Source of the DNA: an uncultured Anaerolineales bacterium | GTDB taxonomy: Bacteria; Chloroflexota; Anaerolineae; B4-G1; SLSP01 | Reading direction: 5' to 3' | NCBI GenBank assembly: GCA_964508025.1 | Contig: CAZDSF010000008.1 | Coordinates: 22,088 to 83,465 of the forward strand | Length of the DNA stretch: 61,378 bases | Shown here: piece after piece, positions 1 to 61,378 of the stretch | Layout: the number at the start of each line of letters is the position of its first letter | How positions within the stretch are numbered: position 1 is the stretch's first letter | Notes under the pieces: model-generated | Told to the model about the DNA's origin: nothing | Databases searched by the model: none | The model's input: the letters and a program-made list of their open reading frames with translations, nothing else | Position numbers and translations under genes: made by a program

Positions 1-1050
1 CGCTGCTCCATATAGGCTTCAGCTTCTTCGATGCGAGCTTCCTCCAGCAGTTGATCCACACGGACGCGGGTTTCGTGCATCGCCGCCCGAAAATCGAAAG
101 CATCGAACACCGTCTCGTCGCGCGGGGGCAGGCTGAGCGGCTCCGGCAAGGGCTTTTCCCATTGCAATGCCGGCGCGTAGAAGCGGCGCACCACTTCCTG
201 ACCGGCCCATTCCCCCATCAGCGAAGCCGTCGTCTCGTTGATGGTGCGTACATCGGCGGATGCGCTGTAGTACCAGCCCAGCGGGGCATGGAGCAGATAA
301 TGGTGCGTCCATTCGTGGGCGATCACGTCCGCCGCCCACGCCAGGTTCGAGGTCTCTTGCAACATCGCCGGATAAGCGGAAAGCCCGCCGATGGCGGTGA
401 CGTAGGCGGAAAGCTCGGTTTCTGCCGTTTCGATGCGCTGCTCTAGCGTTTGTCGTTGCGCGGCATCAAGCCCCGTCACCAGCTCGGCTTGGAAGATACT
501 TTCGATACGCGCGCGGGGGGAAACAATCAGTACGGTGGGCAGCGGGGTAAACGCGCCGCTGACTGGCGGCAGGATTTGTCCCAGCACGCCAAAGCCGCCG
601 CTGCGCAAGACCTGACTCACCTGTTCGCCGAGGATCGCTTCTGCGAGGGGGGCCTGCGCAGCTATCCGGCGGCGTAGCGCTGCCAGCGCCTCTCGCTGCG
701 CGACGGTGGCTTCCAGCGGATCCTTGATCTCCGTGCGGACAAAACTGCGCTCGATGTCGGCGGTCAGCTGTTGCGCCTGCGCGACATTGTCGAGATACGT
801 CAGCACGAAATCTGCCTGCGCTGGATCATCCATGAACCGTTGCGGCGCGAGCAGGCCATAGGCGATTTTGCGCGCGAGCGCTTCGATCTCCCAGGTGATG
901 AAATCGAAGCGCAGCGCGCCGCTGAGTTGCTTTAGCCGCACGCGCTGGTCTTGCGCATTCGGCCCTTCTCCTGTGAGGAGCAACAGCAGCAGTATCAGGG
1001 TCAGGCTGCGTCTGAGCCAGTAGCGTAGGTCATTAAAAAAGGCGTCCATC
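1..1050 (-). CDS. HExxH-motif putative zinc metallopeptidase with N-terminal signal/TM anchor; C-terminus runs off the window start
   Basis: Uninterrupted minus-strand frame from ATG at 1050..1048 down to position 1. It is absent from the ORF track because there is no in-window stop. Translation begins MDAFFNDLRYWLRRSLTLILLLLLLTGEG (hydrophobic anchor). It contains ...DVIAHEWTHHYLLHAPLGW (HExxH), read from the reverse complement of ~285-330. Confidence 0.5.
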
Positions 1051-1189
1051 GTCGAAAAATTCTAGGTCAAAACGGTTGAAAGTCAATGTCAACTGCGCGT
1101 GTTGAGATTTTGAACTGGCGCTTGCGAAAACCGCCCCCTGACGTATAGTTACCACTGATTTTTATTTTTGAGGGAGCAGGTGCAGCGGT

Positions 1190-3628
1190 ATGGAAATTGG
1201 AATCGTGCGACAGGTAGATATCAATTCCGAAGTGCAACGCGCGTATATGGATTACGCGATGAGTGTGATTGTGGCGCGGGCGCTGCCCGATGCGCGGGAT
1301 GGACTCAAACCGGTACAGCGGCGCATCCTGTATGCGATGTACGATATGGGCAATCGCCCCACCGCGCCCTACAAGAAGTCCGCGCGTATCGTCGGCGAGG
1401 TGCTGGGTAAATACCATCCGCATGGAGACGCTGCCGTGTACGAAGCGATGGCGCGCATGGCGCAGGATTTCTCGCTCCGCTGTTTGTTGGTGGATGGACA
1501 GGGGAACTTCGGCTCGGTGGATGGCGATCCCCCGGCGGCGATGCGGTACACCGAGGCGCGCCTCACGCCGCTGGCGATGGAGGCGCTGCGCGACATCGAG
1601 AAAGATACCGTGGCCTGGGATGACAACTTCGATGGCACGCTGAAGGAACCGGCGGTCTTGCCGGCCAACCTGCCCAATCTGCTGGTGAACGGCGCTTCGG
1701 GCATTGCCGTGGGCATGTCCACCAATATCCCGCCGCACAACCTGGGCGAGGTGGTGGATGGGCTGGTGCATCTGCTGGACAATTGGGAAAAGCAGGATGA
1801 CATCGGTGTGGAGGACTTGATGCAGTTCATCCCCGGCCCTGATTTCCCCACCGGCGGATTGGTCTACCGCCGTGATACTGCTGATACGGATGATGGCTTG
1901 CTCAAGGCGTATGCCACGGGGCGTGGACGCATCACCTTGCGGGCGCGGGCGCATCTGGAGGACATCAAGGGCGGGCGCGAGCGCATTGTCATTACCGAGC
2001 TGCCCTACCAAGTGAACAAAGCCTCGCTCATCGAGAGCATCGCCGCGCTGACCCGCGCCGGCAAACTCGATGGCATCGCCGACTTGCGGGACGAATCGGA
2101 TCGCCAGGGAATGCGCCTGGTGATTGATCTCAGTCGGGGGACGGATCCCGACAAGCTGTTGCGCGATCTGTACAAGCACACGGCGCTGGAGACGCGCTAC
2201 GGCATCATTATCCTGGCGTTGGTCAACGGCGAGCCGCGCACGCTGGCGCTCAAGAAGGCGCTGCTGGTATTCCTGGAGCATCGCCTGGAGGTGTTGCAGC
2301 GGCGCGCGCGTCACGATCTGGAGCAGGCGCGCGCGCGGGCGCACATCGTCGAAGGGCTGCTCATCGCGCTGGACAACCTCGACGCGGTGATTGATCTGAT
2401 CCGCCGCTCGCGCACGGTGGAGACGGCCCGCGAGAATCTGTGCAAGCGCTTCAAGCTCAGCGAAATCCAGGCGCAGGCGATTCTGGATATGCCGCTCAAG
2501 CGGCTCGCGGCATTGGAGCGCAAGAAGTTGCAGGATGAATTCAAGGAGTTGAAGGCGCTCATCAAGGAGTTGGAGACGCTGTTGCGGACGCCGGCGTTGC
2601 AGCGCGCGGCAATCCGAGAGGAACTGGCGACGCTCAAGCAACAGTACGGCGACGCGCGGCGCTCGCACATTCTCGATGTGAAGGGGGACCAGGTGGAGTT
2701 TGGGGCGCTGATCCCCGATCAACCGGTGTGGGTGGCGACGACGCGCAAGGGCTATATCGCGCGGACGCCCGATGACGGCAAGGCGCCGCGTGTGCCCTCG
2801 CGGCCCGCGGATGTGCCGGTGAGCGTGGTTGGCGCTTCGACGCGCGATACGCTCTATCTGTTCACCGCGGCGGGGATGGCGGTGGCGTTGCCGGTCCATC
2901 AAGTGCCAGAAGGGCAAGCCTGGGAGGGGGAAGGCGCCCCGTGCAGCCAGCTCACGCGCTTCGAAGGGGCCGAGGTGCTGACATCGCTGGCGCTGCCGGC
3001 GACCCTGCCCGAAGGCGGCTCGGTCTGTTTTGTGACGGCGCAGGGCCAGGTGAAGCGACTGCTGGCGGAGGAATTGCCCGGCGTGGGACGTGAACCCATG
3101 GCGGTGCTTCGGCTCGACGCGGGCGATTGGCTCGTGGATGTGGTCTGGGTTAACGAGAACGAGGAGCTGGTTGTTGGCGCAGCGAGCGGGCAGGGGATTC
3201 GCTTTGCGGCGGCGGAGGTGCGCCCCACCGGCAGCGGCGCGGGCGGGATGGCGGGCATCAAGCTCGAAGGCGAGGACGTGGCGGTTGGCGTCACCGTGGT
3301 CAATCCCAAAGCCAAACTGTTCACCATCACGGATCACGGCATGGCGAAGCTGACGGCGTTTACGGAGATGCCGAGTCAACGGCGCGGCGGCAAAGGGGTG
3401 CAAATCATCAAGCCCGCGGCGGATGAACGGCTGATGGGGGTCCGCACGGTCAAGGGGACCTCGAATGTGATTATGGTGACGCAGCGCGGCGCAGCCAAGA
3501 CGCTGACCGGGCGTTCGATCAAGGAGCAGGGGCGCGCGACCCGTGGCGTTTCGGTCATTGCGTTGCAAGGGCGGGATCTGGTGGCTGCGGTGGTGGTGCC
3601 AGAGTCGCGGGTAGAGGGAAGCGCCTAA
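1190..3628 (+). CDS. gyrA: DNA gyrase subunit A
   Basis: 812 aa. [10 protein letters not shown]...[12 protein letters not shown]...[20 protein letters not shown], active-site region, and C-terminal beta-pinwheel with GyrA box [11 protein letters not shown] gagggagcagg upstream of the ATG. Confidence 0.97.
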
Positions 3629-3713
3629 CTGAGACGCTGGCCCTCCGTTTACAGCTCACTGATTTTTTATCTCTCTGGGGACACTCCGGTGCTAACACAC
3701 ACCATGCGAGCAA

Positions 3714-3808
3714 GAAAAAAGTGAGTCGAGAGCAGTGAGCAGTCAAGGCAGCGAAGTCTGCTCACTACTTACTGCTCTCTGTTCACCAGTTACTATTTTT
3801 GCAGGAGG
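3714..3808 (+). promoter_or_regulatory. Conserved 5'-leader element, copy A: gaaaaaaGTGAGTCGAGAGCAGTGAGCAG..CTGCTCAC..CTGCTCTCTGTTCACCAGTTACTATTTTTGCAGGAGG, 6 nt before the start codon
   Basis: Nested inverted repeats GAGAGCAG/CTGCTCTC and GTGAGCAG/CTGCTCAC, followed by TCACCAGTTACTATTTT and a GGAGG Shine-Dalgarno. Near-identical copies occur at 16238-16330 and (minus strand) 45051-45140, each directly upstream of a start codon. Confidence 0.55.
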
Positions 3809-3814
3809 TATCGA

Positions 3815-4174
3815 ATGATGACGTTTCGTGATGAGTTGCGCGCTTGCGAGGCGTGCGGCAAGGCTTTTGTGTTTACTGTGGAGGAACAACGGCGACAGGA
3901 TCAACTGGGATTTCCGGTTGTAGCGCCCGATCGCTGTCCGGCATGTCGTGAGAGCGCCAAACCACAGCCGGGATTGCATCCGGGCATTGTCAAGTGGTAC
4001 AGCCAGGAGAAAGCGTATGGCTTTCTGACGCGGGCTGAGGGAGCGGAAATCTTCTTTCACCGGACGGGCGTATCCGGGGATCCAGAAAAGACCCTGTGCG
4101 AGGGCGCGCATGTCTGGTACGAGATTCAGGAGACGGATCGCGGGCTGCAAGCCTACAACGTTCACGAGCGGTGA
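3815..4174 (+). CDS. Zinc-ribbon (CxxC...CxxC) plus cold-shock domain protein
   Basis: 119 aa. CEACGKAFVF...CPACRE is a 4-Cys ribbon. GIVKWYSQEKAYGFLTRAEGAEIFFHRTGV is a CspA-type RNP1/RNP2 cold-shock fold. The stop overlaps the next start (GTGATG). Confidence 0.8.
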   Translation: MMTFRDELRACEACGKAFVFTVEEQRRQDQLGFPVVAPDRCPACRESAKPQPGLHPGIVKWYSQEKAYGFLTRAEGAEIFFHRTGVSGDPEKTLCEGAHVWYEIQETDRGLQAYNVHER

Positions 4175-5304
4175 TGCGCGTTGCGTTAAACGGCTGGTTT
4201 TGGGAGCGCCCGGAGACGGGCAGCGGGCAATATCTGCGGCGGCTGGTGCAGGCGTTGGCGCGCACCCAGCCGGCTCTCGCCTTGACGCTCTTCACACCGG
4301 GGACGCAGGCGCCTGCCGATGCTCCGCCGGGCGTGGAGACGGCGTTGCTGCCGGCGCCGCCCGGCGCGTGGGGCAAAGTCTGGTGGGAGCAATGCGCCCT
4401 GCCGCGCGCGGTGCGCCGGCGGGGCGCGGATCTGCTGCATGTCCCCTACTGGGGTTCTCCCTGGCGGGCTGTTTGCCCCATCGTCGTCACCGTTCACGAT
4501 TTGATTCCGCTGCTGTTGCCTGCCTATCGCGGCGGGCTGCTGGTGCGCCTGTACACGGCGCTGGTCAGCGCTACGGCGCGCCGCGCGGCGCTGGTGTTGA
4601 CGGATTCCGAGGCGGCGCGGCCCGATATCGTGCGGCATCTGCGCCTGCCGGAAACGCGCGTGCGGGCGATCTGGCTCGCGGCGGACGCGGATTTCTGCCC
4701 CACTGCCGCCGCTGAGGATGCTGCGCAGCGCGACGCGCTGGGACTGGCGCCGGGCTATGCGCTCTATCTGGGCGGCTTCGACGTGCGGAAGAATCTGGCG
4801 GCGGTCTTTGCCGCGTTTGCGCGCGTGCGTGAGCAACTTCCGCAGGCGCGGCTGGTGATCGCGGGGCGCTTGCCCGCGCAGGATAGCGCCTTCACCCCCG
4901 ACCCGCGCCGGTTGTGGCGCGAAGCGGGGCTGCCGGAGACGGCGGTGCATTTCACCGGCTTCATTCCTGATGCCGCGAAGCCGGCTCTGTACCGGGGTGC
5001 GCGCGCTTTCATCTTCCTCTCGCGCTACGAGGGTTTCGGGCTGCCGCCATTGGAGGCGTTGGCTTGCGGCGTCCCGGTGGTGGGCAGCGACGCCGCCAGC
5101 CTGCCGGAAGTGATCGGTGAAGCCGGGGTGCTGGTCGCGCCGGATGATGTCGCGGGGGCGGCAGCGGCGTTGACGCGGTTGCTGCGCGATGCGGCTTTCC
5201 ACGGGACATTGCGGGAGCGCGCCTTGCAGCAGGCGGCGCGCTTCTCGTGGGAGCGGACGGCGGCGGAGACGGCGGCGGCATATCGGCAGGCGTTGAGCAG
5301 CTAA
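4174..5304 (+). CDS. Glycosyltransferase family 1 (GT4-like)
   Basis: Internal ATG at 4174 gives MRVALNGWFWERPETGSGQYLRRL. C-terminal EGFGLPPLEALACGVPVVGSDAASLPEVIGEAG matches the GT1 E-x7-E region. Confidence 0.85.
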   Translation: MRVALNGWFWERPETGSGQYLRRLVQALARTQPALALTLFTPGTQAPADAPPGVETALLPAPPGAWGKVWWEQCALPRAVRRRGADLLHVPYWGSPWRAVCPIVVTVHDLIPLLLPAYRGGLLVRLYTALVSATARRAALVLTDSEAARPDIVRHLRLPETRVRAIWLAADADFCPTAAAEDAAQRDALGLAPGYALYLGGFDVRKNLAAVFAAFARVREQLPQARLVIAGRLPAQDSAFTPDPRRLWREAGLPETAVHFTGFIPDAAKPALYRGARAFIFLSRYEGFGLPPLEALACGVPVVGSDAASLPEVIGEAGVLVAPDDVAGAAAALTRLLRDAAFHGTLRERALQQAARFSWERTAAETAAAYRQALSS

Positions 5305-5336
5305 TGGCGATGTGCGCCTTCAAACTTGACTGAAGT

Positions 5337-6293
5337 TCATCGTCGCAACAACGCCCGTGGAATCCCGACAAAACCCTGCCCCGTTCGCTGCGGATCACGC
5401 AGTGCGAGCGTTCCATCCGGGCGGCGGGTGAAGGGCTGCATTCCGCTGCCCCACGCGGGATCATCGGTCAATGCCATGGGCGTGAGCGCCTCTACCAGGA
5501 TGATGTCGCCGGCGCGGCTGTGGGGCGTCAGCGTTTCGTCGGCGTCCACCCGCACCCCAAAGAAGTAGGCGCCGGGACGCACGTCGAGCAGGGGCAGGGT
5601 GCTCACTTCCAGGGGCAGCCATTCGGGGGCGGCCAAGAAATCGAAATCCAGCACGCGGGTGGGGACGCGCAGCCTGTCCAGGGAGATTGCCAGGGCTTCG
5701 ATGGGGATTTCGGAAACGCCGGCGCAGTACGGATAGACGGGGACGATGAGCGCGTGGCTGCCCGGCGGCGTTTGCCCGCGCAGCGGCGTGAGCGCCGCAA
5801 TCCATTGCGCTACCTGCCCACAGGCATCGAAATACTCGCGTCCGGTATGCACCGCCCAATAGCGCCGGCTCACATCGAGTTGGGATTGGGCTTCCATGAG
5901 CAGCGGCAACGCGCGGGCGTCATCATGCAGGCAGAAGTACAGCAGCCCGGCGAAATAGACGGCGATGGCTTCGTTGTAGCGCGCGATGGGGCTGGATTGT
6001 ACCTTGAGCCAGCTCGCTGCTGCCGTGGTCAACTCTAGCGCCTCCAACCAGCGCTCGGAACGCCACAAGAGATCGGCCTTGTACAGGCTGAGCAACGCTT
6101 CGGCGTGGCGCTCGCGTTGATTCCGCACCGCCGTGAGCGCGTTTTCGGCCATGGTGAGCGCCTCATCGAAAGCGAGGTGTTGCGTTGCCGGGGGCGCATC
6201 GAGGGCAAGCCAGGCGCGCAACGGTGCGGGCACGTCCTGAAACTCTGCCAGCTGTAGCGGGACCAATGCAGGAGGCACGCAGATATGGCGCAT
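5337..6293 (-). CDS. Hypothetical protein, helical N-terminal half
   Basis: 318-aa ORF with codon usage consistent with neighbours. No motif recognised with confidence. Confidence 0.45.
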   Translation of the reverse strand: MRHICVPPALVPLQLAEFQDVPAPLRAWLALDAPPATQHLAFDEALTMAENALTAVRNQRERHAEALLSLYKADLLWRSERWLEALELTTAAASWLKVQSSPIARYNEAIAVYFAGLLYFCLHDDARALPLLMEAQSQLDVSRRYWAVHTGREYFDACGQVAQWIAALTPLRGQTPPGSHALIVPVYPYCAGVSEIPIEALAISLDRLRVPTRVLDFDFLAAPEWLPLEVSTLPLLDVRPGAYFFGVRVDADETLTPHSRAGDIILVEALTPMALTDDPAWGSGMQPFTRRPDGTLALRDPQRTGQGFVGIPRALLRR

Positions 6294-6294
6294 A

Positions 6295-7626
6295 TCAGAC
6301 CTTGGCGGGCAGTTTGGGCAGGGCTGGTGGCGTGTCGCCGGCGCCTTCGAGAATCTGGGTGATCATCAGGTTCAGGCTTTCCAGCTGTTGGAACATGGTG
6401 CTTTGGACGAGCGGATCCTTTTCGGCCATGCTCTGCATCACGTGCAGGAATTCGAGCAGCACCTCGGTGGAGAAGCCCTGCGCGTTCTCGACGGTGATTT
6501 TCTTGAGCGGCTCCAACAGCGCGTCGAGCAGCTCGGCGCGGGCGCGGATGCGCGCGAGTTCGTACTCTTTCTCCGGCAGCACCAGCGCCTTGGCTTCATC
6601 CTGTGCCGCCCGGAATTGCCATTCGCTGCGCCACAGTTCCAGCCATTGCTCGGAGATGGCGTTCACATCGGGCAGGATGGAGATCAGGTGGACGTGATCA
6701 ATTTTGACGCCGTGTTCCCAGGCTTGCTCGCGGATGGCTTGCTGCACCTGTTCCTCGATGATCGTGAGCAATGAGGGGCCAGACCGGGTGGGATCGAAAA
6801 GTTCATCCGTGCGATATTGCTCAATGTAGTTGCGCACCTCGCCATCAATCGTGCCATTGGTGACGCGCCGCATCCAATCCGTCACCGCCTGCTTCCCACC
6901 TGGCTCCAAAGCCACTTTACTCGTCGTAAGTTTCAGCACGGTGGCGCGGTCCTGATCGGTGAATGCCATGGGCAGGGGGGCGACGCCAGTGAGCGTGTCA
7001 TTTTCCCGGCGCATTCGGAAGCGCGCTTCCACCTTGCATGTGACAGGGATGCCATCGCGGGTGTTGGCAGACACTTCGAATTCACGGTTCTGAGGGCGCA
7101 AGTCTACTTTGTCCCAAATCCGTTCAAAGGCTTCGAGCCGGCACAGGCTGGCACATTCCACCCGTGTGATCGTTCCTCCCCGCGCCAGAACGATCGCCGT
7201 ATCATGCCCAACACTCAAATGTCCAGGCCCGCCGACTTTGTACAGGATTTCTGGGCCATCGGGATGGGGTCGCCCTTCGGTTACGGGCATGATCGGATCG
7301 AGAGGCGGCGTTTTGTAGACGCCGACCATGATGCGCCAGACCAGTTTGGTGGCTTCTTCGGGAGAGAGTGCGTAAAGCGATTGAACGAATTGGATCAGAA
7401 GCGCCTGGGCGCCCAGAAAGGCGAGCAACAGCGCGATGAACATCCCGACGGGGAGGCTGCCTGCAAGCGCCAGCGCTCCTTGTACAGGCGTCTCGCTGTT
7501 GATGATCGGTTGGAAAGCTTCCGGCGTGGTGACGGCGAGCAGGAGCGTGAACGCTGCAGTAAGCAAGAGCATCACGCCCAGCATGAGGATGCCAACAATG
7601 AGTCGGTCCGTGCTTCGCGTAGGCAT
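6295..7626 (-). CDS. SPFH/band-7 domain membrane protein
   Basis: N-terminal TM segments (LIVGILMLGVMLLLTAAFTLLLAV..). SPFH-like core ...LRPQNREFEVSANTRDGIPVTCKVEARFRMR, then a coiled C-terminal region (EQVQQAIREQAWEHGVKIDHVHLISILPD). Confidence 0.6.
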   Translation of the reverse strand: MPTRSTDRLIVGILMLGVMLLLTAAFTLLLAVTTPEAFQPIINSETPVQGALALAGSLPVGMFIALLLAFLGAQALLIQFVQSLYALSPEEATKLVWRIMVGVYKTPPLDPIMPVTEGRPHPDGPEILYKVGGPGHLSVGHDTAIVLARGGTITRVECASLCRLEAFERIWDKVDLRPQNREFEVSANTRDGIPVTCKVEARFRMRRENDTLTGVAPLPMAFTDQDRATVLKLTTSKVALEPGGKQAVTDWMRRVTNGTIDGEVRNYIEQYRTDELFDPTRSGPSLLTIIEEQVQQAIREQAWEHGVKIDHVHLISILPDVNAISEQWLELWRSEWQFRAAQDEAKALVLPEKEYELARIRARAELLDALLEPLKKITVENAQGFSTEVLLEFLHVMQSMAEKDPLVQSTMFQQLESLNLMITQILEGAGDTPPALPKLPAKV

Positions 7627-7635
7627 AGGCGATCC

Positions 7636-9156
7636 TTAATCCTCCTCCCTGGCGCGTCGCTGCAAGACGGTTAGGATTTCGGAGGTTGGTTTTGACAGGC
7701 TGGCTTTGACTTCGGGCTGTTGTGCAATCTTATCCAACGTCTCTAGCAATTGCAGGACGATAAAGCTCAATCTTGCTTGCGCGCTGGTTTGCTGTAGCGT
7801 GTTGTACTGCTGAAGGATCAATTCTAGCAGTTCTCGTAGCACATCGCTGCGCGCGCGACCCTGTTCGCGCACATATTCGGCTTTGATTTTGCCGCGATTG
7901 CTTTCGAGTATGTGCAGTTTGTGCGCTTTCCAATTTTCGATGCGTTGTTCTACGACTGTTGGATCTGCGGGGATGATTCGGTTCCCCACGCCGCCGCCGT
8001 AAACCTTGATACCGTTATTTGCCATCTGTTGCTCAACGTGTTGTCGCACCTCGCGGGCAATGGTCAGGCGCGGCAGTTCGCCCGGACGCGGTTCGATAAT
8101 GGCATAGAGCTCATCCAGAGAGTAGCGTTTTACGAGATGTCGCAGATGATGGGAAGCTTCTTGCAGAGGGAGCTTGGTCCACGAGTGCGCCTCGTGGGCA
8201 TCGAGGGGGGTAGCGCGCTTATCCGGGTTGACTTCGGCGGCGAGGTAAGCCTGCAAGGCGGCGTTGCGATCATACTCCCACGGAACGCCGGGCTGGGTGG
8301 GCGGTTTGCTATCCTTCAACTTGAAGATAGAGGAGCAGGGCACAAGCACTTCGATATTGTCGCGGGTTTGCGCCGTGATGCCTTTATCCGGTCGAAACTG
8401 ACCTTGCAGATCCATGACGTATTTGGGGATTTCGCCTCTTTCGATGAAGATAACGCCCGGCCCGATGACATCTTTGACGCTGGTTCCCTGGTAGCGCACC
8501 ACGGCGTATTCAGGCTCCGTAATCAGCAGACCCGGCCCGGTGCCGACGAAGGGGTTACCCTGGATGCGGGTCTCTAATTTGCGATCCACAATCATGACGG
8601 CGGGACGCGGTCCGGTGGTGAGAAAACCGGTGAGCAGCTGCGCCGCTTTGTGCTGTGAGGTGCGGATTTCGGCGGGACTCAGCGGCAGCATTCGCGGCGC
8701 CCAGTGGTAGAGCAGCGCCAGGGTAAACGCAGGCGGTGCAAGGATGAAGAAGAGCAATGGCAGAAGGGAAAAGGTCAGCGCTGATTTTCCTTCTGCCAAC
8801 AGCAGCCAGTACAGTATTGGCGCCGCCGAAAAAACGACCACAAAGGACATGGCTAAGATAAAAAAAGGGTGGGTTGGGACTTTCATCACCCGCATCCAGG
8901 GAATGTAGAGCAGGCATACTGGCAACAAAACAGCCAGTATCACGATGATGGCCGGATGCAGCGGCGAGTAATCTATCCAGAGATAGACGCTGAGCGGGGT
9001 AATCAGGGGCATCGCCAGCGCCAGGATGAAGTGGAAATTCCGCGCCACAGGATGGACGTGGGCTGCGCCGATTTTGGGAGGATTGTGCAGCATGTAGCGT
9101 TGTGCAACTGCGGCTGCAACAACGTATCCGACGAGGATGAGCAGGCGTATGAGCAT
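7636..9156 (-). CDS. Polytopic membrane protein with C-terminal SPFH/band-7 domain
   Basis: Probable start MLIRLLILVGYVV at 9156, preceded by aaggag. About 7 TM helices. Then EPEYAVVRYQGTSVKDVIGPGVIFIERGE...ITAQTRDNIEVLVPCSSIFKLKD and ...GIKVYGGGVGNRIIPADP, SPFH-like. The track ORF extends to 9276. Confidence 0.6.
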   Translation of the reverse strand: MLIRLLILVGYVVAAAVAQRYMLHNPPKIGAAHVHPVARNFHFILALAMPLITPLSVYLWIDYSPLHPAIIVILAVLLPVCLLYIPWMRVMKVPTHPFFILAMSFVVVFSAAPILYWLLLAEGKSALTFSLLPLLFFILAPPAFTLALLYHWAPRMLPLSPAEIRTSQHKAAQLLTGFLTTGPRPAVMIVDRKLETRIQGNPFVGTGPGLLITEPEYAVVRYQGTSVKDVIGPGVIFIERGEIPKYVMDLQGQFRPDKGITAQTRDNIEVLVPCSSIFKLKDSKPPTQPGVPWEYDRNAALQAYLAAEVNPDKRATPLDAHEAHSWTKLPLQEASHHLRHLVKRYSLDELYAIIEPRPGELPRLTIAREVRQHVEQQMANNGIKVYGGGVGNRIIPADPTVVEQRIENWKAHKLHILESNRGKIKAEYVREQGRARSDVLRELLELILQQYNTLQQTSAQARLSFIVLQLLETLDKIAQQPEVKASLSKPTSEILTVLQRRAREED

Positions 9157-9298
9157 AGCCGTTCTCCTTAAACGGGCACATGATTTCAATTTCAATGTAG
9201 CACAAAAGTGGAAAAAAGGAAATGTGGTGTGGTATAATCTATTCAGATGATGGAACACCCAAGTGGCGTCAAACATTTGTAGCAGGTTCTACACGCAC

Positions 9299-10990
9299 AT
9301 GGAAATCAAAGAAATCGCCAAACACCTACACCAGATTCCGTTGTTCCAGGGTTTGAAGGATGACCGCGACGAGCTAGAGCTCTATCGGGTCGCTGCGTTA
9401 GCTAAAGAGGCGGAGTATGCTCCTGGAGAGCGGCTGTTCGGGCAAGGAGAATCCGCCGATCGGCTGTATTATGTGTTGCGCGGCCGGATCCAGTTGACGC
9501 GCCTGGGCGCCGATGGTGTCCGCGCCGACCTGGGGATGAAGCGTCCGGGAGATGCCTTCGGCGAGACTGGGCTGCTGGTCGGCGACTTCCACGACGCCAC
9601 CGCTGAAGCGCTTTCGCCGGTGCGCTTGTTGTATCTGGAGCGTGGGGAATTCCTCACGCTCTTGGAGCAGCGTCCTCGATTGCGGCAGCGGTTGGCGCTC
9701 AGCCCGGAGACGCTGCGAAAGCAGCACATTCCGCGCTTTTCCTGGATGCGCGATGACGAGTGGGCGGTGCATCTGGGTCGCCGGCATCTGATGGGGCTGA
9801 TGCGGCGGATCATGCTGCCTGTGTTGGCGCTGGTGCTGGTTGTAGTGCTCGCCTATATGCTGGCGCGAGTCTCGGCAACTGCGGCGCTGGTCGTGGGGCT
9901 GCTTTTGAGCCTTTTCCCGGCGGGGCTGTTGGCCTGGGACTATATTGACTGGTACGATGATCGCTTCATCCTCACCACGCAGCGGGTAGTTCATCTGGAG
10001 CGCAAAGGCCCTTTTGGCAGTATGTCCGAGGAAGCGGCGCTGGATGACATTCAGGATGTCCTCGAAGTGCGCTCGAATGTGGTGGCGAATCTGTTGGATT
10101 ACGGCGACATCATCCTCCAAACGGCGGGCGGCACCGTGAAGATTGACTTCACCGAAGTGGGGCAGCCTAGCTTGTGGCGCCAGCTGATCCTGCGGGAGAT
10201 GGGGCGGATTCAGGCGCGCCGCGTGGTGCGGATGCGCGGCGAGACGCGCCAACAGCTCGAGGCCCGGCTGAATCTGGCGCCGCCGCCGGAACCAACGGTC
10301 GTACAGACCGAGCCGCCGAAGCCGCCTTCTCCGGTGACGTTTTTCGCTAAAACCTTTCTGGAATTGCTGTTCCCGGCGAGTTGGGTGGAAAGTCCTGATA
10401 AGCTCACGATCAGATGGCGGCGTTTCTGGCTGCCGGGATTTTTCCACTACTGGTGGGTCTCCATGCTTTTCTTGCTCATCACTTTTGGCGGTCTGATCGT
10501 GTTGGCATCGCTAGAGCCGGCAGATATGGCATACTGGCTGATTCCCTGGCTGTTTGCGGAAGTGGTTTTGCTGTGTGTGGTGCTGTGGTACATCGAGGAC
10601 TGGCGCAACGACTTCTTCGAGATCACGCCGACCCACATCATTCATGTGGATCGCAAGCCGCTGTGGGGGCGCATCACCCGCCGCGAGGCGCGGTTGGATC
10701 GCATCCAGAACATCACCTCAGATGTGCCGAGTATCTGGGCGCGAATGTTGAAATACGGCTCAGTGACGCTGGAGACCGCCGGCGCCGAAGGGCAGTTCAA
10801 GATTTGCTACGTGCGGGATCCGGAGCGCGTGCGCGCCGAAATCTCCCGGCGGCAGCAGGAATTCCGCAAGCGCGACCTGACTCGCCAGGCGGCCCAGCGT
10901 CAAGACGAGCTGCTCAGCTGGTTTGCGATTTATGATTCGCTGCGTCATCCGCAGACCTATCCAGGTATGGAGGATGAGAATCTGGCATGA
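9299..10990 (+). CDS. cNMP-binding domain fused to a YdbT-like membrane protein with two bacterial PH (bPH_2) domains
   Basis: MEIKEIAKHLHQIPLFQGL...FGQGESADRLYYVLRGRI...GDAFGETGLL is a CAP/cNMP-binding fold. Two TM hairpins are each followed by WDYIDWYDDRFILTTQRVVHLERKGPFG.. and WYIEDWRNDFFEITPTHIIHVDRKPLWG.. (bPH_2/YdbS-YdbT-like). Confidence 0.7.
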   Translation: MEIKEIAKHLHQIPLFQGLKDDRDELELYRVAALAKEAEYAPGERLFGQGESADRLYYVLRGRIQLTRLGADGVRADLGMKRPGDAFGETGLLVGDFHDATAEALSPVRLLYLERGEFLTLLEQRPRLRQRLALSPETLRKQHIPRFSWMRDDEWAVHLGRRHLMGLMRRIMLPVLALVLVVVLAYMLARVSATAALVVGLLLSLFPAGLLAWDYIDWYDDRFILTTQRVVHLERKGPFGSMSEEAALDDIQDVLEVRSNVVANLLDYGDIILQTAGGTVKIDFTEVGQPSLWRQLILREMGRIQARRVVRMRGETRQQLEARLNLAPPPEPTVVQTEPPKPPSPVTFFAKTFLELLFPASWVESPDKLTIRWRRFWLPGFFHYWWVSMLFLLITFGGLIVLASLEPADMAYWLIPWLFAEVVLLCVVLWYIEDWRNDFFEITPTHIIHVDRKPLWGRITRREARLDRIQNITSDVPSIWARMLKYGSVTLETAGAEGQFKICYVRDPERVRAEISRRQQEFRKRDLTRQAAQRQDELLSWFAIYDSLRHPQTYPGMEDENLA

Positions 10991-11039
10991 GCGCCTGCCA
11001 AATCGAAGAGTGGATAATGTTTGGGGGAGGTAAGGGATT

Positions 11040-11588
11040 GTGACCGTGCGACCTGTGATTACAGTGGGCGATCCGCGCTTGCGACAGCGCTCGCGGACGG
11101 TGGATAAAATCACGCCGGATGTGCAGCAGTTGATTGATGACATGATCGAGACGATGCACGCCAGCGATGGCATTGGCCTGGCGGCGGTGCAGGTGGGCGT
11201 GCTGCAACAGATCATCGTGGTCGAGGTGCCGGAGGATGAAGAAATCCCCGGCAGCGGGCAGCGCTACATCGTCATCAACCCGGAGATCGTGCGCGCCTCG
11301 CAAGATGCGGAGATAGGGATTGAGGGGTGCCTTTCGGTGCCTGGGTACGTGGGTGATGTGGAGCGCTCGGTCTCCATCTTTGTGCGGGGCCTGGATCGGC
11401 GTGGACAGAAATTGCGCCTGCGGCTCAACGGTTTTCTGGCGCGTGTTTTCCAACATGAGATTGATCACACGCGAGGCGTATTGTACATTGATCGGTTGGT
11501 TGCGCCAGATCGTATCTGGCGGGTGAAAGAGGGGACTGAGGAACAGGTGGAGAAGGAAGGCGCCTTGCCCGCTGAAGCGCACGCTTGA
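11040..11588 (+). CDS. def: Peptide deformylase
   Basis: GIGLAAVQVG, EGCLSVPG and HEIDH motifs. GTG start. Confidence 0.95.
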   Translation: MTVRPVITVGDPRLRQRSRTVDKITPDVQQLIDDMIETMHASDGIGLAAVQVGVLQQIIVVEVPEDEEIPGSGQRYIVINPEIVRASQDAEIGIEGCLSVPGYVGDVERSVSIFVRGLDRRGQKLRLRLNGFLARVFQHEIDHTRGVLYIDRLVAPDRIWRVKEGTEEQVEKEGALPAEAHA

Positions 11589-11652
11589 GTGAGCGTTGCG
11601 CAAAACGAGGCTCTTGATCCTTCATCCTTATATTTTTTGGGGATGCAAGTGT

Positions 11653-12717
11653 ATGGTTTCGGTTCAACAAGTAATGCAAGCCCTGGCGCAGGTGATGGAT
11701 CCTGTAATCCGTCGTGATATTGTGGATTTGGGGATGGTGCGCGAGGTGCAAGTCAAGGGGCAGGTTGTTCATGTGACGGTGGCATTGACGGTGCCCAATT
11801 GCCCGATGCAGGGCAGCATTGCCGCCGATGTGCAGCAGGCGGTCGAGGCGTTGGAGGATGGCTTGCAGGCGCAGGTGACGATGACGGCGATGACGCCGCA
11901 AGAGAAAGAGCGTTTGCTCTCCAAGTTGCGTCAGGGGCGCCCTGAGCAGAAGCAACAGTCGTTGGCCGGGCAGATGAATAAGGTCAAGGCCGTCATCGCG
12001 GTACTAAGCGGCAAAGGCGGGGTGGGCAAATCCACCACCGCGGCGCTCCTCGCGGCGGGGCTGCGGCAGCAGGGCTTGCGCGTGGGCATCCTCGACGCTG
12101 ACATTACCGGGCCGAGCATTCCCAAGTTGCTCGGCGTGGACGAGGTCCCCGTGATGGGGCCGCTGGGCATTGTGCCGCCGCTTAGCGCGGGCGGTATCAA
12201 GCTCATGTCCATCAACTTGCTACTGCAAGAGCAGGATGACGCCGTAATCTGGCGCGGGCCGCTAATCTCCGGCGCGATTCAGCAATTCTGGAACGACGTG
12301 TTTTGGGGCGACCTGGATGTGCTGCTGGTGGATCTCCCGCCTGGCACCTCGGATGCGGCATTGACGGTGATGCAGGCATTGCCGGTGAACGGCGTGGTCA
12401 TCGTCACCTCGCCGCAGGATTTGGCGGATATGGTGGTGCGCAAAGCGGCGCGGATGGCGGAACAGTTGCGCGTGCCCATCCTGGGCATTGTGGAGAACAT
12501 GAGCTACGTGATCTGCCCGCATTGCGGCGAACGGCATGAGATTTTCGGCAAGGGCCGCGCTGAGACGCTGGCGACGGCCTTCAATACGAAATTCCTGGGG
12601 CATCTGGGATTGGATGCCGAACTCACGCGGCTTTCCGACGCCGGTCAAATCGAGGCTTATAGCAGCCCGGAAGTGGCGCACGTCATTGCGCAGGTGCGCG
12701 CGGCGTTGCCGGCATAA
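11653..12717 (+). CDS. apbC: Fe-S cluster carrier ATPase Mrp/ApbC with N-terminal DUF59 (MIP18) domain
   Basis: MVSVQQVMQALAQVMDPVIRRDIVDLGMV is DUF59. AVLSGKGGVGKSTTAALLA is a deviant Walker A. CPHCGERHEIFG. Confidence 0.9.
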   Translation: MVSVQQVMQALAQVMDPVIRRDIVDLGMVREVQVKGQVVHVTVALTVPNCPMQGSIAADVQQAVEALEDGLQAQVTMTAMTPQEKERLLSKLRQGRPEQKQQSLAGQMNKVKAVIAVLSGKGGVGKSTTAALLAAGLRQQGLRVGILDADITGPSIPKLLGVDEVPVMGPLGIVPPLSAGGIKLMSINLLLQEQDDAVIWRGPLISGAIQQFWNDVFWGDLDVLLVDLPPGTSDAALTVMQALPVNGVVIVTSPQDLADMVVRKAARMAEQLRVPILGIVENMSYVICPHCGERHEIFGKGRAETLATAFNTKFLGHLGLDAELTRLSDAGQIEAYSSPEVAHVIAQVRAALPA

Positions 12718-12734
12718 GCCGTATGTGGGCACCA

Positions 12735-12771
12735 GTGTTTTTGGGACGTGCTTCGCGCGTCCCAAAAACAC
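12735..12771 (+). terminator. Perfect 14-bp stem hairpin (gtgtttttgggacg / cgtcccaaaaacac, 9-nt loop) just after apbC
   Basis: Inverted repeat read directly. No classic U tract (followed by taataaag), so its terminator function is not established. Confidence 0.45.
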
Positions 12772-12856
12772 TAATAAAGAATCCTCTACACCTGTTTGCA
12801 AAACCTCTTCGGATTTTCTCCAAAGACCTGTGCTCCTGTATCCGAATTTCTGCCCA

Positions 12857-12885
12857 TTGACACTTTGTTGTTCTATGTTAGAATA
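12857..12885 (+). promoter_or_regulatory. Sigma70-like promoter: TTGACA-N16-TAGAAT upstream of the tetR gene
   Basis: ttgacactttgttgttctatgttagaat, read directly. Confidence 0.5.
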
Positions 12886-12928
12886 AAACTGACTGGTCGG
12901 TATTTTTCCTTCTTTTTGATTGGCACTT

Positions 12929-13534
12929 ATGGCAACACAACAGCGCAGCGAAGAAACCTACACCCGCATTCTGGATGCTGCAGCAGCGAGCTTTTCCCGC
13001 AACGGCTACGATGCCACAGGCGTGGCGGAGATCTGCCGCGCTGCCGGGGTCAGCAAGGGCGCATTCTACTACCACTTCCCTTCCAAACAGGCGCTCTTTA
13101 TCGCATTGTTGCAGCGGTGGCTCGATGAGCTCGACGTGAACATTGCCACTTTGCAGGCTGAAGCCTCCAGTGTGCCGGAGGCGCTCACCCGCATGGCGGA
13201 GGCGTTCCAGGCGGTGTTGCACACCGCCGATGGCAACCTCCCGATGTTCATGGAGTTCTTGTCCGCTGCGCAACGGGATCCCGTGGTCTGGGCTGCGACC
13301 GTGCAACCCTATCGCCGTTATCAACTCTGGTTTGCGGAGCTGATCGGGCGGGGCGTGGCCGAAGGCTCACTGCGACCGATGGCGCCGCAGCTCGCTTCGC
13401 AGCTGTTGGTCTCCTGGGCGGTGGGGATGCTGTTGCAGAGTATGTTGGATCCACAGGCGACGGATTGGGCTGGCGTGGCGCGGGAAAGCATCCAGTTGAT
13501 GCTGACGGGCCTGCTGGCTACTGCTGACGCCTGA
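12929..13534 (+). CDS. TetR/AcrR family transcriptional regulator
   Basis: TYTRILDAAAASFSRNGYDATGVAEICRAAGVSKGAFYYHFPSKQALF is the TetR HTH. The track starts at a TTG at 12920; the ATG at 12929 is used here. Confidence 0.85.
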   Translation: MATQQRSEETYTRILDAAAASFSRNGYDATGVAEICRAAGVSKGAFYYHFPSKQALFIALLQRWLDELDVNIATLQAEASSVPEALTRMAEAFQAVLHTADGNLPMFMEFLSAAQRDPVVWAATVQPYRRYQLWFAELIGRGVAEGSLRPMAPQLASQLLVSWAVGMLLQSMLDPQATDWAGVARESIQLMLTGLLATADA

Positions 13535-13575
13535 ATCCGATTTTGTGTGCCCATCAATCAAGAAGGAGTGTTCGC

Positions 13576-14586
13576 ATGAACGTGTTACTAACCGGCGCTT
13601 TTGGCAATATTGGCATGAGCGCGCTTGAGGCGCTTCTGGATCGCTGGCATCACGTGCGCTGCTTCGATGTGCCCACCGAGGCCAATCGTGCGCGCGCGGC
13701 GCGCTTCGGCGACAAGATCGAGGTGGTGTGGGGCGATCTGCGCAAGGCGGAGGATGTCAACGCCGCCGTGGTGGGGCAGGATGTGGTGGCGCATCTGGCT
13801 TTTATCATCCCCAAACTCTCCGTCACCGGCGCGGGCAGCGAGGAGCAGCCCGATCTGGCGTGGGAGGTGAACGTGGGCGGCACGCATCGCCTCATCGAGG
13901 CTATCCGCGCGCAGCCGCGCCCCCCAAAGCTGCTGTTCTCTTCCTCGTATCATGTCTTCGGTGTGACGCAGCATCTCCCCCCGCCGCGCACCGTGAATGA
14001 TCCGGTGGACCCCATCGAGCACTATTCCCGGCATAAGGTGGCCTGCGAGTGGATGGTGAAGGCTTCCAATTTGCAGTGGACGATTTTGCGTTTCTCGGCG
14101 ACGTTGCCTGTTGCGCTGACCCTGGATCCCTACATGTTCACCATCCCGTTGGATAACCGCATGGAGTTCACGCACACGCGCGATGTGGGCGTGGCGGTTG
14201 CCAACGCGGTGACTGCGGAGGCGGTGTGGGGCAAGACGTTGTTGATCGGCGGCGGGCCGCGTTGCCAGTTGCTCTACGGCGAGATCGTCTCCAAGGTGTT
14301 GGAGGCGGTCGGGGTGGGGATGCTGCCGGAACGGGCTTTCGGCGGCGGCTATTTTCCCACAGATTGGGTGGATAGCACGGAAAGCCAGCGCATTTTGCAG
14401 TACCAGCAGCGCACTTTCGATGACTATATCGCCGATTTGAAGGCGCTGCTTGGCGCGCGGCGGCATCTGGTGCGCTTGGGGCGGCCTCTTGTGCGCTCGT
14501 GGCTGCTGCGGAAGTCGCCCTTCTGGCAGGCGCGCCGGAAAGCGCGCGCCATCCCTGCTGTTGCGCCTCGTCCGGCGACGTTGTAG
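13576..14586 (+). CDS. NAD-dependent epimerase/dehydratase (extended SDR)
   Basis: MNVLLTGAFGNIGMSALEAL (GxxGxxG). YSRHK (YxxxK). Confidence 0.8.
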   Translation: MNVLLTGAFGNIGMSALEALLDRWHHVRCFDVPTEANRARAARFGDKIEVVWGDLRKAEDVNAAVVGQDVVAHLAFIIPKLSVTGAGSEEQPDLAWEVNVGGTHRLIEAIRAQPRPPKLLFSSSYHVFGVTQHLPPPRTVNDPVDPIEHYSRHKVACEWMVKASNLQWTILRFSATLPVALTLDPYMFTIPLDNRMEFTHTRDVGVAVANAVTAEAVWGKTLLIGGGPRCQLLYGEIVSKVLEAVGVGMLPERAFGGGYFPTDWVDSTESQRILQYQQRTFDDYIADLKALLGARRHLVRLGRPLVRSWLLRKSPFWQARRKARAIPAVAPRPATL

Positions 14587-14721
14587 GGTCTTCGCTTCTC
14601 AAGCGCTCTTGTCTGGCGTTCTCGAATTGCCGGACGGGGCGCTTTTTGCGTGCATTCTCATTTGTGCTACACTGACGGTGTGTGTTGACGGATGGCCGCT
14701 TAACGCTTTTGGGAGTCGAAC

Positions 14722-16137
14722 ATGGATACATACGACGCTTCTTCAAAACCTCGAAACTCTGTGTGGCTGGGGCTAGGCATCGCTGCGGGTTTGGCGACAG
14801 GATTGCACTTTCTGCGGCGGGCGTTGGCGCGCCGCGCTTTGCCGCCGCTGATCAAGGCGCGAGAAAGCGCCGGCGTTGCGCTGATTACGGGCGCGTCGAG
14901 CGGCATCGGCGCGGGGTATGCCCGCGCGTTGGCGCGGGCGGGCTACGATCTGATCCTGGTGGCGCGGCGCCAGGATCGGCTGGCGGCGCTGGCGGAGACG
15001 TTGCGCGCCGAGCACGGCATCATGGTGGAAGTGTTGCCTGCCGATCTCGGCGTTGCCGAGGATGTGGCGCGGGTCGCGGCGCGAATTGCGGGGCTGCCGG
15101 CGTTGGATTTCCTCATCAACAACGCGGGTTTTGGACGGGGGGAGCCTTTTGCTACGAGCGATATTGCAGGGCAGTTGGCGATGGTGCGCGTGCATCTGGA
15201 TGCGACGATGCAACTGACGCGCGCGGCGCTGCCCGGCATGATCGCGCGCGGGCGCGGCGCCGTGGTCAATGTGGCGTCGGTGATGGCGTTCTATCCGCTC
15301 CCTGGCAGCGCGACGTATGCGGCGACCAAGAGCGCGCTCAAGGTCTTCACGCAAGGGTTGCATCAGGAATTGCTGGGGACGGGCGTGCGTGTGCAGGTGC
15401 TCTGCCCCGGTCTCACCCGCACGGAGTTCCACGAGGCGGCGAATATGTCGGTGGATCAGGCGCCGCCGCTGGCGTGGCTGACGGCGGAGAAGGTGGCGGC
15501 GCATTCGCTGCGCGATCTCGCCGCCGATGCCGTTATCTCTGTGCCGGGCGCGGGCTACGCGGCGCTGACATGGATCGCCGGGTTGCTGCCGGCGGCGCTC
15601 TTCGATGGGATTGGGCGGGCTTACACGGCGCTGCGGCGTAGCAAGCCGCGCGGCGCTTTCGGCGGCTTTTCGCGGCGGACTTACGCCAGTGTGGGAGCGG
15701 CGTTAGCGGATTTGCGCGCGATTGTTCAGCAGCGCGCGCAGGTGCGCCGGGCCTTCGCGCTGCTGGAGCCGGCTTTCCGTGAGCGGCTGATGCTGACGGT
15801 GACGCAGGTGAACGGCTGCCGCTATTGCGCCCAGGCGCACGCGCGGATGGCGCTCGAAGGCGGGCTGGAGCAGGAGGAAATTGACGCGCTGCTCAGCGGG
15901 GCGGTGAATGCCTGTCCGCTGGATGAGGTGACGGCGTTGCTCTACGCGCAGCACTGGGCCGAGACCGCGGGAAATCCGACGCTGGCGGCGCGAGCCAAAG
16001 TGCGCGAGTGTTACGGCGAGGAGAAGACGGCAGCCATCGAGATGACGCTGCGCATGATCCAGGCCGGGAATCTGTTGGGCAACAGCTTTGATTATGTGTT
16101 GTACCGGCTCTCAGGGGGACGCTGGGGCGTTGGGTAG
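14722..16137 (+). CDS. Fusion of a classical SDR oxidoreductase (N-terminal) with a carboxymuconolactone decarboxylase / AhpD-like domain (C-terminal)
   Basis: ALITGASSGIGAGYARALA and YAATKSALKVF are the SDR motifs. The C-terminal TQVNGCRYCAQAHARMALEGG is CMD/AhpD-like (CxxC...H). Confidence 0.8.
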   Translation: MDTYDASSKPRNSVWLGLGIAAGLATGLHFLRRALARRALPPLIKARESAGVALITGASSGIGAGYARALARAGYDLILVARRQDRLAALAETLRAEHGIMVEVLPADLGVAEDVARVAARIAGLPALDFLINNAGFGRGEPFATSDIAGQLAMVRVHLDATMQLTRAALPGMIARGRGAVVNVASVMAFYPLPGSATYAATKSALKVFTQGLHQELLGTGVRVQVLCPGLTRTEFHEAANMSVDQAPPLAWLTAEKVAAHSLRDLAADAVISVPGAGYAALTWIAGLLPAALFDGIGRAYTALRRSKPRGAFGGFSRRTYASVGAALADLRAIVQQRAQVRRAFALLEPAFRERLMLTVTQVNGCRYCAQAHARMALEGGLEQEEIDALLSGAVNACPLDEVTALLYAQHWAETAGNPTLAARAKVRECYGEEKTAAIEMTLRMIQAGNLLGNSFDYVLYRLSGGRWGVG

Positions 16138-16237
16138 ATGGGGAGTTGGGGAGATGGGGAGCAGAGGAGCTGGGGGGCAGAGGAGCAACCAATAACTGTT
16201 TTCCAAGATCCTGGTGCTGGCGCATATTAATGAGGAC

Positions 16238-16330
16238 GAAAACAGTGAGTAGAGAGCCGTGAGCGGGAGAGAGGTATACCCTGCCTACTACGACCTGCTC
16301 TCTGCTCACCAGTTACTACTTTCACAGGAG
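16238..16330 (+). promoter_or_regulatory. Conserved 5'-leader element, copy B: gaaaacaGTGAGTAGAGAGCCGTGAGCGG...CTGCTCTCTGCTCACCAGTTACTACTTTCACAGGAG
   Basis: Identical 3' module and near-identical 5' module to copy A. Ends 8 nt before the S9 peptidase ATG. Confidence 0.55.
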
Positions 16331-16338
16331 ATTGCGGA

Positions 16339-18342
16339 ATGGCAAAAGAGAAACGTTTGGTGCGGGCGCGGGATTTGTACCGCCTGGAGTTGACGACGTA
16401 TGCGGAGCTTTCGCCGGATGGGCAGCATGTGGTCTATGCGGTGTCGCAGGTAGATGCGAAGACGCAGAAGAAATCCTCAAATCTGTGGATTGCGCCGACG
16501 AATGGCGGCGCCCCGTATCGCTTCACTTTTGGGAAGCAAGTGGACGCGATGCCGCGCTGGTCGCCGGATGGGACGCGCATCGCTTTCTTTTCCAATCGGG
16601 GTGAGGCGACGCAGATGCAGCTCTACATCATCCCCTTTGCCGGCGGAGAGGCGCGCCCACTCACGACCCTGAAGGGCGATTTCGACAGCTTTGAGTGGGC
16701 GCCCGATGGCAAGTCGCTGGTCATCCAGTTTCGCAAACAGGATGCCGAGGTCGCCGCGCGGGAGCAAGATCCGCAGAAGAAGGAATTGGGCGTGGTCGCC
16801 CGCCACATCACGCGCCTCTTCTACGCCCTCGATGGCGTGGGCTACTTGCCCCAGGAACGCTGGCATCTTTGGATCGTGGATGCGGAAAGCGGCGAGGCGC
16901 AGCAGTTGACCGAGGGGGCGATTCACGATGAGATTGGGCCGCGCTGGTCGCCGGATGGCGCCTCGATTGCGTTCTTCTCCAACCGCGCCGCCGACCCGGA
17001 TATGGAGCCGGCATTGGTGGATCTGTTTGTCGTCCCGGCAGAAGGCGGCGAGCCGCGTCGCCTGGAGACGCCAGTCGGGGAGAAATACGCACTCAGCTGG
17101 TCGCCGGATGGGCAGCAGATCGCCTATCTGGGGCGCGAAGGGGCCAAGGATTGGTGGAAACCGCAGCGTTTGTGGGTGGTCCCCGCCGATGGGAGCGCGC
17201 CGGCGTCTTGCCTTACCGCTGCCCATGATGTGAGCTTCGAAGCGGCGACGCTCACCGATACCGCAGGTTCGATGAATCTGCCGCCGGTTTGGTCGAACGA
17301 TGGGACGCGGCTCTATGCGCAGGCTTCGCGGCATGGCGGCACGGGACTTTACGCTGTCACTGTCGCGGATGGGGCGTTAGAGCCGGTGCTTGCCGGCGCG
17401 GAAGTGGTGGGCGCGTGGAGCTTCGATGCTTCACAGACGCGGTTGGCGTATCTGCGCAGCACGCTGCAAGACCCGGTGCAGGTGTGGATGCTGGATGTGG
17501 CTTCGCGGGCGACCTGGCAGTTGACGGCACTGAATGCGAAGTGGTTGCGCCGGGTGGCATTGGGCGAGATCGAGGAGGTGTGGTTCAAGGGACCAGATGG
17601 CAACGATCTCCAGGGTTGGATTCTCACGCCGCCGAATTTTGATCCCGGCAAGCGCTATCCCTCGATCATGGAAATTCACGGCGGGCCGCTGGCGCAGTAC
17701 GGCTACAGCTTCATGCATGAGTTCTACTATCTGGCGGCGCAGGGTTACGTCGTCTACTTCTGTAATCCGCGCGGCGGGCAGGGCTACGGCGAAGCGCATG
17801 CGGGGGCGATTTGGGGCGCGTGGGGCAGCGTGGATTACGCCGACCTCATGGCGTGGGCGGATTATGTCGCCGCGCTGCCGTACATTGACCCGGAGCGGAT
17901 GGGCGTCACCGGCGGGAGCTATGGCGGCTACATGACGGCGTGGATCATCGGGCACACGCAGCGCTTCAAGGGCGCGGTGGCGCAGCGTTGTGTAAGCAAT
18001 CTCATCAGCATGTGGGGCACGAGCGACTTCAACTGGACGTTCCAGGAGCCGTTTGGCGATCAGCCGCCCTACGAGAGCATCGAGACGCTGTGGGCGTGCT
18101 CGCCGGTGCGTTACATCGGCAACGCGACGACGCCGACGCTCGTGATCCACAGCGAGCGCGATTTACGCTGTCCTATCGAGCAGGGGCAACAGCTGTTCAC
18201 GGCGTTGAAGCGGGCGGGCGTGGAGACGGAATTTGTCATCTTTCCAGAAGAGTCGCACGGGCTATCGCGCGGTGGACGCACGGATCGGCGCATTGCGCGG
18301 CTCAAGCACATTCGGCGGTGGTTCGACCATCATCTGGCGTGA
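16339..18342 (+). CDS. S9 family serine peptidase (acylaminoacyl-peptidase / prolyl oligopeptidase type) with N-terminal beta-propeller
   Basis: Repeated WSPDG blades. GGSYGGYMTAW (nucleophile elbow), HSERDLRCP and EESHGL complete the triad. Confidence 0.9.
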   Translation: MAKEKRLVRARDLYRLELTTYAELSPDGQHVVYAVSQVDAKTQKKSSNLWIAPTNGGAPYRFTFGKQVDAMPRWSPDGTRIAFFSNRGEATQMQLYIIPFAGGEARPLTTLKGDFDSFEWAPDGKSLVIQFRKQDAEVAAREQDPQKKELGVVARHITRLFYALDGVGYLPQERWHLWIVDAESGEAQQLTEGAIHDEIGPRWSPDGASIAFFSNRAADPDMEPALVDLFVVPAEGGEPRRLETPVGEKYALSWSPDGQQIAYLGREGAKDWWKPQRLWVVPADGSAPASCLTAAHDVSFEAATLTDTAGSMNLPPVWSNDGTRLYAQASRHGGTGLYAVTVADGALEPVLAGAEVVGAWSFDASQTRLAYLRSTLQDPVQVWMLDVASRATWQLTALNAKWLRRVALGEIEEVWFKGPDGNDLQGWILTPPNFDPGKRYPSIMEIHGGPLAQYGYSFMHEFYYLAAQGYVVYFCNPRGGQGYGEAHAGAIWGAWGSVDYADLMAWADYVAALPYIDPERMGVTGGSYGGYMTAWIIGHTQRFKGAVAQRCVSNLISMWGTSDFNWTFQEPFGDQPPYESIETLWACSPVRYIGNATTPTLVIHSERDLRCPIEQGQQLFTALKRAGVETEFVIFPEESHGLSRGGRTDRRIARLKHIRRWFDHHLA

Positions 18343-18366
18343 GTTTTGAGCCTGGGGCCAATTTGA

Positions 18367-18416
18367 GGGATTCTTGCCAGGACGTTTTGCGTCCTGACAA
18401 GAATCCCTTTTTCTTT
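18367..18416 (+). terminator. Rho-independent terminator
   Basis: gggattcttgccaggacg-ttttg-cgtcctgacaagaatccc, an 18-bp stem with 1 mismatch, followed by tttttcttt. Confidence 0.75.
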
Positions 18417-18558
18417 GTCGCGTTGGCAGCAGTTGACGGAAGTCCGCCTGTTCCTATCCCTTTGGGTAGTTCGAATCTGTCCGTCCGGCTGATGGCAAAC
18501 TGGCTATGATTCGCTATGATGAAACCATAGCTGGATACAGTTACGATTTAACTCGTAC

Positions 18559-18587
18559 TTGACAAGATTTAAGATATGAATTAAGAT
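18559..18587 (+). promoter_or_regulatory. Candidate promoter TTGACA-N17-TAAGAT inside a ~170-bp AT-rich leader of the MFS gene
   Basis: ttgacaagatttaagatatgaattaagat. The surrounding 18480-18650 region is markedly AT-rich relative to the window. Confidence 0.35.
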
Positions 18588-18653
18588 TATCAAGTGTTTC
18601 TGGAATAAAGATAAAGAAATCAAAGTGGAATCTTAATTCTTATGAGGTGAGAC

Positions 18654-19973
18654 ATGGAGCGACAACAGAAAGGGTGGGCAACGCCATTTTTCACGATTTG
18701 GACCGGGCAGGCGCTCTCGCTATTTGGAAGCCGCCTGGCGCAGTTTGCGCTGGTCTGGTGGGTTACTGAAACCACGGGTTCGGCGACGATTTTGGCGACG
18801 GCGACGCTCGCGGCGTTATTGCCGGAGGTGCTGCTGGGGCCGTTCGCTGGCGCGCTGGTAGATCGCTGGAATCGGCGCTTGGTGATGATCATCTCTGATG
18901 GCTGCATTGCGCTGCTATCTCTGTGGGTGGTGTATCTGTTCTGGGCTGGCAGTATCCAAATCTGGCACATCTATCTCATTATGATTGCGCGCTCACTGGG
19001 GGGCATTTTCCACTGGCCCGCGATGCAATCTTCGACCTCGTTGATGGTGCCTCAGGAGCATCTGGCGCGGGTGGCGGGGATGAATCAGACGTTGTTCGGC
19101 GCGATGAACGTGGTCGCACCGCCGCTGGGGGCGTTGCTGATGGCGGCATTGCCGTTGTACGGCGTGATGGCGATTGATGTGGTCACGGCATTGCTCGCTA
19201 TTTTCCCGTTGCTCTTTGTCGCCATTCCCCAGCCGCGACGCGTTGCGGAGGAGAGCGGGATCGAAGATGCGCCATTGCGCGTGTTGTGGGGCGATGTCAA
19301 AGGGGGGTTCCGGTATATCTGGAACTGGAAGGGGCTGTTGGGAGTCTGCCTTTTGGCGATGCTGCTCAACTTCTTTGTGTCGCCAGCGATGCAACTGTTG
19401 CCCATTCTCGTGACTTCACATTTTGAGGGCGGCGCGCTGCAATTGGGTTGGCTCAATTCCTCCTGGGGGGTGGGGCTGCTCACTGGTGGGCTGCTGCTGG
19501 CGGTCTCCGGCGGTTTTCGGCGGCGTTTGGTCACCGCCATGCTAGGGGTCATTGGCCTGGGTGTGGGGCTGTTGCTGGTAGGCTTGACGCCGGCGCAGGT
19601 GTTCCCCATGGCGCTTGGCGGCTTGCTTTTAGGCGGCGTGATGAACGCGCTGTGTAATGGCTCGTTCATGGCGGTCATGCAGGGCGCGGTTGCGCCGGAG
19701 ATGCAGGGACGGGTGTTCACGGTAGTCGGCAGCCTCTGCGCGGCTATGGCGCCGCTGAGCATGGCGATTGCCGGCCCGCTGGCGGATGCCGTGGGTGTGC
19801 GTACCCTGTTTTGGGTCGGCGGCGGGGCGCAGATCATATTGGGGGTGGTGGGCTTTTTTATTCCGGCGATCATGCGGCTGGAAGAGGATGCGCGCGCCCT
19901 CGCGCAAATTCGTGAAGGGTTTGCTGTGTCAGAACTGGCGCCGGTGCTGGTGGAATCTGAGCGGGTTCGCTGA
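18654..19973 (+). CDS. MFS transporter
   Basis: 439 aa with 12 predicted TM helices. Motifs LVDRWNRRLVMI and GMNQTLFGAMNVVAPPLGA are typical of the MFS_3/EntS-like group. Confidence 0.85.
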   Translation: MERQQKGWATPFFTIWTGQALSLFGSRLAQFALVWWVTETTGSATILATATLAALLPEVLLGPFAGALVDRWNRRLVMIISDGCIALLSLWVVYLFWAGSIQIWHIYLIMIARSLGGIFHWPAMQSSTSLMVPQEHLARVAGMNQTLFGAMNVVAPPLGALLMAALPLYGVMAIDVVTALLAIFPLLFVAIPQPRRVAEESGIEDAPLRVLWGDVKGGFRYIWNWKGLLGVCLLAMLLNFFVSPAMQLLPILVTSHFEGGALQLGWLNSSWGVGLLTGGLLLAVSGGFRRRLVTAMLGVIGLGVGLLLVGLTPAQVFPMALGGLLLGGVMNALCNGSFMAVMQGAVAPEMQGRVFTVVGSLCAAMAPLSMAIAGPLADAVGVRTLFWVGGGAQIILGVVGFFIPAIMRLEEDARALAQIREGFAVSELAPVLVESERVR

Positions 19974-20060
19974 GTGCAACTTCTACCTGGAACAGGCGTA
20001 TACATGAAAGAGGATGTTTAACTTCATGCGTACGAGACTATTTTCCAGGGGGTAGAGATC

Positions 20061-20573
20061 ATGAATCGCAGACGGCGTTCCAATCTGGTAGCTGGTTTTC
20101 TATTGATCTTTGTCGGCGTGTTGATGTTGGCGACGCGCATGGTGCCCGCGATGCGCGGTTGGAAGGAGGTCTGGTCGTGGCCCTTCTATGTTGTGGCTGC
20201 CGGCGCGGGGCTTTTCTTTTTGGGGCTGTTGTTGGGGGAGCCGGATATGGCGGTGCCCGCCTGCATCGTTGCCGGTATCGGCGGTATCCTCTATTGGCAA
20301 AATGCCACTGGTGATTGGGCCAGTTGGGCTTATGCCTGGACGTTGATTCCCGGTTTTGCCGGCGTGGGCACGGTGATTTCGGGCCTTCTGGGGAGCGATG
20401 CCCGGCGGCGCAAGGTGGTGGGCGATGGCTTGCAGACGATGCTGGTGAGTGCAGTGATGTTTCTCATCTTCGCCTCGTTCTTCGGGCGCGCACTGCTGGG
20501 CGATTACTGGCCGGTGCTGTTGATCCTGTTGGGGTTGGTGTTGATGGGACGGACGTTGTTCCGTCGTTCGTGA
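20061..20573 (+). CDS. Small polytopic membrane protein (LiaI/LiaF-TM-like, DUF5668-type)
   Basis: 170 aa, 4-5 TM helices. The N-terminus resembles the N-terminal TM part of the next gene. Confidence 0.5.
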   Translation: MNRRRRSNLVAGFLLIFVGVLMLATRMVPAMRGWKEVWSWPFYVVAAGAGLFFLGLLLGEPDMAVPACIVAGIGGILYWQNATGDWASWAYAWTLIPGFAGVGTVISGLLGSDARRRKVVGDGLQTMLVSAVMFLIFASFFGRALLGDYWPVLLILLGLVLMGRTLFRRS

Positions 20574-20606
20574 GGTAAGCGCGGCAAACACGCTGGGAGG
20601 TTGAGG

Positions 20607-21401
20607 ATGCGTCGTAATCAACTGTTTTGGGGCCTAGTGTTGATGGTGTTCGGGGCGGCGCTGTTGTTGGGCAATATTTTCGAGTTCAATGTGTGGGATT
20701 ACTTATGGCCGTTGATTTTTATCGCTTTGGGCGTGTGGATTTTGTGGGGCGCCATGCGTCGCCCCAAGTTCGCATCCGAGACGCTCGTCATCCCTTTCGA
20801 GGGCGGTGAGCGGGCGCGGATCAAGCTGCAATACGGCGGGGGGAAGCTCACGGTGCATGGCGATCCCGGCGCCGCCGATCTGGTGGTGGGCAATTTCTCC
20901 GGCGGCGTGGAGCATACGGTGCGGCAGGAAGGCGAGCTCACGACGGTGACGTTGCGCTCGCCGACGCCGCATCTGGTGTTAGGCCCCTGGAGCTGGTGGG
21001 ATGAGGGGCAACATCGCAAATGGTCTGTGGGGCTAACCGATCGGGCGCCGTTGGAGCTCGATCTGGAGACGGGGGCGTGCGATGCGCATCTGAATCTCGG
21101 CCCGTTGCCCGTAACGCGGCTGCGCTTGCAGACCGGCGCCAGCTCGACAACGGTGCGTTTGCCAGAGCGCGCCGGCCACACACAAGTGCGGATCGAATCC
21201 GGCGCGGCATCGGTCTCGTTGCGGGTGCCGGAGGGCGTGGCGGCGCGCATCGAAGGGCGCGGCGGACTGGCTTCAATTGTGGTGGATACGGCGCGCTTTC
21301 CGCGCAGCGGGGGTGTGTATCAATCGCCGGATTACGAGACGGCGTCTGACCGGGTGGATATTAGCGTCGAAACCGGCGTCGGTTCGGTGGACATTCGGTA
21401 G
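20607..21401 (+). CDS. LiaF-like membrane protein with C-terminal beta-rich (DUF4097/toast-rack-like) domain
   Basis: ATG at 20607 after gggagg. Two N-terminal TM helices, then beta-strand repeats (KLTVHGDPGAADLVVGNFSGGVEHTV...). Confidence 0.55.
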   Translation: MRRNQLFWGLVLMVFGAALLLGNIFEFNVWDYLWPLIFIALGVWILWGAMRRPKFASETLVIPFEGGERARIKLQYGGGKLTVHGDPGAADLVVGNFSGGVEHTVRQEGELTTVTLRSPTPHLVLGPWSWWDEGQHRKWSVGLTDRAPLELDLETGACDAHLNLGPLPVTRLRLQTGASSTTVRLPERAGHTQVRIESGAASVSLRVPEGVAARIEGRGGLASIVVDTARFPRSGGVYQSPDYETASDRVDISVETGVGSVDIR

Positions 21402-21417
21402 CAGTGTGCTGAGGTTG

Positions 21418-21456
21418 CGGCCCGATAGGCATGTCCTATCGGGCCGTTCTGTTTTG
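21418..21456 (+). terminator. Rho-independent terminator
   Basis: cggcccgatagg-catgt-cctatcgggccg, a perfect 12-bp stem, followed by ttctgttttg. Confidence 0.65.
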
Positions 21457-21529
21457 CGGCGGGTTGTCTATCTCCCCAACTATGGTTAAATGCTGGTGAG
21501 AACGTTTATCGAGATGGTGGGGAGGTGAG

Positions 21530-22363
21530 GTGATGAAGGCAAGTTGGCGGTGGAGCGTGGCGTTCGGCCTGGCAGCGGCGCTCTTGGGCGGCGCGGTATT
21601 GTGGATGGGCCCTGCATCCCATGATGTTGCATTGGCTGAATTGGAATTGTTGCGAACAGCGGATGAGGTGATCACCGATGTTCAAGAGTCCCTGGTTTTC
21701 TTGCCGTTGGTGCTTTCGGCTCACAATCCGGCCTGCGAGCCGATTCCAGGCGTCAGCTACGTTGCGCTTTCGGTGGTCAATCCGCACAACCCCGATGCCG
21801 AAAATGATCCCGGCTACAACTTGGGCCTGTTGGGCTACGAGCTCACGGATGCCTATCGCGGGCTGGTAGATTATGATGGCGGCGAGGATCTCAATGCGCC
21901 GCAGTTTCCGTATCTGTTCAGCGATCAGCGCGTGCCGGACTTCCCTAACGTCTACCGTCTGTATCACGGCTGGGGTGAACCCGTGACGGATTGGCCGGTG
22001 ACGATGCTGGGCATGGAAGTGACGCCTGCTGAGCCGCTGGCCGTTCCTGAGAGCGGTTATCGTATTGATCCGCAAGGGCATCAGGTTATGGTGATTTACG
22101 CCAGCGAACAGCGCATTGCGCTCAATTATACACGGGGCGACAATCTTCTGGGGTACACGATTTATGTCGAAAATGTGTGCGTCGAGCCGTCGCTGCTGGC
22201 GTTGTACCGGCAGCTCGATGCTGCCGGGCGCACACTCCTCCCGGCATTGTACGGCAGCCAGCCGTTTGGGCGAGCCACGGGGCAGGAGATTCGCGTGGTG
22301 ATTCGGGATACCGGCGCAGCGTTGGATCCGCGCTCGCGCAAGGATTGGTGGCGCGGGCGCTGA
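21530..22363 (+). CDS. Secreted hypothetical protein (signal peptide), carries a post-signal LVFLPLVLSAHNP motif
   Basis: MMKASWRWSVAFGLAAALLGGAVLWMG is a signal peptide. RBS gggaggtgaggtg. Confidence 0.55.
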   Translation: MMKASWRWSVAFGLAAALLGGAVLWMGPASHDVALAELELLRTADEVITDVQESLVFLPLVLSAHNPACEPIPGVSYVALSVVNPHNPDAENDPGYNLGLLGYELTDAYRGLVDYDGGEDLNAPQFPYLFSDQRVPDFPNVYRLYHGWGEPVTDWPVTMLGMEVTPAEPLAVPESGYRIDPQGHQVMVIYASEQRIALNYTRGDNLLGYTIYVENVCVEPSLLALYRQLDAAGRTLLPALYGSQPFGRATGQEIRVVIRDTGAALDPRSRKDWWRGR

Positions 22364-22452
22364 ATGGCTTGAACCGGCATCCGGGTGTACAATGAGCGGG
22401 GTGAGTCACAAGTCATGAGTCTTGACTTCTGACTTTAGATGCAGGAGGCAGA

Positions 22453-23445
22453 ATGGCACAACGTGTGGCAAAGATAGACATTGATTCGGAAGCGCCAGTG
22501 CGGGAATTTGCGCAGCAGGTGCTTGACAATGTCGAAACGGTGATCGTCGGGAAGCGCGCGCGGATTGAGTTGTTGTTGGTCGCGCTGTTGTGTCAGGGGC
22601 ATGTGTTGCTGGAGGATGTGCCTGGCACGGGCAAGACGATGCTCGCGCGCGCGGTAGCGGCGAGCATGGGGCTGCAATTCAAGCGTCTGCAATGCACACC
22701 CGATTTGCTACCCAATGATATTACCGGCGTCAGCATCTTCAACCAGCAGACCGGGGATTTCGAGTTCCGACCGGGCCCAGTTTTTGTGAATATCCTGCTG
22801 GCAGACGAGATCAACCGCGCGACGCCGCGCACGCAGGCGGCGCTGTTGGAAGCAATGCAGGAAGCGCAGGTGACGAGCGACGGCATCACCCGTCCGCTGC
22901 CGACGCCATTTTTGGTGCTGGCAACGCAGAATCCCATTGAATATGAGGGCACTTTTCCCCTGCCCGAAGCGCAGTTGGATCGCTTCTTGATGCGGCTTTC
23001 GCTGGGCTACCCTGATGCGCACGATGAGATCACCATGCTGCGACGCTTACGGCGGCAGCACCCTATCGAGACGGTAGGGCAGGTGGTGGATAGCGCTAGT
23101 CTGGCGACGCTTCAGCCGTACATCGCCGAGATCCACGTGGATGAGACGGTGGAGCGTTACATTCTCGGCATCATTCAGGCGACGCGGGAGCACCGCGATC
23201 TGACGTTGGGCGCCAGCCCGCGCGGCTCGTTGGCGCTGTACAAGACGGCGCAGGCGCTGGCGGCATTGCGCGGACGCGATTACGTCAAGCCTGATGATGT
23301 CAAATTGCTGGCGCCCTTCACCCTGGCGCATCGTTTGATGGTGCGACCGGAGAGCGAGCTGCGTGGCCGCACGGCGCAGCATATTCTGGATGAGATTTTG
23401 GAAGCGGTTGCGCTCGATTTGGGGCGTCTGGATGCTGAGGACTGA
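22453..23445 (+). CDS. MoxR-family AAA+ ATPase
   Basis: LLEDVPGTGKT (Walker A), ILLADEINRATPRTQAALLEAMQE (Walker B and sensor). Confidence 0.92.
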   Translation: MAQRVAKIDIDSEAPVREFAQQVLDNVETVIVGKRARIELLLVALLCQGHVLLEDVPGTGKTMLARAVAASMGLQFKRLQCTPDLLPNDITGVSIFNQQTGDFEFRPGPVFVNILLADEINRATPRTQAALLEAMQEAQVTSDGITRPLPTPFLVLATQNPIEYEGTFPLPEAQLDRFLMRLSLGYPDAHDEITMLRRLRRQHPIETVGQVVDSASLATLQPYIAEIHVDETVERYILGIIQATREHRDLTLGASPRGSLALYKTAQALAALRGRDYVKPDDVKLLAPFTLAHRLMVRPESELRGRTAQHILDEILEAVALDLGRLDAED

Positions 23446-23459
23446 GCGTTAGTCGCTGT

Positions 23460-24707
23460 GTGAGCGTTGCGGGGAGCCGTGCTGTGCCGAATCTGATCCC
23501 GTTTCTGGTGCTGCTATTCCTGATAGCCGCGTTGCTGCGTGTGGATTTCTTTTTCACCATCGCTTATCTGTTTGCGATTGTGGCGCTCTTCACGCGGCTG
23601 TGGACGCGTTATGCGGCTGACCATTTACAGGTGCGCCGGCGTCTCATTTCTCGCGCTTTCATTGGCGATGAGGTGGATGTGGAAGTGCTGGTACACAACG
23701 CCGGGCGTCTTCCGTTGGTGTGGGTGGATGTGCGGGATTCTTTTCCGGCGGTTCTGGCTTCGCCGCCGTTTCACCGCGAAGTGCTCAGTCTTGGCCCGCG
23801 CGAGGAGCGGCGGCTGCATTATCGGCTCACCTGCCGCCGGCGCGGCTATTATCCGTTAGGGCCGTTGACAGCGCAGACTGGCGATTGGTTGGGGCTACAT
23901 CCTTCCCTCGAAGTCTGTATGCCTGAGCCGCCGGAGGGTGAAGGCGCGTATCTCATCGTGTACCCTCAGGTAGTCGCGTTGACGCAGCTGGGATTGCCGA
24001 CCCACTCGCCGTTGGCGACGTTGCCCGCGCGCGCCGCCCTGATCGAAGACCCGGCGCGAATCATGGGGGTGCGTCCGTACCAGGATGGCGATTCCCTCCG
24101 CCGTGTCCACTGGACGGCCTCGGCGCGCGTCGGGCGCTGGTTGGTCAAACGCTATGAACCCTCGATGGCGCGGGACACGTTGATCTTGCTCGATCTGTGC
24201 GGCGATTCCTACGAGCGGCGCTATCGCTATGATGCGCCGGAGATAGCGATTGTGGCGGCGGCATCGCTGGCAAATCACATCGTTGTGCGTGAAGGGTTGG
24301 CTACAGGGCTGAGCACGTTGGCATGGGATCCCCTCACTGCCGCACAGCAGGTGTTTTCGCTGCCGCCTCGGAATGAACGGGCGCATCTCATCGGCATTCT
24401 GGAAGTGTTGGCGCGGGTGGATCTCATCCCGGCACGCGATACCGCCGAAAGCGACGGCGCGTTCGCGCACTTCCTCCGCCAGGAGACGCTGCATCTGAGC
24501 TGGGGCGCTACGGTGGTTGCTATCAGCGGGCAGGCTTCGCCGCTGCTGCTCGATACGTTGGGACAGTTGCGACGCAGCGGTTTCGCCGTCACCTTGATTC
24601 TGGCGCGCCAGGCGTTGACGCCGCCGCCTTTGCAGGAGCGGGCGAGCGTGCTGGGAATTCCGCTGTATCACGTGTGGCATGAGCGCGATTTGGGGATGCT
24701 GGCATGA
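23460..24707 (+). CDS. DUF58 (vWA-like) protein, MoxR partner
   Basis: VRPYQDGDSLRRVHWTASARVGRWLVKRYE is the diagnostic DUF58 motif. The exact start is uncertain (possibly a GTG slightly downstream). Confidence 0.85.
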   Translation: MSVAGSRAVPNLIPFLVLLFLIAALLRVDFFFTIAYLFAIVALFTRLWTRYAADHLQVRRRLISRAFIGDEVDVEVLVHNAGRLPLVWVDVRDSFPAVLASPPFHREVLSLGPREERRLHYRLTCRRRGYYPLGPLTAQTGDWLGLHPSLEVCMPEPPEGEGAYLIVYPQVVALTQLGLPTHSPLATLPARAALIEDPARIMGVRPYQDGDSLRRVHWTASARVGRWLVKRYEPSMARDTLILLDLCGDSYERRYRYDAPEIAIVAAASLANHIVVREGLATGLSTLAWDPLTAAQQVFSLPPRNERAHLIGILEVLARVDLIPARDTAESDGAFAHFLRQETLHLSWGATVVAISGQASPLLLDTLGQLRRSGFAVTLILARQALTPPPLQERASVLGIPLYHVWHERDLGMLA

Positions 24708-26386
24708 ATGCTACTGCTGACTATCACTCCGCGAGCGACTACGAGGCGCAGCATTCCTGGTTGGAACGCTGGTTCCGTCCCTGGGCGGTAGCGGTGCTGA
24801 TGGGCTGTCTCGCCCAAGGCGTAGCGGAACTACTGGGACTGTTCTATCCGGCGACGGTGAAGGCTTATGTGGTGCTCACTGCTGTGCTGGGCGCGCTGCT
24901 CGGCTATGGCGTGTATCGCCTGAGCATGACCACGATTCCCAGCGACTCTGAGCGGCGTTCGTTACGCCGGCTGGTGCTGGTGATCGCGTTTTTCGGTCTC
25001 AAGGCGTTAAGTTTCCTGGTCGAAGCGTTCACGGCTGTGCAGGCGACGGCGCGCCTGGGGACATCGGGCAATGCCTTTGCGGCGCTGTGGCAGTTCTTGG
25101 GCGCCTGGAGCGCCGAATTGGGGCGCGTGATCGCTGCACATCTGGCGGCGTGGGCCGTGGATCCCCGCGCGTTCTTTGATGTCACAACGCTGGTGGGATT
25201 CGCCTCCTTTGTGCTGTCTTGGGGGGTGGCGCTGACCACGGCGAGTGATTTTGCGCGCATCGGTGTGCCTTCTGAGGATCGGCAGGAGCGTTTGCCGCTG
25301 GCGGCGATTTCCCGGCGTTTTCTCACGGGGGGTGTGCTGCTGTTGATCGTCACGGGGCTGGCGCGCACTGAGATGTGGGACATGGCGTTTGCTGCGCGCC
25401 CGCCGCTTCCCGGTTTGCTGGTCAATGTGTTGCTGTACACGATTTTGGGCTTTGCACTGGTAGCGCACACCCACTTGCTGACCCGCATCCGCCGTTGGCA
25501 GAGTGAGAAAGCGCACATTGCGGATGATCTCGCGGCGCGCTGGCTGCGCTATGCCGTTGTCTTCATGGCGGCGGCGGCGATCCTGGCAGCTGTTTTGCCT
25601 ACAGGTTTTACCGTTCCGCTTCTCGATTGGGGACGTTGGTTCCTCTGGGGGTTGATGCTGGTGGGGACGTTCCTGTTCTACCTGCTGGGATTGCTGTTTT
25701 GGCCTCTCGGCTGGCTGCTCTCGTTGCTGTTCAAGACGCCGCCGCCCGATCCGCCGGAATTGCAGTTGCAGTCGCCGCCTGCGGAGTTCGCTGCTGAGGA
25801 TGCCGCCGCTGAGACAGCGCCGCAGTTCCTGGTACTGCGAACGCTAATTGTTCTGACTTTGTTGATCAGCGGCTTGCTCTTTTGGATCCGCCGTTATTTG
25901 CAGGCGCATCCCGAAGTGCGCGCGCGGTTGGCGGCATGGCGTCCGGTGCTGGTGGCGCGGCAGTGGAGGATGAATGCCGCGCGCTGGTTGCGTGGGTTGT
26001 TCCGGCGTGCGCATTCCCAACTGCGCCAGGGCTTGCGAAATCGCCGCCTGGCGGGGATGCGCTTACCCTCGTTGCCGCGCGCGCGGCGTCTGAGGACGCC
26101 GGAGACGCCGCGCGAACAGGTCATGGTCGCTTACCTCACCACGCTGGAGACGGCGGGCGACTCGGGGGTCTCGCGTCGCGCCAGCCAGACTCCAGACGAG
26201 TATCAGAATATCCTGGCGGTGGAATTGCCGGATGTGCAAGGCAATGTCAGCGACCTGACCGAGATTTTCGACGAGGCGCGTTACAGCCGGCACATGCTTA
26301 CCTCCGCTGATGCGGAGCGTGCGCAACGTCACGCGCAGGCCATCGCCGCGGCGCTAGAGCGCGAGAGGTCGGCAGAGCAAGCGTGA
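24704..26386 (+). CDS. Polytopic membrane protein with C-terminal DUF4129-like domain
   Basis: Multiple TM helices. The C-terminal ...ETPREQVMVAYLTTLETAGDSGVSRRASQTPDEYQNILA...EARYSRH resembles DUF4129, typical of the third gene in MoxR-DUF58 operons. Confidence 0.6.
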   Translation: MNATADYHSASDYEAQHSWLERWFRPWAVAVLMGCLAQGVAELLGLFYPATVKAYVVLTAVLGALLGYGVYRLSMTTIPSDSERRSLRRLVLVIAFFGLKALSFLVEAFTAVQATARLGTSGNAFAALWQFLGAWSAELGRVIAAHLAAWAVDPRAFFDVTTLVGFASFVLSWGVALTTASDFARIGVPSEDRQERLPLAAISRRFLTGGVLLLIVTGLARTEMWDMAFAARPPLPGLLVNVLLYTILGFALVAHTHLLTRIRRWQSEKAHIADDLAARWLRYAVVFMAAAAILAAVLPTGFTVPLLDWGRWFLWGLMLVGTFLFYLLGLLFWPLGWLLSLLFKTPPPDPPELQLQSPPAEFAAEDAAAETAPQFLVLRTLIVLTLLISGLLFWIRRYLQAHPEVRARLAAWRPVLVARQWRMNAARWLRGLFRRAHSQLRQGLRNRRLAGMRLPSLPRARRLRTPETPREQVMVAYLTTLETAGDSGVSRRASQTPDEYQNILAVELPDVQGNVSDLTEIFDEARYSRHMLTSADAERAQRHAQAIAAALERERSAEQA

Positions 26387-26402
26387 TAGTGGGAGGTTTT
26401 TT

Positions 26403-27755
26403 ATGTGTGATACGATGGTCGTTTTGGGTAAAGCGACTGCGGATGGCGTCACGTTGTTTGCCAAAAACAGCGATCGTGAGCCGAATGAAGCCCATACTCT
26501 GTTGTGGACTCCTGCTGCGCATCATGCGCCGGGCGCGGAATTGCGTTGTACGCATTGTAGTGTCCCACAAGCGCAGGAAACCCATACCGTGTTGTTGAGC
26601 AAGCCCTTCTGGATGTGGGGTTGCGAGATGGGCGTTAACGCGCATGGCGTCGCCATTGGCAACGAGGCGGTCTTCACCAAGGAGCCTTACCGCAATGCGG
26701 GCCTGCTCGGCATGGACATGATGCGTCTGGCGCTGGAACGTGCGACCACGGCAACGGCGGCGCTCGATGTGTTGATTGCGCTTCTGGAAACTTATGGGCA
26801 GTATGGCAACGGCGGCTATCAGCATCGGGCGAATTATCACAATGCTTTCCTCATCGCCGATCCACAGCAAGCCTGGGTCTTGGAGACCGCCGGGCGCTAC
26901 TGGGCCGCGTTGCAGGTTCGTGATGTGTATGCCATTTCCAACGGGCTGACCATCGGCAGGGAATGGGATCGCGCCAGTGAGGGGCTGGTGACGCACGCCA
27001 TCGAGAAAGGCTGGTGCCGCTCCGAAGCGGACTTCGATTTTGCGCGTTGTTACGGGGATCCGCTGTACACACACTTCAGTCAATGCGCCGTGCGACGGAC
27101 GCGCGCACTGAAGCTGTTGCAGGCCTCATCGGGGGCGTTGACGGTGAAAAGCTGCTTTGCCTTGTTGCGCGATCACGGGCCGCGCGCCATGGATAATCCG
27201 CAGTGGCATCCGGCGGAGTCTTCCATGGGCAGTGTGTGTATGCACGTTGGTTTCGGGCCGCTGCGCCCTTCGCAGACCACGGGATCGCTGGTCGCGCATC
27301 TGGACTCGCGGTTGACCTCGGCCTGGGTTACGGGGACCTCCGCGCCCTGTACGGGCATTTTCAAGCCCGTGTGGCCTGAAGTGGGGCTGCCTGATCTCGG
27401 CCCCGCACCCGGAGCGACGTTCGATCCGCAGACGTTGTGGTGGCGCCATGAGGTGTTGCACCGCGCAGTGCTGGCCGATTATCCGCGTCGCCTGGCTGCG
27501 TATGCTGATGAACGCAATGCGTTGGAACAGACATTGCTGGAGGAGGCTATCACATTGGCGGAGCAGGTCCGCGCGGAGTCGCCGGAAGCGCGCCGGGAGG
27601 CGCTGGCGGCATGTGCTGCTGCTGCGTTTGCACAAGCGGATGCCGCGACGGCGCATTGGTTGGAGCGGGTGCGGGCGATTCCTCCGCAGCGTTCGTTGCC
27701 GCTGCTGTATCGCCGGGCCTGGCGCAGTTTCGACCGCGCCGCGCAGATGCCATAA
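26403..27755 (+). CDS. Ntn-hydrolase, peptidase C69 (dipeptidase/secernin-like) family
   Basis: MCDTMVVLGKATADGVTLFAKNSDREPNE: a Cys directly after the initiator Met is the C69 nucleophile signature. Confidence 0.65.
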   Translation: MCDTMVVLGKATADGVTLFAKNSDREPNEAHTLLWTPAAHHAPGAELRCTHCSVPQAQETHTVLLSKPFWMWGCEMGVNAHGVAIGNEAVFTKEPYRNAGLLGMDMMRLALERATTATAALDVLIALLETYGQYGNGGYQHRANYHNAFLIADPQQAWVLETAGRYWAALQVRDVYAISNGLTIGREWDRASEGLVTHAIEKGWCRSEADFDFARCYGDPLYTHFSQCAVRRTRALKLLQASSGALTVKSCFALLRDHGPRAMDNPQWHPAESSMGSVCMHVGFGPLRPSQTTGSLVAHLDSRLTSAWVTGTSAPCTGIFKPVWPEVGLPDLGPAPGATFDPQTLWWRHEVLHRAVLADYPRRLAAYADERNALEQTLLEEAITLAEQVRAESPEARREALAACAAAAFAQADAATAHWLERVRAIPPQRSLPLLYRRAWRSFDRAAQMP

Positions 27756-27790
27756 CGAGCCGCGCAGGGACATTCAAAGGAGGCGTTGCT

Positions 27791-28183
27791 GTGAAAAACG
27801 CACAACTGCAAAAACTGCGGTGGATTTTCCTGCTGCTTTTTGGCGTCACCGGTTTGATTCTGGGGGTGTTGTTGGTGCGGCTTGGTGATCCCAAATACAC
27901 GGGTTGGATTCTCGCGCCGGGGCAGACGTCTGCTCCCGCGCCGCCGCTGCCCTCTACCGAGCGGATTGCCTTGATTATCTCCTTGATTTCGACGCTGATC
28001 ACCGCCGCGGGCTTTATCTCCACGACTGCGTTGGCCTGGCGCAAGGAGCTGCGCGAGGGGGAGCAGGCGCTTTTGGAGCGCGAGCGGCATCTGTTGGAGT
28101 TGGAGAAACTGCGGCGCGAGGTTGGTGCGCCGCAATCCGCCAGTGAGAGCGCGGCGTGTGAACCGCAAGATGAGAGGGGCTGA
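27791..28183 (+). CDS. Small two-TM membrane protein with coiled-coil tail
   Basis: GTG start 8 nt after aaggagg. VKNAQLQKLRWIFLLLFGVTGLILGVLLV.... Confidence 0.5.
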   Translation: MKNAQLQKLRWIFLLLFGVTGLILGVLLVRLGDPKYTGWILAPGQTSAPAPPLPSTERIALIISLISTLITAAGFISTTALAWRKELREGEQALLERERHLLELEKLRREVGAPQSASESAACEPQDERG

Positions 28184-28305
28184 ACAATGCGCAGTTTCTC
28201 TTTGGCTGCTTGCGCCTTGGGTCTGCGCATCTCTGAAAAAATCGGCATTGGCTGCTATTGCTCTCTGCTTACGACGAACTGCTCTCTAGCTTTTGGGAGG
28301 TGACT

Positions 28306-29361
28306 ATGACTTTGGAGCGTCCCGATTTGACCGGCGTGGCGCCTGATATTGTGGCTTATATCGAGGCGTTGGAGCTGGCGCTCGAAATGGCATCGGCAGG
28401 CCCGCGCCGCGCGCGCGCGATCACACCGCTTGCCGAGGATGCGCTGGCCGAACTCAGCGAGCCGCCCACCACGCGCCATGTGATCACCCTCAGCCGGGGA
28501 GGGCTGATCAAACGGACGCCCCGGCATCTCTACGGGCGCCAACGCCGGGGCGGCATGGGCATCTTCGATCTGGAATTGCCTGACGATGACGCGCCCGCCT
28601 TGTTGTGCGTATTGGATGAAGCGCAGATTGCGCTGGCGTTTACCAGCGAGGGCCGGGCATTTCGCTTTCCTGTGGCGGAACTGCCTCAGACCGCAGTGCG
28701 GGCGCGAGGTCAGCCGCTTTCACGATGGGCGCCGTTGCGCCCCGGCGAGCGGGTGATTGCGCTGCTCCCCGATCAGGGTGGGGCGCAGGTGGCTTTGCTC
28801 AGCGAGCGGGGGCGCGTCCAGCGCGTGCGAGCCAGTTTTGTGGGCGGGCACATGATCCCCGGTATGCGTTTCCATGAAGTGAAGGATGGCGGCCCCTTGG
28901 TGAGCGCGTGTTGGACTTCAGGGCGCGATGATCTCTTCATTGCTACGCAGCAGGGTTTTGCGGTGCGTTTTCCCGAAGAGCGCGTGCATGACACCGGTTC
29001 CTTGGGGATCCGGTTGGAGCGGAACGACGCGGCCGTGGGGATTGCTGCTGTGACCGATGCGAGCCAGGTCTTTCTGCTCAGCGCCGATGGCAAGGGGGCG
29101 ATCCGCACGATGGAAGGCTTTGCCGCGAACAAGATGCCGGGTGCGGGTGGTAAGGCGGCGCTCAAAACCGAGCAACTGGTGGGGGTGCTCACTGTCATGC
29201 CGGGCGATGATCTGCTGGTGATTTCTCGCCTGAGTAAGATCATCCGCTTCCAGGCTGAAGAGGCGCCGCCGAAAACGGGCGTGGTGCAGGGCGTGAATTG
29301 CATCGCGTTGCGCAGCGATGAAGCAGTAGCCGCGGCGGTTGCTGCTGTGGTCTCCGGTTAG
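28306..29361 (+). CDS. Stand-alone GyrA C-terminal-domain (beta-pinwheel) paralog carrying a GyrA-box-like RQRRGGMG
   Basis: MTLERPDL.. with gggagg RBS. Repeated blades: HVITLSRGGLIKRTPRHLYGRQRRGGMGIF..., GGAQVALLSERGRVQRV..., etc. Confidence 0.7.
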   Translation: MTLERPDLTGVAPDIVAYIEALELALEMASAGPRRARAITPLAEDALAELSEPPTTRHVITLSRGGLIKRTPRHLYGRQRRGGMGIFDLELPDDDAPALLCVLDEAQIALAFTSEGRAFRFPVAELPQTAVRARGQPLSRWAPLRPGERVIALLPDQGGAQVALLSERGRVQRVRASFVGGHMIPGMRFHEVKDGGPLVSACWTSGRDDLFIATQQGFAVRFPEERVHDTGSLGIRLERNDAAVGIAAVTDASQVFLLSADGKGAIRTMEGFAANKMPGAGGKAALKTEQLVGVLTVMPGDDLLVISRLSKIIRFQAEEAPPKTGVVQGVNCIALRSDEAVAAAVAAVVSG

Positions 29362-29377
29362 CTGTGAGGGTGCGCCT

Positions 29378-29980
29378 ATGATTTCGAAGCCGCCATCACA
29401 GGCGATGTTTCCTTATCCACAGGGAAGGGTGCTGCGGGCGTTGATGCGCTCGCCGTTGCTGGCCTGGCGGATGGGGTTGGAGAAGATTCTAGGGCATGTC
29501 TTCGTGCTCATCACGACGACGGGGCGCAAAACCGGTTTGCCGCGCCGCGCTGTGACGGAATATATGACCCATCAGGGTAAACTGATTGCGCCCTGCGCCT
29601 ATGGTCCCAAATCCGATTGGTATCGCAATCTCATGGCTGATCCACGGGTGACGGTGCAGACCTGGCAGGGCGCTGAGTCCATGCGCGCGGAGCGGATCGT
29701 CGCGCCGGAGGAATTCCGCGCACTGTACCCTGTGGCGCTGCGGCGCAACCCGGTCATGGTGCGCGCCTATTTCCGCTCGCTCGGTATTGATCCCGACGAT
29801 GTCGAGGATGTGGTTGCCAGGCGTGAGCGGATCATCTGGTTTCGCTTTGAGCCAACGGACGAAATCACGCCGCCGCCGTTGCCGGCAGATCTGCTGTGGG
29901 TGTGGCCCGTGGCGCTGGGGGCGCTGTTGGCGCTGTTCTGGTGGAAACATGTTCACCGGGATGCGCTCCCAGAGGCGTGA
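29378..29980 (+). CDS. Deazaflavin (F420)-dependent nitroreductase-family protein (DUF385/Ddn-like)
   Basis: LITTTGRKTGLPRRAVTEYM...IAPCAYGPKSDWYRNLMADPRVTVQ matches the DUF385 core. C-terminal TM segment. Confidence 0.55.
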   Translation: MISKPPSQAMFPYPQGRVLRALMRSPLLAWRMGLEKILGHVFVLITTTGRKTGLPRRAVTEYMTHQGKLIAPCAYGPKSDWYRNLMADPRVTVQTWQGAESMRAERIVAPEEFRALYPVALRRNPVMVRAYFRSLGIDPDDVEDVVARRERIIWFRFEPTDEITPPPLPADLLWVWPVALGALLALFWWKHVHRDALPEA

Positions 29981-30100
29981 GGGCGTCGGGGATTAGCGCA
30001 GCGTGATGGTTGACCGGTAATTAGCAACAAGGCATGACGGCGCGGAGACGGTTTATCCTTCCACCTTCATCCTTTATCTTTCTTTCTCAGGAGGTTTTCC

Positions 30101-30616
30101 ATGTCTTTCTCGAAGTTGATTCTTTCGCGTTACAGCGTGCGGGCCTATCTGTCTGATCCTGTCGAAGAAGATAAGCTGCGGCAGGTGTTGGAAGCGGGTC
30201 GGTTGGCGCCGACAGCGGCGAACAAGCAGCCCATCCATATCGTGGTGCTCCGCACGGCGGGCCGCGAGGCGGAGCTCAAGCGCATCTATAGCGCGGAGTG
30301 GTTCAGCCGCGCGCCGCTCGTGCTTGCCGTTTGCGGCGTGGAAGAGGCGGGTTGGAAGCGCACCCGCCACGATGGCAAATCCTATCTCCAGGTGGATGCG
30401 GCGATTGTGATGGATCATGTCATTCTCGCGGCGACGGAGCTGGGGCTGGGGACGTGCTGGATTGCGGCCTTTGACCCGCAGGCGGCGCGGGAGGTGCTGG
30501 CGTTGCCGGAGGGCGTCGAGCCGATCCTCTTCACGCCGCTGGGCTATCCCGCAAGCACGCCCGGTCCCAAGAGCCGCAAGCCGCTTGCGGAGCTCGTCCA
30601 TTACGACCGCTGGTGA
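30101..30616 (+). CDS. Nitroreductase family protein
   Basis: LSRYSVRAYLSDPVEEDKLRQVLEAGRLAPTAANKQP, classical nitroreductase N-terminus. Confidence 0.85.
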   Translation: MSFSKLILSRYSVRAYLSDPVEEDKLRQVLEAGRLAPTAANKQPIHIVVLRTAGREAELKRIYSAEWFSRAPLVLAVCGVEEAGWKRTRHDGKSYLQVDAAIVMDHVILAATELGLGTCWIAAFDPQAAREVLALPEGVEPILFTPLGYPASTPGPKSRKPLAELVHYDRW

Positions 30617-31926
30617 AAGAATCGCTCGTTCGGGTTTTCTACGAAGGCGCTCCCGTGTATGAGTGGGAGCGTATGGAGCGTCATCGCACCGAGTTTGCGG
30701 TGACGTTGCGGGCGCTGGCGGAGCATCTGCCGCCGGCGCCCGCGCGCATACTCGATTGCGGCGGCGGCCCCGGCCGCTATGCGCTGGCGCTGGCTCAGCG
30801 GGGGTATGACGTCACCCTCTTCGATCTCACGCCGGCGTTGTTGGCCCTGGCGCGGGAGAAGGCGGCTGAAGCGGGCGTGGCCCTCGCTGGCTACGAGGTG
30901 GGCACGGCGCTGGATCTCTCGCGTTTCGCGGATGCCAGCTTCGACGCGGTGCTGCTCATGGGGCCGCTCTATCACTTGCTGGAGGAGAGCGAGCGCCGCG
31001 CGGCGTTGGCTGAGGCGGTCCGGGTGCTGAAGCCAGGCGGGGTGCTCTTTGCGGCGTTCATCTCGCGTTATGCAGGGCATCGGGATTGCGCCGTTCGCTA
31101 TCCTGAGCGGTTGCTGGAAGATGGCGCAGTTTACGCTCAGATTCTTGAAAGCGGCATTGTGCTGCCTCAGGTTGAGGGTGGATGGACAGCGTATTTCGCG
31201 CATCCAGATGAGATGTTGCCGCTTTGTCATGGAGCGGGCCTGGAGGTAGCGGCGCTGCTGGCGGTGGAAGGCGTGGTCAGTGGACATGAGGCGGCGGTCA
31301 ACGCGCTGACCGGCGCAGCATGGGAGCAGTGGGTAGAGGTCAGCTACCGGCTGGCGCACGAGCCGGCGCTGAGGGGCGCTGCAGATCATCTCCTGGCGGT
31401 GGCGCGCAAACCGCGTTGGCGGGCGGTGTTGCGCGCGCTGGCGGCGCGGCTGGATGCAGCGGGCATTCCGTACCGCGTGGTGGGTGGGACGGCGGCGGCG
31501 TTTCATGGTGTGCCGGTGCGCGTCAAGGACATTGATTTGGAAACTACGGCGGCGGGCGCGCAGCAAATCGCGGCGCTGTTTGCGGTGCACGTGATACGGC
31601 CCGTGGCGTTCTCCGAAAGCCCTGTGTACCGCTCGCATTTCGGGCAGCTGGACATCGAGGGCGTGCTTGTGGAGATTATGGGCGATTTGGAGCGGCGTGA
31701 GGGCGACGGTTGGGCGCCTTCAGCGGCGCTGACGGAGACCGTGGTCATGCTGGAAGGCGCGCCGGTGCGGGTTTCGTGGCTGGAGGAGGAGACGTTGGCT
31801 TACATGCGGCGAGGGCGATTGGAGCGCGCGGCGCTGTGTCTGCCGCATTGCGATCACGGGCGGCTCATGGCGCTGTTGCGCGGCGATGTGGCGATGGGGG
31901 TTCTGGGCACTCAGGCGTCTCAATAA
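30613..31926 (+). CDS. Class I SAM-dependent methyltransferase fused to a minimal pol-beta-type nucleotidyltransferase domain
   Basis: ARILDCGGGPGRYALALAQRGYDVTLFDL is SAM-binding motif I. The C-terminal GGTAAAFHGVPVRVKDIDLE fits G[GS]-x(9-13)-DxD. Confidence 0.7.
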   Translation: MKESLVRVFYEGAPVYEWERMERHRTEFAVTLRALAEHLPPAPARILDCGGGPGRYALALAQRGYDVTLFDLTPALLALAREKAAEAGVALAGYEVGTALDLSRFADASFDAVLLMGPLYHLLEESERRAALAEAVRVLKPGGVLFAAFISRYAGHRDCAVRYPERLLEDGAVYAQILESGIVLPQVEGGWTAYFAHPDEMLPLCHGAGLEVAALLAVEGVVSGHEAAVNALTGAAWEQWVEVSYRLAHEPALRGAADHLLAVARKPRWRAVLRALAARLDAAGIPYRVVGGTAAAFHGVPVRVKDIDLETTAAGAQQIAALFAVHVIRPVAFSESPVYRSHFGQLDIEGVLVEIMGDLERREGDGWAPSAALTETVVMLEGAPVRVSWLEEETLAYMRRGRLERAALCLPHCDHGRLMALLRGDVAMGVLGTQASQ

Positions 31927-32290
31927 GCTGTAGCGCGGCACTCAATACACTGGCTACATCCATTGGCGATGAGGGGAAAATAGAATCGGCCCAGTTGTGA
32001 AGGTGATTCGGGAAGGTGGCAACGGTTGGGTGATGGGGTGCATTATCCCAGCGACTGATTAAATCGCCCTTTGGGCTTTGAAGATGGTAACGGTATTTAG
32101 GGCGCAAAAGCGTGGGTTCTGTTTCGACGTATTTGGCAATGTGCAACTCGTAATTGCCAATGAGCGTGATTACCCCGCGAATGTAGCATTCACTAGAGTC
32201 AATTTCCTCAAAGTGGAGGTTGGAACTGATGACATGTGGAGCGTTGTGAATTGACTCGAGTAATTGGAGATAGTAAGCGCGGCTGTTCAC
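31865..32290 (-). CDS. Toxin-like protein of a TA-like pair (resembles the DUF6516/TumE-type family; assignment tentative)
   Basis: 141 aa with GTG start overlapping the upstream stop (GTGA). ...ISRWDNAPHHPTVATFPNHLH.... Lies in a low-GC insert. Its last ~20 codons read into the convergent high-GC neighbour. Confidence 0.45.
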   Translation of the reverse strand: MNSRAYYLQLLESIHNAPHVISSNLHFEEIDSSECYIRGVITLIGNYELHIAKYVETEPTLLRPKYRYHLQSPKGDLISRWDNAPHHPTVATFPNHLHNWADSIFPSSPMDVASVLSAALQLIETPECPEPPSPHRRATAP

Positions 32291-32586
32291 ACTTCAACCC
32301 CGGTGAGAATGGTGAATCGCCGTTCCCATAACGTGGCTCCGCGACTTGCCGCGTACCAATCGAAAAAATCGGGAGCATCACCCAATTCACCGGACTCGAA
32401 GCGTGTCATGAACTCATCCGAGGTTAGATTATATTGCTTCTCAAATGTTTGACACAATTGTTGAAAATACTTGCGCCGTGTGTCAGCAATCGCTCGCTCG
32501 CGGCGCAGGGCCTCTCGCAGTGTGTCCTGTATCTCGCGCAGGTTGATGGCCTTGTCGAGGCGTGATTCCAAGGCAATAGTTACCAT
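32287..32586 (-). CDS. Antitoxin-like small protein, upstream partner of the 31865-32290 gene
   Basis: 99 aa, 4-nt overlap with the partner. Low-GC composition. Confidence 0.4.
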   Translation of the reverse strand: MVTIALESRLDKAINLREIQDTLREALRRERAIADTRRKYFQQLCQTFEKQYNLTSDEFMTRFESGELGDAPDFFDWYAASRGATLWERRFTILTGVEV

Positions 32587-32685
32587 TGTTTGCCCCCTTG
32601 TAAAGCACTATTTTCATTCTATCATTGACGGGGTCAGAAGTCAATTTGCGCTCGCGCCGGCGAACTTTTCTCAAGGAGGATCTCC

Positions 32686-33348
32686 TTGGATCCCTGGGAC
32701 TCTCTCAACGCTGAAATCACATCGTGTCGCGCGTGTCCGCGTCTGGCAGCGTGGCGCGAGGAAGTGGCGCGCACCAAGCGCCGCGCGTACCGCGATTGGG
32801 AGTACTGGGGGCGTCCTGTCCCTGGCTTTGGCGACCGGAACGCGCGCATCGTGATTGTCGGGCTGGCGCCGGGGGCGCACGGCTCGAATCGCACCGGGCG
32901 CATGTTCACGGGCGACAGCTCCGGCGAGACGCTCTTCGGCGCGCTGTATCGCGCCGGGTTCGCCAATCAACCCACGTGGGAGCGCGCCGATGATGGCCTG
33001 ATCCTGGGGGATGTCTTCATCACGGCGGTGGGACGCTGCGCGCCGCCCGCTAACAAACCCAGCCGCGAGGAGCTGCGCACCTGCCGTCCCTTTCTGGCGC
33101 GCGAGCTGGCGCTGCTGCCGGTGGAGCGGGTGTTGGCGCTGGGGAAAATCGCTTTCGATGGGCTGCTGGCTCTGTGGCGCGACCAGGGACACGCGATCCC
33201 GACACTCGCGTTTGCCCACGGCGCGCGCTACGATTTGGGCGACGGGTTGCCGCAGCTGTACGCTTCTTACCATCCCAGCCGCCAGAATACCCAAACGGGG
33301 CGGCTCACCCTGGCGATGTTCGACGCGGTTTTCGCCGCTTTGCGGTGA
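32686..33348 (+). CDS. Uracil-DNA glycosylase, family 4/5 (UdgB-like, Fe-S type)
   Basis: CRACPRL...GLAPGAHGSNRTGRMFTGDSSG. TTG start 5 nt after aaggagga. Confidence 0.8.
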   Translation: MDPWDSLNAEITSCRACPRLAAWREEVARTKRRAYRDWEYWGRPVPGFGDRNARIVIVGLAPGAHGSNRTGRMFTGDSSGETLFGALYRAGFANQPTWERADDGLILGDVFITAVGRCAPPANKPSREELRTCRPFLARELALLPVERVLALGKIAFDGLLALWRDQGHAIPTLAFAHGARYDLGDGLPQLYASYHPSRQNTQTGRLTLAMFDAVFAALR

Positions 33349-33369
33349 GCCGCTTTCAGGCCAAGAGGA

Positions 33370-33396
33370 GGGGAGCGGCGCAGCGCACCGCTCCCC
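33370..33396. terminator. GC hairpin between convergent udg and katG (ggggagcgg / ccgctcccc, 9-nt loop)
   Basis: Read directly. No U tract. Function not established. Confidence 0.35.
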
Positions 33397-33407
33397 CAGA
33401 CTGCAAA

Positions 33408-35639
<2,232 letters not shown>

Positions 35640-35702
35640 TTACGTTTGTGTACTGTCCGGCTAATTTGCGCCTATTTGCGGTACTGAATCGTGCTCTCTG
35701 TC

Positions 35703-36167
35703 TCAGGTATCCAGTGGGGTGTTGTGCTCGCTTTCTCGGTTCTGGCAGGTGGGGCAGAGTCCGTAGAAGGTGATCTGATGGCGCGCTACCTGATAACCAG
35801 CCGCCTTCTCAGCAGGCAAGGCGACGTCTGCAAAGTCGTGGTGGATGTCGGTCAGGGTGTGGCAGCGCACACAGAACAGGTGGTGATGCGGGCCGAGGTT
35901 GGCATCGTAACGCATACAGCCTTCACCGCTTTCATACGTCTCGATCAGCCCGCCCAATTGCACCAATTCATGCAGCGTGTTGTACACCGTCGCGCGTGAC
36001 ATATCGGGTATCGTTATCGCCGCACGCTGGTAGATTTCTTCCGCTGTGGGGTGGGACATGCCCTGCGCCAGGACGTCCACAATCGCCCGGCGCTGGGGCG
36101 TGATTTTCCGCCTACTCTGGCGGAATAATTCGATGAGCATTTCAGCCGATGGCATTGCCTGTCTCAT
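35703..36167 (-). CDS. perR: Fur-family peroxide-responsive regulator (PerR-like)
   Basis: ITPQRRAIVDVLAQ...HHHLFCVRCHTLTDIHHDF...CPTC. Same strand and immediately upstream of katG. A perfect PerR box lies in its promoter. Confidence 0.85.
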   Translation of the reverse strand: MRQAMPSAEMLIELFRQSRRKITPQRRAIVDVLAQGMSHPTAEEIYQRAAITIPDMSRATVYNTLHELVQLGGLIETYESGEGCMRYDANLGPHHHLFCVRCHTLTDIHHDFADVALPAEKAAGYQVARHQITFYGLCPTCQNRESEHNTPLDT

Positions 36168-36184
36168 TTAGATTGATTCCTAAT

Positions 36185-36199
36185 TTATAATTATTATAA
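36185..36199. promoter_or_regulatory. Perfect PerR box TTATAATTATTATAA (7-1-7 palindrome), 18 bp upstream of the perR start
   Basis: Read directly from 36185-36199. Matches the Bacillus-type PerR operator consensus TTATAATNATTATAA. Confidence 0.7.
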
Positions 36200-36252
36200 A
36201 ATAAGAGCATCGGTTTGTCAAGGGGCTTTCTTGCTTTTTGACTTTCCGGTTA

Positions 36253-36281
36253 TTGACTTTCATTCCAGTATCTACTACAAT
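36253..36281 (+). promoter_or_regulatory. Sigma70-like promoter TTGACT-N17-TACAAT for the S8 peptidase gene
   Basis: ttgactttcattccagtatctactacaat. Confidence 0.5.
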
Positions 36282-36369
36282 GGAATTAAGCCAGTGCCTC
36301 TCTGTCGGTCTTCTTTACTCTTAACTTGCCCGCTTTCGTGTGTCCTCTTTTCAGCTGGTGGATGAAAGG

Positions 36370-39300
36370 ATGGCGATGATGAAGACGCGATGGCTTTCTT
36401 GTCTGTTCCTCCTTGTGTTATTGGCGGCGGCAGGGACGCCTGTTCTGCCCCTGACCGCCGGACCACTCCCCAACACCAAAATTGCTTCCAACCTTGGATT
36501 GTTGCTCACGTTGCTCGTGCGCCCGGAGTCCCTGGCGGAGGATTCGGCTCTGGCGCGAGAGTTGGAGAGCATCCGCAGCACCGGCGCGGTGGCGGTCACG
36601 GCCCGCTTCGAGCGCGAACTCGCGCCTGCCGAGCGCGCTGCATTCGAGGCGTTGGGTGTGATTTTCGAGGAGGTGGGGGGCGAATTGGCGCATCTCGGCC
36701 CCATCTACGGGGTGCGAATTCCGCCGGCGGCGGTTCCAGCGCTGACGGCGCATCCTTTGGTGGTCTGGCTGGAGGCGGTGTGGCAGCCCGTGGCCCTTTC
36801 GCCGTTGGATCTGAGTGTGAGGAACGCGCCGGGGTTCGGCACGTATGTGGACGCGCCCGCCGTTTGGGGGGGGCCTGCGCCGGGCGCGCCCCTCACGGGG
36901 CAGGGGGTGGTGATCGCCGACTTCGATACCGGCGTGGATGTGCTGCATCCGGCGTTTCTGCGCGGGACGTATGGCCCAGGATACTCGAATTGGGACACGA
37001 ATTTCGATGGCGTCTTTACGCCGGGGGTAGATACGTTGGGCGGTGCGATTCTGCGCTTTTGGGATGCCTTTGGCGATCCTTTGGGGACGCCCGGCGTTCT
37101 CGATCTGACGCAGGACTGGATCTATGGCGATACCAACGGCAACAGCAGCTATGACTGGACTGAGCCAATCTACATGCCCTACGATGCCAACAGCAGCGGC
37201 GTGCTGGAAGCCGGCGAGTTCCTGATCCTGCGCGGCAATCTGGGGCCGGGCATTCCTACGAGCAAAATCGCCGCTACGCTGGACGCGCTGGGGACGACGT
37301 ATCAACGGGGCGTCAATCTGGAGCAGACGCCTCCCGATGTGAGCGGGCATGGCACCAGCGTCTCCGGCATTCTGGGCGCGGGCGCAGTCTATTGGGGATC
37401 GCAATACGTCTGGAACCATGCCCAGCGTTACACCGGTCTGGCGCCCGACGCCGATCTGTTGATGGCGGACGCTTTTGGGCTGAATCTCGATCCCGCGCTC
37501 TACATTCCGTGGGCGCAGCAGCACGGCGCGCAGATTATGCTCTACGAATACGGTTCGTGGATCCAGCAGTATCTGGACGGCTCCTCCAATCATGAGCAAA
37601 TGATGGACCTGGCCTCGCAGCAGGGAATTCTCCAGGTGACACCTACAGGCAACCTTCACTGTGGGGGTACAGCGGGCTGCAATCCTCGCCATCTGCAATA
37701 CAGCATTCCCGCAGGGGCGGCGCCCTTCAACCACGTGTTCAACGTGCCGCCGCTTTCGCCGCACTACAGCGACGTGTGGATCACGATGCTCTGGCTGCAT
37801 CCGGCAAACAATCTCACGGTGCAGCTCACCACGCCCACCGGCGGGATGGGGAATACGGTTGCCTTGCCGTGTGTGTTGCCCGGTACAGGCTGGCAGTATA
37901 TGAATACCGCTGATGGGCATCTCATCGGCTGTGAGCGCGCGGTGGATTCCGGTCGCGGTACGGCGATGTACAACATTTGGATCGGCAGGCCGGGACTGGG
38001 CGTGCTCCCCGGCAACTGGATCATGGGCGTGACGAATCTTGCGTCTGTAGCGGAGGCGACGAATTTCTACATTGCGGATAGCGGCAACCAGTGGGCTTTT
38101 GGCGCGGGCTGGCTCAATGCGGGCGGCGGCGCCGAATTGCATACAGCGACCTGGCCCAGCACGTGCGATTCGTGCGTGGGTGTGGCGTCGTATGCGACGC
38201 GCGCCAACTTCATTGGCGCGCCCGGCGCGCTGAGCTGGTTCAGCGGGCGGGGAACGCGCTTTCTCGATGGCGCGTTGATCGTGGATGTGGCAGCGCCCGG
38301 TCACTACGACATCATCACGCCGGAGAGTCGCGCGGTTACGGGGAGCACTGGCTCGTACAATCCCACCTTCGGCGGCACCAGCGCGGCAGGCCCGCATGTA
38401 GCGGGCGTGGCGGCGCTGCTCTATCAATACGCCCAGGGGCAGACATCGCCGTTCTTCATCACCGAGGCGTTGCGCCGTGGGGCGGTGCAGGATGGCGCGA
38501 CCGGCGGTGTGCCCAACGCGAATTGGGGCTACGGCAAGCTGAGCGCGCCCGGCGCGCTGCGCAACATGCTGCACGACCTCGGTGATGCGCCTGCCAGCGA
38601 CAATCATCATGGGGTGGTGATGACGGCTTATCCGGGCGTCCAGGCCCACTTTCCCACAGTTTTCGGCGCGCCGGTACCCGGCCCCTTGCACTGGGCTTCC
38701 AGTGCGCTGATGTTCGGTCCCTGGGATTCGCAACTGGGCGGCCTGGCTTCAGCGGAGGGGGAGGCGGATCGGTGGTATGATGAGGACGGCTTTAACAACC
38801 TGCAACCGCTGCTCGATCTGGCCGATCTGGATCAGCCCGACGACGGCCTGGTATTCCCCGGCCCGGTAGCGCCATGCATGCCGCTGCTGCTCACCATCCA
38901 CGGCGTCATCCCTGGGTTCACGCCGGGGCCGTGGACGCGCTTCGTGAACGTGTGGATTGATGGGAACGCCGATGGGGATTGGGCTGATGTCCACACGTGT
39001 GTAATGCCTAACGATGCGCCAGAGTGGGCGTTGCAGAATGTTTTGGCGCCAGGCCCGTTCCCAGGCGCTTTTGTTCTGGCAATGCCAGTGATGGTGTATC
39101 AGCAGACAGCGGGCGACCCCTTTTGGATTCGCGTTTCGATTGCGGAACAGCTGGCGCCGCTCGACCCCGTTACCGGGCGCGCCGATGGGCGCGGACCGGT
39201 GCTCGGTTATGCGTTTGGCGAAACGGAGGATTATCTCTATCCGCAGACGAATTTCCAGGCTGCGCCCACGACGCAATGCGGCAGCGGCGCGGTAGCCTTT

Positions 39301-40017
39301 ACGCACGATCCCGCGAGCAGCTGGCCCGTCAACTTCACCTGGGATTTTGGCGACGGCATCACGATGACCAATCCCGGCATCAATCCCACCCACACTTATG
39401 CGCAGCCGGGGGTGTACACGGTAACCCTAACCGGCGACTTGTGGGGTGTAGTCTTCAGCGTTTTTCAGCGCCAGGTCACGCTGTATCCACTGCCAGCGGT
39501 AGCCTTCACCAGCGACAGTCCCGTGTGCCTGGGACAGACGATGCACTTTACCGATACCACGCCGGGCGCGACGGCCTGGCATTGGAACTTCGGCGGTGCG
39601 GGGACGCCGGGCGGCGCGCCGCAACAGCCCACCTTCCACTACGCCGCCGCCGGGACGCTGACGGTGACGCTGACGGTGACGGATGTTCACGGCTGCGCCG
39701 CCTCCACCGCTGCGCCGGTGACGGTGCATGGGCTGCCAACGGCGGGCTTCACCGTATCCAGCGCCGAAGTCATGGTGGGCGCGCCGATCACCTTCACCAA
39801 TACGAGCGTCGGCGCGAATGCGTACTTCTGGAATTTCGGTGATGGGGTAGGCGTCTCAACGCTGATACATCCGACCTACGTGTACCCGGCAGCGGGAACC
39901 TTTACGCCCACCCTCACCGCGACAACGCTTCACGGCTGCTCTGATGTTCACAGCCGAGTGTTGCGGGTTTTAGCGTGGCAGCGCGTTTACCTGCCGCTGT
40001 TGATGAAAGGCCCATAG
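36370..40017 (+). CDS. Secreted subtilisin-like S8 serine peptidase with three C-terminal PKD domains
   Basis: Triad contexts VIADFDTGVD (Asp), GHGTSVSGIL (His), GGTSAAGPHVAGVAALL (Ser). Three W(D/N)FGDG...H(T/Y)Y...G.Y.V.L PKD repeats. Ends ...RVYLPLLMKGP. The start could be the ATG at 36376 or 36379 (track 36340). Confidence 0.9.
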   Translation: MAMMKTRWLSCLFLLVLLAAAGTPVLPLTAGPLPNTKIASNLGLLLTLLVRPESLAEDSALARELESIRSTGAVAVTARFERELAPAERAAFEALGVIFEEVGGELAHLGPIYGVRIPPAAVPALTAHPLVVWLEAVWQPVALSPLDLSVRNAPGFGTYVDAPAVWGGPAPGAPLTGQGVVIADFDTGVDVLHPAFLRGTYGPGYSNWDTNFDGVFTPGVDTLGGAILRFWDAFGDPLGTPGVLDLTQDWIYGDTNGNSSYDWTEPIYMPYDANSSGVLEAGEFLILRGNLGPGIPTSKIAATLDALGTTYQRGVNLEQTPPDVSGHGTSVSGILGAGAVYWGSQYVWNHAQRYTGLAPDADLLMADAFGLNLDPALYIPWAQQHGAQIMLYEYGSWIQQYLDGSSNHEQMMDLASQQGILQVTPTGNLHCGGTAGCNPRHLQYSIPAGAAPFNHVFNVPPLSPHYSDVWITMLWLHPANNLTVQLTTPTGGMGNTVALPCVLPGTGWQYMNTADGHLIGCERAVDSGRGTAMYNIWIGRPGLGVLPGNWIMGVTNLASVAEATNFYIADSGNQWAFGAGWLNAGGGAELHTATWPSTCDSCVGVASYATRANFIGAPGALSWFSGRGTRFLDGALIVDVAAPGHYDIITPESRAVTGSTGSYNPTFGGTSAAGPHVAGVAALLYQYAQGQTSPFFITEALRRGAVQDGATGGVPNANWGYGKLSAPGALRNMLHDLGDAPASDNHHGVVMTAYPGVQAHFPTVFGAPVPGPLHWASSALMFGPWDSQLGGLASAEGEADRWYDEDGFNNLQPLLDLADLDQPDDGLVFPGPVAPCMPLLLTIHGVIPGFTPGPWTRFVNVWIDGNADGDWADVHTCVMPNDAPEWALQNVLAPGPFPGAFVLAMPVMVYQQTAGDPFWIRVSIAEQLAPLDPVTGRADGRGPVLGYAFGETEDYLYPQTNFQAAPTTQCGSGAVAFTHDPASSWPVNFTWDFGDGITMTNPGINPTHTYAQPGVYTVTLTGDLWGVVFSVFQRQVTLYPLPAVAFTSDSPVCLGQTMHFTDTTPGATAWHWNFGGAGTPGGAPQQPTFHYAAAGTLTVTLTVTDVHGCAASTAAPVTVHGLPTAGFTVSSAEVMVGAPITFTNTSVGANAYFWNFGDGVGVSTLIHPTYVYPAAGTFTPTLTATTLHGCSDVHSRVLRVLAWQRVYLPLLMKGP

Positions 40018-40138
40018 CTGCGCCTCCGTGAGGTGTGGAATGTGGTGGAGTGAGCGTCAATGGTTGGTGAATTTACATACTGGCGCTTTGGTGCTATAGT
40101 GTAGATGTTCATTTTACACATGCAAAGGAGATCAACTG

Positions 40139-40471
40139 ATGGAAAAGCGGTTCAAGGTGTTGCGCTTTATTGCGACCCTGTGGAAGATTCTCGCCTGGGT
40201 GAGCCTGGTGCTGGGGATTCTGGGGGCGTTGGGGATGTTGATTGGCGGCCTGGCAGGGGGGCTGCTGAGCGACGCGGTGGTGAACGAGATGGGGCTGCGC
40301 GGCTTTGTCAGCGGCACCTTCCTCGGTATTGCGGGATTTCTGGGTCTGCTCATTGGCGCCGCATTGCAATTTCTGTTCTTGTATGCCGCCGGCGAGGTGA
40401 TCTCGGTATTCCTCTCCATTGAGGAAAATACGCGCGCGACGCGGTTGTGGATCGAGCAGAGCGCCCGATAA
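40139..40471 (+). CDS. Small membrane protein
   Basis: 110 aa, 3 TM helices, RBS aaaggag. Confidence 0.5.
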   Translation: MEKRFKVLRFIATLWKILAWVSLVLGILGALGMLIGGLAGGLLSDAVVNEMGLRGFVSGTFLGIAGFLGLLIGAALQFLFLYAAGEVISVFLSIEENTRATRLWIEQSAR

Positions 40472-40483
40472 GGGTGAAGCGAC

Positions 40484-40536
40484 AGGCGGCCCCTGTTCCA
40501 CATGGAGCGGGGGCCGCCTCTTGTTGGTCCTTTTCA
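40484..40536. terminator. Hairpin aggcggcccc / ggggccgcct (15-nt loop) followed by cttgttggtccttttc, between convergent genes
   Basis: Read directly. Confidence 0.5.
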
Positions 40537-41817
40537 GGGCAGGATCAGCGATTCGCGCTCTGGGCCCACGCCGATGAAGCTGATGGGCGTTTCTATCAGC
40601 GCCTCAATGCGTGCGACGTAGGTTTGCGCCTCTATGGGCAGGTCCTCGCGCCGGCGGATGAGGCGGAGATCAGCCTCCCATCCTGGCAGCTCCTCGTAGA
40701 TAGGCGTCGCCGCAGCGATGACCTCGTTGCCCCATTCGGCGGGGAAATGCAGCGTGCGCTCGCCGGCAATGTCGTAAGCCACGGCAATCTTCAGCGTGGG
40801 AATGCCGCTTAACACATCGAGTTTGGTCAACGCGATCTCCGTCAGCCCGTTGATGCGGGTCGCATAGCGCAGAATGACCGCGTCGAGCCAGCCGCACCGT
40901 CGCGGGCGGCCCGTGGTCACGCCGTACTCATGGCCCACCTGGCGCAACTGCTCGCCGGTTTCATCCAACAGCTCTGTGGGGAAGGCGCCCGCACCGACGC
41001 GGGTGGTGTACGCTTTGGCAACGCCGACCACGCGCGTGACCTCTTTGGGGCCGAAGCCCAATCCCGTGAGCGCGCCGCCCGCGATGGGCGAGGAGCTGGT
41101 GACGAAGGGATAGGTTCCGCGATCCAGATCGAGCAATGTGCCCTGCGCCCCTTCACAGAGGATGCGTTTCCCGGCAGTCAGCGCCTCGGCGATCAACGCC
41201 GCGCCATCTATGAGATAGGGCGCCAGTTCCATGGCGGCTTGATGCAGCTGCTCGATTTGCGGCCCCACGAGCTGCGGTTTGAGGTGGAAGAGGTTGATCA
41301 GCCGCTCGTTATGCGCCACCATCAGCGCGCGCGCCTTCACAACGAAGGCATCGGGATTGCGCAACAGGGCCGCGCGCAAGCCGATGCGCCGCGCCTTGTC
41401 GGCATAGGTCGGGCCGATGCCGCGCGCTGTGGTGCCGATAGCATGTTCGCCCAAGGTCTGCTCCTGAGCGCCATCGAGCGCGCGGTGCGTGGGCAGAATC
41501 AGGTGGGCGCCGGCGGCGATCTTCAGGCGCTCGGGCGTCACCTCGATGCCGGCCTCGCGCAGCATCGCCATCTCCTCTAGCAGCCGCAGCGGATTGATGA
41601 CGGTTCCGGCGCCGATCAGGCATACGGCATCGGGGTTGAGGATGCCGGAGGGGACGAGATGCAGGCCCAGCGTGTGCCCCTCGGCGATGACCGTGTGCCC
41701 GGCGTTGTCGCCGCCGTTGTAGCGGGCTACGATATCGGCGCGGCTTGCCAGGTCATCCACGACCCGGCCCTTGCCCTCGTCGCCCCACTGAGTTCCGACA
41801 ATGATGGTAACAGGCAT
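40534..41817 (-). CDS. purA: Adenylosuccinate synthetase
   Basis: MPVTIIVGTQWGDEGKGRVVD...GGDNAGHTV. Confidence 0.97.
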   Translation of the reverse strand: MPVTIIVGTQWGDEGKGRVVDDLASRADIVARYNGGDNAGHTVIAEGHTLGLHLVPSGILNPDAVCLIGAGTVINPLRLLEEMAMLREAGIEVTPERLKIAAGAHLILPTHRALDGAQEQTLGEHAIGTTARGIGPTYADKARRIGLRAALLRNPDAFVVKARALMVAHNERLINLFHLKPQLVGPQIEQLHQAAMELAPYLIDGAALIAEALTAGKRILCEGAQGTLLDLDRGTYPFVTSSSPIAGGALTGLGFGPKEVTRVVGVAKAYTTRVGAGAFPTELLDETGEQLRQVGHEYGVTTGRPRRCGWLDAVILRYATRINGLTEIALTKLDVLSGIPTLKIAVAYDIAGERTLHFPAEWGNEVIAAATPIYEELPGWEADLRLIRRREDLPIEAQTYVARIEALIETPISFIGVGPERESLILP

Positions 41818-41898
41818 GAGCTACCTCCTATGAAAGTATGAAGGCTGAAAGCGGAAGGATGAATAAATGCCGAGCATACACCCATTACGCAGTACGCA

Positions 41899-42318
41899 TT
41901 ACTCGTTACTGTGACTGGGCAGGTCGGCGACGGAGAAACTTTCGGGCAGCAGGTCGGCGAGCCGCAATTCGCGGTACGCGCCATCGGGTGTCCCGATGAG
42001 CACGGGCGTGTCCACGTCGGCGAATTCGCGCAGCACTTGCCGGCAGGCGCCGCAGGGTGTGCCGCCGTTAGCGGTGATGACTGCCAGCGCCAGCACCCGC
42101 CGCGCGCCTGCCGCGACCGCAGAAGTGATGGCGACCTGCTCGGCGCAGAATCCCAGAGGATAGACGGCATTCTCCACGTTGCTGCCGGTGAAAGTTTGCG
42201 CTTCCTCTGTGAGTAGCGCTGCGCCCACTTGATAATGCGAGTAGGGCGCGTAGGCCCGTTCCCGCGCCTGAATGGCTGCGTGGATGAGTTGGGTGCGTTG
42301 TGCTGCAGAAAGGCTCAT
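41899..42318 (-). CDS. cdd: Cytidine deaminase
   Basis: CAEQVAI...PCGACRQVLREF, zinc-binding CDA motifs. Confidence 0.9.
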   Translation of the reverse strand: MSLSAAQRTQLIHAAIQARERAYAPYSHYQVGAALLTEEAQTFTGSNVENAVYPLGFCAEQVAITSAVAAGARRVLALAVITANGGTPCGACRQVLREFADVDTPVLIGTPDGAYRELRLADLLPESFSVADLPSHSNE

Positions 42319-43640
42319 AGCTCCTCCTTGTCTCCGGTCTCTTCCGATGTAGTGGGAATGGCAGTGGCGCGCACCTTACGGATGCGGCGACCATCTGTGG
42401 CGACCACTTGAAAAATGATGCCCTCGTAGGGCAGACTTTCTCCGGTAGTGGGAATATGGCCCAGTTCATTGTAGATGAAGCCGCCCAGAGAATCCGCCTC
42501 TTCCAATGGCAGCGGGATGTTGAGTAGCTCTTGCACATCGTCCAGCGGAATCCGCGCATCGAAGAGATAGCCGCCATCTGCTTCGGGCGTCATTTCCGGT
42601 TCTTCATGATCGTATTCATCTTGAATTTCGCCGACAATTTCCTCGACCAGATCTTCTAGCGTGACCAGCCCGGCGACGCCGCCGTATTCATCTACCACGA
42701 TGGCGAGCTGCACTTTGCGCGCCTGCATCTCTTTGAGCAGCGTATCCAGCCGTTTGAACTCTGGGACGAAGTAAGCCGGGCGCAATATTTCGCGTAGCGA
42801 GGGTGGATTGCGGCGGGTGGCGTAATACTGGAGCAGATCTTTCACATAAAGGATGCCGATGATATTGTCAATGGTCTCAGCATAGACGGGAATCCGCGAG
42901 TGCCCGCTGTTGGCGATCACCTCTAACATCTGCTCTTCTGGCGTGTTGACTTCCAGAGCGATGATGTCAATGCGCGGCAGCATTACTTCACGGGTGATCA
43001 TGTCATCGAGGCGGAAGATGGAATAGATCATGGCACGGGCCTCTTCTTCGATCAGGCCCTCTTGCTCTCCCGCCGTGACCAGGGTCTTGATTTCCTCTTC
43101 GGTAATGAAGGCGGTGCGTTGCAGGGAGACTTCGCCTATCCGTTGTGAGAGGCTGTTAGCGAGTGCGAGCGCCGAGAGGGTGAGGGGTTGGAGCAGAAAG
43201 TGCAGGGCGCGGCTGAAGCTGGCGACGCGTCCATGCCAGCGGGCGGCAAAGGCGCTGCCGAGGGCTTCGGGCAGGAGGTAGCCCAAACTCAGACTGATCC
43301 AGCCGAGGACGAGCGCGGCGAGGATGCGGCCGACCGGAGCCGCCCAGGCCAGTGATGACGCGCCCAGGGTGTTGAGGTAGTTGGCGATGGGGGGCGTGAG
43401 GGCGTTCATGCCAAGATCGAAGTAGAGGCCCGTCACCAGCAGCAGAGGTAGATCCAGCGCCACGCTGAGCCGGGTGATGTCGGGCGGAGGTTTGATGGCG
43501 GGGCGTGTGAGGGGCTCCTCGAGGCCATTCTCTTCCAACTCCCAGCGGGAATAGGTGAGGATAGTGCGCGCGAAGACGAGAAGTCCCAGCAGCACGAACA
43601 TCACTGCGCTCCACCAACCTTCATTCGTTGCAGCAGGCAT
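42315..43640 (-). CDS. HlyC/CorC (CNNM) family transporter: DUF21 TM domain, CBS pair and CorC_HlyC
   Basis: N-terminal DUF21 TM helices, CBS pair (..MLPRIDIIALEV..IPVYAETIDNIIGIL..), C-terminal GEIQDEYDHEE. Confidence 0.88.
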   Translation of the reverse strand: MPAATNEGWWSAVMFVLLGLLVFARTILTYSRWELEENGLEEPLTRPAIKPPPDITRLSVALDLPLLLVTGLYFDLGMNALTPPIANYLNTLGASSLAWAAPVGRILAALVLGWISLSLGYLLPEALGSAFAARWHGRVASFSRALHFLLQPLTLSALALANSLSQRIGEVSLQRTAFITEEEIKTLVTAGEQEGLIEEEARAMIYSIFRLDDMITREVMLPRIDIIALEVNTPEEQMLEVIANSGHSRIPVYAETIDNIIGILYVKDLLQYYATRRNPPSLREILRPAYFVPEFKRLDTLLKEMQARKVQLAIVVDEYGGVAGLVTLEDLVEEIVGEIQDEYDHEEPEMTPEADGGYLFDARIPLDDVQELLNIPLPLEEADSLGGFIYNELGHIPTTGESLPYEGIIFQVVATDGRRIRKVRATAIPTTSEETGDKEEL

Positions 43641-43662
43641 TATACTTCCTTACTCGTGTGAA

Positions 43663-45042
43663 TCACTCGTTTTCATTCCCGCTTGCGTTTGTTTTCTCGC
43701 GCACGCGGGCAGGGACGCCGTAGGCGAGGCTCCCGGGCGGCACATCATGGGTGACAACGCTGCCGGCGCCCGTCTTCGCGCCGGCGCCGATTTCGACGGG
43801 TGCGACCAGTAGCGTGTCGGAACCGATGAACGCGCCTGCGCCAATGACGGTGGGATGTTTGCGCCGGCCATCGTAGTTGCAGGTGATGGTTCCCGCGCCG
43901 ATGTTGGCTTCTGCGCCCACGGTGGCATCGCCCAGGTAGCTGAAATGGCCCATCTTGGCGCCGGGGCCAAGGGTGCTGTTCTTCATCTCGCCGAAGTTGC
44001 CCATGTGCGCGCCCTGGCACAAGCGCGCCCCTTTGCGCAAGTGGCCGAAGGGTCCAATCTCGCTGGCTTCTTCCATCACGGCGTCTTCCAAGACCGAAGC
44101 GGTCACGCGGCAGCGATCGCCGATTTCGCAATTCTCGATGCTGCTGTTGGGACCGATCTCACAGCCGGCGCCGATGGTCGTCGCGCCGCGCAGGTGCGTG
44201 TTGGGCAGGATGATGGTGTCGCGTTCAATGCGGACCGCGCTATCCACATAGGTTGTGGCCGGATCCATGATGGTGACGCCTTCTAACATCCAGTGCTCGT
44301 TGATGCGCTGTTGCAGGGCCTTCGCCGCCACGGCCAGCTCCACGCGGGTATTGATGCCCAAGGTCTCCAACGGATCATCCGTTTCCAGGCTCTCGATAGG
44401 CAACCCATCAGCGACAGCCATACTGATCAGGTCGGTGAGGTAGTATTCGCCTTTGCGGGGGCTGGGTTGGAGTCGCGAAAGGCGCGTCCAGAGGAAGTCG
44501 GCGTCGAAGGCGTAGATGCCGACGTTGAGTTCGCGGATGGCGGCGATTTCCGGCGTGGCTTCTGCTTCTTCGACGATTGCCTGGATGCGCCCGGCGCTAT
44601 CGCGGACGATGCGCCCGAAGCCTTGCGGATCGGCGCGGGTGACGGTCATCATAGTGATGGCGGCGCCGGCGGCGGTATGGCGCGCGCTCAGCTCGCGGAG
44701 CGTGGCGGGGCGCAGCAACGGCATATCGCCGTAGAGGACTAACACATGCGCGGCGCGCCCCTGAAGCAGGGACGACGTCTGCATGACCGCGTGACCTGTA
44801 CCGCGACGTTCGTGTTGCACGACCAGCTGGGCGCGGTCGCCCAACCAGGTGCGAATTTCCGCTTCCGTTTCCGGGCCAACGACGACCACGGGCGGGGTGG
44901 GTGTGAGCTGTGCAGCGAGTTCGAGGCTGTAGGCGAGCAACGGTTTGCCGGCCAGGGGGTGTAGCACTTTCGGCGTGGCGGATTTGAAGCGGGTGCTCAG
45001 TCCGGCGGCAAGAATCACAACGGCGAGAGCATCTTCGTGCAT
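43663..45042 (-). CDS. glmU: Bifunctional GlcNAc-1-P uridyltransferase / GlcN-1-P acetyltransferase
   Basis: Start MHEDALAVVILAAGLSTRFKS at 45042 after ggagga. C-terminal left-handed beta-helix hexapeptide repeats. The track ORF extends to 45231 over the leader. Confidence 0.93.
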   Translation of the reverse strand: MHEDALAVVILAAGLSTRFKSATPKVLHPLAGKPLLAYSLELAAQLTPTPPVVVVGPETEAEIRTWLGDRAQLVVQHERRGTGHAVMQTSSLLQGRAAHVLVLYGDMPLLRPATLRELSARHTAAGAAITMMTVTRADPQGFGRIVRDSAGRIQAIVEEAEATPEIAAIRELNVGIYAFDADFLWTRLSRLQPSPRKGEYYLTDLISMAVADGLPIESLETDDPLETLGINTRVELAVAAKALQQRINEHWMLEGVTIMDPATTYVDSAVRIERDTIILPNTHLRGATTIGAGCEIGPNSSIENCEIGDRCRVTASVLEDAVMEEASEIGPFGHLRKGARLCQGAHMGNFGEMKNSTLGPGAKMGHFSYLGDATVGAEANIGAGTITCNYDGRRKHPTVIGAGAFIGSDTLLVAPVEIGAGAKTGAGSVVTHDVPPGSLAYGVPARVREKTNASGNENE

Positions 45043-45050
45043 GAGGGCGT

Positions 45051-45140
45051 CTCCTCCAAAATAGTAATTGGTGAGCCGTGAGGGGGTGAGCAGTTTGGGC
45101 ACGGTGAACTGCGTTCTGCTCACTGCGCTCCGCGCTCTGC
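45051..45140 (-). promoter_or_regulatory. Conserved 5'-leader element, copy C (minus strand): ..GCGCAGTGAGCAG..CTGCTCAC..TCACCAATTACTATTTTGGAGGAG, 8 nt before the glmU ATG
   Basis: The reverse complement of 45051-45140 aligns with copies A and B (identical GCAGTGAGCAG, CTGCTCAC, TCACCA(G/A)TTACTATTTT). It heads the glmU-corC-cdd-purA gene string. Confidence 0.5.
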
Positions 45141-45306
45141 GAACTATTTCATCATAAACAAAAAAAGACCCGTTCGCCAGCCATCCACTGGTGTTTCCAG
45201 GTCTTATGGAATCCTCACTCTGTTGGTTCATGTGATTTTAGAATTACCTTGAGTCAAATTATAGCATACTGGAAGGGAAGCGCAACTATAAGGCGGTGTT
45301 TTGGTA

Positions 45307-45334
45307 TTGCTCAGGTCTTTCTTTCAGGTATAAT
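45307..45334 (+). promoter_or_regulatory. Candidate promoter TTGCTC-N16-TATAAT
   Basis: ttgctcaggtctttctttcaggtataat, in an AT-rich intergenic region. Confidence 0.4.
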
Positions 45335-45467
45335 ACTGCGATGCTGGCAGGCAAGTGGCGTGTAGTACCCGGCGCTGAAGAAAAACACAGCTCAGGGATG
45401 TCGGTCATTCTACAGTGTGCAGCACTCGTAGTTCCGAATGCCCTTGCTGCCTTGTGAAGTGAGATTG

Positions 45468-46706
45468 ATGCAGCCGAATCGCAAACAGATTTTTTATGGC
45501 GCTGCTGCCCTGTTGATTATAGCCGGGGCGGCATTGATGTTGTTGGGCGCGCTCTCACCGCGCAGTAACGCTCCGGGTGCGCCGCCCTCATCTGTTACGC
45601 TTACACCGGAGATCGGCGTTGATGTTCCCCTTGCGCCCACTTCGGCAGGTACAGCCACGCCTGAGCCGCTTGTCCCTACGCCGACCGCTACACCCGTGGT
45701 GCTTGCAGAATCTCTTCTGACTGTTACAGTCGCGCCGCCGCCGGCCGATGTCATAGCTGGCTCTTTCCGCATGCCAGAACGCGAGCGCTGGCGCGTGGGG
45801 ATTTCGCTGCCGCAGCTCGCAACAACGCTCGATCCTGCCACGGAAATGCATTTGCGCGCCTTGCGCGTGGGTTGGGTGATGAACTGGTGGGGGGATTTAC
45901 CGCCCGCAATGCCGCTGGGAGTGCGCTACGCGCGCACGGTGCGTTTCAAGTACGGTGTGCTGATGCCGGAGGCGCATCAGCTAATAGACCTCGCCCGTGA
46001 GAATCCCGGTGCGCTCTGGCTCATCAGTAACGAGGCTGATGTACGCTGGCAGGATAATGTGGATGCCGTGACCTATGCGCGGCTCTATCACGAGGCTTAT
46101 ACCGCGATCAAGGCGGGCGATTCCAGTGCGGTCGTCGCCGCCGGCGGCATAGCGCAGCCCTCGCCGCTACGATTGCGCTATCTGGATGCCGTTCGCGCGG
46201 CGTATCTGGAGATTTACGGCGCGCCTCTGCCGATGGATGCCTGGCATATCCACAACTATATGTTACGCGAGGAGCGCGATTCCTGGGGAGTAGATATTCC
46301 GCCGGGAATGCCCGATGATCGCGGCGTTCTTTATGAGATTGAAGATTCAGGCAATCTGGAGCTTTTTCAGGAGCAGATTGTGGCTTTTCGCGCCTGGATG
46401 GCGGCGCATGGGTATCGGGATTTGCCGCTGATCATCTCGGAATTTGGCATTGCGATGCCGGAGGATTACGGCTTCTCGCCGGAGCGGGTACAGGTGTTTC
46501 TGCGCGAGACATGGCGCTTTTTTGCTACGGCAACGGATACCGAACTTGGGCATCCCGGTGATGGGTATCGGTTGGTACAACAGTGGTGCTGGTATGGATT
46601 GACTGACACCATGTACCCAACAGGCAACCTTATCGAACCGGAAACGGGTGCATGGACGCATCTTGGGCGGGCGTGGCTGGCGATTGTTGGCGTGCCGCTG
46701 GATTGA
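45468..46706 (+). CDS. Membrane-anchored clan GH-A glycoside-hydrolase-like protein (Glyco_hydro_cc-like) with PT-rich linker
   Basis: N-terminal TM, TPEPLVPTPTATP linker, ISNEAD (acid/base NE), IISEFG (nucleophile). Clear paralog of the 55328 gene. Confidence 0.6.
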   Translation: MQPNRKQIFYGAAALLIIAGAALMLLGALSPRSNAPGAPPSSVTLTPEIGVDVPLAPTSAGTATPEPLVPTPTATPVVLAESLLTVTVAPPPADVIAGSFRMPERERWRVGISLPQLATTLDPATEMHLRALRVGWVMNWWGDLPPAMPLGVRYARTVRFKYGVLMPEAHQLIDLARENPGALWLISNEADVRWQDNVDAVTYARLYHEAYTAIKAGDSSAVVAAGGIAQPSPLRLRYLDAVRAAYLEIYGAPLPMDAWHIHNYMLREERDSWGVDIPPGMPDDRGVLYEIEDSGNLELFQEQIVAFRAWMAAHGYRDLPLIISEFGIAMPEDYGFSPERVQVFLRETWRFFATATDTELGHPGDGYRLVQQWCWYGLTDTMYPTGNLIEPETGAWTHLGRAWLAIVGVPLD

Positions 46707-46715
46707 GAGGCCAGG

Positions 46716-47753
46716 GTGGAGGGAAACGGTATTCACGCATCGAAAACGGCTCCCGGCGCCGGATGGCTGCGGGTAGCGCGCTGGCTGCTGGCACTTGTGG
46801 TCGCCGCGCTCTCAATCTGGTGGCTATTGACCCGTGATCTGGATTGGCGCGAGGTCATGGCGGCGCTCCGCACGGCCAATTATGGCTGGGTATTGCTCGG
46901 CGTGGGGGCGGTGATAGGGACGGCATTGGCGCGGGCGCAGCGGTGGCGGTTGCTGCTGTGGCAGGCAGATGTGGGGCTGAAAGCCGCGTTGACGGGGCTG
47001 TTGGTGGGGCAGGTTGGCAATATGATTGTGCCTCGCGGCGGCGATGTGGTGCGGGCGGTGTGGATCGCCCCGGAGAAGCGCACCGGCGCGCCGGAGGCGC
47101 TGGGAGCTATCGTGGTGGAGAAATTCGCCGATCTGTTGGCGCTGTTTGGTTGCGGCTTATTGCTCTTGTTATGGGGCCCTTCCCCGGACTGGTTAACGCG
47201 CTCGACGGAACGGCTGGCTGTTGTGTTGGCGGTGGGGTTGCTAGGGTTGCTGGTGATCTTCTATTGGCGCCCGACGTTGTTGGAACGTATCGCGGGGAAG
47301 CTTGCGGCGCCGCTGGGCGCTTGGGGCCACAAGGGGCTACACCTGGCTCGCCGAATGGGGCGCGGATTGGCCTCGGTGCGCCAACCGGCAATCGTTGCGC
47401 AGGTGTTAGTGTGGACGGTGTTCTACTGGGGGCTGGGCATTGCTACGAATTGGTTGGTGTTGCAGGCTTTCGATGCGCCGAATAGTTTTGGCATTCCGGC
47501 GCTGTCTACCGCGGTGTTGCTGATGGTGGCGCTGATGGCGGGCGCAGCGATTCCCGTGCCCGTTGGTCTGGGGGTGTTCGAAGGAATCTGTGTGGCGGTG
47601 TTGACTGCGGCGGGCATTTCGCCGGATGTGGCGTTAGCGGCGGGAGTGGTGCTGCATGTGACGGTGATGGGGCCGCCGGTACTCCTGGCGCTGCTGCTGG
47701 CGCTGCTTTCGGGACGCAATCTCTATAGAAGGACGGCGCATGAAAGAGCCTGA
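46716..47753 (+). CDS. Flippase-like membrane protein (lysylphosphatidylglycerol-synthase TM region / UPF0104 family)
   Basis: GTG start. 8 TM helices. LRTANYGWVLLGVGAVIGTALARAQRWRLLL pattern typical of PF03706. Confidence 0.6.
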   Translation: MEGNGIHASKTAPGAGWLRVARWLLALVVAALSIWWLLTRDLDWREVMAALRTANYGWVLLGVGAVIGTALARAQRWRLLLWQADVGLKAALTGLLVGQVGNMIVPRGGDVVRAVWIAPEKRTGAPEALGAIVVEKFADLLALFGCGLLLLLWGPSPDWLTRSTERLAVVLAVGLLGLLVIFYWRPTLLERIAGKLAAPLGAWGHKGLHLARRMGRGLASVRQPAIVAQVLVWTVFYWGLGIATNWLVLQAFDAPNSFGIPALSTAVLLMVALMAGAAIPVPVGLGVFEGICVAVLTAAGISPDVALAAGVVLHVTVMGPPVLLALLLALLSGRNLYRRTAHERA

Positions 47754-48726
47754 GATTTCGATCATCATTCCCGCGTATCAGGCGGCGGATATTATTGGGG
47801 ACTGTGTTGCCGCGTTGCATCAACAGACGTTTCCGCGGGCGCGTTATGAGATTTTGGTCGTAGATGACGCTTCGACGGATGGGACGGCAGCGGCAGCGCA
47901 AGCAGCGGGCGCGGATCGGGTGCTGACGATTGCGCATCAAGGGCCTTCGGGGGCGCGGAATGCCGGCGTCGCGGCGGCGCGGGGTGGGATTGTGCTGTTC
48001 ACGGATGCGGACTGTGTTCCCGGCCCGGAGTGGGTGGCGCGCATGGCTGCGCCTTTCGACGATCCGGCGGTGATGGGCGCCAAGGGCACCTATCGCACCC
48101 GGCAACCGGGGCTGATGGCGCATCTGGTGCAGCTGGAATTTGAGATCCGCTACGCGCGCATGGCGCGCTTGCCGCAGATTGACTTTGTGGATACCTACGC
48201 GGCGGCGTATCGCCGGGCGTTGTTGCAGGCGTGCGGCGGCTTCGATACCGCTTTTCCGATCCCTTCTGCGGAGGATGTGGAGCTCTCGTTCCGGCTGGCG
48301 CGGCAGGGGAATCGTTTTGTCTTTGTTTCTGATGCGTGGGTGTGGCATCGGCATCCCAGCCGGTTGCGCCAGTACCTGCTGCGCAAGGGACGCTATGGTT
48401 ACTGGCGCGCGCTGCTCTATCTGCGCTATCCCGACAAAGCCGGCGGCGATGCGCATACGGATCCCATGCTTAAATGGCAGCTGTTGCTGGCAGCGCTGCT
48501 GTTGTTGCTGCTGGCGGGCGGCGCGCTATGGTCGCCGCTCTGGATTGGCGCGCTGGCGGCGTTGCTGGGTTTTCTGCTCACCACGCTTCCTTTTGTGCGC
48601 TGGGCCTGGACGCGGGATCGCGCGGTGGCGCTGGTCTGGCCCTGGGTCACGCTGATACGCTCGGTGGTGCAGGGCGTTGGGTTGGCCTGGGGACTGTTGC
48701 GGCACGGCTTGTTATCCAGAGTATGA
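47740..48726 (+). CDS. GT2 glycosyltransferase with C-terminal TM helices (polyprenyl-phosphate sugar synthase-like, GtrB/Ppm1 type)
   Basis: ISIIIPAYQ...ILVVDDASTDGT...LFTDADCVP, then two C-terminal TM helices. Confidence 0.85.
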   Translation: MKEPEISIIIPAYQAADIIGDCVAALHQQTFPRARYEILVVDDASTDGTAAAAQAAGADRVLTIAHQGPSGARNAGVAAARGGIVLFTDADCVPGPEWVARMAAPFDDPAVMGAKGTYRTRQPGLMAHLVQLEFEIRYARMARLPQIDFVDTYAAAYRRALLQACGGFDTAFPIPSAEDVELSFRLARQGNRFVFVSDAWVWHRHPSRLRQYLLRKGRYGYWRALLYLRYPDKAGGDAHTDPMLKWQLLLAALLLLLLAGGALWSPLWIGALAALLGFLLTTLPFVRWAWTRDRAVALVWPWVTLIRSVVQGVGLAWGLLRHGLLSRV

Positions 48727-50105
48727 TGAGGCGCGGCGAGGCGGCAGCAAGCGGCGCTGTAAGACGAGCGGGTGGGATTATCGGCGGGGTCGCCGGAGCC
48801 GCGCTGACAGTCTTCATCCTCACGGGGGCGCGGGATCTCACATGGGCGCACTGGGGCGCGGATGGCGGGGATTTTATCGCGGCGGCGGTCATGGGACGCG
48901 CGCCCCATCCGCCGGGATTTCCGGTCTACATGGCGCTGGCGCGGTTGGCGATGCGGTTGCCCTTTGGGACGTCGGCCTGGCGCATGAATCTGCTCTCGGC
49001 AGTGATGGCAGCCGCAACTGTGGGGCTTTTCGCTGCTCTGGTGTTGCGCCGTGGGAAGGATCCCGTTGTTGCCGTTGTGTCCGCGCTGGCGCTTGCTTTT
49101 GCGCCGCTTCTGTGGTCGCAAGCCCTCATCACGGAAGTGTACACCACAGCCGCTTTCTTCGCCGTTCTGACCCTATTCCTGGCATGGACATTGCCGCGCG
49201 AGAATCCAGGCATCTTTGTGGGTGGTCTGGCGTGGGGCTTGGGGCTGGCGGCGCATCCTACGCTGATTTTTCTCGCGCCGTTGTGGTGGGGGATACCGCG
49301 ACGCTCCATCCCGGCGTTGGTCGGCGGCGTAGCGATTGCTCTGCTGCCTTATGCGTTGCTGCCGTTATGGGTTTCTGGGCCGCAGCCGTGGGGGGATTTG
49401 CGCACCGTTGCAGGTTGGTGGGAGTTTGTGACAGCGCGCTTGTATTGGGGCTATGCTTTCGCGCTACCGTTGCCGGATTGGCCCCGGCGACTGTTGGCAT
49501 GGGGCGCGTTGCTGGCGCGGCAGTTCACGCCACCGGGCGCGTTGTTGGGGGTGCTGGGTCTTGGGGCTTTGTGGCAGCAGGAGAAGACGTTGCTATGGCG
49601 CACCGGTTTGGCTTTCGGCGCGGCGAGCCTGTATGCCGTTGGTTACAATACCGCCGATTCACTGGTATATCTAGTGGTGTTTCTGGCGTTGCCGGCGCTG
49701 TGGCTGGCAGAGGGGCTGGCATGGCTTGCGCGGCAACCGGGATGGGGGAACGCGCGGTGGGGCGCGGTGGTGCTGCCGTTGGCGGCATTGCTTTGGCATT
49801 GGGGGCCGCTTGACGTGCGCCAGGATGTAGCGGCGCGCCAGTGGTGGGAAGCGGTCATGGCTCAGGCGCCTGCGGAGGCGGTGCTGGTGACGGCGGAAGA
49901 TGCGCATACCTTCACGCTCTGGTATGCACAAGAGGTCTTGGGGGTGCGGCCCGACGTCACTGTGGTGGATCGGGATCTGTGGGCGCAGCCGGGTTATCGT
50001 GACTTCATCGCGTCGCAGCGGGGGCAGCCGGCGATATCTCTGGAGGCCCTGGCGGTGGGACGCGCTTTGTGTGATGTGACAGCTACAGGAGTGACGTGCC
50101 CGTGA
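48723..50105 (+). CDS. DUF2723 (TMEM260-like) GT-C fold membrane glycosyltransferase
   Basis: ATGA overlap with the GT2 stop. DFIAAAVMGRAPHPPGFPVYMALARL...WRMNLLSA. 10+ TM helices. Confidence 0.65.
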   Translation: MMRRGEAAASGAVRRAGGIIGGVAGAALTVFILTGARDLTWAHWGADGGDFIAAAVMGRAPHPPGFPVYMALARLAMRLPFGTSAWRMNLLSAVMAAATVGLFAALVLRRGKDPVVAVVSALALAFAPLLWSQALITEVYTTAAFFAVLTLFLAWTLPRENPGIFVGGLAWGLGLAAHPTLIFLAPLWWGIPRRSIPALVGGVAIALLPYALLPLWVSGPQPWGDLRTVAGWWEFVTARLYWGYAFALPLPDWPRRLLAWGALLARQFTPPGALLGVLGLGALWQQEKTLLWRTGLAFGAASLYAVGYNTADSLVYLVVFLALPALWLAEGLAWLARQPGWGNARWGAVVLPLAALLWHWGPLDVRQDVAARQWWEAVMAQAPAEAVLVTAEDAHTFTLWYAQEVLGVRPDVTVVDRDLWAQPGYRDFIASQRGQPAISLEALAVGRALCDVTATGVTCP

Positions 50106-52102
50106 GGGCGTCATGGAGGTGCAGGGTGGGGCAATGGGATCGCTGGCGCGAGACGCTGTTGGATCCACGCAATCTCAAGCGGATTGCGTGGGCTTGTGTG
50201 GTGCTGGGCGTACTGCTGGTGGGTGTCTGGGGGGTACAAGTGCTGCGGGCGGCGTGGTCGCTGCAAGCCCGTCTGAACGAAGTGGAGGCTCTGATCGAAG
50301 GCGATCCTCTGGAGACGCTCAAGGCGGAGCCTCAACGTTTCGAGACGCTGCTCTATGCCTTGCGGCGTGATGTGGTGACCTTGCGCTCGGCGCGTGGGTT
50401 GACGCCGCTGGGACGGGCTTTCGGCTGGCTGCCCAAGGTCGGCCCGCTGTTGGCGCAGGCGACGCCGCTTCTGGATCTGGCGGATGGGTTGAGCGAAGCG
50501 GGGGTGCTGGCCTGGACGGGCTATCGTCCGCTGCTTGAGGATTGGCAGGCGGGGCGACTTTCAATCGAAGGGCTGGCGGCGCGGGTGACGGCGGGGACGC
50601 CTTACGCAGTGGCGGCGCAGCGTCCGGCGCAACGCGCGCTGGCGGCGCGCCAACAGCTCGATGTCACTGCTTTGCCGTATCGCTTCCAGGGGCCGTTGAC
50701 CCAATTGGATGCCCTGTTGCCTTTGCTGGCGGATGGGCTGATGCTGGCGGAGCACGCGCCGGATTTGTTGGGGATGGCAGGGCCGCGCACCTACCTGATT
50801 CTGGCCTTGAATGAAGATGAGCTCCGTCCTGGCGGTGGATTCATTACCGCGGTTGGAGAGGTGCGCCTCGAATCTGGAAGGATTGTTGGTCTGGAGTTCC
50901 GCGATAGCTATGCGGTGGATGATTTTTCACAACCTTATCCCAGCCCGCCGGAACCGCTACAGCGTTTCATGGGCGTGCAGCTGTGGGTTTTTCGGGATAG
51001 CAACTGGTCGCCGGACTTTCCTACCGCCATGCGGGATGGGCTGCCCCTCTATCGTCCGCAACACGCGCCCACGGTTGACGGCGTGATTGCATTGGATCAG
51101 CGCGCGGTGCAGCGGCTTGTGGGCGCCTTCAGTCCCCTGACCGTGGCCGGGGTGGATGAAGCCGTAACAGAAGAGAACATCGTGGCGTTTATGCAAGCAG
51201 CGTGGGCGCCGGATGATGGGGTGCTTGACCGGGAGTGGTGGCAGCAACGTAAATCGTTCATGGGCGATCTTGCGGCGGCGGTGCTGGCGCGCGCGGAACG
51301 CGGTGATGTGAATTGGCCGCAGCTGTTGCGGGAATTGATGACGGTGCTGAATCAGAAACACATACAGGTCTATTTGGAAGGCTCAGCAGCGGCAGTTTTG
51401 CGGCAACGTGGTTGGGATGGTGCGCTCCGCGAGCCGGCGGGGGATTTGCTGTTGCTGGCCGAGGCGAATGTGGGGTACAATAAGGTCACGCCCCGAATCC
51501 GCCGCTCGGCGCAGTATGGGGTGGATTTGAGCCTCGCGCCGCCCCGCGCGCAGTTGCAGGTGACGTACACGCACACTGGCAAGGTTCCTTATCCCTGTAC
51601 GCCTGAGGTGCGTTATGATCCTGTGTACGAAGCGATGATGAATCGCTGCTATTGGGCTTATGTGCAGGTATTCGCGCCGGCAGGGATCACCTTGTTGGAA
51701 GCGAGCCGCCATCCGATTGCCGCAGAGGCGGTGTGGACGCGGGAGGCGTGGGACGGCGCCCCCATCGTGACCTCCGTCGCCGACGGATACACACGAGTGG
51801 AGCAGGCGTTCTTGCTGGCGCCGGGCGAGACTACGACGCTCGCTTTGGATTACGAACTATTGGTTTCAGTGTTGCAACGCGAGGGCCAACAGGTTACGTA
51901 CCGCTTGGACTTCCAAAAGCAGGCGGGACTGGCCGAGTTGCCGTTCGAGATAACCTTGCGCCTGCCGGAGAATGCGGTATTATGGTCAGCGCAGCCGGCG
52001 CCGACCGCGACGATGGGCAATGTGCTGTTGTTCAAAGGGCTAATGGTGCAGGATTTGGATTTCCGTGTGCAATACCTTGAGGGAGAGAGAGCATCGCCAT
52101 GA
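50096..52102 (+). CDS. DUF4012-like membrane-anchored periplasmic protein
   Basis: N-terminal TM. LILALNEDELRPGGGFITAVGEVRLESGRIVGLEFRDSY resembles the DUF4012 core. The start is per the track; the printed sequence near 50096-50101 could not be reconciled to the base. Confidence 0.5.
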   Translation: MPVRASWRCRVGQWDRWRETLLDPRNLKRIAWACVVLGVLLVGVWGVQVLRAAWSLQARLNEVEALIEGDPLETLKAEPQRFETLLYALRRDVVTLRSARGLTPLGRAFGWLPKVGPLLAQATPLLDLADGLSEAGVLAWTGYRPLLEDWQAGRLSIEGLAARVTAGTPYAVAAQRPAQRALAARQQLDVTALPYRFQGPLTQLDALLPLLADGLMLAEHAPDLLGMAGPRTYLILALNEDELRPGGGFITAVGEVRLESGRIVGLEFRDSYAVDDFSQPYPSPPEPLQRFMGVQLWVFRDSNWSPDFPTAMRDGLPLYRPQHAPTVDGVIALDQRAVQRLVGAFSPLTVAGVDEAVTEENIVAFMQAAWAPDDGVLDREWWQQRKSFMGDLAAAVLARAERGDVNWPQLLRELMTVLNQKHIQVYLEGSAAAVLRQRGWDGALREPAGDLLLLAEANVGYNKVTPRIRRSAQYGVDLSLAPPRAQLQVTYTHTGKVPYPCTPEVRYDPVYEAMMNRCYWAYVQVFAPAGITLLEASRHPIAAEAVWTREAWDGAPIVTSVADGYTRVEQAFLLAPGETTTLALDYELLVSVLQREGQQVTYRLDFQKQAGLAELPFEITLRLPENAVLWSAQPAPTATMGNVLLFKGLMVQDLDFRVQYLEGERASP

Positions 52103-52665
52103 AGTTGAAGCTGGGTTTGGGATTGGGGCTGTTGGTCGTGTTGTTGTCCTACCTGGCATTGCTGCCGGTGGCCTGGGCCAGTCCGGGGCAATCTGAAGTG
52201 CGGCAGACGGTGCCTACGCCTACGCCTCCCCGAACGCCGGAGCCTGAACCTCCGCCGACGGAGGAGCCGCCTTCGCCACCAACGGAGGAGCCGCCTCTGC
52301 CGACGCCAACGGGAACGCCGGCGCCCGTCTTGCCGACCGCGACGCCGACGCTTGCGGCAACGGCGGTACCGGCGACACCCTCGCCGTCGCCAACGGTTGC
52401 ATTGCTGACACCAACGCTAACAGTCACGCCGGCGCCTTCTGCGACGCCGACGGTAACGCAACCTGCGCCCACGGCAACGCCTGCGGCATCTCCCACGCTC
52501 GTTCTTACAACGCCAGCTCCTACGTTACCGGCGCCGGCCGCAACGCCAACGCCGGTACTCCCATCGTCGGAACGTGGCTTCTCGCCGTTGGTATTTGGGG
52601 GTGGGTTCCTTATGCTTCTTGGCCTGGGTGCGTTCTTGCTATCCCGGCGCCGTTCCGATGGGTGA
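52099..52665 (+). CDS. Pro/Thr-rich surface protein with signal peptide and C-terminal TM plus RRRSDG tail
   Basis: MKLKLGLGLGLLVVLLSYLALLPVAWA; about 120 aa of PT repeats; ...LPSSERGFSPLVFGGGFLMLLGLGAFLLSRRRSDG. Confidence 0.6.
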   Translation: MKLKLGLGLGLLVVLLSYLALLPVAWASPGQSEVRQTVPTPTPPRTPEPEPPPTEEPPSPPTEEPPLPTPTGTPAPVLPTATPTLAATAVPATPSPSPTVALLTPTLTVTPAPSATPTVTQPAPTATPAASPTLVLTTPAPTLPAPAATPTPVLPSSERGFSPLVFGGGFLMLLGLGAFLLSRRRSDG

Positions 52666-52695
52666 GTGCTGTGTTGTTAAATCCAGAGGTGTGAT

Positions 52696-53757
52696 ATGAG
52701 AAAGCATCGTATTGCAGTTGTTGTTTGCTTGTTGCTGGCAATATTGGCGGGAATTCCGGCTGAGAGCACGCTGGCGAATGCGGTGACGCCGTTCCTCGCT
52801 GAGTATCCTGTGCCTGGTAAGCCGCAAGCTGTCGCCGTCGAGGCGCCGAATCGCGTGTGGTTCACGTTGCCGGAAGCAAATCTGATTGGACGGCTGGTGG
52901 TGACTTCGACCACGCAGTTTGCGGTGACAACGTTCCCCGTACCTACGGCTGCGAGCCAGCCCTACGACTTGAAAGTTGCAGGTGGCTATGTGTGGTTCAC
53001 GCAACGCACTGGCAACAAGATCGGGCGGCTACAGCCGACGACGGGCGTGATCACCGAGTATCCTGTTCCCACATCTGGCAGCGAGCCGACGGGGATCGCG
53101 GTCTTGACAGGAGCCTCTGTGACGAACGTATGGTTCACCCAACGCACTGCCAATCAACTGGGACGATTGGTCATCACCGGCACGACTACCTCTAAGATGT
53201 ATGAGTACCCGCTGCCGGCGGCGTTCCCCAATGCGTACCCGCAGGATGTGGCAATTTATGGGGCCGATAGCATTTGGTTTACTGCGCCTGGGGTAGGGCG
53301 TGTGGGGGAATTCAAGCCCTCGTTGGTGGGAGGGATGTTCAATCCTTTTGAGATGTTGTTGAGCGGCGGGGAGCCGTGGTCTATTGCAACGGGCGGCGGC
53401 AGCCTGGCGGTCTGGTTCACGGATCGTAGCGGCAATCGGCTCGGCGCTTACTATCCGCAGACGATCTCCAATTTCTTCTGGTATCCGTTGCCGGCAAATA
53501 ATAGCAATCCGTATGATGTGGTGGTCAGGCAAGGGCGTATCTGGTTCACACAGGAGACCGGCTGGCGTGTGGGCGAGGTGAACGCGCAGTCTGGCGCAAT
53601 CTATGAATATGGCGTTGGCGCCACGTTGCGCGGCCTCGATGTGGATGCTAACGGGCATGTGTGGTTTGCTGAACATGGCGCAAACAAGATCGGTGAGTGG
53701 CGTCCTCCGTATTTCTACCGGGTGATGTTGCCGCTCGTGCTCAGAGCATATCCGTAA
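52696..53757 (+). CDS. Secreted Vgb-like (streptogramin-lyase-type) beta-propeller repeat protein
   Basis: Signal peptide. About 7 repeats of ..VWFTQRTGNKIGRL / VWFTLPEANLIGRL / IWFTQETGWRVGEV. Ends ...YRVMLPLVLRAYP. Confidence 0.55.
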   Translation: MRKHRIAVVVCLLLAILAGIPAESTLANAVTPFLAEYPVPGKPQAVAVEAPNRVWFTLPEANLIGRLVVTSTTQFAVTTFPVPTAASQPYDLKVAGGYVWFTQRTGNKIGRLQPTTGVITEYPVPTSGSEPTGIAVLTGASVTNVWFTQRTANQLGRLVITGTTTSKMYEYPLPAAFPNAYPQDVAIYGADSIWFTAPGVGRVGEFKPSLVGGMFNPFEMLLSGGEPWSIATGGGSLAVWFTDRSGNRLGAYYPQTISNFFWYPLPANNSNPYDVVVRQGRIWFTQETGWRVGEVNAQSGAIYEYGVGATLRGLDVDANGHVWFAEHGANKIGEWRPPYFYRVMLPLVLRAYP

Positions 53758-53867
53758 TGCCTTTTCAGAGGACACGAGATTGCAGGTGGGACTGGAGAAT
53801 ACGTTAGCGTTCTCCGGTGTCCTTGTGCATTTCGAAAGACAGTAAGGTGTAGTTTTAGGAGATTGTG

Positions 53868-55334
53868 ATGCGGTTTCTATGGCGTGGTTACAAATCGGCT
53901 GCTGTGGCTCTGTTCCTCGTGGGATTATGTGTGGCGTTATCGGCGCCGGCGACACCGACAGTAGGGCTGAATGGCATTCCAATTGAGTCTGAATGGCTGC
54001 CGACGGAGATTGAATCTGGGCCGGTTCTGGGGCACAAGTTGTTTCTGCCTTTCATTTTCAAAAATCACGCTCCTACTCCTCCGGAAACGTTGTTTGGAGT
54101 TCAGATGTACGGTTCGTGGGTTACGAATGACAACTCTCTCGGTCTGGCTCGTGTAGCGCGGGTATCATGGATACGCTGGCCGATCTCCTGGTCGCAAATC
54201 GAACCGGTTAATGTCAGCCCGAGTCAGTACAGCTGGGCAGCAACGGATGCGGCGATTGCCAAAGTTATTGCTTCAGGACACCGGCCGATTATAACGATTG
54301 CGAGCAACCCATCCTGGGCAGCGACTTATGCACAAGGGCCAATAGATAGGGTTAGTCTTTTGGAGTTTGCTGAATTTGTTGAAGAACTCGTGGAACGCTA
54401 TGACGGTGATGGCTACTGTGACGCTCCTGGATCACCAGTAGTTCGCTACTGGGAGTTTTACAATGAGCCAGATGCGTACAATCGTTGGGCAGCGGAGCAA
54501 GGATATGGGGCATATTGGGGAATGCATGGTGACCAATATGCAGAAATGTTATGCGCGGTTTATCCGATGATTAAACATGTAAGCCCTGATGCTAAGGTTG
54601 TTCTTGGCGGTATTGCTTATGACTCGTTTCTGGATGAGGGAGGGTCATTTTATCGTAGATTTATAGATGATGTGCTGGATCATGGCGGTGGGAATTGTTT
54701 TGATTATATGAATTTCCACTATTACCCGTCATTTGAGTCGCGTTGGAATGAATACGGTAATGGATTAGTTGGCAAGACTAACTATATGCGTAACAAATTG
54801 GCCCAATACAATCTATCCAAACCCATGATGGTTACAGAGGCTGGTTGGCATAGTAATTTCTACAACAGTCAATTTCCTGGATCCCCAGAAATCCAGAGCC
54901 GTTATGTAGTTAAGCTCTTTGCTCAGGGTGCTGCAGCGCAATTAAACTCTCTCATTTGGTGGTCCTGGATTGATCCCGGTTTGCCTTATGGAGAGAATGG
55001 CTTGCTAAATCAACAATTCGAACCCAAGCCTTCTTTCACTGCTTACCAATTTGCAGCAGAGAAAATCGGGTTAGCACAATTTGATCGCATTGAGCCAACA
55101 GCTTCTGGAGTGGAAGGTTACCGTTTCACAGCTATAAATGGTCGAAAGATTTATGTTTTTTGGTCTGGTGATGGGCAACCGCGCGCTGTAACAGTATCTG
55201 CTACGCAGGCACAATTGAAGAATATGTATGGGCAGCTCGTCCGTATTGTTCGGGATGGAGATGATGGCGTTCTCGATGGCCGGATTCGGGTGGCGGTGGA
55301 TGCGAATCCGGTGTATGTGGAGGTAGATTGGTGA
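53868..55334 (+). CDS. Secreted clan GH-A glycoside-hydrolase-like protein
   Basis: Signal peptide. FYNEPD (acid/base), MMVTEAGW (nucleophile). Post-signal KLFLPFIFKNHAP motif. Moderate-GC composition. Confidence 0.55.
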   Translation: MRFLWRGYKSAAVALFLVGLCVALSAPATPTVGLNGIPIESEWLPTEIESGPVLGHKLFLPFIFKNHAPTPPETLFGVQMYGSWVTNDNSLGLARVARVSWIRWPISWSQIEPVNVSPSQYSWAATDAAIAKVIASGHRPIITIASNPSWAATYAQGPIDRVSLLEFAEFVEELVERYDGDGYCDAPGSPVVRYWEFYNEPDAYNRWAAEQGYGAYWGMHGDQYAEMLCAVYPMIKHVSPDAKVVLGGIAYDSFLDEGGSFYRRFIDDVLDHGGGNCFDYMNFHYYPSFESRWNEYGNGLVGKTNYMRNKLAQYNLSKPMMVTEAGWHSNFYNSQFPGSPEIQSRYVVKLFAQGAAAQLNSLIWWSWIDPGLPYGENGLLNQQFEPKPSFTAYQFAAEKIGLAQFDRIEPTASGVEGYRFTAINGRKIYVFWSGDGQPRAVTVSATQAQLKNMYGQLVRIVRDGDDGVLDGRIRVAVDANPVYVEVDW

Positions 55335-56794
55335 AACGACTATCTGCCGGTATGTGGCGCGTTGCCCTTGCCGGGGTGATGTTGTGGCTGCTCATATCGG
55401 GCATAGCGACGGAGCGTGCATCCGTGGCGGGGAACGCCGGAGATATATTCACCGCGACGACACAAGCCGCGCCCTTGTGTCGCTTTGGCGTGGGCGGCCC
55501 TGGGAACACGCTCAGCTATCCGATTCAGCCGCTGCAACTTGGCTGGTATGTGGATTGGCGGGTGAATAGCAATGCTTCGCCGCCGGCTGGTATGGACTAT
55601 CTACCCATGGTGCGCCTGTCGCAGACCGGCCCCGATTCTTACAGCTACGCGCCGGATCAGAGCGTGCTGGCGACGCTGGCAACCAATCGTCCCGGTATGA
55701 CGTGGTTGATTGGCAATGAGCCGGATCGCCGCCGGTGGCAGGATGATCTTGAGCCGCATGTGTATGCGAAAGCTTATCATGATTTGTATCATATTCTCAA
55801 GGCGGCAGATCCGACAGCGCAGATTGCCGCTGGTGGTATCGTGCAGCCCACCCCCGTGCGCTTGCTTTATCTGGACATGATTCTGGATAACTACCGCCAA
55901 CGCTATGGCGCGCCCATGCCCATAGATGTCTGGAATATTCACGCCTTTATTCTCCGGGAGCGCAGTTGTCAATACTACCCGGAGGATTGTTGGGGGGCCG
56001 AAATTCCTCCCGGCATTGATTGGCCGCAGGGTGAGCTATACGACATTCAAGACAATGACAATCTGGACATCTTCAAGCAGTTTGTGCAGAATTTCCGCGC
56101 CTGGATGGCCTCGCGGGGCTACCAGGATCGGCCTTTGATTATCACCGAGTTTGGCGTGCAGATGCCGGCAATGTATGGCTTCACCGCGCAGCGCGTGAAT
56201 GCCTATATGAACGCCACCTTCGACTATTTGCGTACTGCAACCGGCTCTACAGGCTATCCCGCAGATGGTTATCGTCTGGTTCAGCGGTGGGCCTGGTACA
56301 GTCTGACGGATAACACTTTCAATGGCTGGTTGTTCGACTCGCCGACGCAGCGCACGGTGTTTGGCGACAACTGGGCCGCCTATGTGGCGCAGATTGACCC
56401 TCAAGTGAACCTGGCGCCGGTTAAGCTATGGACCTCGCCCTCGGCGCCTTTCTCGCCCACGGATCCTGTCACGCTCACGTTGGGAGCAACTGTCGTGAAT
56501 AACGGCGACGTGGCATTCACCGGACCTGTAGTGGTGCGTTTCTACGCAGGTACGCCTTCTAGTGGTCAGCAAATTGGCGCGGATCAACTGGTGATGGCGT
56601 TACCTGGGTGCGCAGCAACGACTACGGTCAGCGTGACGATGCCCAACGTGCCTCCCGGCAGGCATCCGGTCTATGTGGTGGTGGATCCTGAGGGGCAGAT
56701 TTCTGAGAGCGATAAGACGGATAATGTGTTGGTCGGGCATGTGCTGGTCGCCACACAACGCTTGTTTTTACCTTTGGTGTCAAGATCGTGGTGA
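55328..56794 (+). CDS. Secreted clan GH-A glycoside-hydrolase-like protein (paralog of 45468) with C-terminal CARDB domain
   Basis: LIGNEPD / LIITEFG. CARDB-like ...VVNNGDVAFTGPVVVRFYAG...VVVDPEGQISESDKTDN. Ends ...RLFLPLVSRSW. Confidence 0.6.
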   Translation: MVKRLSAGMWRVALAGVMLWLLISGIATERASVAGNAGDIFTATTQAAPLCRFGVGGPGNTLSYPIQPLQLGWYVDWRVNSNASPPAGMDYLPMVRLSQTGPDSYSYAPDQSVLATLATNRPGMTWLIGNEPDRRRWQDDLEPHVYAKAYHDLYHILKAADPTAQIAAGGIVQPTPVRLLYLDMILDNYRQRYGAPMPIDVWNIHAFILRERSCQYYPEDCWGAEIPPGIDWPQGELYDIQDNDNLDIFKQFVQNFRAWMASRGYQDRPLIITEFGVQMPAMYGFTAQRVNAYMNATFDYLRTATGSTGYPADGYRLVQRWAWYSLTDNTFNGWLFDSPTQRTVFGDNWAAYVAQIDPQVNLAPVKLWTSPSAPFSPTDPVTLTLGATVVNNGDVAFTGPVVVRFYAGTPSSGQQIGADQLVMALPGCAATTTVSVTMPNVPPGRHPVYVVVDPEGQISESDKTDNVLVGHVLVATQRLFLPLVSRSW

Positions 56795-56806
56795 TCTAAT
56801 CTTTCG

Positions 56807-58417
56807 ATGTCTAACTCTGGCGGGTTTTGTTGTCGAGTGTACTCATTTCGGCACAACAAAGATTTTCTTCGGTTTTATGTATGGGATTTAGCAGCTCTTG
56901 TTTTGATTTTGGCTGCCTTCCTGATGTATACATGGCACACTCAACTTGTTGTAGAAGGATGGGATTCTCTTGCGTATTTATATGCGGCAGAAAGAATAGC
57001 TTCTGGCGAGATTCCTGCTTTATGTAATCGTTATAATGAAACAATTGGCCCGTACTTTACTCTGGCAGGTTTTAACGTAGCGACAAAATTCCCTGGATGT
57101 TTGTTATTGAATTATCCTCCTGGCTTTCCTCTTCTCTTGGCTGCTTTCAAACATGCCTTACCTTTGAATAATGTTGTGTTTTTTGTTCCGGCATTGTTTG
57201 GTGCATTGGGTGTGGCGTTGGTATATTTTATGGGGAGGTTATTGTTTGATGCAAGAATAGGCCTAACATCGGCATTTTTACTTATGTTAGCACCAACTTA
57301 TGTGGAATTTTCTACTGCTTTGTGGTCTGATGTTCCAGTAGCTGTGCTCCTCTTGGCTGGGGGAGTGATATTGATTTGGGGCTATCAGTCGTTGAGTCGT
57401 GTTCGTGCTGGAATTGTGGGATTTGTTGCAAGTATCTTTATCGGCTGGGCTATTCTGTCTCGATATACAGCTGTTGTATATGTTATCCCTTTAGCGTTCT
57501 TTTTCGTTTCCAAGCATTCTCCTAAACAGCTCCTTCGTTTTCTGTCTCTCAGGGTTTTCGTTATTGGTCTTTTTCTAGTGATGATCGGGATATTACTATT
57601 CAATAATGCAGCTTATGGCGGTTATTTGATTACTCCTTACAGTAGTGTTCACGGATGGTATACATTCCCCAAGTTTAGTTGGCGCTATATAGTAGAGTCG
57701 CCGGTTGGGGGTAGTAGTTTAATTGCTGTCATGAGGACTTTATGGAATAACTACCATGTTTTACTTCTGATGGCGATTTTGGGTTTGTTTTGTATGCAGG
57801 GCTCAAGCGGAATACTCGCTGTAAGTGGTCTTGTTGTGCATTTGGGACTTTATATACTTTACGCATTTCCTGCCGAAGGTATTAATTCGAGATTTATTGT
57901 TCCCGCGCTTCCTTTTCTATCTATTGCAATAGGTTGTGGCATTTGGCACTCCTTCGTTTTGCCGCGACGCTGGCTTTGGATGTGGCGAGTGGTATGTTTA
58001 ACCGCATTCCTGTTTTGTCTCCTTTTTCCATTCCCAGCCGTGTTGCACAGATTAGATGGTCGCAATATGGCGGTTGACTCTTATGTGAAATGGATATCTA
58101 ATCTTGCTGCGCAAACCGAACCAGATGCAGTTATTCTGGCGTATTATACTAACGATCCAATATTCTATCATGGAGAACGTCTCACGCTTTTTTACCGACG
58201 GATACCGGGAAAAGACCCTGAAGGTATTGCTACTCCTGCACAAATGTTCGAAAGACGCTTGGTTTTTGCGGTGGATGCTTTGCTGTTAGAAGGTCGTCCG
58301 GTGTATTACGTGATAGATGCTGATCCTCCATTTATGGACAGTTTTACGATTCTTCAAGAGCACTTTAATTTGTCTCTTGTAAACTCAACTTATTCTCTGT
58401 ACAAAATTGATTACTAG
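56807..58417 (+). CDS. GT-C fold membrane glycosyltransferase (ArnT/PMT-like, GT39/GT83-type)
   Basis: Low-GC gene. NYPPGFPLLLAAFKHALPLNNVVFFVPALFGALGVALVYFMGRLLF is the typical GT-C N-terminal loop/TM pattern. 12+ TM helices. Confidence 0.6.
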   Translation: MSNSGGFCCRVYSFRHNKDFLRFYVWDLAALVLILAAFLMYTWHTQLVVEGWDSLAYLYAAERIASGEIPALCNRYNETIGPYFTLAGFNVATKFPGCLLLNYPPGFPLLLAAFKHALPLNNVVFFVPALFGALGVALVYFMGRLLFDARIGLTSAFLLMLAPTYVEFSTALWSDVPVAVLLLAGGVILIWGYQSLSRVRAGIVGFVASIFIGWAILSRYTAVVYVIPLAFFFVSKHSPKQLLRFLSLRVFVIGLFLVMIGILLFNNAAYGGYLITPYSSVHGWYTFPKFSWRYIVESPVGGSSLIAVMRTLWNNYHVLLLMAILGLFCMQGSSGILAVSGLVVHLGLYILYAFPAEGINSRFIVPALPFLSIAIGCGIWHSFVLPRRWLWMWRVVCLTAFLFCLLFPFPAVLHRLDGRNMAVDSYVKWISNLAAQTEPDAVILAYYTNDPIFYHGERLTLFYRRIPGKDPEGIATPAQMFERRLVFAVDALLLEGRPVYYVIDADPPFMDSFTILQEHFNLSLVNSTYSLYKIDY

Positions 58418-58444
58418 ATCTTGTCGGAGAACTTTTAACTTCTG

Positions 58445-59710
58445 GTGACTGGAATGGTTATCTTGATATTAGCTTTGGCATGGATTCTAATTTGTTCGTG
58501 TATGTTCTTCCTTGTGCTAAAAACACCTTTGGATCATTTTGCCAAACTTCGTATTTCTTCGATTCTTGGAATTGCATTAATGTTGCGTTTTGTTCCTGCA
58601 ATTCTTCTCCAGCAAGGTGCAAGCTATGAGATGAATTTGTTTCAAGAAATAGCTGCACAAGCACTTGCGGGTGAGAATGTATTAACGCAATTGCCTTATT
58701 TGCCATTCTTTGTTTATTGGATGGCCATTGCCGAATGGCTTAGCCGGACAACCGGAGTCCATTTTACATTTTGGTTAAAGCTTCCTTCTATTCTTGCAGA
58801 TGTTATGATCATCGCTGTTTTGTATTGGCGCATGGTTAAGTCAGGCGATTCCTATGCAAGGATCAATAAATCTTTGTGGTTGTACGTGTTTAATCCTGTT
58901 ACTATATTGGTTGTGAGCTATCATGGACAATTTGATGTGTTAGCATTGTTATTTTTGATTTTATCCATTGTTGTTTTGGAACTGTATGATTCGAAGAGAT
59001 ATAGTTTCCTGGCGGGTCTTATCCTCGGTGTAGGGATTCTGATTAAGACCTGGCCTGGGATTTTTATTTTGACAGTGATTGCAAGCAGGAACCTTAAAGA
59101 GAAGCTTGGGTTTGTGTTAGCTGCCGCTATTGTCCCCTTCGTTAGTATGTGTGCAAGCATTCTGGTTTTTGGTGGTGAACTGGAGCTGCTTTTTCGAATA
59201 CCTCGTCGCGCTCTACAAGCGGGGGCGATACCTGGTTGGTGGGGTTATACGGGGTTAGCAAATGGTGTGTCATGGCTATTAGGGCAATCAGAAATAAACT
59301 TTGACGGGTTAATGCGCTTTAAATTGCTGATTGTGTTTTTGCCGGTTATGTTAATGGTTTTTTTCTCGCGTAGGAAACCGATATCTATAGCGCTTTTAAA
59401 TGCACTCTTTGCGCTCTTCATTTTTGCTCCTGGGTTTGGTTTGCAATCTTTGAGTTGGCTTATTCCATTTTTTATATGTTTTGCTCGCCGAAATTCTCTG
59501 GGCTGGTATGTAGGTCTGAGTTTCCTGCATATGCTGGTTAGCTATTGGGGAGTTCATTTCACGCCTGCATTATATACAGTGTTTTCATGGGATATAATAC
59601 GGGGGATAGTGCAATTATCGGCTGTGCCTGTGTGGTTGCTGCTAATAGTCCTTGTGCTTAAACGCGAGATGGAAAATGGTGTTTTGGAAGCGAAGAGATG
59701 CAGTCTGTGA
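58445..59710 (+). CDS. Polytopic membrane protein, probable GT-C glycosyltransferase (GT87/DUF2029-like)
   Basis: Low-GC gene, ~11 TM helices. LIKTWPGIFIL-type segment. Confidence 0.45.
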   Translation: MTGMVILILALAWILICSCMFFLVLKTPLDHFAKLRISSILGIALMLRFVPAILLQQGASYEMNLFQEIAAQALAGENVLTQLPYLPFFVYWMAIAEWLSRTTGVHFTFWLKLPSILADVMIIAVLYWRMVKSGDSYARINKSLWLYVFNPVTILVVSYHGQFDVLALLFLILSIVVLELYDSKRYSFLAGLILGVGILIKTWPGIFILTVIASRNLKEKLGFVLAAAIVPFVSMCASILVFGGELELLFRIPRRALQAGAIPGWWGYTGLANGVSWLLGQSEINFDGLMRFKLLIVFLPVMLMVFFSRRKPISIALLNALFALFIFAPGFGLQSLSWLIPFFICFARRNSLGWYVGLSFLHMLVSYWGVHFTPALYTVFSWDIIRGIVQLSAVPVWLLLIVLVLKREMENGVLEAKRCSL

Positions 59711-60918
59711 TACAGTTTGACCAAGTATTCAAGCGTTTTCATCTGGAACGCGCGCGCGCACGTTCGTTCCAGGAATTGTTGCATACCGTCATCAAAGGCT
59801 CGCGACCGCAATCACAGGAAGATTTCTGGGCGCTGCGCAATGTGAGCTTTGGAATTGCGCCCGGCGAGACGGTTGGCTTTATTGGGGCGAATGGCGCAGG
59901 CAAAAGCAGTATCCTCAAACTCATCGCGCGAATTCTGGAGCCGACTTCGGGGCGGGTGCAGGTGAATGGACGAGTTTCGGCGCTGCTGGAGCTCGGCGCG
60001 GGGTTCCACCCCGATTTGACCGGGCGGGAGAATGTGTTCCTGAATGGTGCAATCCTGGGCTTGGAGCGCGCGGATATTCGGCGGCGATTGGACGACATCA
60101 TCGCGTTCGCGGAACTGGAGCGCTTCATTGATGTGCCGGTGCGCAACTACTCCTCTGGCATGTTGGTGCGCCTTGGCTTTTCCGTGGCGACGGCTTTCCG
60201 GCCCGATATTTTGCTCATTGATGAGGTACTGGCTGTTGGTGATCAGGCGTTCCAAGGGCGGTGTCTGCAACGGATCGCGCAAATTCAGCGCGAAGGCGCG
60301 ACTATTGTGTTAGTTTCCCACGATTTGCATACAACGCGCCAGTTATGTCAGCGTGCATTGTGGTTGGATGATGGTGAGATCAAGGCTGATGGTGATACTG
60401 ATGGCGTGATTACAACATACATGCAGCATCTCTGGCAGAAAGATAGCGCACGAAAGTCCTCGGATGATACATTGGGTAGTCGCTGGGGATCTGGAGAAGC
60501 GTTGATCGAGCGTGTGGAATTTCTCGATGCGCAGGGACGTGTTACGGAAGTTTTTCATACGGGCGAGCGCTTCACCGCTAGAATTTGGTATAATGCGCGT
60601 GAACAGGTGGCTATTCCGACATTTGGTGTGGCAATATATCGTGAGGATAATACCCATATTACCGGGCCTAATACCGCGTTGTCTAAATTCCCGATTGATC
60701 AGATTATTGGACGCGGTTATGTAGATTATATAGTGGAGCAGCTACCGCTTTTGCCGGGACGTTATGAGTTTACTGCAGCAATCTATGATTATTATTCGGT
60801 GCATCCGTATGATCATCGCCATCGGCAGTTTGTGTTTGAAGTGCGGGCCGTTGGTGATATCAATCAAAAAGAAGGGGTTATTTATTTGCCATGTCATTGG
60901 GATCATGTGGCGCTATGA
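59698..60918 (+). CDS. wzt: ABC transporter ATP-binding protein, Wzt/TagH type with C-terminal carbohydrate-binding domain
   Basis: GANGAGKSS (Walker A), LSGGM-like NYSSGMLVRLGF, ILLIDEVLAVGD (Walker B). About 150-aa C-terminal beta-sandwich extension. Confidence 0.85.
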   Translation: MQSVIQFDQVFKRFHLERARARSFQELLHTVIKGSRPQSQEDFWALRNVSFGIAPGETVGFIGANGAGKSSILKLIARILEPTSGRVQVNGRVSALLELGAGFHPDLTGRENVFLNGAILGLERADIRRRLDDIIAFAELERFIDVPVRNYSSGMLVRLGFSVATAFRPDILLIDEVLAVGDQAFQGRCLQRIAQIQREGATIVLVSHDLHTTRQLCQRALWLDDGEIKADGDTDGVITTYMQHLWQKDSARKSSDDTLGSRWGSGEALIERVEFLDAQGRVTEVFHTGERFTARIWYNAREQVAIPTFGVAIYREDNTHITGPNTALSKFPIDQIIGRGYVDYIVEQLPLLPGRYEFTAAIYDYYSVHPYDHRHRQFVFEVRAVGDINQKEGVIYLPCHWDHVAL

Positions 60919-61378
60919 GAAAGTCCGGTAATTTGCTAGCTGAAAGTATTGCTGCTATTATAGTTTTTATCGCGGCATATTTCGTGATAACTTTCCCTTT
61001 ACTCACGCGACCTGGTTATTTGGTCTGGGGACGGCCGTTTGAGGATGCTTGGGAAAGCATTGGATTCTTGGAGTGGTACAAGCATTCTCTATTTGATTTG
61101 CATGTTTCCCCGTTGTTTCGAACCGATGTGTTTTATCCTGGCGGCTGGGATTTACGTTACGCGATTCTTCCGCCATTATTCCCTACGTTGTTGGCGCCAA
61201 TCACATATTTTTTAGGTTCGGTGTTAACTTATAATATTACATTATTATTTACAACTGTTGTTGCTGCCTATGGTACGTTTTTGTTAGCTAATACATTACG
61301 CCCTGGTTGGTGGGCCGGATTGATAGCGGGTTTTTTGTACGCATTTTGCCCGCAACGAGAGGTGTATCTCGGTGTGCA
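60915..61378 (+). CDS. Membrane protein, 5' part only (runs off window end)
   Basis: ATG at 60915 overlaps the wzt stop (ATGA). Open frame to 61378: MRKSGNLLAESIAAIIVFIAAYFVITFPLL.... Confidence 0.4.
   Translation, partial: MRKSGNLLAESIAAIIVFIAAYFVITFPLLTRPGYLVWGRPFEDAWESIGFLEWYKHSLFDLHVSPLFRTDVFYPGGWDLRYAILPPLFPTLLAPITYFLGSVLTYNITLLFTTVVAAYGTFLLANTLRPGWWAGLIAGFLYAFCPQREVYLGV

Follow-up and report, generated by a model that had tools for sequence, protein, structure and literature searches.

The DNA analysed here (the window) is a stretch of 61,378 nt from an uncultured Anaerolineales bacterium, with a G+C content of 60%. Three of its genes are preceded by copies of one noncoding element. 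Copy c1 (3708..3808, + strand) lies 5′ of a zinc-ribbon/cold-shock-domain (CSD) gene with its ATG at 3815; c2 (16232..16330, +) lies 5′ of an S9 peptidase gene (ATG 16339); and c3 (45051..45150, − strand, read from 45150 to 45051) lies 5′ of glmU (ATG 45042-45040). A sequence-only reading of the window had pointed to these three sites, and local alignment bears it out, with pairwise identities of 74–79%: 77% over 100 nt for c1 versus c2 (3708-3807 versus 16232-16330), 74% over 80 nt for c1 versus c3, and 79% over 34 nt for c2 versus c3. The 3′ block of c1 and c2, taken as the last 50 nt before the Shine-Dalgarno (SD) sequence, can be aligned without gaps and is identical at 41/50 positions (82%). 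Each copy ends 2–3 nt 5′ of an AGGAG or GGAGGAG SD and 6–8 nt 5′ of the ATG (3815, 16339, and 45042 on the − strand). As that reading also held, the downstream genes are unrelated by Pfam, which assigns them zf_Tbcl plus CSD, Peptidase_S9, and NTP_transferase plus Hexapep (GlmU), respectively. With up to three mismatches allowed, the 17-mer core TCACCARTTACTAYTTT matches the window only at 3783-3799 (+), 16306-16322 (+) and 45074-45058 (−), against 0.06 matches expected; none of 100 shuffles gave three. The motif GCAGTGAGCAG, with at most one mismatch, has 6 matches in the window versus 1.48 expected.

Heptamer architecture and degenerate copies

Rather than a simple hairpin joined to a conserved box, the family unit is an assembly of 7-nt repeats. 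In c1 (+ strand), an A-rich lead-in (3708-3720) is followed by the 5′ heptamers GTGAGTC/GAGAGCA/GTGAGCA (3721-3741), a spacer (3742-3757), the 3′ heptamers CTGCTCA/CTACTTA/CTGCTCT/CTGTTCA/CCAGTTA/CTATTTT (3758-3799), the trinucleotide TGC and the SD AGGAGG (3803-3808). Copy c2 (+) has its 5′ heptamers at 16245-16265, its 3′ heptamers at 16281-16322 and the SD AGGAGA at 16326-16331. In c3 (−), the 5′ heptamers GAGCGCG/GAGCGCA/GTGAGCA occupy 45137-45117, the 3′ units CTGCTCA/CCCCCTCA/CGGCTCA/CCAATTA/CTATTTT occupy 45093-45058, and the SD GGAGGAG occupies 45057-45051. Because the 5′ units approximate the reverse complement of the 3′ units, these inverted heptamer arrays form the stem of a hairpin, which is imperfect and spans ~75 nt.

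Periodicity is evident in every copy tested, here and in the related contigs described below. By autocorrelation, identity at lag 7 is 46–56%, as compared to ~14–38% at other lags (z 3.8–5.5, p ≤ 0.0005, 9/9 copies), with z of 4.8 for c1, 4.4 for c2 and 5.3 for c3. The copies consist of degenerate 7-nt units arranged head to tail, as in heptanucleotide tandem repeats of the LSSR/STRR type. Tandem Repeats Finder does not report these degenerate heptamers in the copies, and autocorrelation was needed to see them. Copy lengths differ by 14 nt, equivalent to two heptamers. The copy in contig L007 is 14 nt shorter, and the window subfamily is 14 nt longer than a sister subfamily found in relatives, the extra stretch holding most of TCACCARTTACTAYTTT. 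The 3′ module is retained in every copy; the 5′ arm is missing from L048 and from one copy in L071 (9895-10003).

Less complete sequences of this kind also occur in the window. A weaker relative had been proposed at 28230-28305, and a profile built solely from the copies of another species does match 28244-28300 (nhmmer, E=2.4e-5). This is a partial, degenerate copy (28244..28300, +) consisting of the 3′ module only (CTCTCTGCTTAC..CTGCTCTCTAGCTTTTGGGAGG), 5′ of the GyrA-CTD paralogue (ATG 28306), whose ORF carries Pfam DNA_gyraseA_C. The partial copy proposed before moxR (22406-22448) fares differently: no family profile matches it, and it is a different heptamer array. This array, at 22405-22448, likewise lies beside an SD. 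Directly upstream of c1, at 3652..3681 (+), a possible remnant of an older 3′ module was seen by eye (GCTCACTGAT followed by a U-rich stretch and GGGGA). Family profiles do not match it; GCTCACTGAT is identical (10/10) to the 3′ module of L071 copy 9895-10003. If it is a remnant, its sequence suggests that the unit inserted behind a resident U-rich/SD-like end. A second possible remnant, a weak one, adjoins c2 upstream (16187..16208, +; AACCAATAACTGTTTTCCAAGA, compare CACCAATTACTATTTTGGAGGA), with E=13 against a 3′-module profile (nhmmer) and 13/16 positions identical by eye.

Relatives in other contigs and orthologous sites

Further copies were predicted to exist, and related ones do precede other unrelated genes in other Anaerolineales contigs (L007/L063, L034, L048), the proteins encoded downstream being unrelated by Pfam. 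A scan of a genome collection for the core plus GGAG returned 8 matches, of which one, in a single MAG contig, is a true relative. The same kind of scan of metagenomes returned 50 matches, with four loci being true relatives that represent three distinct copies (L034, L048, L043/L063). L043/L063 repeat the L007 copy, which is carried by a contig of an uncultured Anaerolineales MAG. As the search pattern required GGAG, the copies in L007, L034 and L048 are unusable for testing SD adjacency. Viral contigs scanned gave no matches, and a profile search of ~70 kb near CSD orthologues at 59–68% identity found no copies.

A sister subfamily, with the unit TGTTCCTGCGG..AAAATGTGAGTCGTGAGTTGTGAGCGG..GCGACAGCTCTCTTCTCACGGCTCACTGCTCTCTATTTTCCGAGGAG, is present in Ga0247854_1000243 and GCA_047291895.1 (L070, L071, L084); L070 and L084 are one 104-kb contig, and L071 is a near-identical strain. 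Its profile finds c1 (E=4e-7), c2 (7.5e-5) and c3 (8e-3) in the window. Copy c1 is 77% identical to one sister copy over 86 nt, and the c2 5′ arm GTGAGTAGAGAGCCGTGA shares 18 identical nt with an L084 copy. Six copies occur in 41.7 kb of L070/L084, about one per 7 kb. Four of the six lie directly 5′ of gyrA, the CSD gene, purA and a nitroreductase gene; in one case, another repeat lies between the copy and gyrA; and the remaining copy is found past the stop codon of a PBP gene, in the 3′ UTR between convergent genes. These relatives also contain a second repeat, of ~335–390 nt, with short terminal inverted repeats.

Taking only copies found without an SD constraint (three in the window, six in L070 plus L084), 9/9 are co-directional with local transcription and 8/9 have a co-directional gene downstream. 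It had been argued that the element is tied to gene 5′ ends and is not a terminator of the upstream gene. In the window this holds: a scan for intrinsic terminators (GC-rich stem, T-run within 0–2 nt) found none in the three copy regions, the T-run of the window copies begins 9 nt past the stem, and c3 has no co-directional gene upstream. The strict tie to gene 5′ ends does not survive, given the one relative copy in a 3′ UTR.

That the element lies in a transcribed 5′ leader is illustrated by glmU. Upstream of c3 lie an extended −10 promoter element (TGCTATAAT; 45258..45266, −) and a terminator-like stem-loop with a U-run (45160..45205, −), which adjoins c3 and is not part of the repeat. Both are conserved in relatives. 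At the promoter, the window, L083, L084 and L085 all have CAGTATGCTATAAT without a difference, and a consensus fold of 45160-45205 across the window, L083 and L084 retains both stems (AAGACC/GGTCTT and CCAG/CTGG); this leader hairpin has no Rfam match. Because the conserved promoter and leader hairpin lie upstream, c3 falls inside the glmU transcript. Between hairpin and SD, the window has c3, L083 has (CCATCGC)x4 and L084 has ~230 nt of unrelated sequence. Since the three differ there, we consider this SD-proximal position a hot spot for lineage-specific short arrays.

The decisive comparison is that of the gyrA leaders, for which the window supplies the empty reference site (1122..1176, +): a promoter, TTGCGA-N16-TATAGT (1122-1149), and a short, unfilled leader, CTGATTTTTATTTTTGAGGGAG (1155-1176), before ATG 1190. 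L070 and L071 share this promoter and leader, behind which a unit is inserted. In L071, whose gyrA is 87% identical to that of the window, the conserved promoter is followed by the resident leader ending CGCTGATTTTCTGGGGAA, a unit of ~130 nt and the ATG. This layout implies that insertion took place on the 3′ side of the native promoter, with the unit separating the old SD region from the start codon, and the sequence of the unit contributes what reads as a new U-rich tract and SD.

Other orthologous sites are also empty. The element is absent from three S9 peptidase orthologues with 79–82% amino-acid identity; one relative (L067) keeps the SDR–S9 gene order, with SDR 72% identical, and has a spacer of 56 nt versus 201 nt in the window. 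The order gyrA–CSD–glycosyltransferase is conserved in all examined contigs of the 13 detectable homologues. In L075 (CSD orthologue 80% identical), L077, L080 and L081, the gyrA–CSD spacer is 42–94 nt and lacks the element, versus 186 nt in the window. Some relatives have other short arrays at the CSD site, namely GCGATTT x4 before the SD in L076 and AACGTTNN x5 in L077. One caveat is that these empty and filled sites are compared between species or strains, whose flanking noncoding DNA is otherwise hard to align.

Occupancy also varies between strains. L070 and L071, with ~98% identical flanking DNA, differ at three sites, and in five contigs (L073, L074, L076, L083, L071) an end of the contig falls within or next to a copy or array. 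At the def/Mrp junction of L071, the inserted sequence directly follows ..GATTTTCCGAGGAG, and the last letters of the unit are ..TATTTTCCGAGGAG; this "filled" Mrp site lies at a contig end and may in part be an assembly artefact. Tandem units abut directly (GAGGAG|TTGGCATG). The sole repeated flank is the U-rich+GAGGAG motif, which precedes the unit and recurs as its final part; it might reflect duplication of the target, preference for such a target or homology used in recombination.

Hairpin, promoter and binding-site readings

The sequence-only reading offered, as one explanation, a promoter plus a structured leader with thermosensor or translational control. The transcribed leader stands, as described above; a dedicated structured regulator lacks support. 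Reading the element as a cis-regulatory leader RNA that acts through its hairpin would account for the location of the copies in 5′ leaders and for one target being a CSD gene. It also draws on folding: c1, c2 and c3 fold better than their shuffles (z −2.1, −2.5 and −2.3), and for this reason some RNA-level role of the stem is possible. The L007 copy reaches only z −0.8, and L048, with a full 3′ module, has no 5′ arm to pair. Nor is the variation in the hairpin loop partly compensatory, as had been suggested: we find one double-change cell in 18 pairs, and all measures equal those of shuffle controls. Among six sequences, a low-power sample, 79.4% of cells are paired versus 79.2% after shuffling, and the covariation score is 0.122 versus 0.128. 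The RNAalifold covariation term for the consensus 18-bp stem is +2.92. Predicted sequestration of the SD is inconsistent, the mean probability of being unpaired at 37 °C being 0.35 in c1, 0.66 in c2 and 0.27 in c3, and predicted accessibility changes little from 15 to 55 °C. Where the SD is predicted to pair, its partner lies outside the conserved module, and in c1 the partner is coding region. Searching Rfam with the whole window at gathering thresholds gave 0 matches, and region 3680-3830 at E ≤ 10 gave only miRNA-hairpin noise, of 12–19 bits versus thresholds of 47–100. Also arguing against such a regulator, orthologous leaders of close relatives do without the element. On these grounds, a dedicated thermosensor or riboswitch-like leader is not supported; we regard a regulatory RNA switch as highly improbable, and on present evidence the element does not represent a new class of regulatory RNA.

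Could the conserved sequences function instead as DNA? In a promoter/operator reading, TACTAT would be a −10 element and the inverted GWGAGCAG/CTGCTCWC motifs would be transcription factor sites of a regulon. TACTAT does resemble TATAAT, inverted repeats are typical of operators, and homologous regions upstream of non-homologous genes correspond to the definition of a "putative mobile promoter" (PMC3488235). Against this, c2 has TACTAC, without the conserved last T of a −10 element, and no −35 lies at 16–18 nt; a sigma-70 consensus scan found no promoter in the three copy regions, taking as the standard −35 and −10 hexamers at 16–18 nt spacing, with A2 and T6 in the −10. Transcription starting 7 nt downstream of TACTAT would land on the SD. 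Moreover, native promoters are found upstream of the units (TGCTATAAT for glmU, TTGCGA-N-TATAGT for gyrA in L071), and some copies lack the 5′ arm. We consider this reading very unlikely. By eye, candidate −10 boxes are seen just upstream of c2 (TATTAA) and c3 (TATGAT); the latter is unnecessary, because the conserved glmU promoter lies further upstream.

Three smaller candidates were set aside. Small upstream ORFs (MRARKK*, MRTKTVSREP*, MFLRY..*) owe their similarity to the DNA level, with no conserved SD before them. The GTGA/TCAC cores, taken as SD/anti-SD mimics with respect to the 16S 3′ end (GAUCACCUCC), yield only 4 bp for the window-type GUGAG. Readings as attC/integron or LexA box are contradicted by conserved housekeeping gene order and by motif mismatches.

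The regular spacing of the units next to the SD raises a further possibility, that of a post-transcriptional regulon in which SD-adjacent 7-nt units form a platform for an RNA-binding protein (cold-shock-domain, S1 or similar). Every copy has a strong 7-nt register beside the SD, the copies keep a strict sense orientation, and one target is itself a CSD protein. Heptamer arrays flank the SD in other window leaders too (moxR, 22405-22448), and orthologous positions in relatives hold other arrays (GCGATTT x4 in L076, CCATCGC x4 in L083). There is precedent in the TAACTGA heptamer repeats of Beggiatoaceae, for which a regulon of this type has been proposed (PMC4679880). On the other side stand the orphan copy in a 3′ UTR and the variety of the heptamers across genes and orthologous sites (CTGCTCA, GTCANGA, CCATCGC, GCGATTT, AACGTTNN 8-mers), which is hard to square with one sequence-specific binder and favours a mutational origin. 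Overall, we think such a regulon unlikely. A broader version, in which 7-nt-periodic arrays that adjoin the SD on its 5′ side have been selected as a general feature of translation-initiation regions in this Anaerolineales clade, strikes us as quite improbable. If it were correct, a CSD- or S1-like protein might load onto the arrays in a register-specific manner, or else the arrays might be slippage-prone "tuning knobs" that shift leader length and structure in 7-nt steps, and the c1–c3 family would be one array type turned self-propagating. Leader evolution in these organisms would then be repeat-driven, with machinery of its own, and not neutral junk.

A dispersed leader repeat and its known counterparts

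Here, we show that the family is young, has inserted recently and repeatedly, and sits in a fixed orientation in transcribed leaders, ending in an SD. Copies precede unrelated genes elsewhere, orthologous sites are empty, strains are polymorphic and assemblies break at copies, in agreement with the other explanation that the sequence-only reading had put forward, a small dispersed repeat family. Our preferred interpretation, to which we assign a probability of roughly 0.7, is that c1–c3 belong to a dispersed repeat, ~100–130 nt long and restricted to one lineage, which we call a "leader cassette". Copy number in the source organism rests on 61 kb of its genome, and any genome-wide figure is an extrapolation. 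A selected regulatory role would also fit the 6–8 nt distance to the start codon and the placement of all window copies before genes.

We envision the cassette as follows. From 5′ to 3′ it comprises consecutive GTGAG(N)2-type heptamers, a spacer that varies, the complementary (N)2-3CTCAC / CTGCTCN heptamers in a row, the U-rich heptamer CTATTTT and an SD-like GGAG. Units would be copied into a gene leader just behind the resident U-rich/SD end, ahead of the start codon, and the downstream gene would then use the U-rich tract and SD of the cassette as its translation-initiation region. Arrays probably grow and shrink in 7-nt steps, via slippage or recombination between units. The imperfect hairpin would be a by-product of the inverted arrays and not a selected RNA switch; incidentally, the stem may stabilise or insulate the mRNA. 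That the cassette functions as a portable translation-initiation region is a tentative proposal, which we deem plausible and somewhat less than an even bet.

How the family spreads is a separate matter. We identified neither a transposase nor a target-site rule nor any other means of propagation; the U-rich/SD end might provide the homology for spread, or else a transposase might recognise the hairpin. The latter would make the repeat a non-autonomous mobile element (MITE, REPIN or IS200/IS605-PATE type), with a transposase acting in trans on the hairpin. This idea concerns the mode of spread and is compatible with the leader cassette. It would explain the inverted arms with their ~75-nt imperfect hairpin, the small 5′ palindrome TGCGGYAYANYACCGCA of the sister subfamily, the GTAG...CTAC motifs in several copies, and the dense copies, strain polymorphism and assembly breaks. 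Also in its favour are the recurrent insertion sequence (after U-rich+GGAG), with no obvious classical target duplication, and the coexistence in relatives of the ~335–390-nt repeat with short terminal inverted repeats. However, the inverted arms are internal rather than terminal, length differences between copies come in whole heptamers, as slippage or recombination would produce, and viral contigs gave no matches. No transposase/RAYT gene was noticed in the sampled loci (~0.2 Mb, taken without systematic gene annotation). MITEs and REPINs usually show a weaker orientation bias relative to genes than this family does. We see transposition in trans as possible, on the unlikely side.

If the leader-cassette interpretation is correct, copies of one repeat have replaced the ribosome-binding regions of unrelated housekeeping genes in this uncultured Anaerolineales lineage, among them gyrA, glmU, purA, the CSD gene and the peptidase gene. 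This would be a concrete, datable case in which leader and SD propagate, beyond the promoter alone. Expression could be rewired quickly, with occupancy varying even among strains. On the practical side, metagenome assemblies are interrupted by such repeats precisely where genes begin, searches for motifs or riboswitches can be misled by them, and they are potential strain markers.

Several known systems resemble this repeat in part. Correia elements (CREE) of Neisseria are hairpin-forming dispersed sequences of ~100–150 nt, often upstream of genes, which are co-transcribed and can alter expression. They have 26-bp terminal inverted repeats, duplicate a TA target, occur in both orientations and do not supply an SD. 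Our element is like CREE in being a hairpin-forming dispersed repeat in 5′ UTRs, and differs in that neither those terminal repeats nor the TA duplication is seen and an SD is supplied. CREE elements in 5′ UTRs are mentioned in work on putative mobile promoters (PMC3488235). REPINs and REP elements, mobilised by RAYT transposases (Bertels and Rainey 2011; PMC3116915), resemble our repeat in their short extragenic format, two inverted arms with a long imperfect hairpin, many copies per genome, lineage restriction and fast evolution. The arms and hairpin are present in most copies, L048 lacking them and L007 being weak. Unlike in REPINs, the arms are tandem heptamers, orientation and start-codon association are strong, an SD is carried, and the 5′ arm can be missing.

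The TAACTGA heptamers are direct repeats known from marine Beggiatoaceae, Cyanobacteria and Bacteroidetes, where they lie just 5′ of start codons; slippage has been put forward to explain how they arose, and S1, Csp or CsrA have been named as proteins that might bind them (MacGregor 2015; PMC4679880). Heptanucleotide long simple-sequence repeats in general were treated by Mrazek 2007, as cited in that paper. Like the TAACTGA repeats, the units described here are tandem, 7 nt long and in sense orientation, a few nt from the starts of functionally unrelated genes. They do not belong to that system, since the heptamer of c1–c3 differs; the 3′ module does contain CAGTTA, which reads as TAACTG on the opposite strand. 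Here, degenerate CTGCTCA-like units are paired with an upstream inverted array, a canonical SD follows (TAACTGA sites mostly lack one), and the units travel within a larger unit of ~100–130 nt, in the phylum Chloroflexota.

Finally, putative mobile promoters (Matus-Garcia, Nijveen and van Passel 2012; PMC3488235, PMC3575422) are a class defined only operationally, by at least 50 nt at ≥80% identity within ~150 nt upstream of the starts of non-homologous CDSs (PMC3488235). Copies c1 and c2 reach these values (41/50), and pairs with c3 have either <80% identity or <50 nt. The resemblance is considerable: a homologous noncoding stretch of 50–100 nt before non-homologous genes, specific to a lineage, mostly outside Rfam/ISfinder, with copy sets that vary among close strains. 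The present repeat differs in its place within the leader, 3′ of the native promoters, and in containing the SD; it is also 7-nt periodic, has inverted arrays, and in one relative has a copy in a 3′ UTR. We rate the element as a dispersed intergenic repeat that acts as a leader, a kind of repeat that is already known, in a variant that is new.

Short tandem arrays in spacers and leaders

Of the ten segments that score highest for 7-nt periodicity (lag-7 autocorrelation), five or more lie in spacers or leaders: the three copies of the heptamer-built leader repeat (c1, c2 and c3, preceding the zinc-ribbon/cold-shock, S9 peptidase and glmU genes, respectively), the moxR leader, and the cdd-purA spacer. 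A non-coding spacer carrying the heptamers CTTCCAC, CTTCATC and CTTTATC (30039-30087) appears to be a sixth such site among the ten. The moxR leader array (22405-22448), which shares the highest lag-7 score of the whole window, is built of heptamers (GTCACAA, GTCATGA, GTCTTGA, CTTCTGA, CTTTAGA) that differ from those of c1-c3; its end directly abuts the Shine-Dalgarno sequence, and a TG-extended -10 box, TACAAT, lies upstream. On the minus strand, AGTAACG, AGTAATG, CGTACTG and CGTAATG (41882-41910) occupy non-coding spacer, across the cdd stop and before purA.

The top signal for 8-nt periodicity in the whole window comes from a tandem array of about eight 8-mers, TGGGGAGA / GGAGCAGA, at 16123-16187, just upstream of c2; the array spans the SDR gene's stop codon (16135-16137). 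Upstream of the S9 peptidase orthologue in a relative, L066, lies a run of ~17-nt GCAGCCCGGCTGCTCC-like repeats (850-1000), so this spacer too carries a tandem array specific to its lineage.

The glmU leader and the zinc-ribbon/cold-shock gene

In the glmU leader (45160-45266, minus strand), a promoter, TGCTATAAT, is accompanied by a terminator-like stem-loop and U-run, AAGACCTG..CCAG..CTGG..CGGGTCTTTTTTT. Both are conserved in the relatives' loci L083, L084 and L085, and the stem-loop has no match in Rfam. The arrangement makes the glmU leader a candidate for transcription attenuation.

The gene at 3815-4174 encodes a zf_Tbcl and cold-shock-domain fusion protein with only 13 detectable homologues among 5.8 billion proteins. 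It is flanked by gyrA and a GT4 glycosyltransferase gene in every examined contig with upstream sequence.

Further repeats in relatives

A third leader-repeat type, found at L084 13145-13290, L071 7060-7105, L070 17830-17880 and L065 1225-1290, consists of GTGAAGGT-like 8-mer runs followed by GATTCGC-like heptamers. It likewise ends in TATTTTC-N-GAGGAG, here before the starts of gyrA, Mrp and purA.

Assemblies break at gene starts because of these repeats. Several metagenome contigs have an end within a repeat or directly beside one: L073, L074 and L076 (each at position 1), L083 (13190-13225) and L071 (18031-18065). In L083, for example, CCATCAC units precede glmU, and the contig ends in their reverse complement, (GTGATGG)n.

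A second, longer repeat of ~335-390 nt occurs at L070 6762-7142, L084 13330-13703 and L065 17083-17416, with 81-83% identity across loci, and is absent from the window. In these relatives it has inserted next to or within leader units. Its appearance is MITE-like: the termini carry short inverted repeats, TGTTCAGCC, and the interior contains GC-rich palindromes.

Follow-up and report, generated by a model that had tools for sequence, protein, structure and literature searches.

The window analyzed here, a stretch of 61,378 nucleotides from an uncultured Anaerolineales bacterium of the Chloroflexota, carries two tandem SPFH genes on the minus strand, namely A (7636-9156), coding for a polytopic protein of 506 aa, and B (6295-7626), whose 443-aa product is anchored by a hairpin of two TM helices. 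A third co-oriented gene of the operon, C (5337-6293, minus strand), which the first-pass annotation of this DNA had missed, encodes a soluble protein of 318 aa that combines a TPR-like repeat with a beta-rich C-terminal domain. On the plus strand, beyond a 142-bp intergenic region (9157-9298), the divergent gene D (9299-10990, 563 aa) joins a CAP-type cNMP_binding-like domain to two YdbT-like repeats of a TM hairpin and a bPH_2 domain. It is followed on the same strand by def (11040-11588) and an mrp/apbC-like gene (11596-12717), both named from the Pfam families of their orthologues. The operon is tightly packed, with 9 nt between A and B and a single nucleotide between the stop of B and the start of C; the length of about 140 bp given earlier for the region between A and D stands, whereas the A-to-B gap given as 10 nt needs correction.

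The earlier assignment of SPFH, cNMP and bPH_2 domains passes the Pfam check throughout. The Band_7 model (PF01145) scores 30.3 bits with A and 34.1 bits with B against a cutoff of 23.6, and the coordinates of both genes hold; D returns 69.1 bits for cNMP_binding (PF00027; cutoff 27.5) and 42.6 bits, in two stretches, for bPH_2 (PF03703). Band_7 is a generic family and the sole Pfam match of A and B, for which no NCBIfam family was recovered at E up to 1; likewise, NCBIfam and PADLOC searches gave no match for A, B or C. Further, Rfam has no match in positions 4500-11800, which include the A/D intergenic region.

We place the start of A at 9156 and not at the longer ORF start at 9276, because an identical 506-aa protein is on record (P0028, 100% identity) and the orthologues measure 506-512 aa; a Shine-Dalgarno sequence, AAGGAG, precedes this ATG. 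The protein comprises five N-terminal TM helices (residues 2-156), and an SPFH domain (~186-390), followed by a long helix (399-455) and further helices at the C-terminus, and its AlphaFold model (pLDDT 77) shows the same five TM helices, the SPFH domain and a 57-residue helix. A polytopic domain had indeed been recognized ahead of one SPFH core, but with about seven helices instead of the five predicted here. In Foldseek searches, the best match of the model is HflK/C (7vhq; E 2e-9, ~300 aligned columns), followed by prohibitin, stomatin, erlin, flotillin and QmcA (of QmcA-YbbJ). The SPFH fold with its long coiled-coil helix is therefore present in A, which matches cage-forming members at E 2e-9 to 1e-6, though in Foldseek it shares no more than 14-17% identity with SPFH proteins of solved structure, a very low similarity. 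PDB sequence searches with profiles of A, B and C gave only marginal matches, to stomatin or TPR proteins, among which stomatin PH1511 alone surfaced as the best weak SPFH match (E 0.048).

Profile comparison of A with B (hhalign E 3.3e-27 over 345 columns) indicates that the two are paralogues, with the similarity running from the last TM helix of A onward, and the SPFH and helix fold of B is predicted by virtue of this kinship. B has only 17 homologues among 5.8 billion proteins, those named being from Chloroflexota, and no copy of the window's exact B protein was found in public assemblies. The positive-inside rule, our only guide to topology, would place the SPFH domains of both proteins in the cytoplasm: the K+R counts for A (6.05 versus 0.89) favor this side, and those for B give a modest signal (2.28 in the 9-residue N-terminus versus 1.44 in the 17-residue loop).

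In C, the TPR-like helical repeat spans residues ~40-174 and the beta-rich domain ~180-318. C has no Pfam match except TPR-type repeats, in keeping with a soluble protein of the cytoplasm; among 36 orthologues, TPR_12 matches 18, TPR_2 16 and other TPR models fewer. Its structural model has an overall pLDDT of 54.6, with 72-81 in the helical part and less than 50 in the C-terminal half, and the TPR-like half finds weak Foldseek matches in the TPR domains of KLC1, LGN and Sec17 (E 6e-3 and above). The family is small, with 109 clusters among 1.84 billion representatives, and an orthologue is annotated by NCBI as a hypothetical protein. The motif GDIILVE had suggested an S24/LexA-like fold for the C-terminal domain; this idea was dropped, as the 36-sequence profile of C aligns with E. 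coli LexA over 6 columns (hhalign probability 0.1%) and Peptidase_S24 matches none of the 36 orthologues. Adenosine-deaminase matches in a few orthologues lie below the Pfam threshold, on the helical repeat, and were taken as spurious.

Of 78 Chloroflexota loci at the species level, 40 contain A-B-C amid varying flanking genes; across 34 loci, the intergenic distances are mostly -4 to +3 nt from A to B and 2-16 nt from B to C. The operon is restricted to this phylum. Directly 3' of C, 32 of the 40 loci carry a PfkB-family kinase gene, and none of these 32 has D in the 8 kb retrieved to either side. D adjoins A-B-C in only five of the 40, all within one syntenic clade in which the entire region, from gyrA-CSD-GT4 to def-mrp-tetR, is kept in order. 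Elsewhere, the upstream neighbors include DUF11 giant proteins, a Mur ligase, Lon, VanZ and LexA, among others, with neither cNMP_binding nor bPH_2 among the families listed. The conserved unit is thus A-B-C and not A-B-D, and co-localization in related genomes, by which the first-pass annotation had proposed to judge its three-gene unit, breaks down outside a single clade.

The history of D points the same way. Its relatives at 42-47% identity (11 loci) are embedded in GT4-D-def-mrp arrays with no SPFH gene between GT4 and D; wherever the locus extends far enough, def is always next on the same strand, with mrp after it where the contig allows. Hence, it is def and mrp that accompany D from lineage to lineage, and D is a neighbor of A-B-C in one lineage, not its partner. 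We set its start at 9299, because orthologues begin with MEIKEI or MELKDI. The CAP-type domain (1-130) is succeeded by the two repeats, in which hydrophobic hairpins (~170-215 and ~375-430) precede each bPH_2, and by a conserved C-terminal helix; distant relatives carry two N-terminal CAP-type domains. D thereby shares its hairpin-then-bPH_2 repeats with the YdbS/YdbT membrane proteins, from which it differs in the CAP-type domain and in its conserved place beside def and mrp, not bacteriocin genes; the ydbST genes appear in work on the sigma-W regulon of Bacillus, and proteins with PH domains of this type have been implicated in leaderless bacteriocin transport (PMC3498285, PMC8657885). PADLOC returned for D only weak matches of the cNMP domain (E 3e-4 or worse).

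These data bear on the proposal of the first-pass annotation that D senses a cyclic nucleotide and controls the SPFH pair, through a shared divergent promoter or by contact, in a single envelope-stress unit. At the fold level, the D domain clearly belongs with the CNB domains of CRP and PKA (hhalign to E. coli CRP, probability 93%). However, its phosphate-binding cassette, GDFHDA, invariant in six aligned D orthologues, sets His98-Asp99 against Arg82-Ser83 of CRP, and since it has His-Asp in place of the Arg-Ser/Thr that contacts the cyclic phosphate, canonical cAMP or cGMP binding by D appears doubtful. A sigma-70-like site in the spacer (9209-9238, plus strand; TGGAAA, an 18-nt spacer and an extended -10, TGgTATAAT; 10 of 12 matches) is the sole promoter-like element there and is directed at D; it is weak evidence in itself, because the spacer holds as many such sites as its shuffles. 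In the near-identical relative L003, the corresponding spacer measures 484 bp and is equally free of Rfam matches. In favor of control by D, the divergent adjacency is kept across the window's clade (L001-L004, L007-L013, L089-L092), but it is confined to loci at which synteny covers the entire region. Also in its favor, a cNMP-domain histidine kinase is divergent from an SPFH pair at one distant locus, L051; this protein is soluble, retains the cassette Arg and is not D-like. The gene-neighborhood data largely refute control of the SPFH pair by D, and we regard it as highly improbable.

What the locus does resemble is a set of known SPFH systems, each in part. Like HflK/HflC-FtsH (SPFH3; PDB 7vhq, 7wi3, 9cz2), A and B are tandem paralogous genes in which an SPFH domain is followed by a long helix, and duplication of SPFH genes within one operon has precedents (PMC2636767). 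The likeness to this pair noted earlier is accordingly upheld by the paralogy and by the model of A. In contrast to the single TM helix of each of HflK and HflC, A has five and B two, and their SPFH domains are predicted to lie on the cytoplasmic side, opposite to that of SPFH3, which is periplasmic (PMC2636767). The operon partner, too, is TPR-like, and ftsH and hflX are absent from every neighborhood examined. At 506 and 443 aa, the two proteins are only modestly larger than E. coli HflK (419 aa) and HflC (334 aa), and not 'much larger' as had been claimed. With the stomatin/flotillin-NfeD operons (SPFH1, SPFH2 and SPFH5; QmcA-YbbJ, YuaG-YuaF and PH1511-PH1510), the locus has in common a tight organization, a dedicated non-SPFH partner, an SPFH domain that would face the cytoplasm and the weak PDB sequence matches mentioned above. 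However, C lies downstream and is soluble, TPR-like and beta-rich, whereas NfeD has three TM helices and an OB-fold, and no match to the NfeD family was found in A, B, C or the 36 C orthologues. Prohibitin 1/2, erlin 1/2 and flotillin 1/2 are paralogue pairs that alternate in a ring, as we propose for A and B, and align with the model of A at E 1e-8 to 1e-6; they differ in kingdom and membrane anchors, with the sequence relationship confined to the SPFH core.

Our preferred reading, which we hold to be fairly probable, is that A-B-C is a translationally coupled, Chloroflexota-specific operon whose SPFH products form a hetero-oligomeric ring facing the cytoplasm, with C as adaptor or client. 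A and B would alternate in a large ring or cage, like HflK/HflC and the eukaryotic pairs, held in the membrane by a palisade to which A contributes five-TM and B two-TM segments, with their SPFH and coiled-coil parts on the cytoplasmic side. C would dock on this scaffold and fill the position held by NfeD or FtsH in characterized SPFH systems; no client such as a protease or channel could be recognized. The domains, the paralogy, the order and spacing of the genes, their phyletic range and the independence of D are observed, whereas ring assembly, cytoplasmic orientation, C binding and the physiological role are put forward as predictions. In most lineages, the operon runs on into the PfkB-family (ribokinase/pseudouridine-kinase-like) gene, whereas in the window's clade A-B-C would have been inserted without the kinase, in inverted orientation, between the gene for a GT4 glycosyltransferase and the D-def-mrp array, to which it is unrelated. 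Such an inverted insertion would account for the divergent arrangement of A and D.

Two other roles for the ring have to be weighed against this adaptor-scaffold model. Were the pair to regulate a membrane protease, for instance FtsH or Lon, in the manner of HflK/HflC, the HflK/C-FtsH complexes as best structural matches of A and the presence of Lon upstream in three loci would fit. Yet the HflK/HflC models of NCBIfam and Pfam match neither A nor B, TM number and predicted orientation are unlike HflK/C, the adjacency to Lon is limited to those three loci, and neither ftsH nor hflX lies nearby, so we consider protease regulation very unlikely. The kinase suggests instead a metabolic or envelope-precursor role, for example, in localizing or gating sugar or nucleoside phosphorylation at the membrane. 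It follows C closely (in most of the 32 loci, the ends of the tblastn alignments are 12-36 nt apart), its called ORF overlaps that of C in three (L005, L014 and L031), and it also comes after more distant SPFH pairs at 17 further loci of Promineifilaceae and Caldilineae type, whose third gene (~400 aa) compares with C at hhalign E 0.002 and a probability of 13%. In NCBIfam, it comes closest to pseudouridine kinase and, after that, to ribokinase; at 173 against 540, however, its score lies far below any equivalog cutoff and supports no substrate assignment. Further, neither the window's A-B-C locus nor the rest of the 61 kb has a PfkB kinase, and the kinase, at 55-67% identity, is far better conserved than A, B or C, so that the linkage may reflect synteny inherited along with a housekeeping gene. 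A joint role with the kinase seems to us distinctly unlikely.

Comparison with near-identical genomes adds another dimension to this history. Sliding DNA identity against L003 falls from 96-99% in the flanks to 57-80% in a block at 6450-9150, covering B codons 1-390 and the whole of A, where dS is 1.29-1.36 against 0.04-0.16 in the flanks. A dN/dS of ~0.2 in this block points to purifying selection within each A-B haplotype, and both haplotypes occur in independent assemblies (L003 and L004, and L088). A second block at 10350-10950, equivalent to D codons ~341-563 with the second TM hairpin and second bPH_2, is 72-85% identical, with a dS of 0.89 against 0.11 for D codons 1-340; the DNA between the two blocks is 95-99% identical. 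This mosaic indicates that A-B alleles have been exchanged by recombination between near-identical genomes. The replacement of the C-terminal half of D along with A-B could reflect co-adaptation, which would count toward control of the SPFH pair by D.

Such deeply diverged haplotypes within one population, together with variants of the operon elsewhere, raise the prospect that A-B-C supplies the membrane scaffold of a conflict system, for immunity or programmed cell death, in filamentous Chloroflexota, with the ring seeding a superstructure and C bringing in effectors. EADs are homotypic adaptors in conflict systems of multicellular prokaryotes, among whose superstructure-forming modules Band7-like domains are also listed (Kaur et al., 2020; PMC7159879). 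In L119 and L120, the C orthologue has an inserted EAD7 domain (72 bits), which in the variant operon of L119 sits between the two domains of C; this insertion and the TPR-like N-terminal domain suggest that C may act as an adaptor. Similarly, several of the same genomes have a second, larger SPFH pair with EAD7 inserted in its first protein (7 of 7 examined, 26-34 bits), and a relative of the N-terminal domain of C is fused to a CHAT protease. In contrast to these EAD-coupled systems, the window's A, B and C lack EAD7 by Pfam, a local HMM finds no EAD7-like segment in the 61 kb, and the operon has no NTPase, vWA or effector gene. The blank PADLOC result for A, B and C, the usual partnership with a well-conserved PfkB kinase, the housekeeping genes around the locus and the purifying selection within haplotypes also argue against this role, which we judge rather unlikely. 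A broader version, to which we likewise attach a low probability, would make A-B-C and the larger EAD7-bearing paralogue membrane-scaffold modules of an undescribed network for immunity or programmed cell death in filamentous Chloroflexota, in which the SPFH ring is the platform for assembly and effectors are recruited by C, whether it carries EAD7 beside its TPR or not. Ancient A-B haplotypes would then be held by balancing or diversifying selection and swapped by recombination, and the co-replaced C-terminal half of D may be a co-adapted membrane contact in the window's clade.

More generally, the locus illustrates how lineage-specific insertion can by accident set two divergent genes side by side whose domains look suggestive, and the label of a cNMP-responsive microdomain should be kept out of its annotation. 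SPFH proteins are universal membrane scaffolds, and insight into them has come from dedicated partners, such as FtsH and NfeD; to our knowledge, the function of most bacterial SPFH subfamilies is not established. The locus defines a phylum-restricted SPFH pair with a five-TM anchor, a TPR-like partner of a new kind and a recurrent link to PfkB, and thereby provides a well-defined system, open to testing, in a multicellular phylum that has been little studied. Through the EAD7 variants and the haplotype replacement, SPFH scaffolds may be connected with bacterial conflict systems.

The feature is an uncharacterised operon restricted to Chloroflexota, in which two SPFH genes are joined by a TPR-like gene and usually then by a PfkB-family kinase gene. 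In the window, the SPFH genes B (6295-7626, minus strand; 443 aa) and A (7636-9156, minus strand; 506 aa) match Pfam Band_7 with 34.1 and 30.3 bits, respectively, against a cutoff of 23.6, and the divergent gene D (9299-10990, plus strand; 563 aa) combines cNMP_binding (69.1 bits) with bPH_2 (42.6 bits, two stretches). Although its ORF reaches 9276, A is taken to start at 9156 because the recorded 100% identical protein is 506 aa and the orthologues are 506-512 aa; the start of D at 9299 follows from its orthologues, which begin MEIKEI or MELKDI. The ORF check bore out the frames drawn for A, B, and D in the first-pass annotation, and each domain named there passes Pfam, but its gene set overlooked gene C (5337-6293, minus strand; 318 aa), which lies on the same strand as A and B with its start codon 1 nt past the stop of B. 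Neither A nor B has a match in NCBIfam or PADLOC.

Relatives of B number just 17 among 5.8 billion proteins, and those with names are from Chloroflexota. A profile scan in which each GTDB species was represented by a single genome recovered 78 loci, onto which the window's proteins were then mapped; all are Chloroflexota MAGs, from Anaerolineae, Thermoflexia, Caldilineae, Ardenticatenaceae, and Promineifilaceae. A-B-C is present in 40 of these 78 species loci, with gaps of mostly -4 to +3 nt between A and B and mostly 2-16 nt between B and C. Directly 3' of C, 32 of the 40 carry a same-strand PfkB-family kinase gene (310-316 aa), and D is absent from the 8 kb of flanking sequence retrieved to either side of these 32. 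Their upstream neighbors include DUF11 giant proteins, Mur ligase, Lon, VanZ, ScpA, and LexA; neither cNMP_binding nor bPH_2 is among the listed upstream families. Of the 86 loci fetched with B as query (L001-L086), 51 have the kinase (~311 aa, 44-67% identity between loci) 3' of the SPFH operon; it follows C in L005, L014-L049, and L052, and is near more distant SPFH pairs in L051, L065, L067, and L073-L086. The entire 61-kb window lacks it. In NCBIfam the kinase comes closest to pseudouridine kinase and ribokinase, at scores far under the cutoffs. Its recurrence could reflect either a functional link with the A-B-C complex or inheritance as a neighbor.

The first-pass annotation had united A, B, and D in a cNMP-responsive membrane or envelope-stress unit, a proposal that the distribution of these genes does not support. 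D adjoins only 5 of the 40 A-B-C loci, together with close metagenome relatives of the window (L001-L004, L007-L008), and in all of these D-adjacent loci the entire gyrA-CSD-GT4 ... def-mrp-tetR region, with GT4 a flanking glycosyltransferase gene, is syntenic. In the reciprocal test, a D profile run against metagenome contigs yielded 30 loci, where def follows D in every locus long enough and mrp follows def wherever the contig permits. D relatives at 65-66% identity are adjoined by A-B-C; at 42-47% identity, GT4 immediately precedes D with no SPFH genes between (L093, L096, L097, L099, L105, L106, L111, L112, L114, L116, and L118). The occurrence of A-B-C without D elsewhere, and of D without A-B-C at 42-47% identity, indicates that the two are independent conserved units. 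In one clade, a kinase-less A-B-C cassette, inserted between GT4 and D in inverted orientation, made the two units neighbors. More distant D homologs (~690 aa) apparently have two tandem cNMP_binding-like domains before bPH_2 (L094-L104, L107-L109, L112, and L114-L117), with def and mrp still 3'.

A hint in favor of a D-SPFH link comes from comparison with the near-identical loci L003 and L004. DNA identity to these is 96-99% over gyrA-GT4-C and over the 5' part of D through def and mrp, versus 57-80% in the block 6450-9150 (B codons 1-390 and the whole of A) and 72-85% in the block 10350-10950 (D codons 341-563, the C-terminal half). Both divergent blocks are sharply bounded, and their synonymous divergence is about 1.3 (A-B block) and 0.9 (D block) as against 0.04-0.16 elsewhere, with dN/dS of ~0.2. 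The pattern indicates anciently diverged alleles imported by recombination rather than rapid in-place evolution. Both haplotypes are present in independent assemblies, and the L003 allele is slightly closer to the allele of another lineage. C is 96% identical between the haplotypes and is predicted to work with both. The joint replacement of A-B and the C-terminal half of D, as seen in just the two haplotypes compared, is the sole hint of a D-SPFH link. Elsewhere in the window, GC drops from ~0.60 to 0.44-0.51 over 53865-60918, which encodes GH5 cellulase-like and CARDB-domain proteins, PMT_2/STT3-like and GT87 glycosyltransferases, and a Wzt-type ABC ATPase; the segment resembles a surface-glycan island and may be a horizontal acquisition.

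As for the cNMP-responsiveness of D itself, its domain is CAP-like, and profile alignment to CRP places His98-Asp99 at the positions of CRP Arg82-Ser83, within a GDFHDA motif invariant in all six aligned orthologs. This substitution and the invariance of the motif make canonical cAMP or cGMP binding doubtful. The sole promoter-like site in the 142-bp A/D spacer (9157-9298) faces D, and the spacer has no matches to RNA families. Its counterpart in L003 is 484 bp (4672-5157), the extra ~340 bp having no Rfam match. The sole other cNMP-SPFH adjacency seen, in L051 (1399-2562), is a soluble cNMP-domain histidine kinase with the canonical cassette Arg, divergent upstream of a duplicated SPFH pair.

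A connection of A-B-C to conflict systems has also to be weighed. EADs are homotypic adaptors in conflict systems of multicellular prokaryotes, in which Band7-like domains have been noted as superstructure formers (PMC7159879). A bona fide variant operon in L119 (4842-9362) and L120 encodes A-like (E 1e-63), B-like (E 6e-60), and C-like (E 2e-41) proteins, with an EAD7 (72 bits) inserted between the TPR-like and beta-rich domains of the C ortholog (453 aa), which supports C as an adaptor. Several of the same Anaerolineae genomes possess a second, larger SPFH pair (L055, L058, L060, L061, L064, L066, L068, and L071), whose first protein (770-860 aa; the second is ~540 aa) has an inserted EAD7 (26-34 bits) in all seven examined. 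In L058, the one such locus with flanking genes examined, the pair is preceded by an ABC1 atypical kinase gene and followed by genes for a UvrD helicase, a 640-aa unknown, and a DnaJ-domain protein, a gene-size pattern repeated in the other loci. The C-profile search also recovered P0123 (663 aa), which couples a helical domain resembling the N-terminal part of C to a CHAT (caspase-like) protease domain. The conflict-system link remains a minority reading because the window has neither an EAD7-like segment nor a PADLOC match.

The structural evidence bears on what the A-B-C products might do together. A and B are paralogous from the last TM helix of A through the C-terminus (hhalign E 3.3e-27, 345 columns). 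The model of A (pLDDT 77) has five TM helices (residues 2-156), the SPFH domain (186-390), a 57-residue helix (399-455), and then more helices; B is anchored by a two-TM hairpin. Foldseek ranks HflK/C (E 2e-9) first among the matches to the A model, ahead of prohibitin, stomatin, erlin, flotillin, QmcA-YbbJ, and major vault protein; the alignments to these cage-forming SPFH proteins span ~300 columns and show 14-17% identity. PDB sequence searches returned stomatin PH1511 alone, marginally. The HflK/C-like architecture suggested earlier holds for the pair, but the two proteins lie outside the HflK/HflC family. Loop K+R counts favor a cytoplasmic location for the SPFH domains of both A and B; SPFH1 is reported to be oriented likewise, and HflK/C the other way round (PMC2636767). 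C itself has no Pfam match, though 18 of 36 orthologs match TPR_12 and 16 of 36 TPR_2; confidence in its model is confined to a helical repeat (40-174) with weak likeness to TPR peptide-binding scaffolds, and its C-terminal half is beta-rich. The C family is small: 1.84 billion representatives yielded 109 clusters, almost all of them 300-360 aa in length.

Judging from HflK/C, prohibitin 1/2, erlin 1/2, and flotillin 1/2, the most likely arrangement of A and B is a ring of alternating subunits at the cytoplasmic face of the membrane, with their TM segments as a fence. Translational coupling would supply C stoichiometrically, and C may dock on the A-B ring as an adaptor or client, a role filled by NfeD or FtsH in characterised SPFH systems (PMC2636767) and, we propose, by C in these Chloroflexota.

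Follow-up and report, generated by a model that had tools for sequence, protein, structure and literature searches.

Organization of the locus

In the window (the whole stretch of DNA analysed, 61,378 nt long), two small minus-strand genes lie between a plus-strand gene encoding a SAM-methyltransferase fused to an Aminoglyc_resit-type nucleotidyltransferase domain and a plus-strand gene of the UDG superfamily (both assigned with Pfam), the latter being a family-4-like uracil-DNA glycosylase gene (Table 1). We call the two genes tumA and tumE after the families discussed below. According to the list of open reading frames (ORFs), they encode proteins of 99 aa (ATG start) and 141 aa (GTG start), the second of which contains the motif RWDNAPHHPTVATFPNHLH, and the stop codon of tumA and the GTG start of tumE share 4 nt (GTGA). 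At its other end, tumE runs for 62 nt (31865-31926) into the convergent methyltransferase gene. An earlier note on this DNA had described the gene pair, its GTGA overlap, and the 62-nt run into the neighbour, and our coordinates agree with it on all of them. No terminator-like site was seen between the convergent tumE and methyltransferase genes, so that transcripts of the host genes and of the cassette would be expected to overlap. Housekeeping genes, and no defence genes, surround the cassette in the window, and the 61 kb contain no paralogues of the cassette genes, no Rfam family, and no tRNA.

Table 1. Coordinates of the features of the tumA-tumE locus in the window
Feature	Position	Strand	Description
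Methyltransferase-nucleotidyltransferase gene	30613..31926	plus	
TumE C-terminal tail	31865..31918	minus	TPECPEPPSPHRRATAP followed by stop; antisense to the last methyltransferase codons
tumE	31865..32290	minus	141-aa predicted toxin; family-homologous core, residues 1-124 (31919-32290)
Accessory DNA	~31927 to ~32663		0.74 kb, from the alignment with the empty site of lineage L174
tumE codon 53	32132..32134	minus	AAA (Lys) where the family has Glu
tumA	32287..32586	minus	99-aa predicted antitoxin (divergent TumA subfamily); ~44 extra N-terminal residues
Shine-Dalgarno-like AAGGGGG	32593..32599	minus	6 nt ahead of the tumA start codon
Predicted sigma-70-type promoter	32616..32644	minus	-35 TTGACT (32644-32639), 17-nt spacer, TG-extended -10 TAGAAT (32621-32616)
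UDG-superfamily gene	32686..33348	plus	

The drop in GC content over about 0.7 kb that the same note had reported is real and local, as indicated by sliding-window GC and by a comparison of GC at third codon positions (GC3). In 200-nt windows, GC is 0.475-0.51 across 31900-32600 versus 0.61-0.73 on either side; the tumE core (GC 0.49) and tumA (GC 0.52) have GC3 values of 0.545 and 0.56, respectively, whereas those of five neighbouring genes are 0.72-0.80. Measured against the whole window, the stretch reaches a z of only -1.74 and 7% of the 700-nt windows are equally low, because the window contains six other low-GC islands. The anomaly is thus sharp and confined to this spot, but not the only one in the window. 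When occupied and empty sites are aligned, the left edge of the accessory DNA falls at the methyltransferase stop codon, where host homology stops, and its right edge ~20 nt before the UDG start, where host homology returns. Neither a target-site duplication nor a terminal inverted repeat was found at these boundaries in the window. A 26-nt direct repeat, with copies at 31859-31884 and 31914-31939 that are 77% identical, was also observed and may be due to chance.

Upstream of tumA, a consensus scan identified a predicted sigma-70-type promoter with 10 of 12 matches and an upstream TG, in a region containing four promoter-like sites versus 0.6 expected from shuffled sequences. Its core, ATTGAC...ATGrTAGAATGAA, is also found in the orthologous cassette of lineage L171 and in lineage L183 (see below). 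A direct reading of the sequence adds a Shine-Dalgarno-like element closer to the tumA start (Table 1). No conserved operator was detected upstream of tumA among the loci compared, leaving autoregulation unsupported. A candidate operator, the inverted repeat TTGAC-N10-GTCAA over the -35 region, was discarded, since none of L171, L178, L179, and L180 conserves it.

Family assignment and predicted structures

The earlier guess that the 141-aa protein resembles TumE/DUF6516 proteins was borne out by its match with Pfam PF20126 (TumE, formerly DUF6516), which reaches 62.9 bits (gathering cut-off, 23.4; E = 2.7e-17) and spans residues 41-121 of the protein and positions 1-78 of the 81-position profile. 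The protein also matches the NCBIfam TumE model NF045777 (E = 2.8e-11), although with 43.4 bits it falls under the equivalog cut-off of 90, as well as the PADLOC model PDC-M44B (E = 2.5e-12). With an annotated Nostoc TumE it shares 30% identity over 120 residues (E = 3e-14). Judged by these matches, the 141-aa protein is a TumE homologue that does not belong to the same equivalog as the validated TumE group. We found 50 homologues in the protein database (44-99% identity), mostly of 122-130 aa and with a conserved start (MN[AS]R.YY). A deep profile search recovered ~1,759 representative clusters in the whole TumE family, only 19 of them in the close subfamily (E ≤ 1e-30). Across 128 diverse family representatives, with a median identity of 30% to the window TumE, only 11 positions are conserved at 80% or more: Y6, L49, E53, Y66, R80, D82, N83, H86, P94, H96, and H98. 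Among them, R80, D82, N83, H86, H96, and H98, conserved at 93-99%, are all kept in the window protein.

The AlphaFold2 (AF2) model of TumE, built from the 50-sequence alignment, has a mean pLDDT of 91.3 and shows a helix (residues 3-16), seven strands (20-31, 34-43, 48-56, 62-71, 77-82, 96-98, and 104-106), and a second helix (112-124). It matches the family fold, described as two helices and a seven-stranded antiparallel sheet (PMC10584680). None of the solved structures resembles TumE or TumA, in agreement with the same study, so that a biochemical mechanism is not inferable from the fold. A HIT-like reading of the H-x-H motif of TumE was dropped, fold support being absent.

The 99-aa protein has no match among Pfam families and none with the Nostoc TumA by pairwise BLAST, but it matches the NCBIfam TumA model NF045776 (E = 5.4e-6, 26.5 bits, under the cut-off of 100) and PADLOC PDC-M44A (E = 1e-6). 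An hhalign comparison between a profile of 49 homologues and the Nostoc TumA gave a probability of 80% (E = 1.4e-5) over a 39-column core, in which the two share FE..Y..sSDEF..rFE.GeLGDD..yFDWYAA at the profile level. For both proteins we used as reference a pair of Nostoc plasmid genes annotated by NCBI (PGAP) as antitoxin TumA and toxin TumE, since the supplement of PMC10584680 gives accessions and lengths alone. By this profile evidence the 99-aa protein is probably a remote TumA homologue, with a similarity visible to profiles alone. Its 94 homologues in the protein database are mostly of 97-99 aa. The AF2 monomer model (pLDDT 96) consists of three helices (16-52, 56-65, and 72-95). An RHH-type N-terminus was considered and rejected, as the model has one long helix at 16-52 and not a strand-helix-helix arrangement.

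The two genes behave as a unit. A partner of 97-99 aa lies directly upstream of tumE and in the same direction in all five loci inspected (window, L171, L178, L179, and L180), with an overlap of 1-4 nt between partner and tumE, and at least seven further toxin/partner pairs have longest contigs of equal size. In the comparison of the window with L171, pN is much lower than pS for tumA (0.106 and 0.737) as well as for tumE (0.19 and 0.81), indicating purifying selection on both genes. The possibility that the two ORFs are chance, non-coding frames in an AT-richer spacer is practically nil. It could draw on the fact that tumE was not called by gene callers in ten near-identical public contigs, its exact protein not being on record as a gene product; both facts probably result from the GTG start and the 62 nt shared with a longer gene, features for which gene callers systematically overlook this tumE. 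The reading is refuted by the Pfam match, by the constant length and start of the 50 and 94 homologues, by the pN and pS values, and by models with pLDDT of 91 and 96.

An accessory hotspot between the methyltransferase and UDG genes

Searches with the methyltransferase gene in genome and metagenome contig collections yielded only homologues of ≤36% identity, of no use for presence/absence comparisons. Graded relatives were instead obtained via methyltransferase orthologues in a large protein database, combined with contig look-ups. The arrangement of the window recurs in ten metagenomic contigs that share 98.6-100% identity with it. In more distant lineages, tumAE presence or absence differs at exactly this site: the methyltransferase-UDG spacer is empty in L174 (53 nt), is occupied in L171 by tumA (99 aa) and tumE (125 aa) in the corresponding position, and carries an AAA_14/DUF4143 ATPase gene instead of tumAE in L172. 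In L183, it is filled with tumE, tumA, two ORFs including a DDE-transposase fragment, and the ATPase gene, followed by UDG. The transposase fragment (DDE_Tnp_1, under the Pfam cut-off) is the sole mobility trace seen. In L171, a ~60-nt remnant of the 5' end of the ATPase cassette persists between the tumA promoter and UDG, which indicates that the ancestor of L171 had the composite state. As read from these contig sequences, the spacer is an accessory-gene hotspot with at least four occupancy states. L171 also possesses a Phd/ParE pair nearby.

The cassette junctions are common to the window and L171, whose flanking genes have pS values of 0.45-0.55, and the module is shared with a lineage of 78% methyltransferase identity whose flanking genes have a dS of ~0.7-1.0. 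Since the cassette is common to such a divergent lineage, its acquisition is old rather than recent. Composition is of no help in dating the event: the module has a GC of 0.47-0.53 versus 0.59-0.66 for its flanks in five of five independent loci, and in two lineages it lies between ileS and alaX with the same low GC, so that a low GC is a property of the module itself. Nine cyanobacterial plasmids and one archaeal provirus also carry members of the family, and the subfamily is, on the contigs recovered, mostly found in Chloroflexota-like metagenomic sequences. No PHROG matches and no relatives among the viral contigs of IMG/VR linked the subfamily to phages. The horizontal acquisition postulated by the earlier note is supported: non-native GC wherever the genes occur, including at third codon positions, and the differences among relatives at this site speak for it, but the event was not recent, and the cassette has neither boundary repeats nor a mobility gene of its own.

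According to another reading, which we regard as fairly unlikely, the cassette (or a larger island with the ATPase gene) was ancestral at this site, the empty L174 and the ATPase-only L172 are products of deletion, and the low GC is maintained by selection. The identity of four flanking genes groups the window with L171 and L172 with L174, and in the outgroup orthologues L175-L177 (~64% identity) methyltransferase-UDG synteny is absent, leaving gain versus loss at the site unpolarised. A composite tumAE-plus-ATPase state, present in L183 and left as a remnant in L171, did exist and was reduced later by deletion, and a composition that stays equally low in five loci, including the two at ileS/alaX, is one that does not ameliorate. 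However, the module occupies unrelated genomic contexts in different lineages, its family is also found on cyanobacterial plasmids, the hotspot of L183 includes a transposase fragment, and the GC3 of the cassette is 0.2 under that of the host genes. The source DNA must at one time have come from a different compositional pool.

Proposed function and relation to known systems

TumE-TumA has been defined and validated as a type II toxin-antitoxin system (Durairaj et al., Nature 2023, PMC10584680). Six gammaproteobacterial TumE toxins arrested the growth of E. coli and each was neutralised by its cognate TumA; evidence for translation inhibition comes from the Allochromatium tepidum TumE only, which cut 35S-methionine incorporation, and an RNase activity was put forward there without being demonstrated (PMC10584680). 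The locus in the window shares with this superfamily a toxin above the Pfam threshold, the same fold, and a bicistronic organization with the partner gene upstream and overlapping. It differs from the TumE-TumA equivalogs in that its TumE is only ~30% identical to equivalog-annotated TumE and both proteins stay under the NCBIfam cut-offs. In addition, its TumA has 99 aa, with ~44 N-terminal residues more than the 76-aa model, its hosts are apparently Chloroflexota-like whereas the tested pairs come from Gammaproteobacteria, and the window copy departs from the family by an E53K replacement and a 17-residue read-through tail.

We consider it likely that the locus as a whole is a bicistronic type II tumA-tumE cassette of a divergent subfamily, lying in an accessory hotspot. 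The proposal of a toxin-antitoxin module in the earlier note is upheld by the matches of both proteins to toxin-antitoxin families, over the cut-off for TumE and at E ~1e-6 for TumA. The predicted sigma-70-type promoter (32644-32616) would give a single mRNA from which tumA would be translated first and tumE by translational coupling through the GTGA overlap. The all-helical TumA would bind and neutralise TumE and, upon TumA depletion, free TumE would block protein synthesis, as in the case of the A. tepidum toxin, probably acting through the polar set E53, R80, D82, N83, H86, H96, and H98. The cassette probably entered, or belonged to, a composite island before the split between the window and L171 lineages, and has remained under purifying selection since.

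Like chromosomal type II cassettes in hotspots (e.g., Phd/ParE in L171), the cassette consists of two small low-GC genes with a predicted promoter between housekeeping genes, varies in presence among close relatives, and lacks a mobility gene of its own. Unlike Phd/ParE, its toxin belongs to a fold and family unrelated to ParE/RelE, and the 3' end of the toxin gene is fused into a convergent host gene. It also resembles the PADLOC system PDC-M44, as the adjacent genes match both components in the right order at the level of the single component models, although PDC-M44 is a phage-defence candidate only, for which our literature search found no publication, and the window copy is not located among defence genes.

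Many type II toxin-antitoxin systems act in defence, and the cassette could serve in anti-phage abortive infection rather than in addiction of the plasmid type or in stress response, TumA being depleted or sequestered on infection and TumE then stopping translation. We judge this unlikely. The match of both PDC-M44 components fits such a role, as does a hotspot that also takes up an AAA_14/DUF4143 ATPase gene and, in L171, has Phd/ParE nearby. Nevertheless, PDC-M44 has candidate status only, housekeeping genes surround the cassette in the window, PHROG and viral contigs provided no relatives and a single archaeal provirus the only match, and the toxin allele of the window is probably impaired.

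As a type II cassette, the locus extends a family that was described for the first time in 2023, with tests in Gammaproteobacteria only, by a divergent branch that is associated with Chloroflexota and has a longer antitoxin. It also documents a small accessory hotspot with four occupancy states among close relatives. It does not overturn current understanding: it is an ordinary accessory module, notable mainly for a mutation at a conserved toxin residue.

A substituted signature residue and an extended C-terminus in the toxin

Residue 53 of TumE is glutamate in 49 of the 50 close homologues and in 119 of the 128 diverse representatives (93%), versus lysine in the window. Nine strain-level contigs and P0001 have E53; K53 is otherwise found only in L010, a Logan contig that agrees with the window at every position over 1,101 nt and may come from its sample. 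All 11 strain-level sequences encode one and the same TumA (100% identity), whereas TumE varies among them. The reversed charge at a signature residue suggests that the toxin is attenuated or dead, and together with the unstructured 17-residue tail described below it would probably render the toxin of the K53 strain attenuated or inactive, with an intact antitoxin. In L183, the tumE gene carries a 1-nt deletion with a frameshift after about codon 36 whereas tumA is intact, a possible second toxin-disabling lesion seen in a single short-read contig.

It is a real possibility, if a somewhat doubtful one, that the cassette is a decaying remnant in which the toxin is already non-functional and the antitoxin (as anti-addiction factor or regulator), the UDG-adjacent promoter region, or both are kept. 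The K53 replacement at a position that is glutamate in 93% of the diverse family members points in this direction, and so do the frameshifted tumE beside an intact tumA in a second lineage (L183) and the contrast between an invariant TumA and a variable TumE at the strain level. The insert moreover separates UDG from its upstream co-directional genes and contains a weak plus-strand promoter-like site (32598-32625, 9 of 12 matches). Conversely, the tumE frame is unbroken and retains every other signature residue, E53 is preserved in 9 of the 11 strain-level sequences, purifying selection on tumE between the window and L171 is strong, and the disordered tail may be harmless, the effect of E53K being a prediction from sequence.

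Chromosomal toxin-antitoxin modules commonly decay by losing the toxin first. We tentatively propose, as a possible though rather speculative extension, that TumE acts as an enzyme whose fold differs from those of all solved structures and whose active site includes E53, that E53K is a natural null allele coexisting with the wild type, and that a sister lineage has a frameshifted toxin, the antitoxin being retained intact in all of them for anti-addiction. If true, the locus would offer a snapshot of toxin-first decay that points to a catalytic residue of the TumE family. The conserved residues E53, R80, D82, N83, H86, H96, and H98, together with the natural E53K variant, are mutagenesis targets for the study of TumE action.

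The C-terminus of the window toxin is the second departure from the family. Family homology ends at I123/E124, right over the methyltransferase stop codon (31924-31926), and beyond the E124 column the window copy has 17 residues versus 0-9 in the homologues, the longest tail in the alignment. The 125-aa tumE of L171 has its stop at codon 126 and is separated by a 14-nt spacer from a methyltransferase gene that ends earlier. L172, which is devoid of tumAE, has a methyltransferase tail homologous to that of the window (G-T-Q-A-S-Q-stop), so that the latter represents host sequence. On this comparison, the tumE of the window has lost its own stop codon at the junction and reads 17 more codons into the neighbouring gene. 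The overlap had been explained as expected at an insertion boundary; it does lie at the junction but stems from the lost tumE stop, as the two genes are cleanly separated in the sister lineage L171. Residues 125-141 are predicted to be disordered (AF2, pLDDT ~50), and the tail looks like a tolerated accident, not a functional element. Among near-identical strains it displays the variants C128R, A138V, and P141T.

Recombination at the MTase|UDG spacer

The spacer between the methyltransferase-nucleotidyltransferase and uracil-DNA glycosylase (UDG) genes, which in the window holds the low-GC tumA-tumE cassette, is occupied by an AAA_14/DUF4143 ATPase cassette in two related contigs: L172, and L183, which also carries tumAE and where a DDE-transposase fragment adjoins the ATPase cassette. 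In L171, a further relative whose spacer holds tumAE, a ~60-nt remnant of this ATPase cassette comprises the palindrome GTTTTCATTGACAGTGAAAAC and the first ATPase codons. In L172, a TTGACA-17-TATAAT promoter overlaps this palindrome, which looks like an operator. L172 also contains, 5' of the real UDG start, ~2.5 tandem copies of a ~85-nt unit made up of the UDG ribosome-binding region and the first ~50 nt of UDG, which are the footprint of repeated recombination at this hotspot. In the window, a 26-nt direct repeat (77% identity, copies 55 nt apart) covering the C-terminal codons of the methyltransferase gene and the insert's left junction may reflect either chance or recombination.

The methyltransferase-nucleotidyltransferase gene encodes a widespread fusion: at E ≤ 1e-30 the database contains 1,665 such proteins, many of which bear the labels Chloroflexi, Anaerolineae or Caldilineae. 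The nitroreductase gene upstream has a stop codon that overlaps the start codon of the fusion gene, whose own stop codon overlaps no other start codon. The same gene block contains a second toxin-antitoxin insertion site: L171 carries a low-GC (0.50-0.55) Phd/YefM-ParE pair between F420H2-dependent quinone reductase and nitroreductase genes, and the corresponding stretch of the window is just a 120-nt spacer.

Divergence and integrity of the tumAE cassette

Between the window and L171, pS reaches 0.74-0.81 for tumA and tumE, a saturated value clearly above the 0.45-0.55 of the flanking genes. The excess may come from faster drift at silent sites in the cassette under weaker codon bias, or from an exchange of cassette alleles among lineages.

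The tumE open reading frame is intact in the window, but codon 53 specifies Lys instead of the Glu that is near-universal in the TumE family (119 of 128 diverse representatives) and is kept in nine near-identical strain contigs. This substitution probably attenuates the toxin of the window strain. In L183, the orthologous tumE is shifted out of frame by a 1-nt deletion after approximately codon 36, beside an intact tumA; this could be an assembly error, because its sole basis is one Logan short-read contig. The gene calls of all ten near-identical public contigs lack tumE, and we found no record of the exact 141-aa product. The gene was likely left uncalled because of its GTG start and its 62-nt overlap with a longer convergent gene.

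Other loci of the window

The katG gene and the adjoining gene for a Fur-family regulator, just upstream of which GC falls to 0.385, probably form a PerR/Fur-controlled peroxide-stress unit. In a large block of low GC, with genes between 0.41 and 0.52, the products are a GH5-like hydrolase, two glycosyltransferases (one PMT_2/STT3-like of the GT-C type, one GT87) and a Wzt-type ABC ATPase that includes a Wzt_C domain. The block resembles a cluster for the biosynthesis and export of a glycan, and its composition looks foreign.

Coordinates of the features discussed
Feature	Sequence	Position	Strand
Counterpart of the L171 Phd/YefM-ParE site	window	29981-30100	
SAM-MTase + Aminoglyc_resit fusion	window	30613-31926	
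26-nt direct repeat	window	31859-31884, 31914-31939	
tumE	window	31865-32290	-
tumE codon 53	window	32132-32134	-
katG	window	33408-35603	-
Fur-family regulator	window	35703-36167	-
Fall in GC to 0.385	window	around 36100-36400	
Large low-GC block	window	53865-60918	
Phd/YefM-ParE pair	L171	901-1430	
ATPase-cassette remnant	L171	4060-4125	
ATPase cassette	L172	4554-5895	
Tandem ~85-nt units	L172	5896-6130	
ATPase cassette with adjoining DDE-transposase fragment	L183	226-2243	
Frameshifted tumE	L183	2693-2856

Follow-up and report, generated by a model that had tools for sequence, protein, structure and literature searches.

The YLP-box copies of the window

The window (the whole stretch of DNA analyzed here, 61,378 nucleotides) contains five genes whose products carry a short hydrophobic motif, referred to below by its database name, the YLP-box. 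A sequence-only reading had placed five copies of the motif here, and all five peptides were re-read exactly in the translations. Every carrier (5/5) shows a signal-peptide-like or membrane-anchor-like N-terminus. The genes and their boxes are the following:

21530..22363, plus strand: 21530 protein, exported, N-proximal carrier, ordered as signal/anchor segment, leader of ~30 aa, YLP box and LytM/M23-like fold domain ending DPRSRKDWWRGR
21692..21730, plus strand: YLP box LVFLPLVLSAHNP of the 21530 protein, N-proximal, immediately before the folded domain; box peptide by translation ESLVFLPLVLSAHNP, its F being residue 56-57
36340..40017, plus strand: S8 subtilase with GEVED and three PKD domains, exported, C-terminal carrier (Pfam Peptidase_S8, PKD, GEVED)
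39982..40014, plus strand: YLP box RVYLPLLMKGP of the S8-PKD protease, C-terminal (NF050076 14.7 bits; PSSM 15.4); translated tail ...WQRVYLPLLMKGP*, stop at 40015-40017
52696..53757, plus strand: Vgb-lyase-like beta-propeller, exported, C-terminal carrier (Pfam Vgb_lyase 203 bits; AlphaFold2 pLDDT 92)
53716..53754, plus strand: YLP box YRVMLPLVLRAYP of the Vgb-like propeller, C-terminal (translation; homologue tails); translated tail ...FYRVMLPLVLRAYP*, stop at 53755-53757
53865..55334, plus strand: GH5-like glycosidase, exported, N-proximal carrier (Pfam Cellulase/GH5; orthologues)
54033..54074, plus strand: YLP box HKLFLPFIFKNHAP of the GH5-like glycosidase, N-proximal (orthologue conservation); box peptide by translation of the 53865/53868 gene GHKLFLPFIFKNHAP, its F being ~residue 60
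55328..56794, plus strand: TIM-barrel glycosidase-like protein with CARDB, exported, C-terminal carrier (Pfam CARDB 30.8 bits, weak Glyco_hydro_2_C)
56759..56791, plus strand: YLP box RLFLPLVSRSW of the GH/CARDB protein, C-terminal (passes NF050076 and NF053834); translated tail ...TQRLFLPLVSRSW*, stop at 56792-56794

The likely start of the S8-PKD protease is the ATG at 36370 (MAMMKTRW...). The 21530 gene lies outside the range 36370-56794, though it was named in the sequence-only reading. Because the codons of the copies differ, the YLP-box is conserved as a peptide and not as a DNA repeat, and a DNA-level repeat at gene ends was ruled out for the same reason.

The regular expression proposed in the sequence-only reading matched six sites when the whole window was translated in six frames; five were the known boxes and the sixth fell in a spurious ORF of 33 codons. 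Within the window ORFs it matched 3 of 294 tail positions versus 2 of 18,308 interior positions (odds ratio 94, p = 4e-5). Outside the window, in 119 independent loci and counting matches not used as seeds, the figures were 20 of 3,276 versus 3 of 204,437 (odds ratio 419, p = 1e-33), so that the suggested comparison of tail with interior revealed a strong enrichment at the tail. A PSSM derived from the outside instances recovered 4/5 boxes of the window and no other site in any of the six frames. A chance origin of the motif is excluded. The presumed link with export was found as well: signal-peptide-like N-termini were present in 61 of 73 carriers versus 121 of 333 other ORFs (p = 8e-14).

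Previous description of the motif

The motif had been said to match no described system. NCBIfam, however, lists it under two models, NF050076 (sort_motif_YLP) and NF053834 (ultrashort_CTERM), both named 'YLP-box putative sorting motif-containing protein' and with curated cut-offs of 15 and 10 bits, respectively; that these describe the same motif as the window boxes is read from the model names and the HMM scores. The GH/CARDB tail passes both models (16.7 bits for NF050076, 13.1-13.7 bits for NF053834) and the S8-PKD tail lies 0.3 bit under the NF050076 cut-off, while neither model reported the Vgb-like tail, a Met variant, or the two N-proximal boxes. Formal membership is limited to one of the five window copies, the rest being variants by orthologue alignment. 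Both models span 10-11 positions and are tuned to the canonical C-terminal Y-L-P-L-V-L-R-N, and the N-proximal boxes of the window are missed by them. They also match tails in other loci, several of which reach the cut-off or fall barely short of it. As a putative sorting motif the YLP-box is already known; since it is already curated, the remaining value lies in its mechanism and not in its existence. A literature search retrieved no publication on a prokaryotic YLP-box, its mechanism, its partner or an experimental effect.

Conservation in orthologues

Lack of conservation in orthologues had been named beforehand as a possible refutation, and the motif turned out to be kept in both the Vgb-like and the GH5 orthologues. 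The C-terminal tail of the Vgb-like propeller is present in about 95 of 120 homologues, down to ~35% identity, its Pro is among the 9 invariant columns of the family, and 76 of 78 tails have 0-4 residues beyond position +6. The N-proximal box of the GH5-like glycosidase is kept in 74 orthologues as T-x-T-[VL]-F-L-P-[LVI]-V-F-[SR]-N-Y-x-P-P; it precedes FGVQ, the start of the catalytic domain, by 16±1 residues and follows the hydrophobic segment of the signal peptide by 32±7. Position +6 of the N-proximal boxes is occupied by S (24), R (17) or K (9). The YLP-box can be described as a linear motif of ~8-13 residues with the consensus [YH]-[RK]-[IV]-[YF]-L-P-L-V-L-[RK]-N-x-x-P and an invariant aromatic-Leu-Pro core. 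An N-glycosylation sequon in ...RN-x-[ST] was ruled out because the residues past the Asn are inconsistent, and the pilin YPKN motif because Arg is favoured over Lys in the box.

Distribution and position across genomes

We scanned 185,579 species genomes, one genome per species, for DNA encoding YLPLVLRN; its restriction to CTS and CGN codons biases the pattern towards GC-rich genomes. At least 119 loci were found, and about 114 of the 119 among the matches listed belong to Chloroflexota (Anaerolineae, Thermoflexia), which bears out the proposed lineage specificity. All but five of the loci listed have titles of Chloroflexota, Anaerolineae, Thermoflexia or an unclassified 'uncultured bacterium', and those five are, among the matches listed, exactly the ones far from a stop codon. 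One cluster member is labelled Bathyarchaeia, probably through mis-binning. The PurA of the window itself has its closest relatives in Anaerolineae MAGs.

Among the matches listed, about 95 of 121 seed matches end 0-6 residues ahead of the stop codon, as do 20 of the 23 non-seed matches counted. The two positions recognized in the sequence-only reading, C-terminal and post-signal-peptide, were both confirmed, but the description was incomplete in that boxes also occur internally at module junctions, for example between a beta-helix and a LytM-like domain or between PKD and CARDB. In many family members the box directly precedes the LytM-like domain, whatever lies upstream. Proteins P0245 and P0246 show a beta-helix plus choice-of-anchor Q domain, then the YLP box and then an extra domain; elsewhere this architecture stops at the box. 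The N-proximal and internal positions are newly described here, and because of them the YLP-box is not a strictly C-terminal signal.

Structure and domain context

The AlphaFold2 model of the Vgb-like propeller has a pLDDT of 92, and its tail (residues 336-353) shows a pLDDT of ~53 and no secondary structure; the C-terminal box is thus predicted to lie outside the fold. In the model of the 21530 protein the box region has a pLDDT of 81-89, and this box may pack on its own domain. The box usually abuts a folded domain rather than sitting on a long flexible linker.

In the largest carrier cluster (28 loci) a choice-of-anchor Q domain (81 bits) is found immediately upstream of the box. At the position of the box, behind a choice-of-anchor U domain, a distant Vgb homologue carries KAPNTG together with a transmembrane segment and a basic tail, and in homologue P0077 the box runs on into a full transmembrane segment and basic tail. 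The YLP-box thus occupies the place of classical sorting signals behind choice-of-anchor domains. The analogy drawn earlier with the logic of LPXTG, PEP-CTERM and PGF-CTERM holds as far as this anchor-like place is concerned; the internal boxes fit it poorly. The motif was rightly considered too short for a membrane anchor: it has about seven hydrophobic residues, broken by the invariant Pro, whereas a transmembrane segment or tail anchor takes a hydrophobic stretch of at least ~15-20 residues.

Search for a partner

Looking for a co-occurring processing enzyme had been proposed, and none was found in the carrier neighbourhoods: all-against-all clustering of 670 ORFs from the window and 119 loci (among the matches listed) gave no general linked partner, receptor or processing enzyme. 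The sole recurrent non-carrier neighbour, present in 12 of the loci listed, is a fibre-like protein built of repeats, with a coiled coil and a transmembrane anchor; it pairs with one small carrier family and was rejected as a general partner.

Possible function of the YLP-box

The most likely role of the YLP-box, in which we place moderate confidence, is that of a recognition tag: a shared putative envelope factor would read it after Sec export and retain, sort or process the carrier. Anaerolineae- and Thermoflexia-type Chloroflexota add the box to Sec-exported proteins at the edge of a folded domain. In ~80% of the cases it forms the extreme C-terminus; in the others it lies just ahead of the first domain, following the signal peptide and a ~30-residue leader, or between modules inside the protein. 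Once outside, the exposed hydrophobic peptide with its basic flanks would be bound in an extended (beta-strand-like) form by one shared envelope component, and this component would retain, sort or process the carrier within a multilayered envelope devoid of an outer membrane. Recognition could end in non-covalent docking or in cleavage/transpeptidation. The envelope described for Caldilineae comprises peptidoglycan, an inner layer, a shared outer layer and a protein lattice, without an outer membrane (PMC13319060).

A recognition tag is supported by the NCBIfam identity, lineage, position, selection, disorder, export, the equivalence to anchors and the envelope context. The earlier proposal of a sorting, processing or anchoring signal agrees with the lineage, the orthologues, export, the disordered tail and the anchor position; that a trans-acting factor reads the box, with retention or sorting as the outcome, is what we infer from them. 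Several observations count against a recognition tag. A box that abuts a folded domain is unusual for a docking tag, N-proximal boxes often have no basic residue, the box of the 21530 protein may pack on its own domain as its pLDDT indicates, and the partner search yielded no receptor or enzyme. As for the internal boxes between modules, a docking tag explains them no better than a cleavage site does.

More tentatively, the YLP-box could be the handle of a new display or sorting system of these Chloroflexota, independent of position and without a transmembrane helix. In one form of such a system, dozens of exoenzymes would be strand-docked on an envelope scaffold, as in a cellulosome, at the inner/outer layer of sheathed filaments; in another, a new class of transpeptidase would accept a leaving group of 0-4 residues. 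Position independence together with the lack of a transmembrane helix would separate the YLP-box from all characterised bacterial sorting signals.

We regard it as rather unlikely that the box is a maturation site cut by a housekeeping extracytoplasmic protease with no anchoring involved, so that polyprotein modules would be separated, enzymes freed from an N-terminal leader or anchor and C-terminal tails trimmed. Such a site would account for a box always placed at a module boundary, as with the constant distance of 16±1 residues to the GH5 domain, directly before the LytM-like domain regardless of the upstream part (P0245, P0246) and, internally, upstream of CARDB-like domains. Yet ~80% of the boxes have just 0-4 residues beyond them and some none (YLPLVLR*), so a C-terminal cut would remove almost nothing from a tail that is strongly selected, and the neighbourhood search showed no associated protease.

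The YLP-box is not itself a membrane anchor. That the Arg/Lys-flanked heptad partitions unaided into a hydrophobic envelope layer or the outward-facing side of the cytoplasmic membrane is improbable, in spite of a composition of basic residue, ~7 hydrophobic residues and basic residue, of an exposed and flexible C-terminal tail in the propeller model, and of the extension of the box into a transmembrane segment and basic tail in P0077. The heptad, with a Pro in its middle, has too few residues to form a helix or to cross a membrane, and a rough estimate from interfacial hydrophobicity scales makes it only weakly membrane-seeking. Moreover, a pure hydrophobic anchor needs no invariant aromatic-Leu-Pro core, and the basic residue is often missing from N-proximal boxes.

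A role in cis, as a ribosome pausing or arrest peptide or as a docking site for a foldase or peptidyl-prolyl isomerase, would let the box keep translation, export through Sec and the folding of large beta-rich exoproteins in step; we find such a role, and this coordination, quite improbable. The box of the GH5 proteins lies 32±7 residues past the hydrophobic core of the signal peptide, and a count by eye puts it at a similar distance in P0089 and the 21530 protein; ~32 residues roughly matches the ribosomal exit tunnel in length, aromatic-Leu-Pro is a favoured isomerase substrate, and the motif is enriched on exported proteins. However, most boxes are at the very C-terminus with a variable 0-6 residues to the stop, the box is interchangeable in position with classical anchors behind choice-of-anchor domains, and arrest peptides at the ends of ordinary enzymes would be, to our knowledge, without precedent.

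Nor is the YLP-box a tripartite signal of the sortase or exosortase type, and a variant LPXTG-like or exosortase substrate is very improbable, being largely refuted by the anatomy of the motif. Like the LPXTG motif of sortases, it is a short Pro-containing sequence at the C-terminus of Sec-exported surface proteins, with 'LP' in common and a basic residue following; LPXTG occupies the same position in homologues (P0106), the KAPNTG anchor of the distant homologue takes the place of the box, and one NCBIfam model is called 'ultrashort_CTERM'. Nevertheless, [YF]-L-P-L-V-L-[RK] has no conserved Thr or Gly for a Thr-Gly/Thr-Ala scissile site, no transmembrane helix or basic cluster follows, Arg is favoured over Lys, TIGR01167 matches no YLP carrier, and N-proximal and internal copies exist. 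The same MAGs hold ordinary LPVTG/LPATG sequences with hydrophobic segment and basic tail, seen by eye; an NCBIfam scan of these MAGs for LPXTG anchors gave no TIGR01167 match. Finally, the motif is short and its residues common, but a chance match, a low-complexity artefact or the last strand of the preceding domain is already refuted by the tail-position odds ratios, the restriction to one lineage, the presence on unrelated folds (propeller, TIM barrel, beta-helix, PKD, CARDB, LytM-like) and the disordered tail of a confident propeller model.

Comparison with known systems

PEP-CTERM/exosortase, PGF-CTERM/archaeosortase and GlyGly-CTERM/rhombosortase resemble the YLP-box as lineage-restricted C-terminal tags of many unrelated exoproteins, often behind 'choice-of-anchor' domains. 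Unlike the YLP-box, however, all of them have three parts (a motif, a transmembrane helix and a basic tail) and occur strictly at the C-terminus, and their NCBIfam models gave no match on the five window carriers. The dockerin-cohesin pair of cellulosomes shares the use of one tag for many exoenzymes (glycosidases, proteases, lyase-like proteins), mostly C-terminal and sometimes N-terminal or internal. A dockerin, however, is a folded calcium-binding module of ~60-70 residues with duplicated loops, carried on a linker, while the YLP-box has ~10 residues and abuts the catalytic domain; Pfam found no dockerin in any carrier and no scaffold protein is known for the box.

In donor-strand complementation, as in chaperone-usher and Pam pili, a short alternating-hydrophobic strand donated from an N-terminal, linker or terminal position fills the incomplete Ig-like fold of a partner; the Pam pili of CPR bacteria extend this to monoderm bacteria (bioRxiv 10.64898/2026.03.03.709456). 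The YLP-box pattern I-x-L-x-L-x-L fits a donor strand, but its central Pro is unusual, the carriers are enzymes and not pilins, and no acceptor domain was identified. Small YLP proteins were also considered as the CPR pilus protein PamT and rejected (29.6 bits versus a cut-off of 240), a match that we judged tangential. The peroxisomal signals PTS1 (a C-terminal tripeptide) and PTS2 (an N-proximal nonapeptide) are ultrashort peptides, read by receptors, that likewise come in C-terminal and N-proximal forms; they are eukaryotic, cytosolic and unrelated in sequence, and the analogy is one of logic only.

Anaerolineae abound in sludge, sediments and hot springs, and extracellular hydrolysis is their main way of life. 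The YLP-box is an obvious handle for finding the machinery that retains their proteases and glycosidases, and could be used for predicting surface proteomes from MAGs and possibly for engineered surface display. A large share of Anaerolineae exoproteins carries it: the 61 kb window holds five carriers, several YLPLVLRN matches per MAG were found among the matches listed, and up to four consecutive carrier genes lie on one 8 kb contig.

The YLP box in the window

All five motif peptides that the sequence-only reading had taken for a lineage-specific sorting, processing or anchoring signal were read back exactly in the translations. They are copies of a short aromatic-Leu-Pro motif, the YLP box (for example the peptide HRIYLPLVLRNY), and every one of the five carriers has a signal-peptide-like or anchor-like N-terminal segment.

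YLP-box copies in the window (window positions)
S8-PKD protease, gene ending at 40017: C-terminal ...WQRVYLPLLMKGP, followed by the stop codon
Vgb-like propeller, gene ending at 53757: C-terminal ...FYRVMLPLVLRAYP, followed by the stop codon
TIM-barrel/CARDB (GH/CARDB) protein, gene ending at 56794: C-terminal ...TQRLFLPLVSRSW, followed by the stop codon
21530 gene product (LytM-like domain): N-proximal ESLVFLPLVLSAHNP, near residue 57
53865/53868 GH5-like product: N-proximal GHKLFLPFIFKNHAP, near residue 60

When all 61,378 bases were translated in six frames, the regular expression proposed with that reading matched at only six places, namely the five reported sites and one inside a 33-codon ORF. 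Within the window ORFs these matches were enriched at the protein tails (odds ratio 94, p = 4e-5). The separate copies are encoded by different codons, which argues for selection on the peptide, and a repeated DNA element was rejected as their source on the same grounds.

The motif had not been matched to any described system, yet it is already curated in NCBIfam. Two models, NF050076.1 (sort_motif_YLP; 11 positions, cut-off 15 bits) and NF053834.1 (ultrashort_CTERM; 10 positions, cut-off 10 bits), share the name 'YLP-box putative sorting motif-containing protein', so that as a putative sorting motif the box is known from a public resource; no publication on it was found in the literature searched. 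The GH/CARDB tail passes both models (16.7 bits with NF050076 and 13.1-13.7 bits with NF053834) and the S8-PKD tail scored 14.7 bits against NF050076, while neither YLP-box model reported a match for the Met-variant tail or the two N-proximal window copies. The name 'ultrashort_CTERM' covers only the commonest placement of the box. What stays interesting beyond the curated motif is its machinery and outcome. New here are the lineage and positional statistics, the orthologue conservation at two kinds of position, the disorder of a C-terminal tail in a confident model, the class of boxes at internal junctions and the presence of the box alongside LPXTG-type signals.

Lineage, position and carriers

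The YLP box is real, strongly non-random and biologically meaningful. A DNA scan for sequences encoding YLPLVLRN, made without positional bias in one genome for each of 185,579 GTDB species, gave at least 121 matches in at least 119 loci (L-numbers below), where by our own estimate about 9 were expected by chance. The titles of the listed loci are Anaerolineae, Anaerolineales, Thermoflexia, Thermoflexus, 'Chloroflexia' or Chloroflexota with five exceptions, four of them from Planctomycetota, Vicinamibacteria, Acidoferrales and a delta-proteobacterium and the fifth at the N-terminus of an FtsX-type permease in an unclassified bin. Among the matches listed, exactly these five lie far from a stop codon; in about 95 of the 121 the stop codon comes 0-6 residues past ...LRN. 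Relaxed-motif matches independent of the search pattern, counted in the same loci in ORFs with a complete 3' end, also favoured the tails, with 20 among 3,276 positions there and 3 among 204,437 in the interior (odds ratio 419, p = 1e-33). Signal-peptide-like N-termini were found on 61 of 73 carriers versus 121 of 333 other ORFs (p = 8e-14). In its extended form the consensus reads [YH]-[RK]-[IV]-Y-L-P-L-V-L-R-N-(x-x-P).

Among the carriers are subtilases, glycosidases, lyase-like propellers, parallel beta-helix, DNRLRE-domain and PKD/CARDB-rich proteins, as well as secreted proteins of about 100 residues. In the largest carrier cluster (28 loci) an NCBIfam 'choice-of-anchor Q' domain (81 bits) stands immediately before the box; 'choice-of-anchor' in NCBIfam naming refers to domains adjoining alternative C-terminal sorting signals. 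Carrier-bearing MAGs also encode proteins in which, by eye, a terminal LPVTG or LPATG precedes a hydrophobic stretch with a basic tail behind it, so the YLP box coexists with sortase-type signals and does not replace them.

Clustering of 670 ORFs around carriers revealed no general partner gene, and the sole recurrent neighbour, which accompanies one small carrier family, was a fibre-like repeat protein with a coiled coil and a membrane anchor. A recurrent gene pair was observed in L037 (4826-7999), L097 (5335-6882) and L114 (6367-8000), and also in L014, L053, L086, L089, L096 and L098. Its small member, secreted, Gly-rich and about 100 aa long, ends in ...GGFWGG....YRIYLPLVLRN at the stop codon and weakly matches the CPR pilus tip protein PamT; the large one, built of repeats, combines a coiled coil with an LPxxG-like motif, a transmembrane segment and an RRK tail and has a weak match to a 'mosaic adhesive trimer' fibre N-terminus.

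Conservation in orthologues and relation to the fold

Loss of the box from orthologues had been named beforehand as evidence against a signal, and we found it conserved in both Vgb-like and GH5 orthologues. Of the 120 top-ranking Vgb-like propeller homologues, 78 have a strict box within their final 16 residues and about another 17 a degenerate one, and the box persists at identities as low as about 35%. In 76 of the 78 strict-box tails the protein stops just 0-4 residues past the basic position, and the box Pro is one of nine invariant columns in a 76-sequence alignment. More distant multidomain homologues have no box, and P0106 (P-numbers are homologous proteins or clusters from protein searches) ends without one, in a choice-of-anchor U domain followed by KAPNTG, a transmembrane segment and RRLKR. 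A single 'long form' was seen in the homologue P0077, where at residues ~350-400 the box IYLPL runs on into about 25 hydrophobic residues and, after them, HKRRPRRRTRQV (transmembrane segment and basic tail), pointing either to a connection of the ultrashort box with the classical tripartite anchor or to a read-through artefact. A YLP-tailed Vgb-like protein in the 90%-identity cluster of P0024 (P0393, MEM3553585.1) was deposited as 'Candidatus Bathyarchaeia archaeon', probably from a mis-binned contig because the motif is restricted to Chloroflexota.

The N-proximal box of 74 GH5 orthologues has the consensus T-x-T-[VL]-F-L-P-[LVI]-V-F-[SR]-N-Y-x-P-P and lies 32±7 residues past the hydrophobic N-terminal segment and 16±1 residues ahead of FGVQ, where the catalytic domain starts. 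Two tandem boxes, 13-14 residues apart, were observed in the orthologues P0144 (residues 55 and 69) and P0232 (41 and 54).

In the confident AlphaFold2 model of the Vgb-like propeller (pLDDT 92), residues 336-353 have a pLDDT of about 53 and no secondary structure. Since the tail is conserved yet modelled as unstructured, it is not part of the propeller domain; such a highly conserved tail outside the domain is, as far as the model goes, the hallmark of a linear motif recognised by another factor. The first 50 residues of the 21530 protein model are of low confidence, and its box (residues 56-62) may pack against its own domain, because it falls within blocks of pLDDT 81-89.

Boxes at internal module junctions

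The two placements originally described, C-terminal and post-signal-peptide, are real but incomplete, as a third class is found at internal junctions. With the 21530 protein as query, 702 related clusters were retrieved from 1.84 billion representative proteins, and in many of them the YLP box is directly N-terminal to the LytM-like domain regardless of the upstream module. That module is a signal peptide and leader in the window protein and P0241, a beta-helix with a choice-of-anchor Q domain in P0245 (box at residue 400) and P0246 (641), PKD-like repeats in P0247, P0256, P0257 and P0296, and other Ig-like modules elsewhere. CARDB-like domains follow the box in scan seeds L050, L051, L099, L109, L122 and L061. 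From their domain order, these junction copies ahead of LytM-like and CARDB-like domains indicate that the box is a marker of module edges, not a signal confined to the C-terminus.

Possible modes of action

Our analysis supports a view of the YLP box as a signal that acts at the peptide level, is carried by exported proteins and is read in trans. We see about an even chance that it is a recognition tag: the box of an exported carrier would be bound in extended form by one shared envelope factor, and this binding would lead to retention, sorting or processing of the carrier. In a non-covalent variant, docking would follow a dockerin-like logic, that of a shared tag on varied exoproteins, possibly by strand augmentation; this is the sole model that handles all three box positions alike. 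A cleavage site would explain the junction copies well but the conservation of tails with 0-4 trailing residues poorly, and we consider it unlikely. Direct interfacial membrane binding is improbable, as the box is short and its Y/F-L-P core invariant. Lower still we place an action in cis, by translation pausing or foldase recruitment, the only suggestion of which is the ~32-residue spacing after the signal peptide. Sortase-like processing failed the anatomical tests and is very improbable, and chance or a fold element is excluded.

Genomic context of the window carriers

The adenylosuccinate synthase of the window shares 85% identity with proteins labelled 'Anaerolineae bacterium'; every named match belongs to an Anaerolineae, Anaerolineales or Chloroflexi MAG, and the named relatives of the carriers concur, which places the window in an uncultured member of the class Anaerolineae (Chloroflexota). 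The envelope of Caldilineae lacks an outer membrane and consists of a cytoplasmic membrane, peptidoglycan, an inner layer, an outer layer that is shared, and a protein lattice (PMC13319060); such layers are plausible compartments for holding exoenzymes. Three consecutive carrier genes (Vgb-like, GH5-like and GH/CARDB) sit within an envelope-glycopolymer cluster.

Other members of the cluster (window 45438-61378)
LPG_synthase_TM flippase-like protein
GT2 glycosyltransferase
TMEM260-like GT-C enzyme
DUF4012 protein
PMT_2/STT3-like GT-C enzyme
GT87 glycosyltransferase
Wzt ABC ATPase

The GT-C enzymes of the cluster are three in all, and of its two paralogous TIM-barrel glycosidase-like genes the one at 45438 is without a box and the one at 55328 has CARDB and a box. 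Judging by matching lengths of their longest contigs, the Vgb-like and GH5 families seem to occur together on many metagenomic contigs, so their operon is probably conserved. The G+C content falls from about 0.62 to 0.41-0.48 at 54000-54800 and 56400-59600, covering the GH5-like gene and two GT-C genes (PMT_2/STT3-like and GT87), as expected for horizontally exchanged surface-glycan genes. Between the DUF4012 and Vgb-like genes, in an order repeated in L001 and L002, window 52099-52665 (+) encodes a Pro/Thr-rich secreted protein of 188 aa ending in ...ERGFSPLVFGGGFLMLLGLGAFLLSRRRSDG (hydrophobic segment and basic tail). This end resembles a tripartite C-terminal sorting signal of the classical kind, and its matches were sub-threshold only (GVDTG_CTERM, 16 bits with a cut-off of 29, and also MYXO-CTERM and LPXTG models). 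Directly 3' of the 21530 gene, window 22453-27755 (+) encodes a MoxR AAA+ ATPase, DUF58 and DUF4129 proteins and one further ORF.
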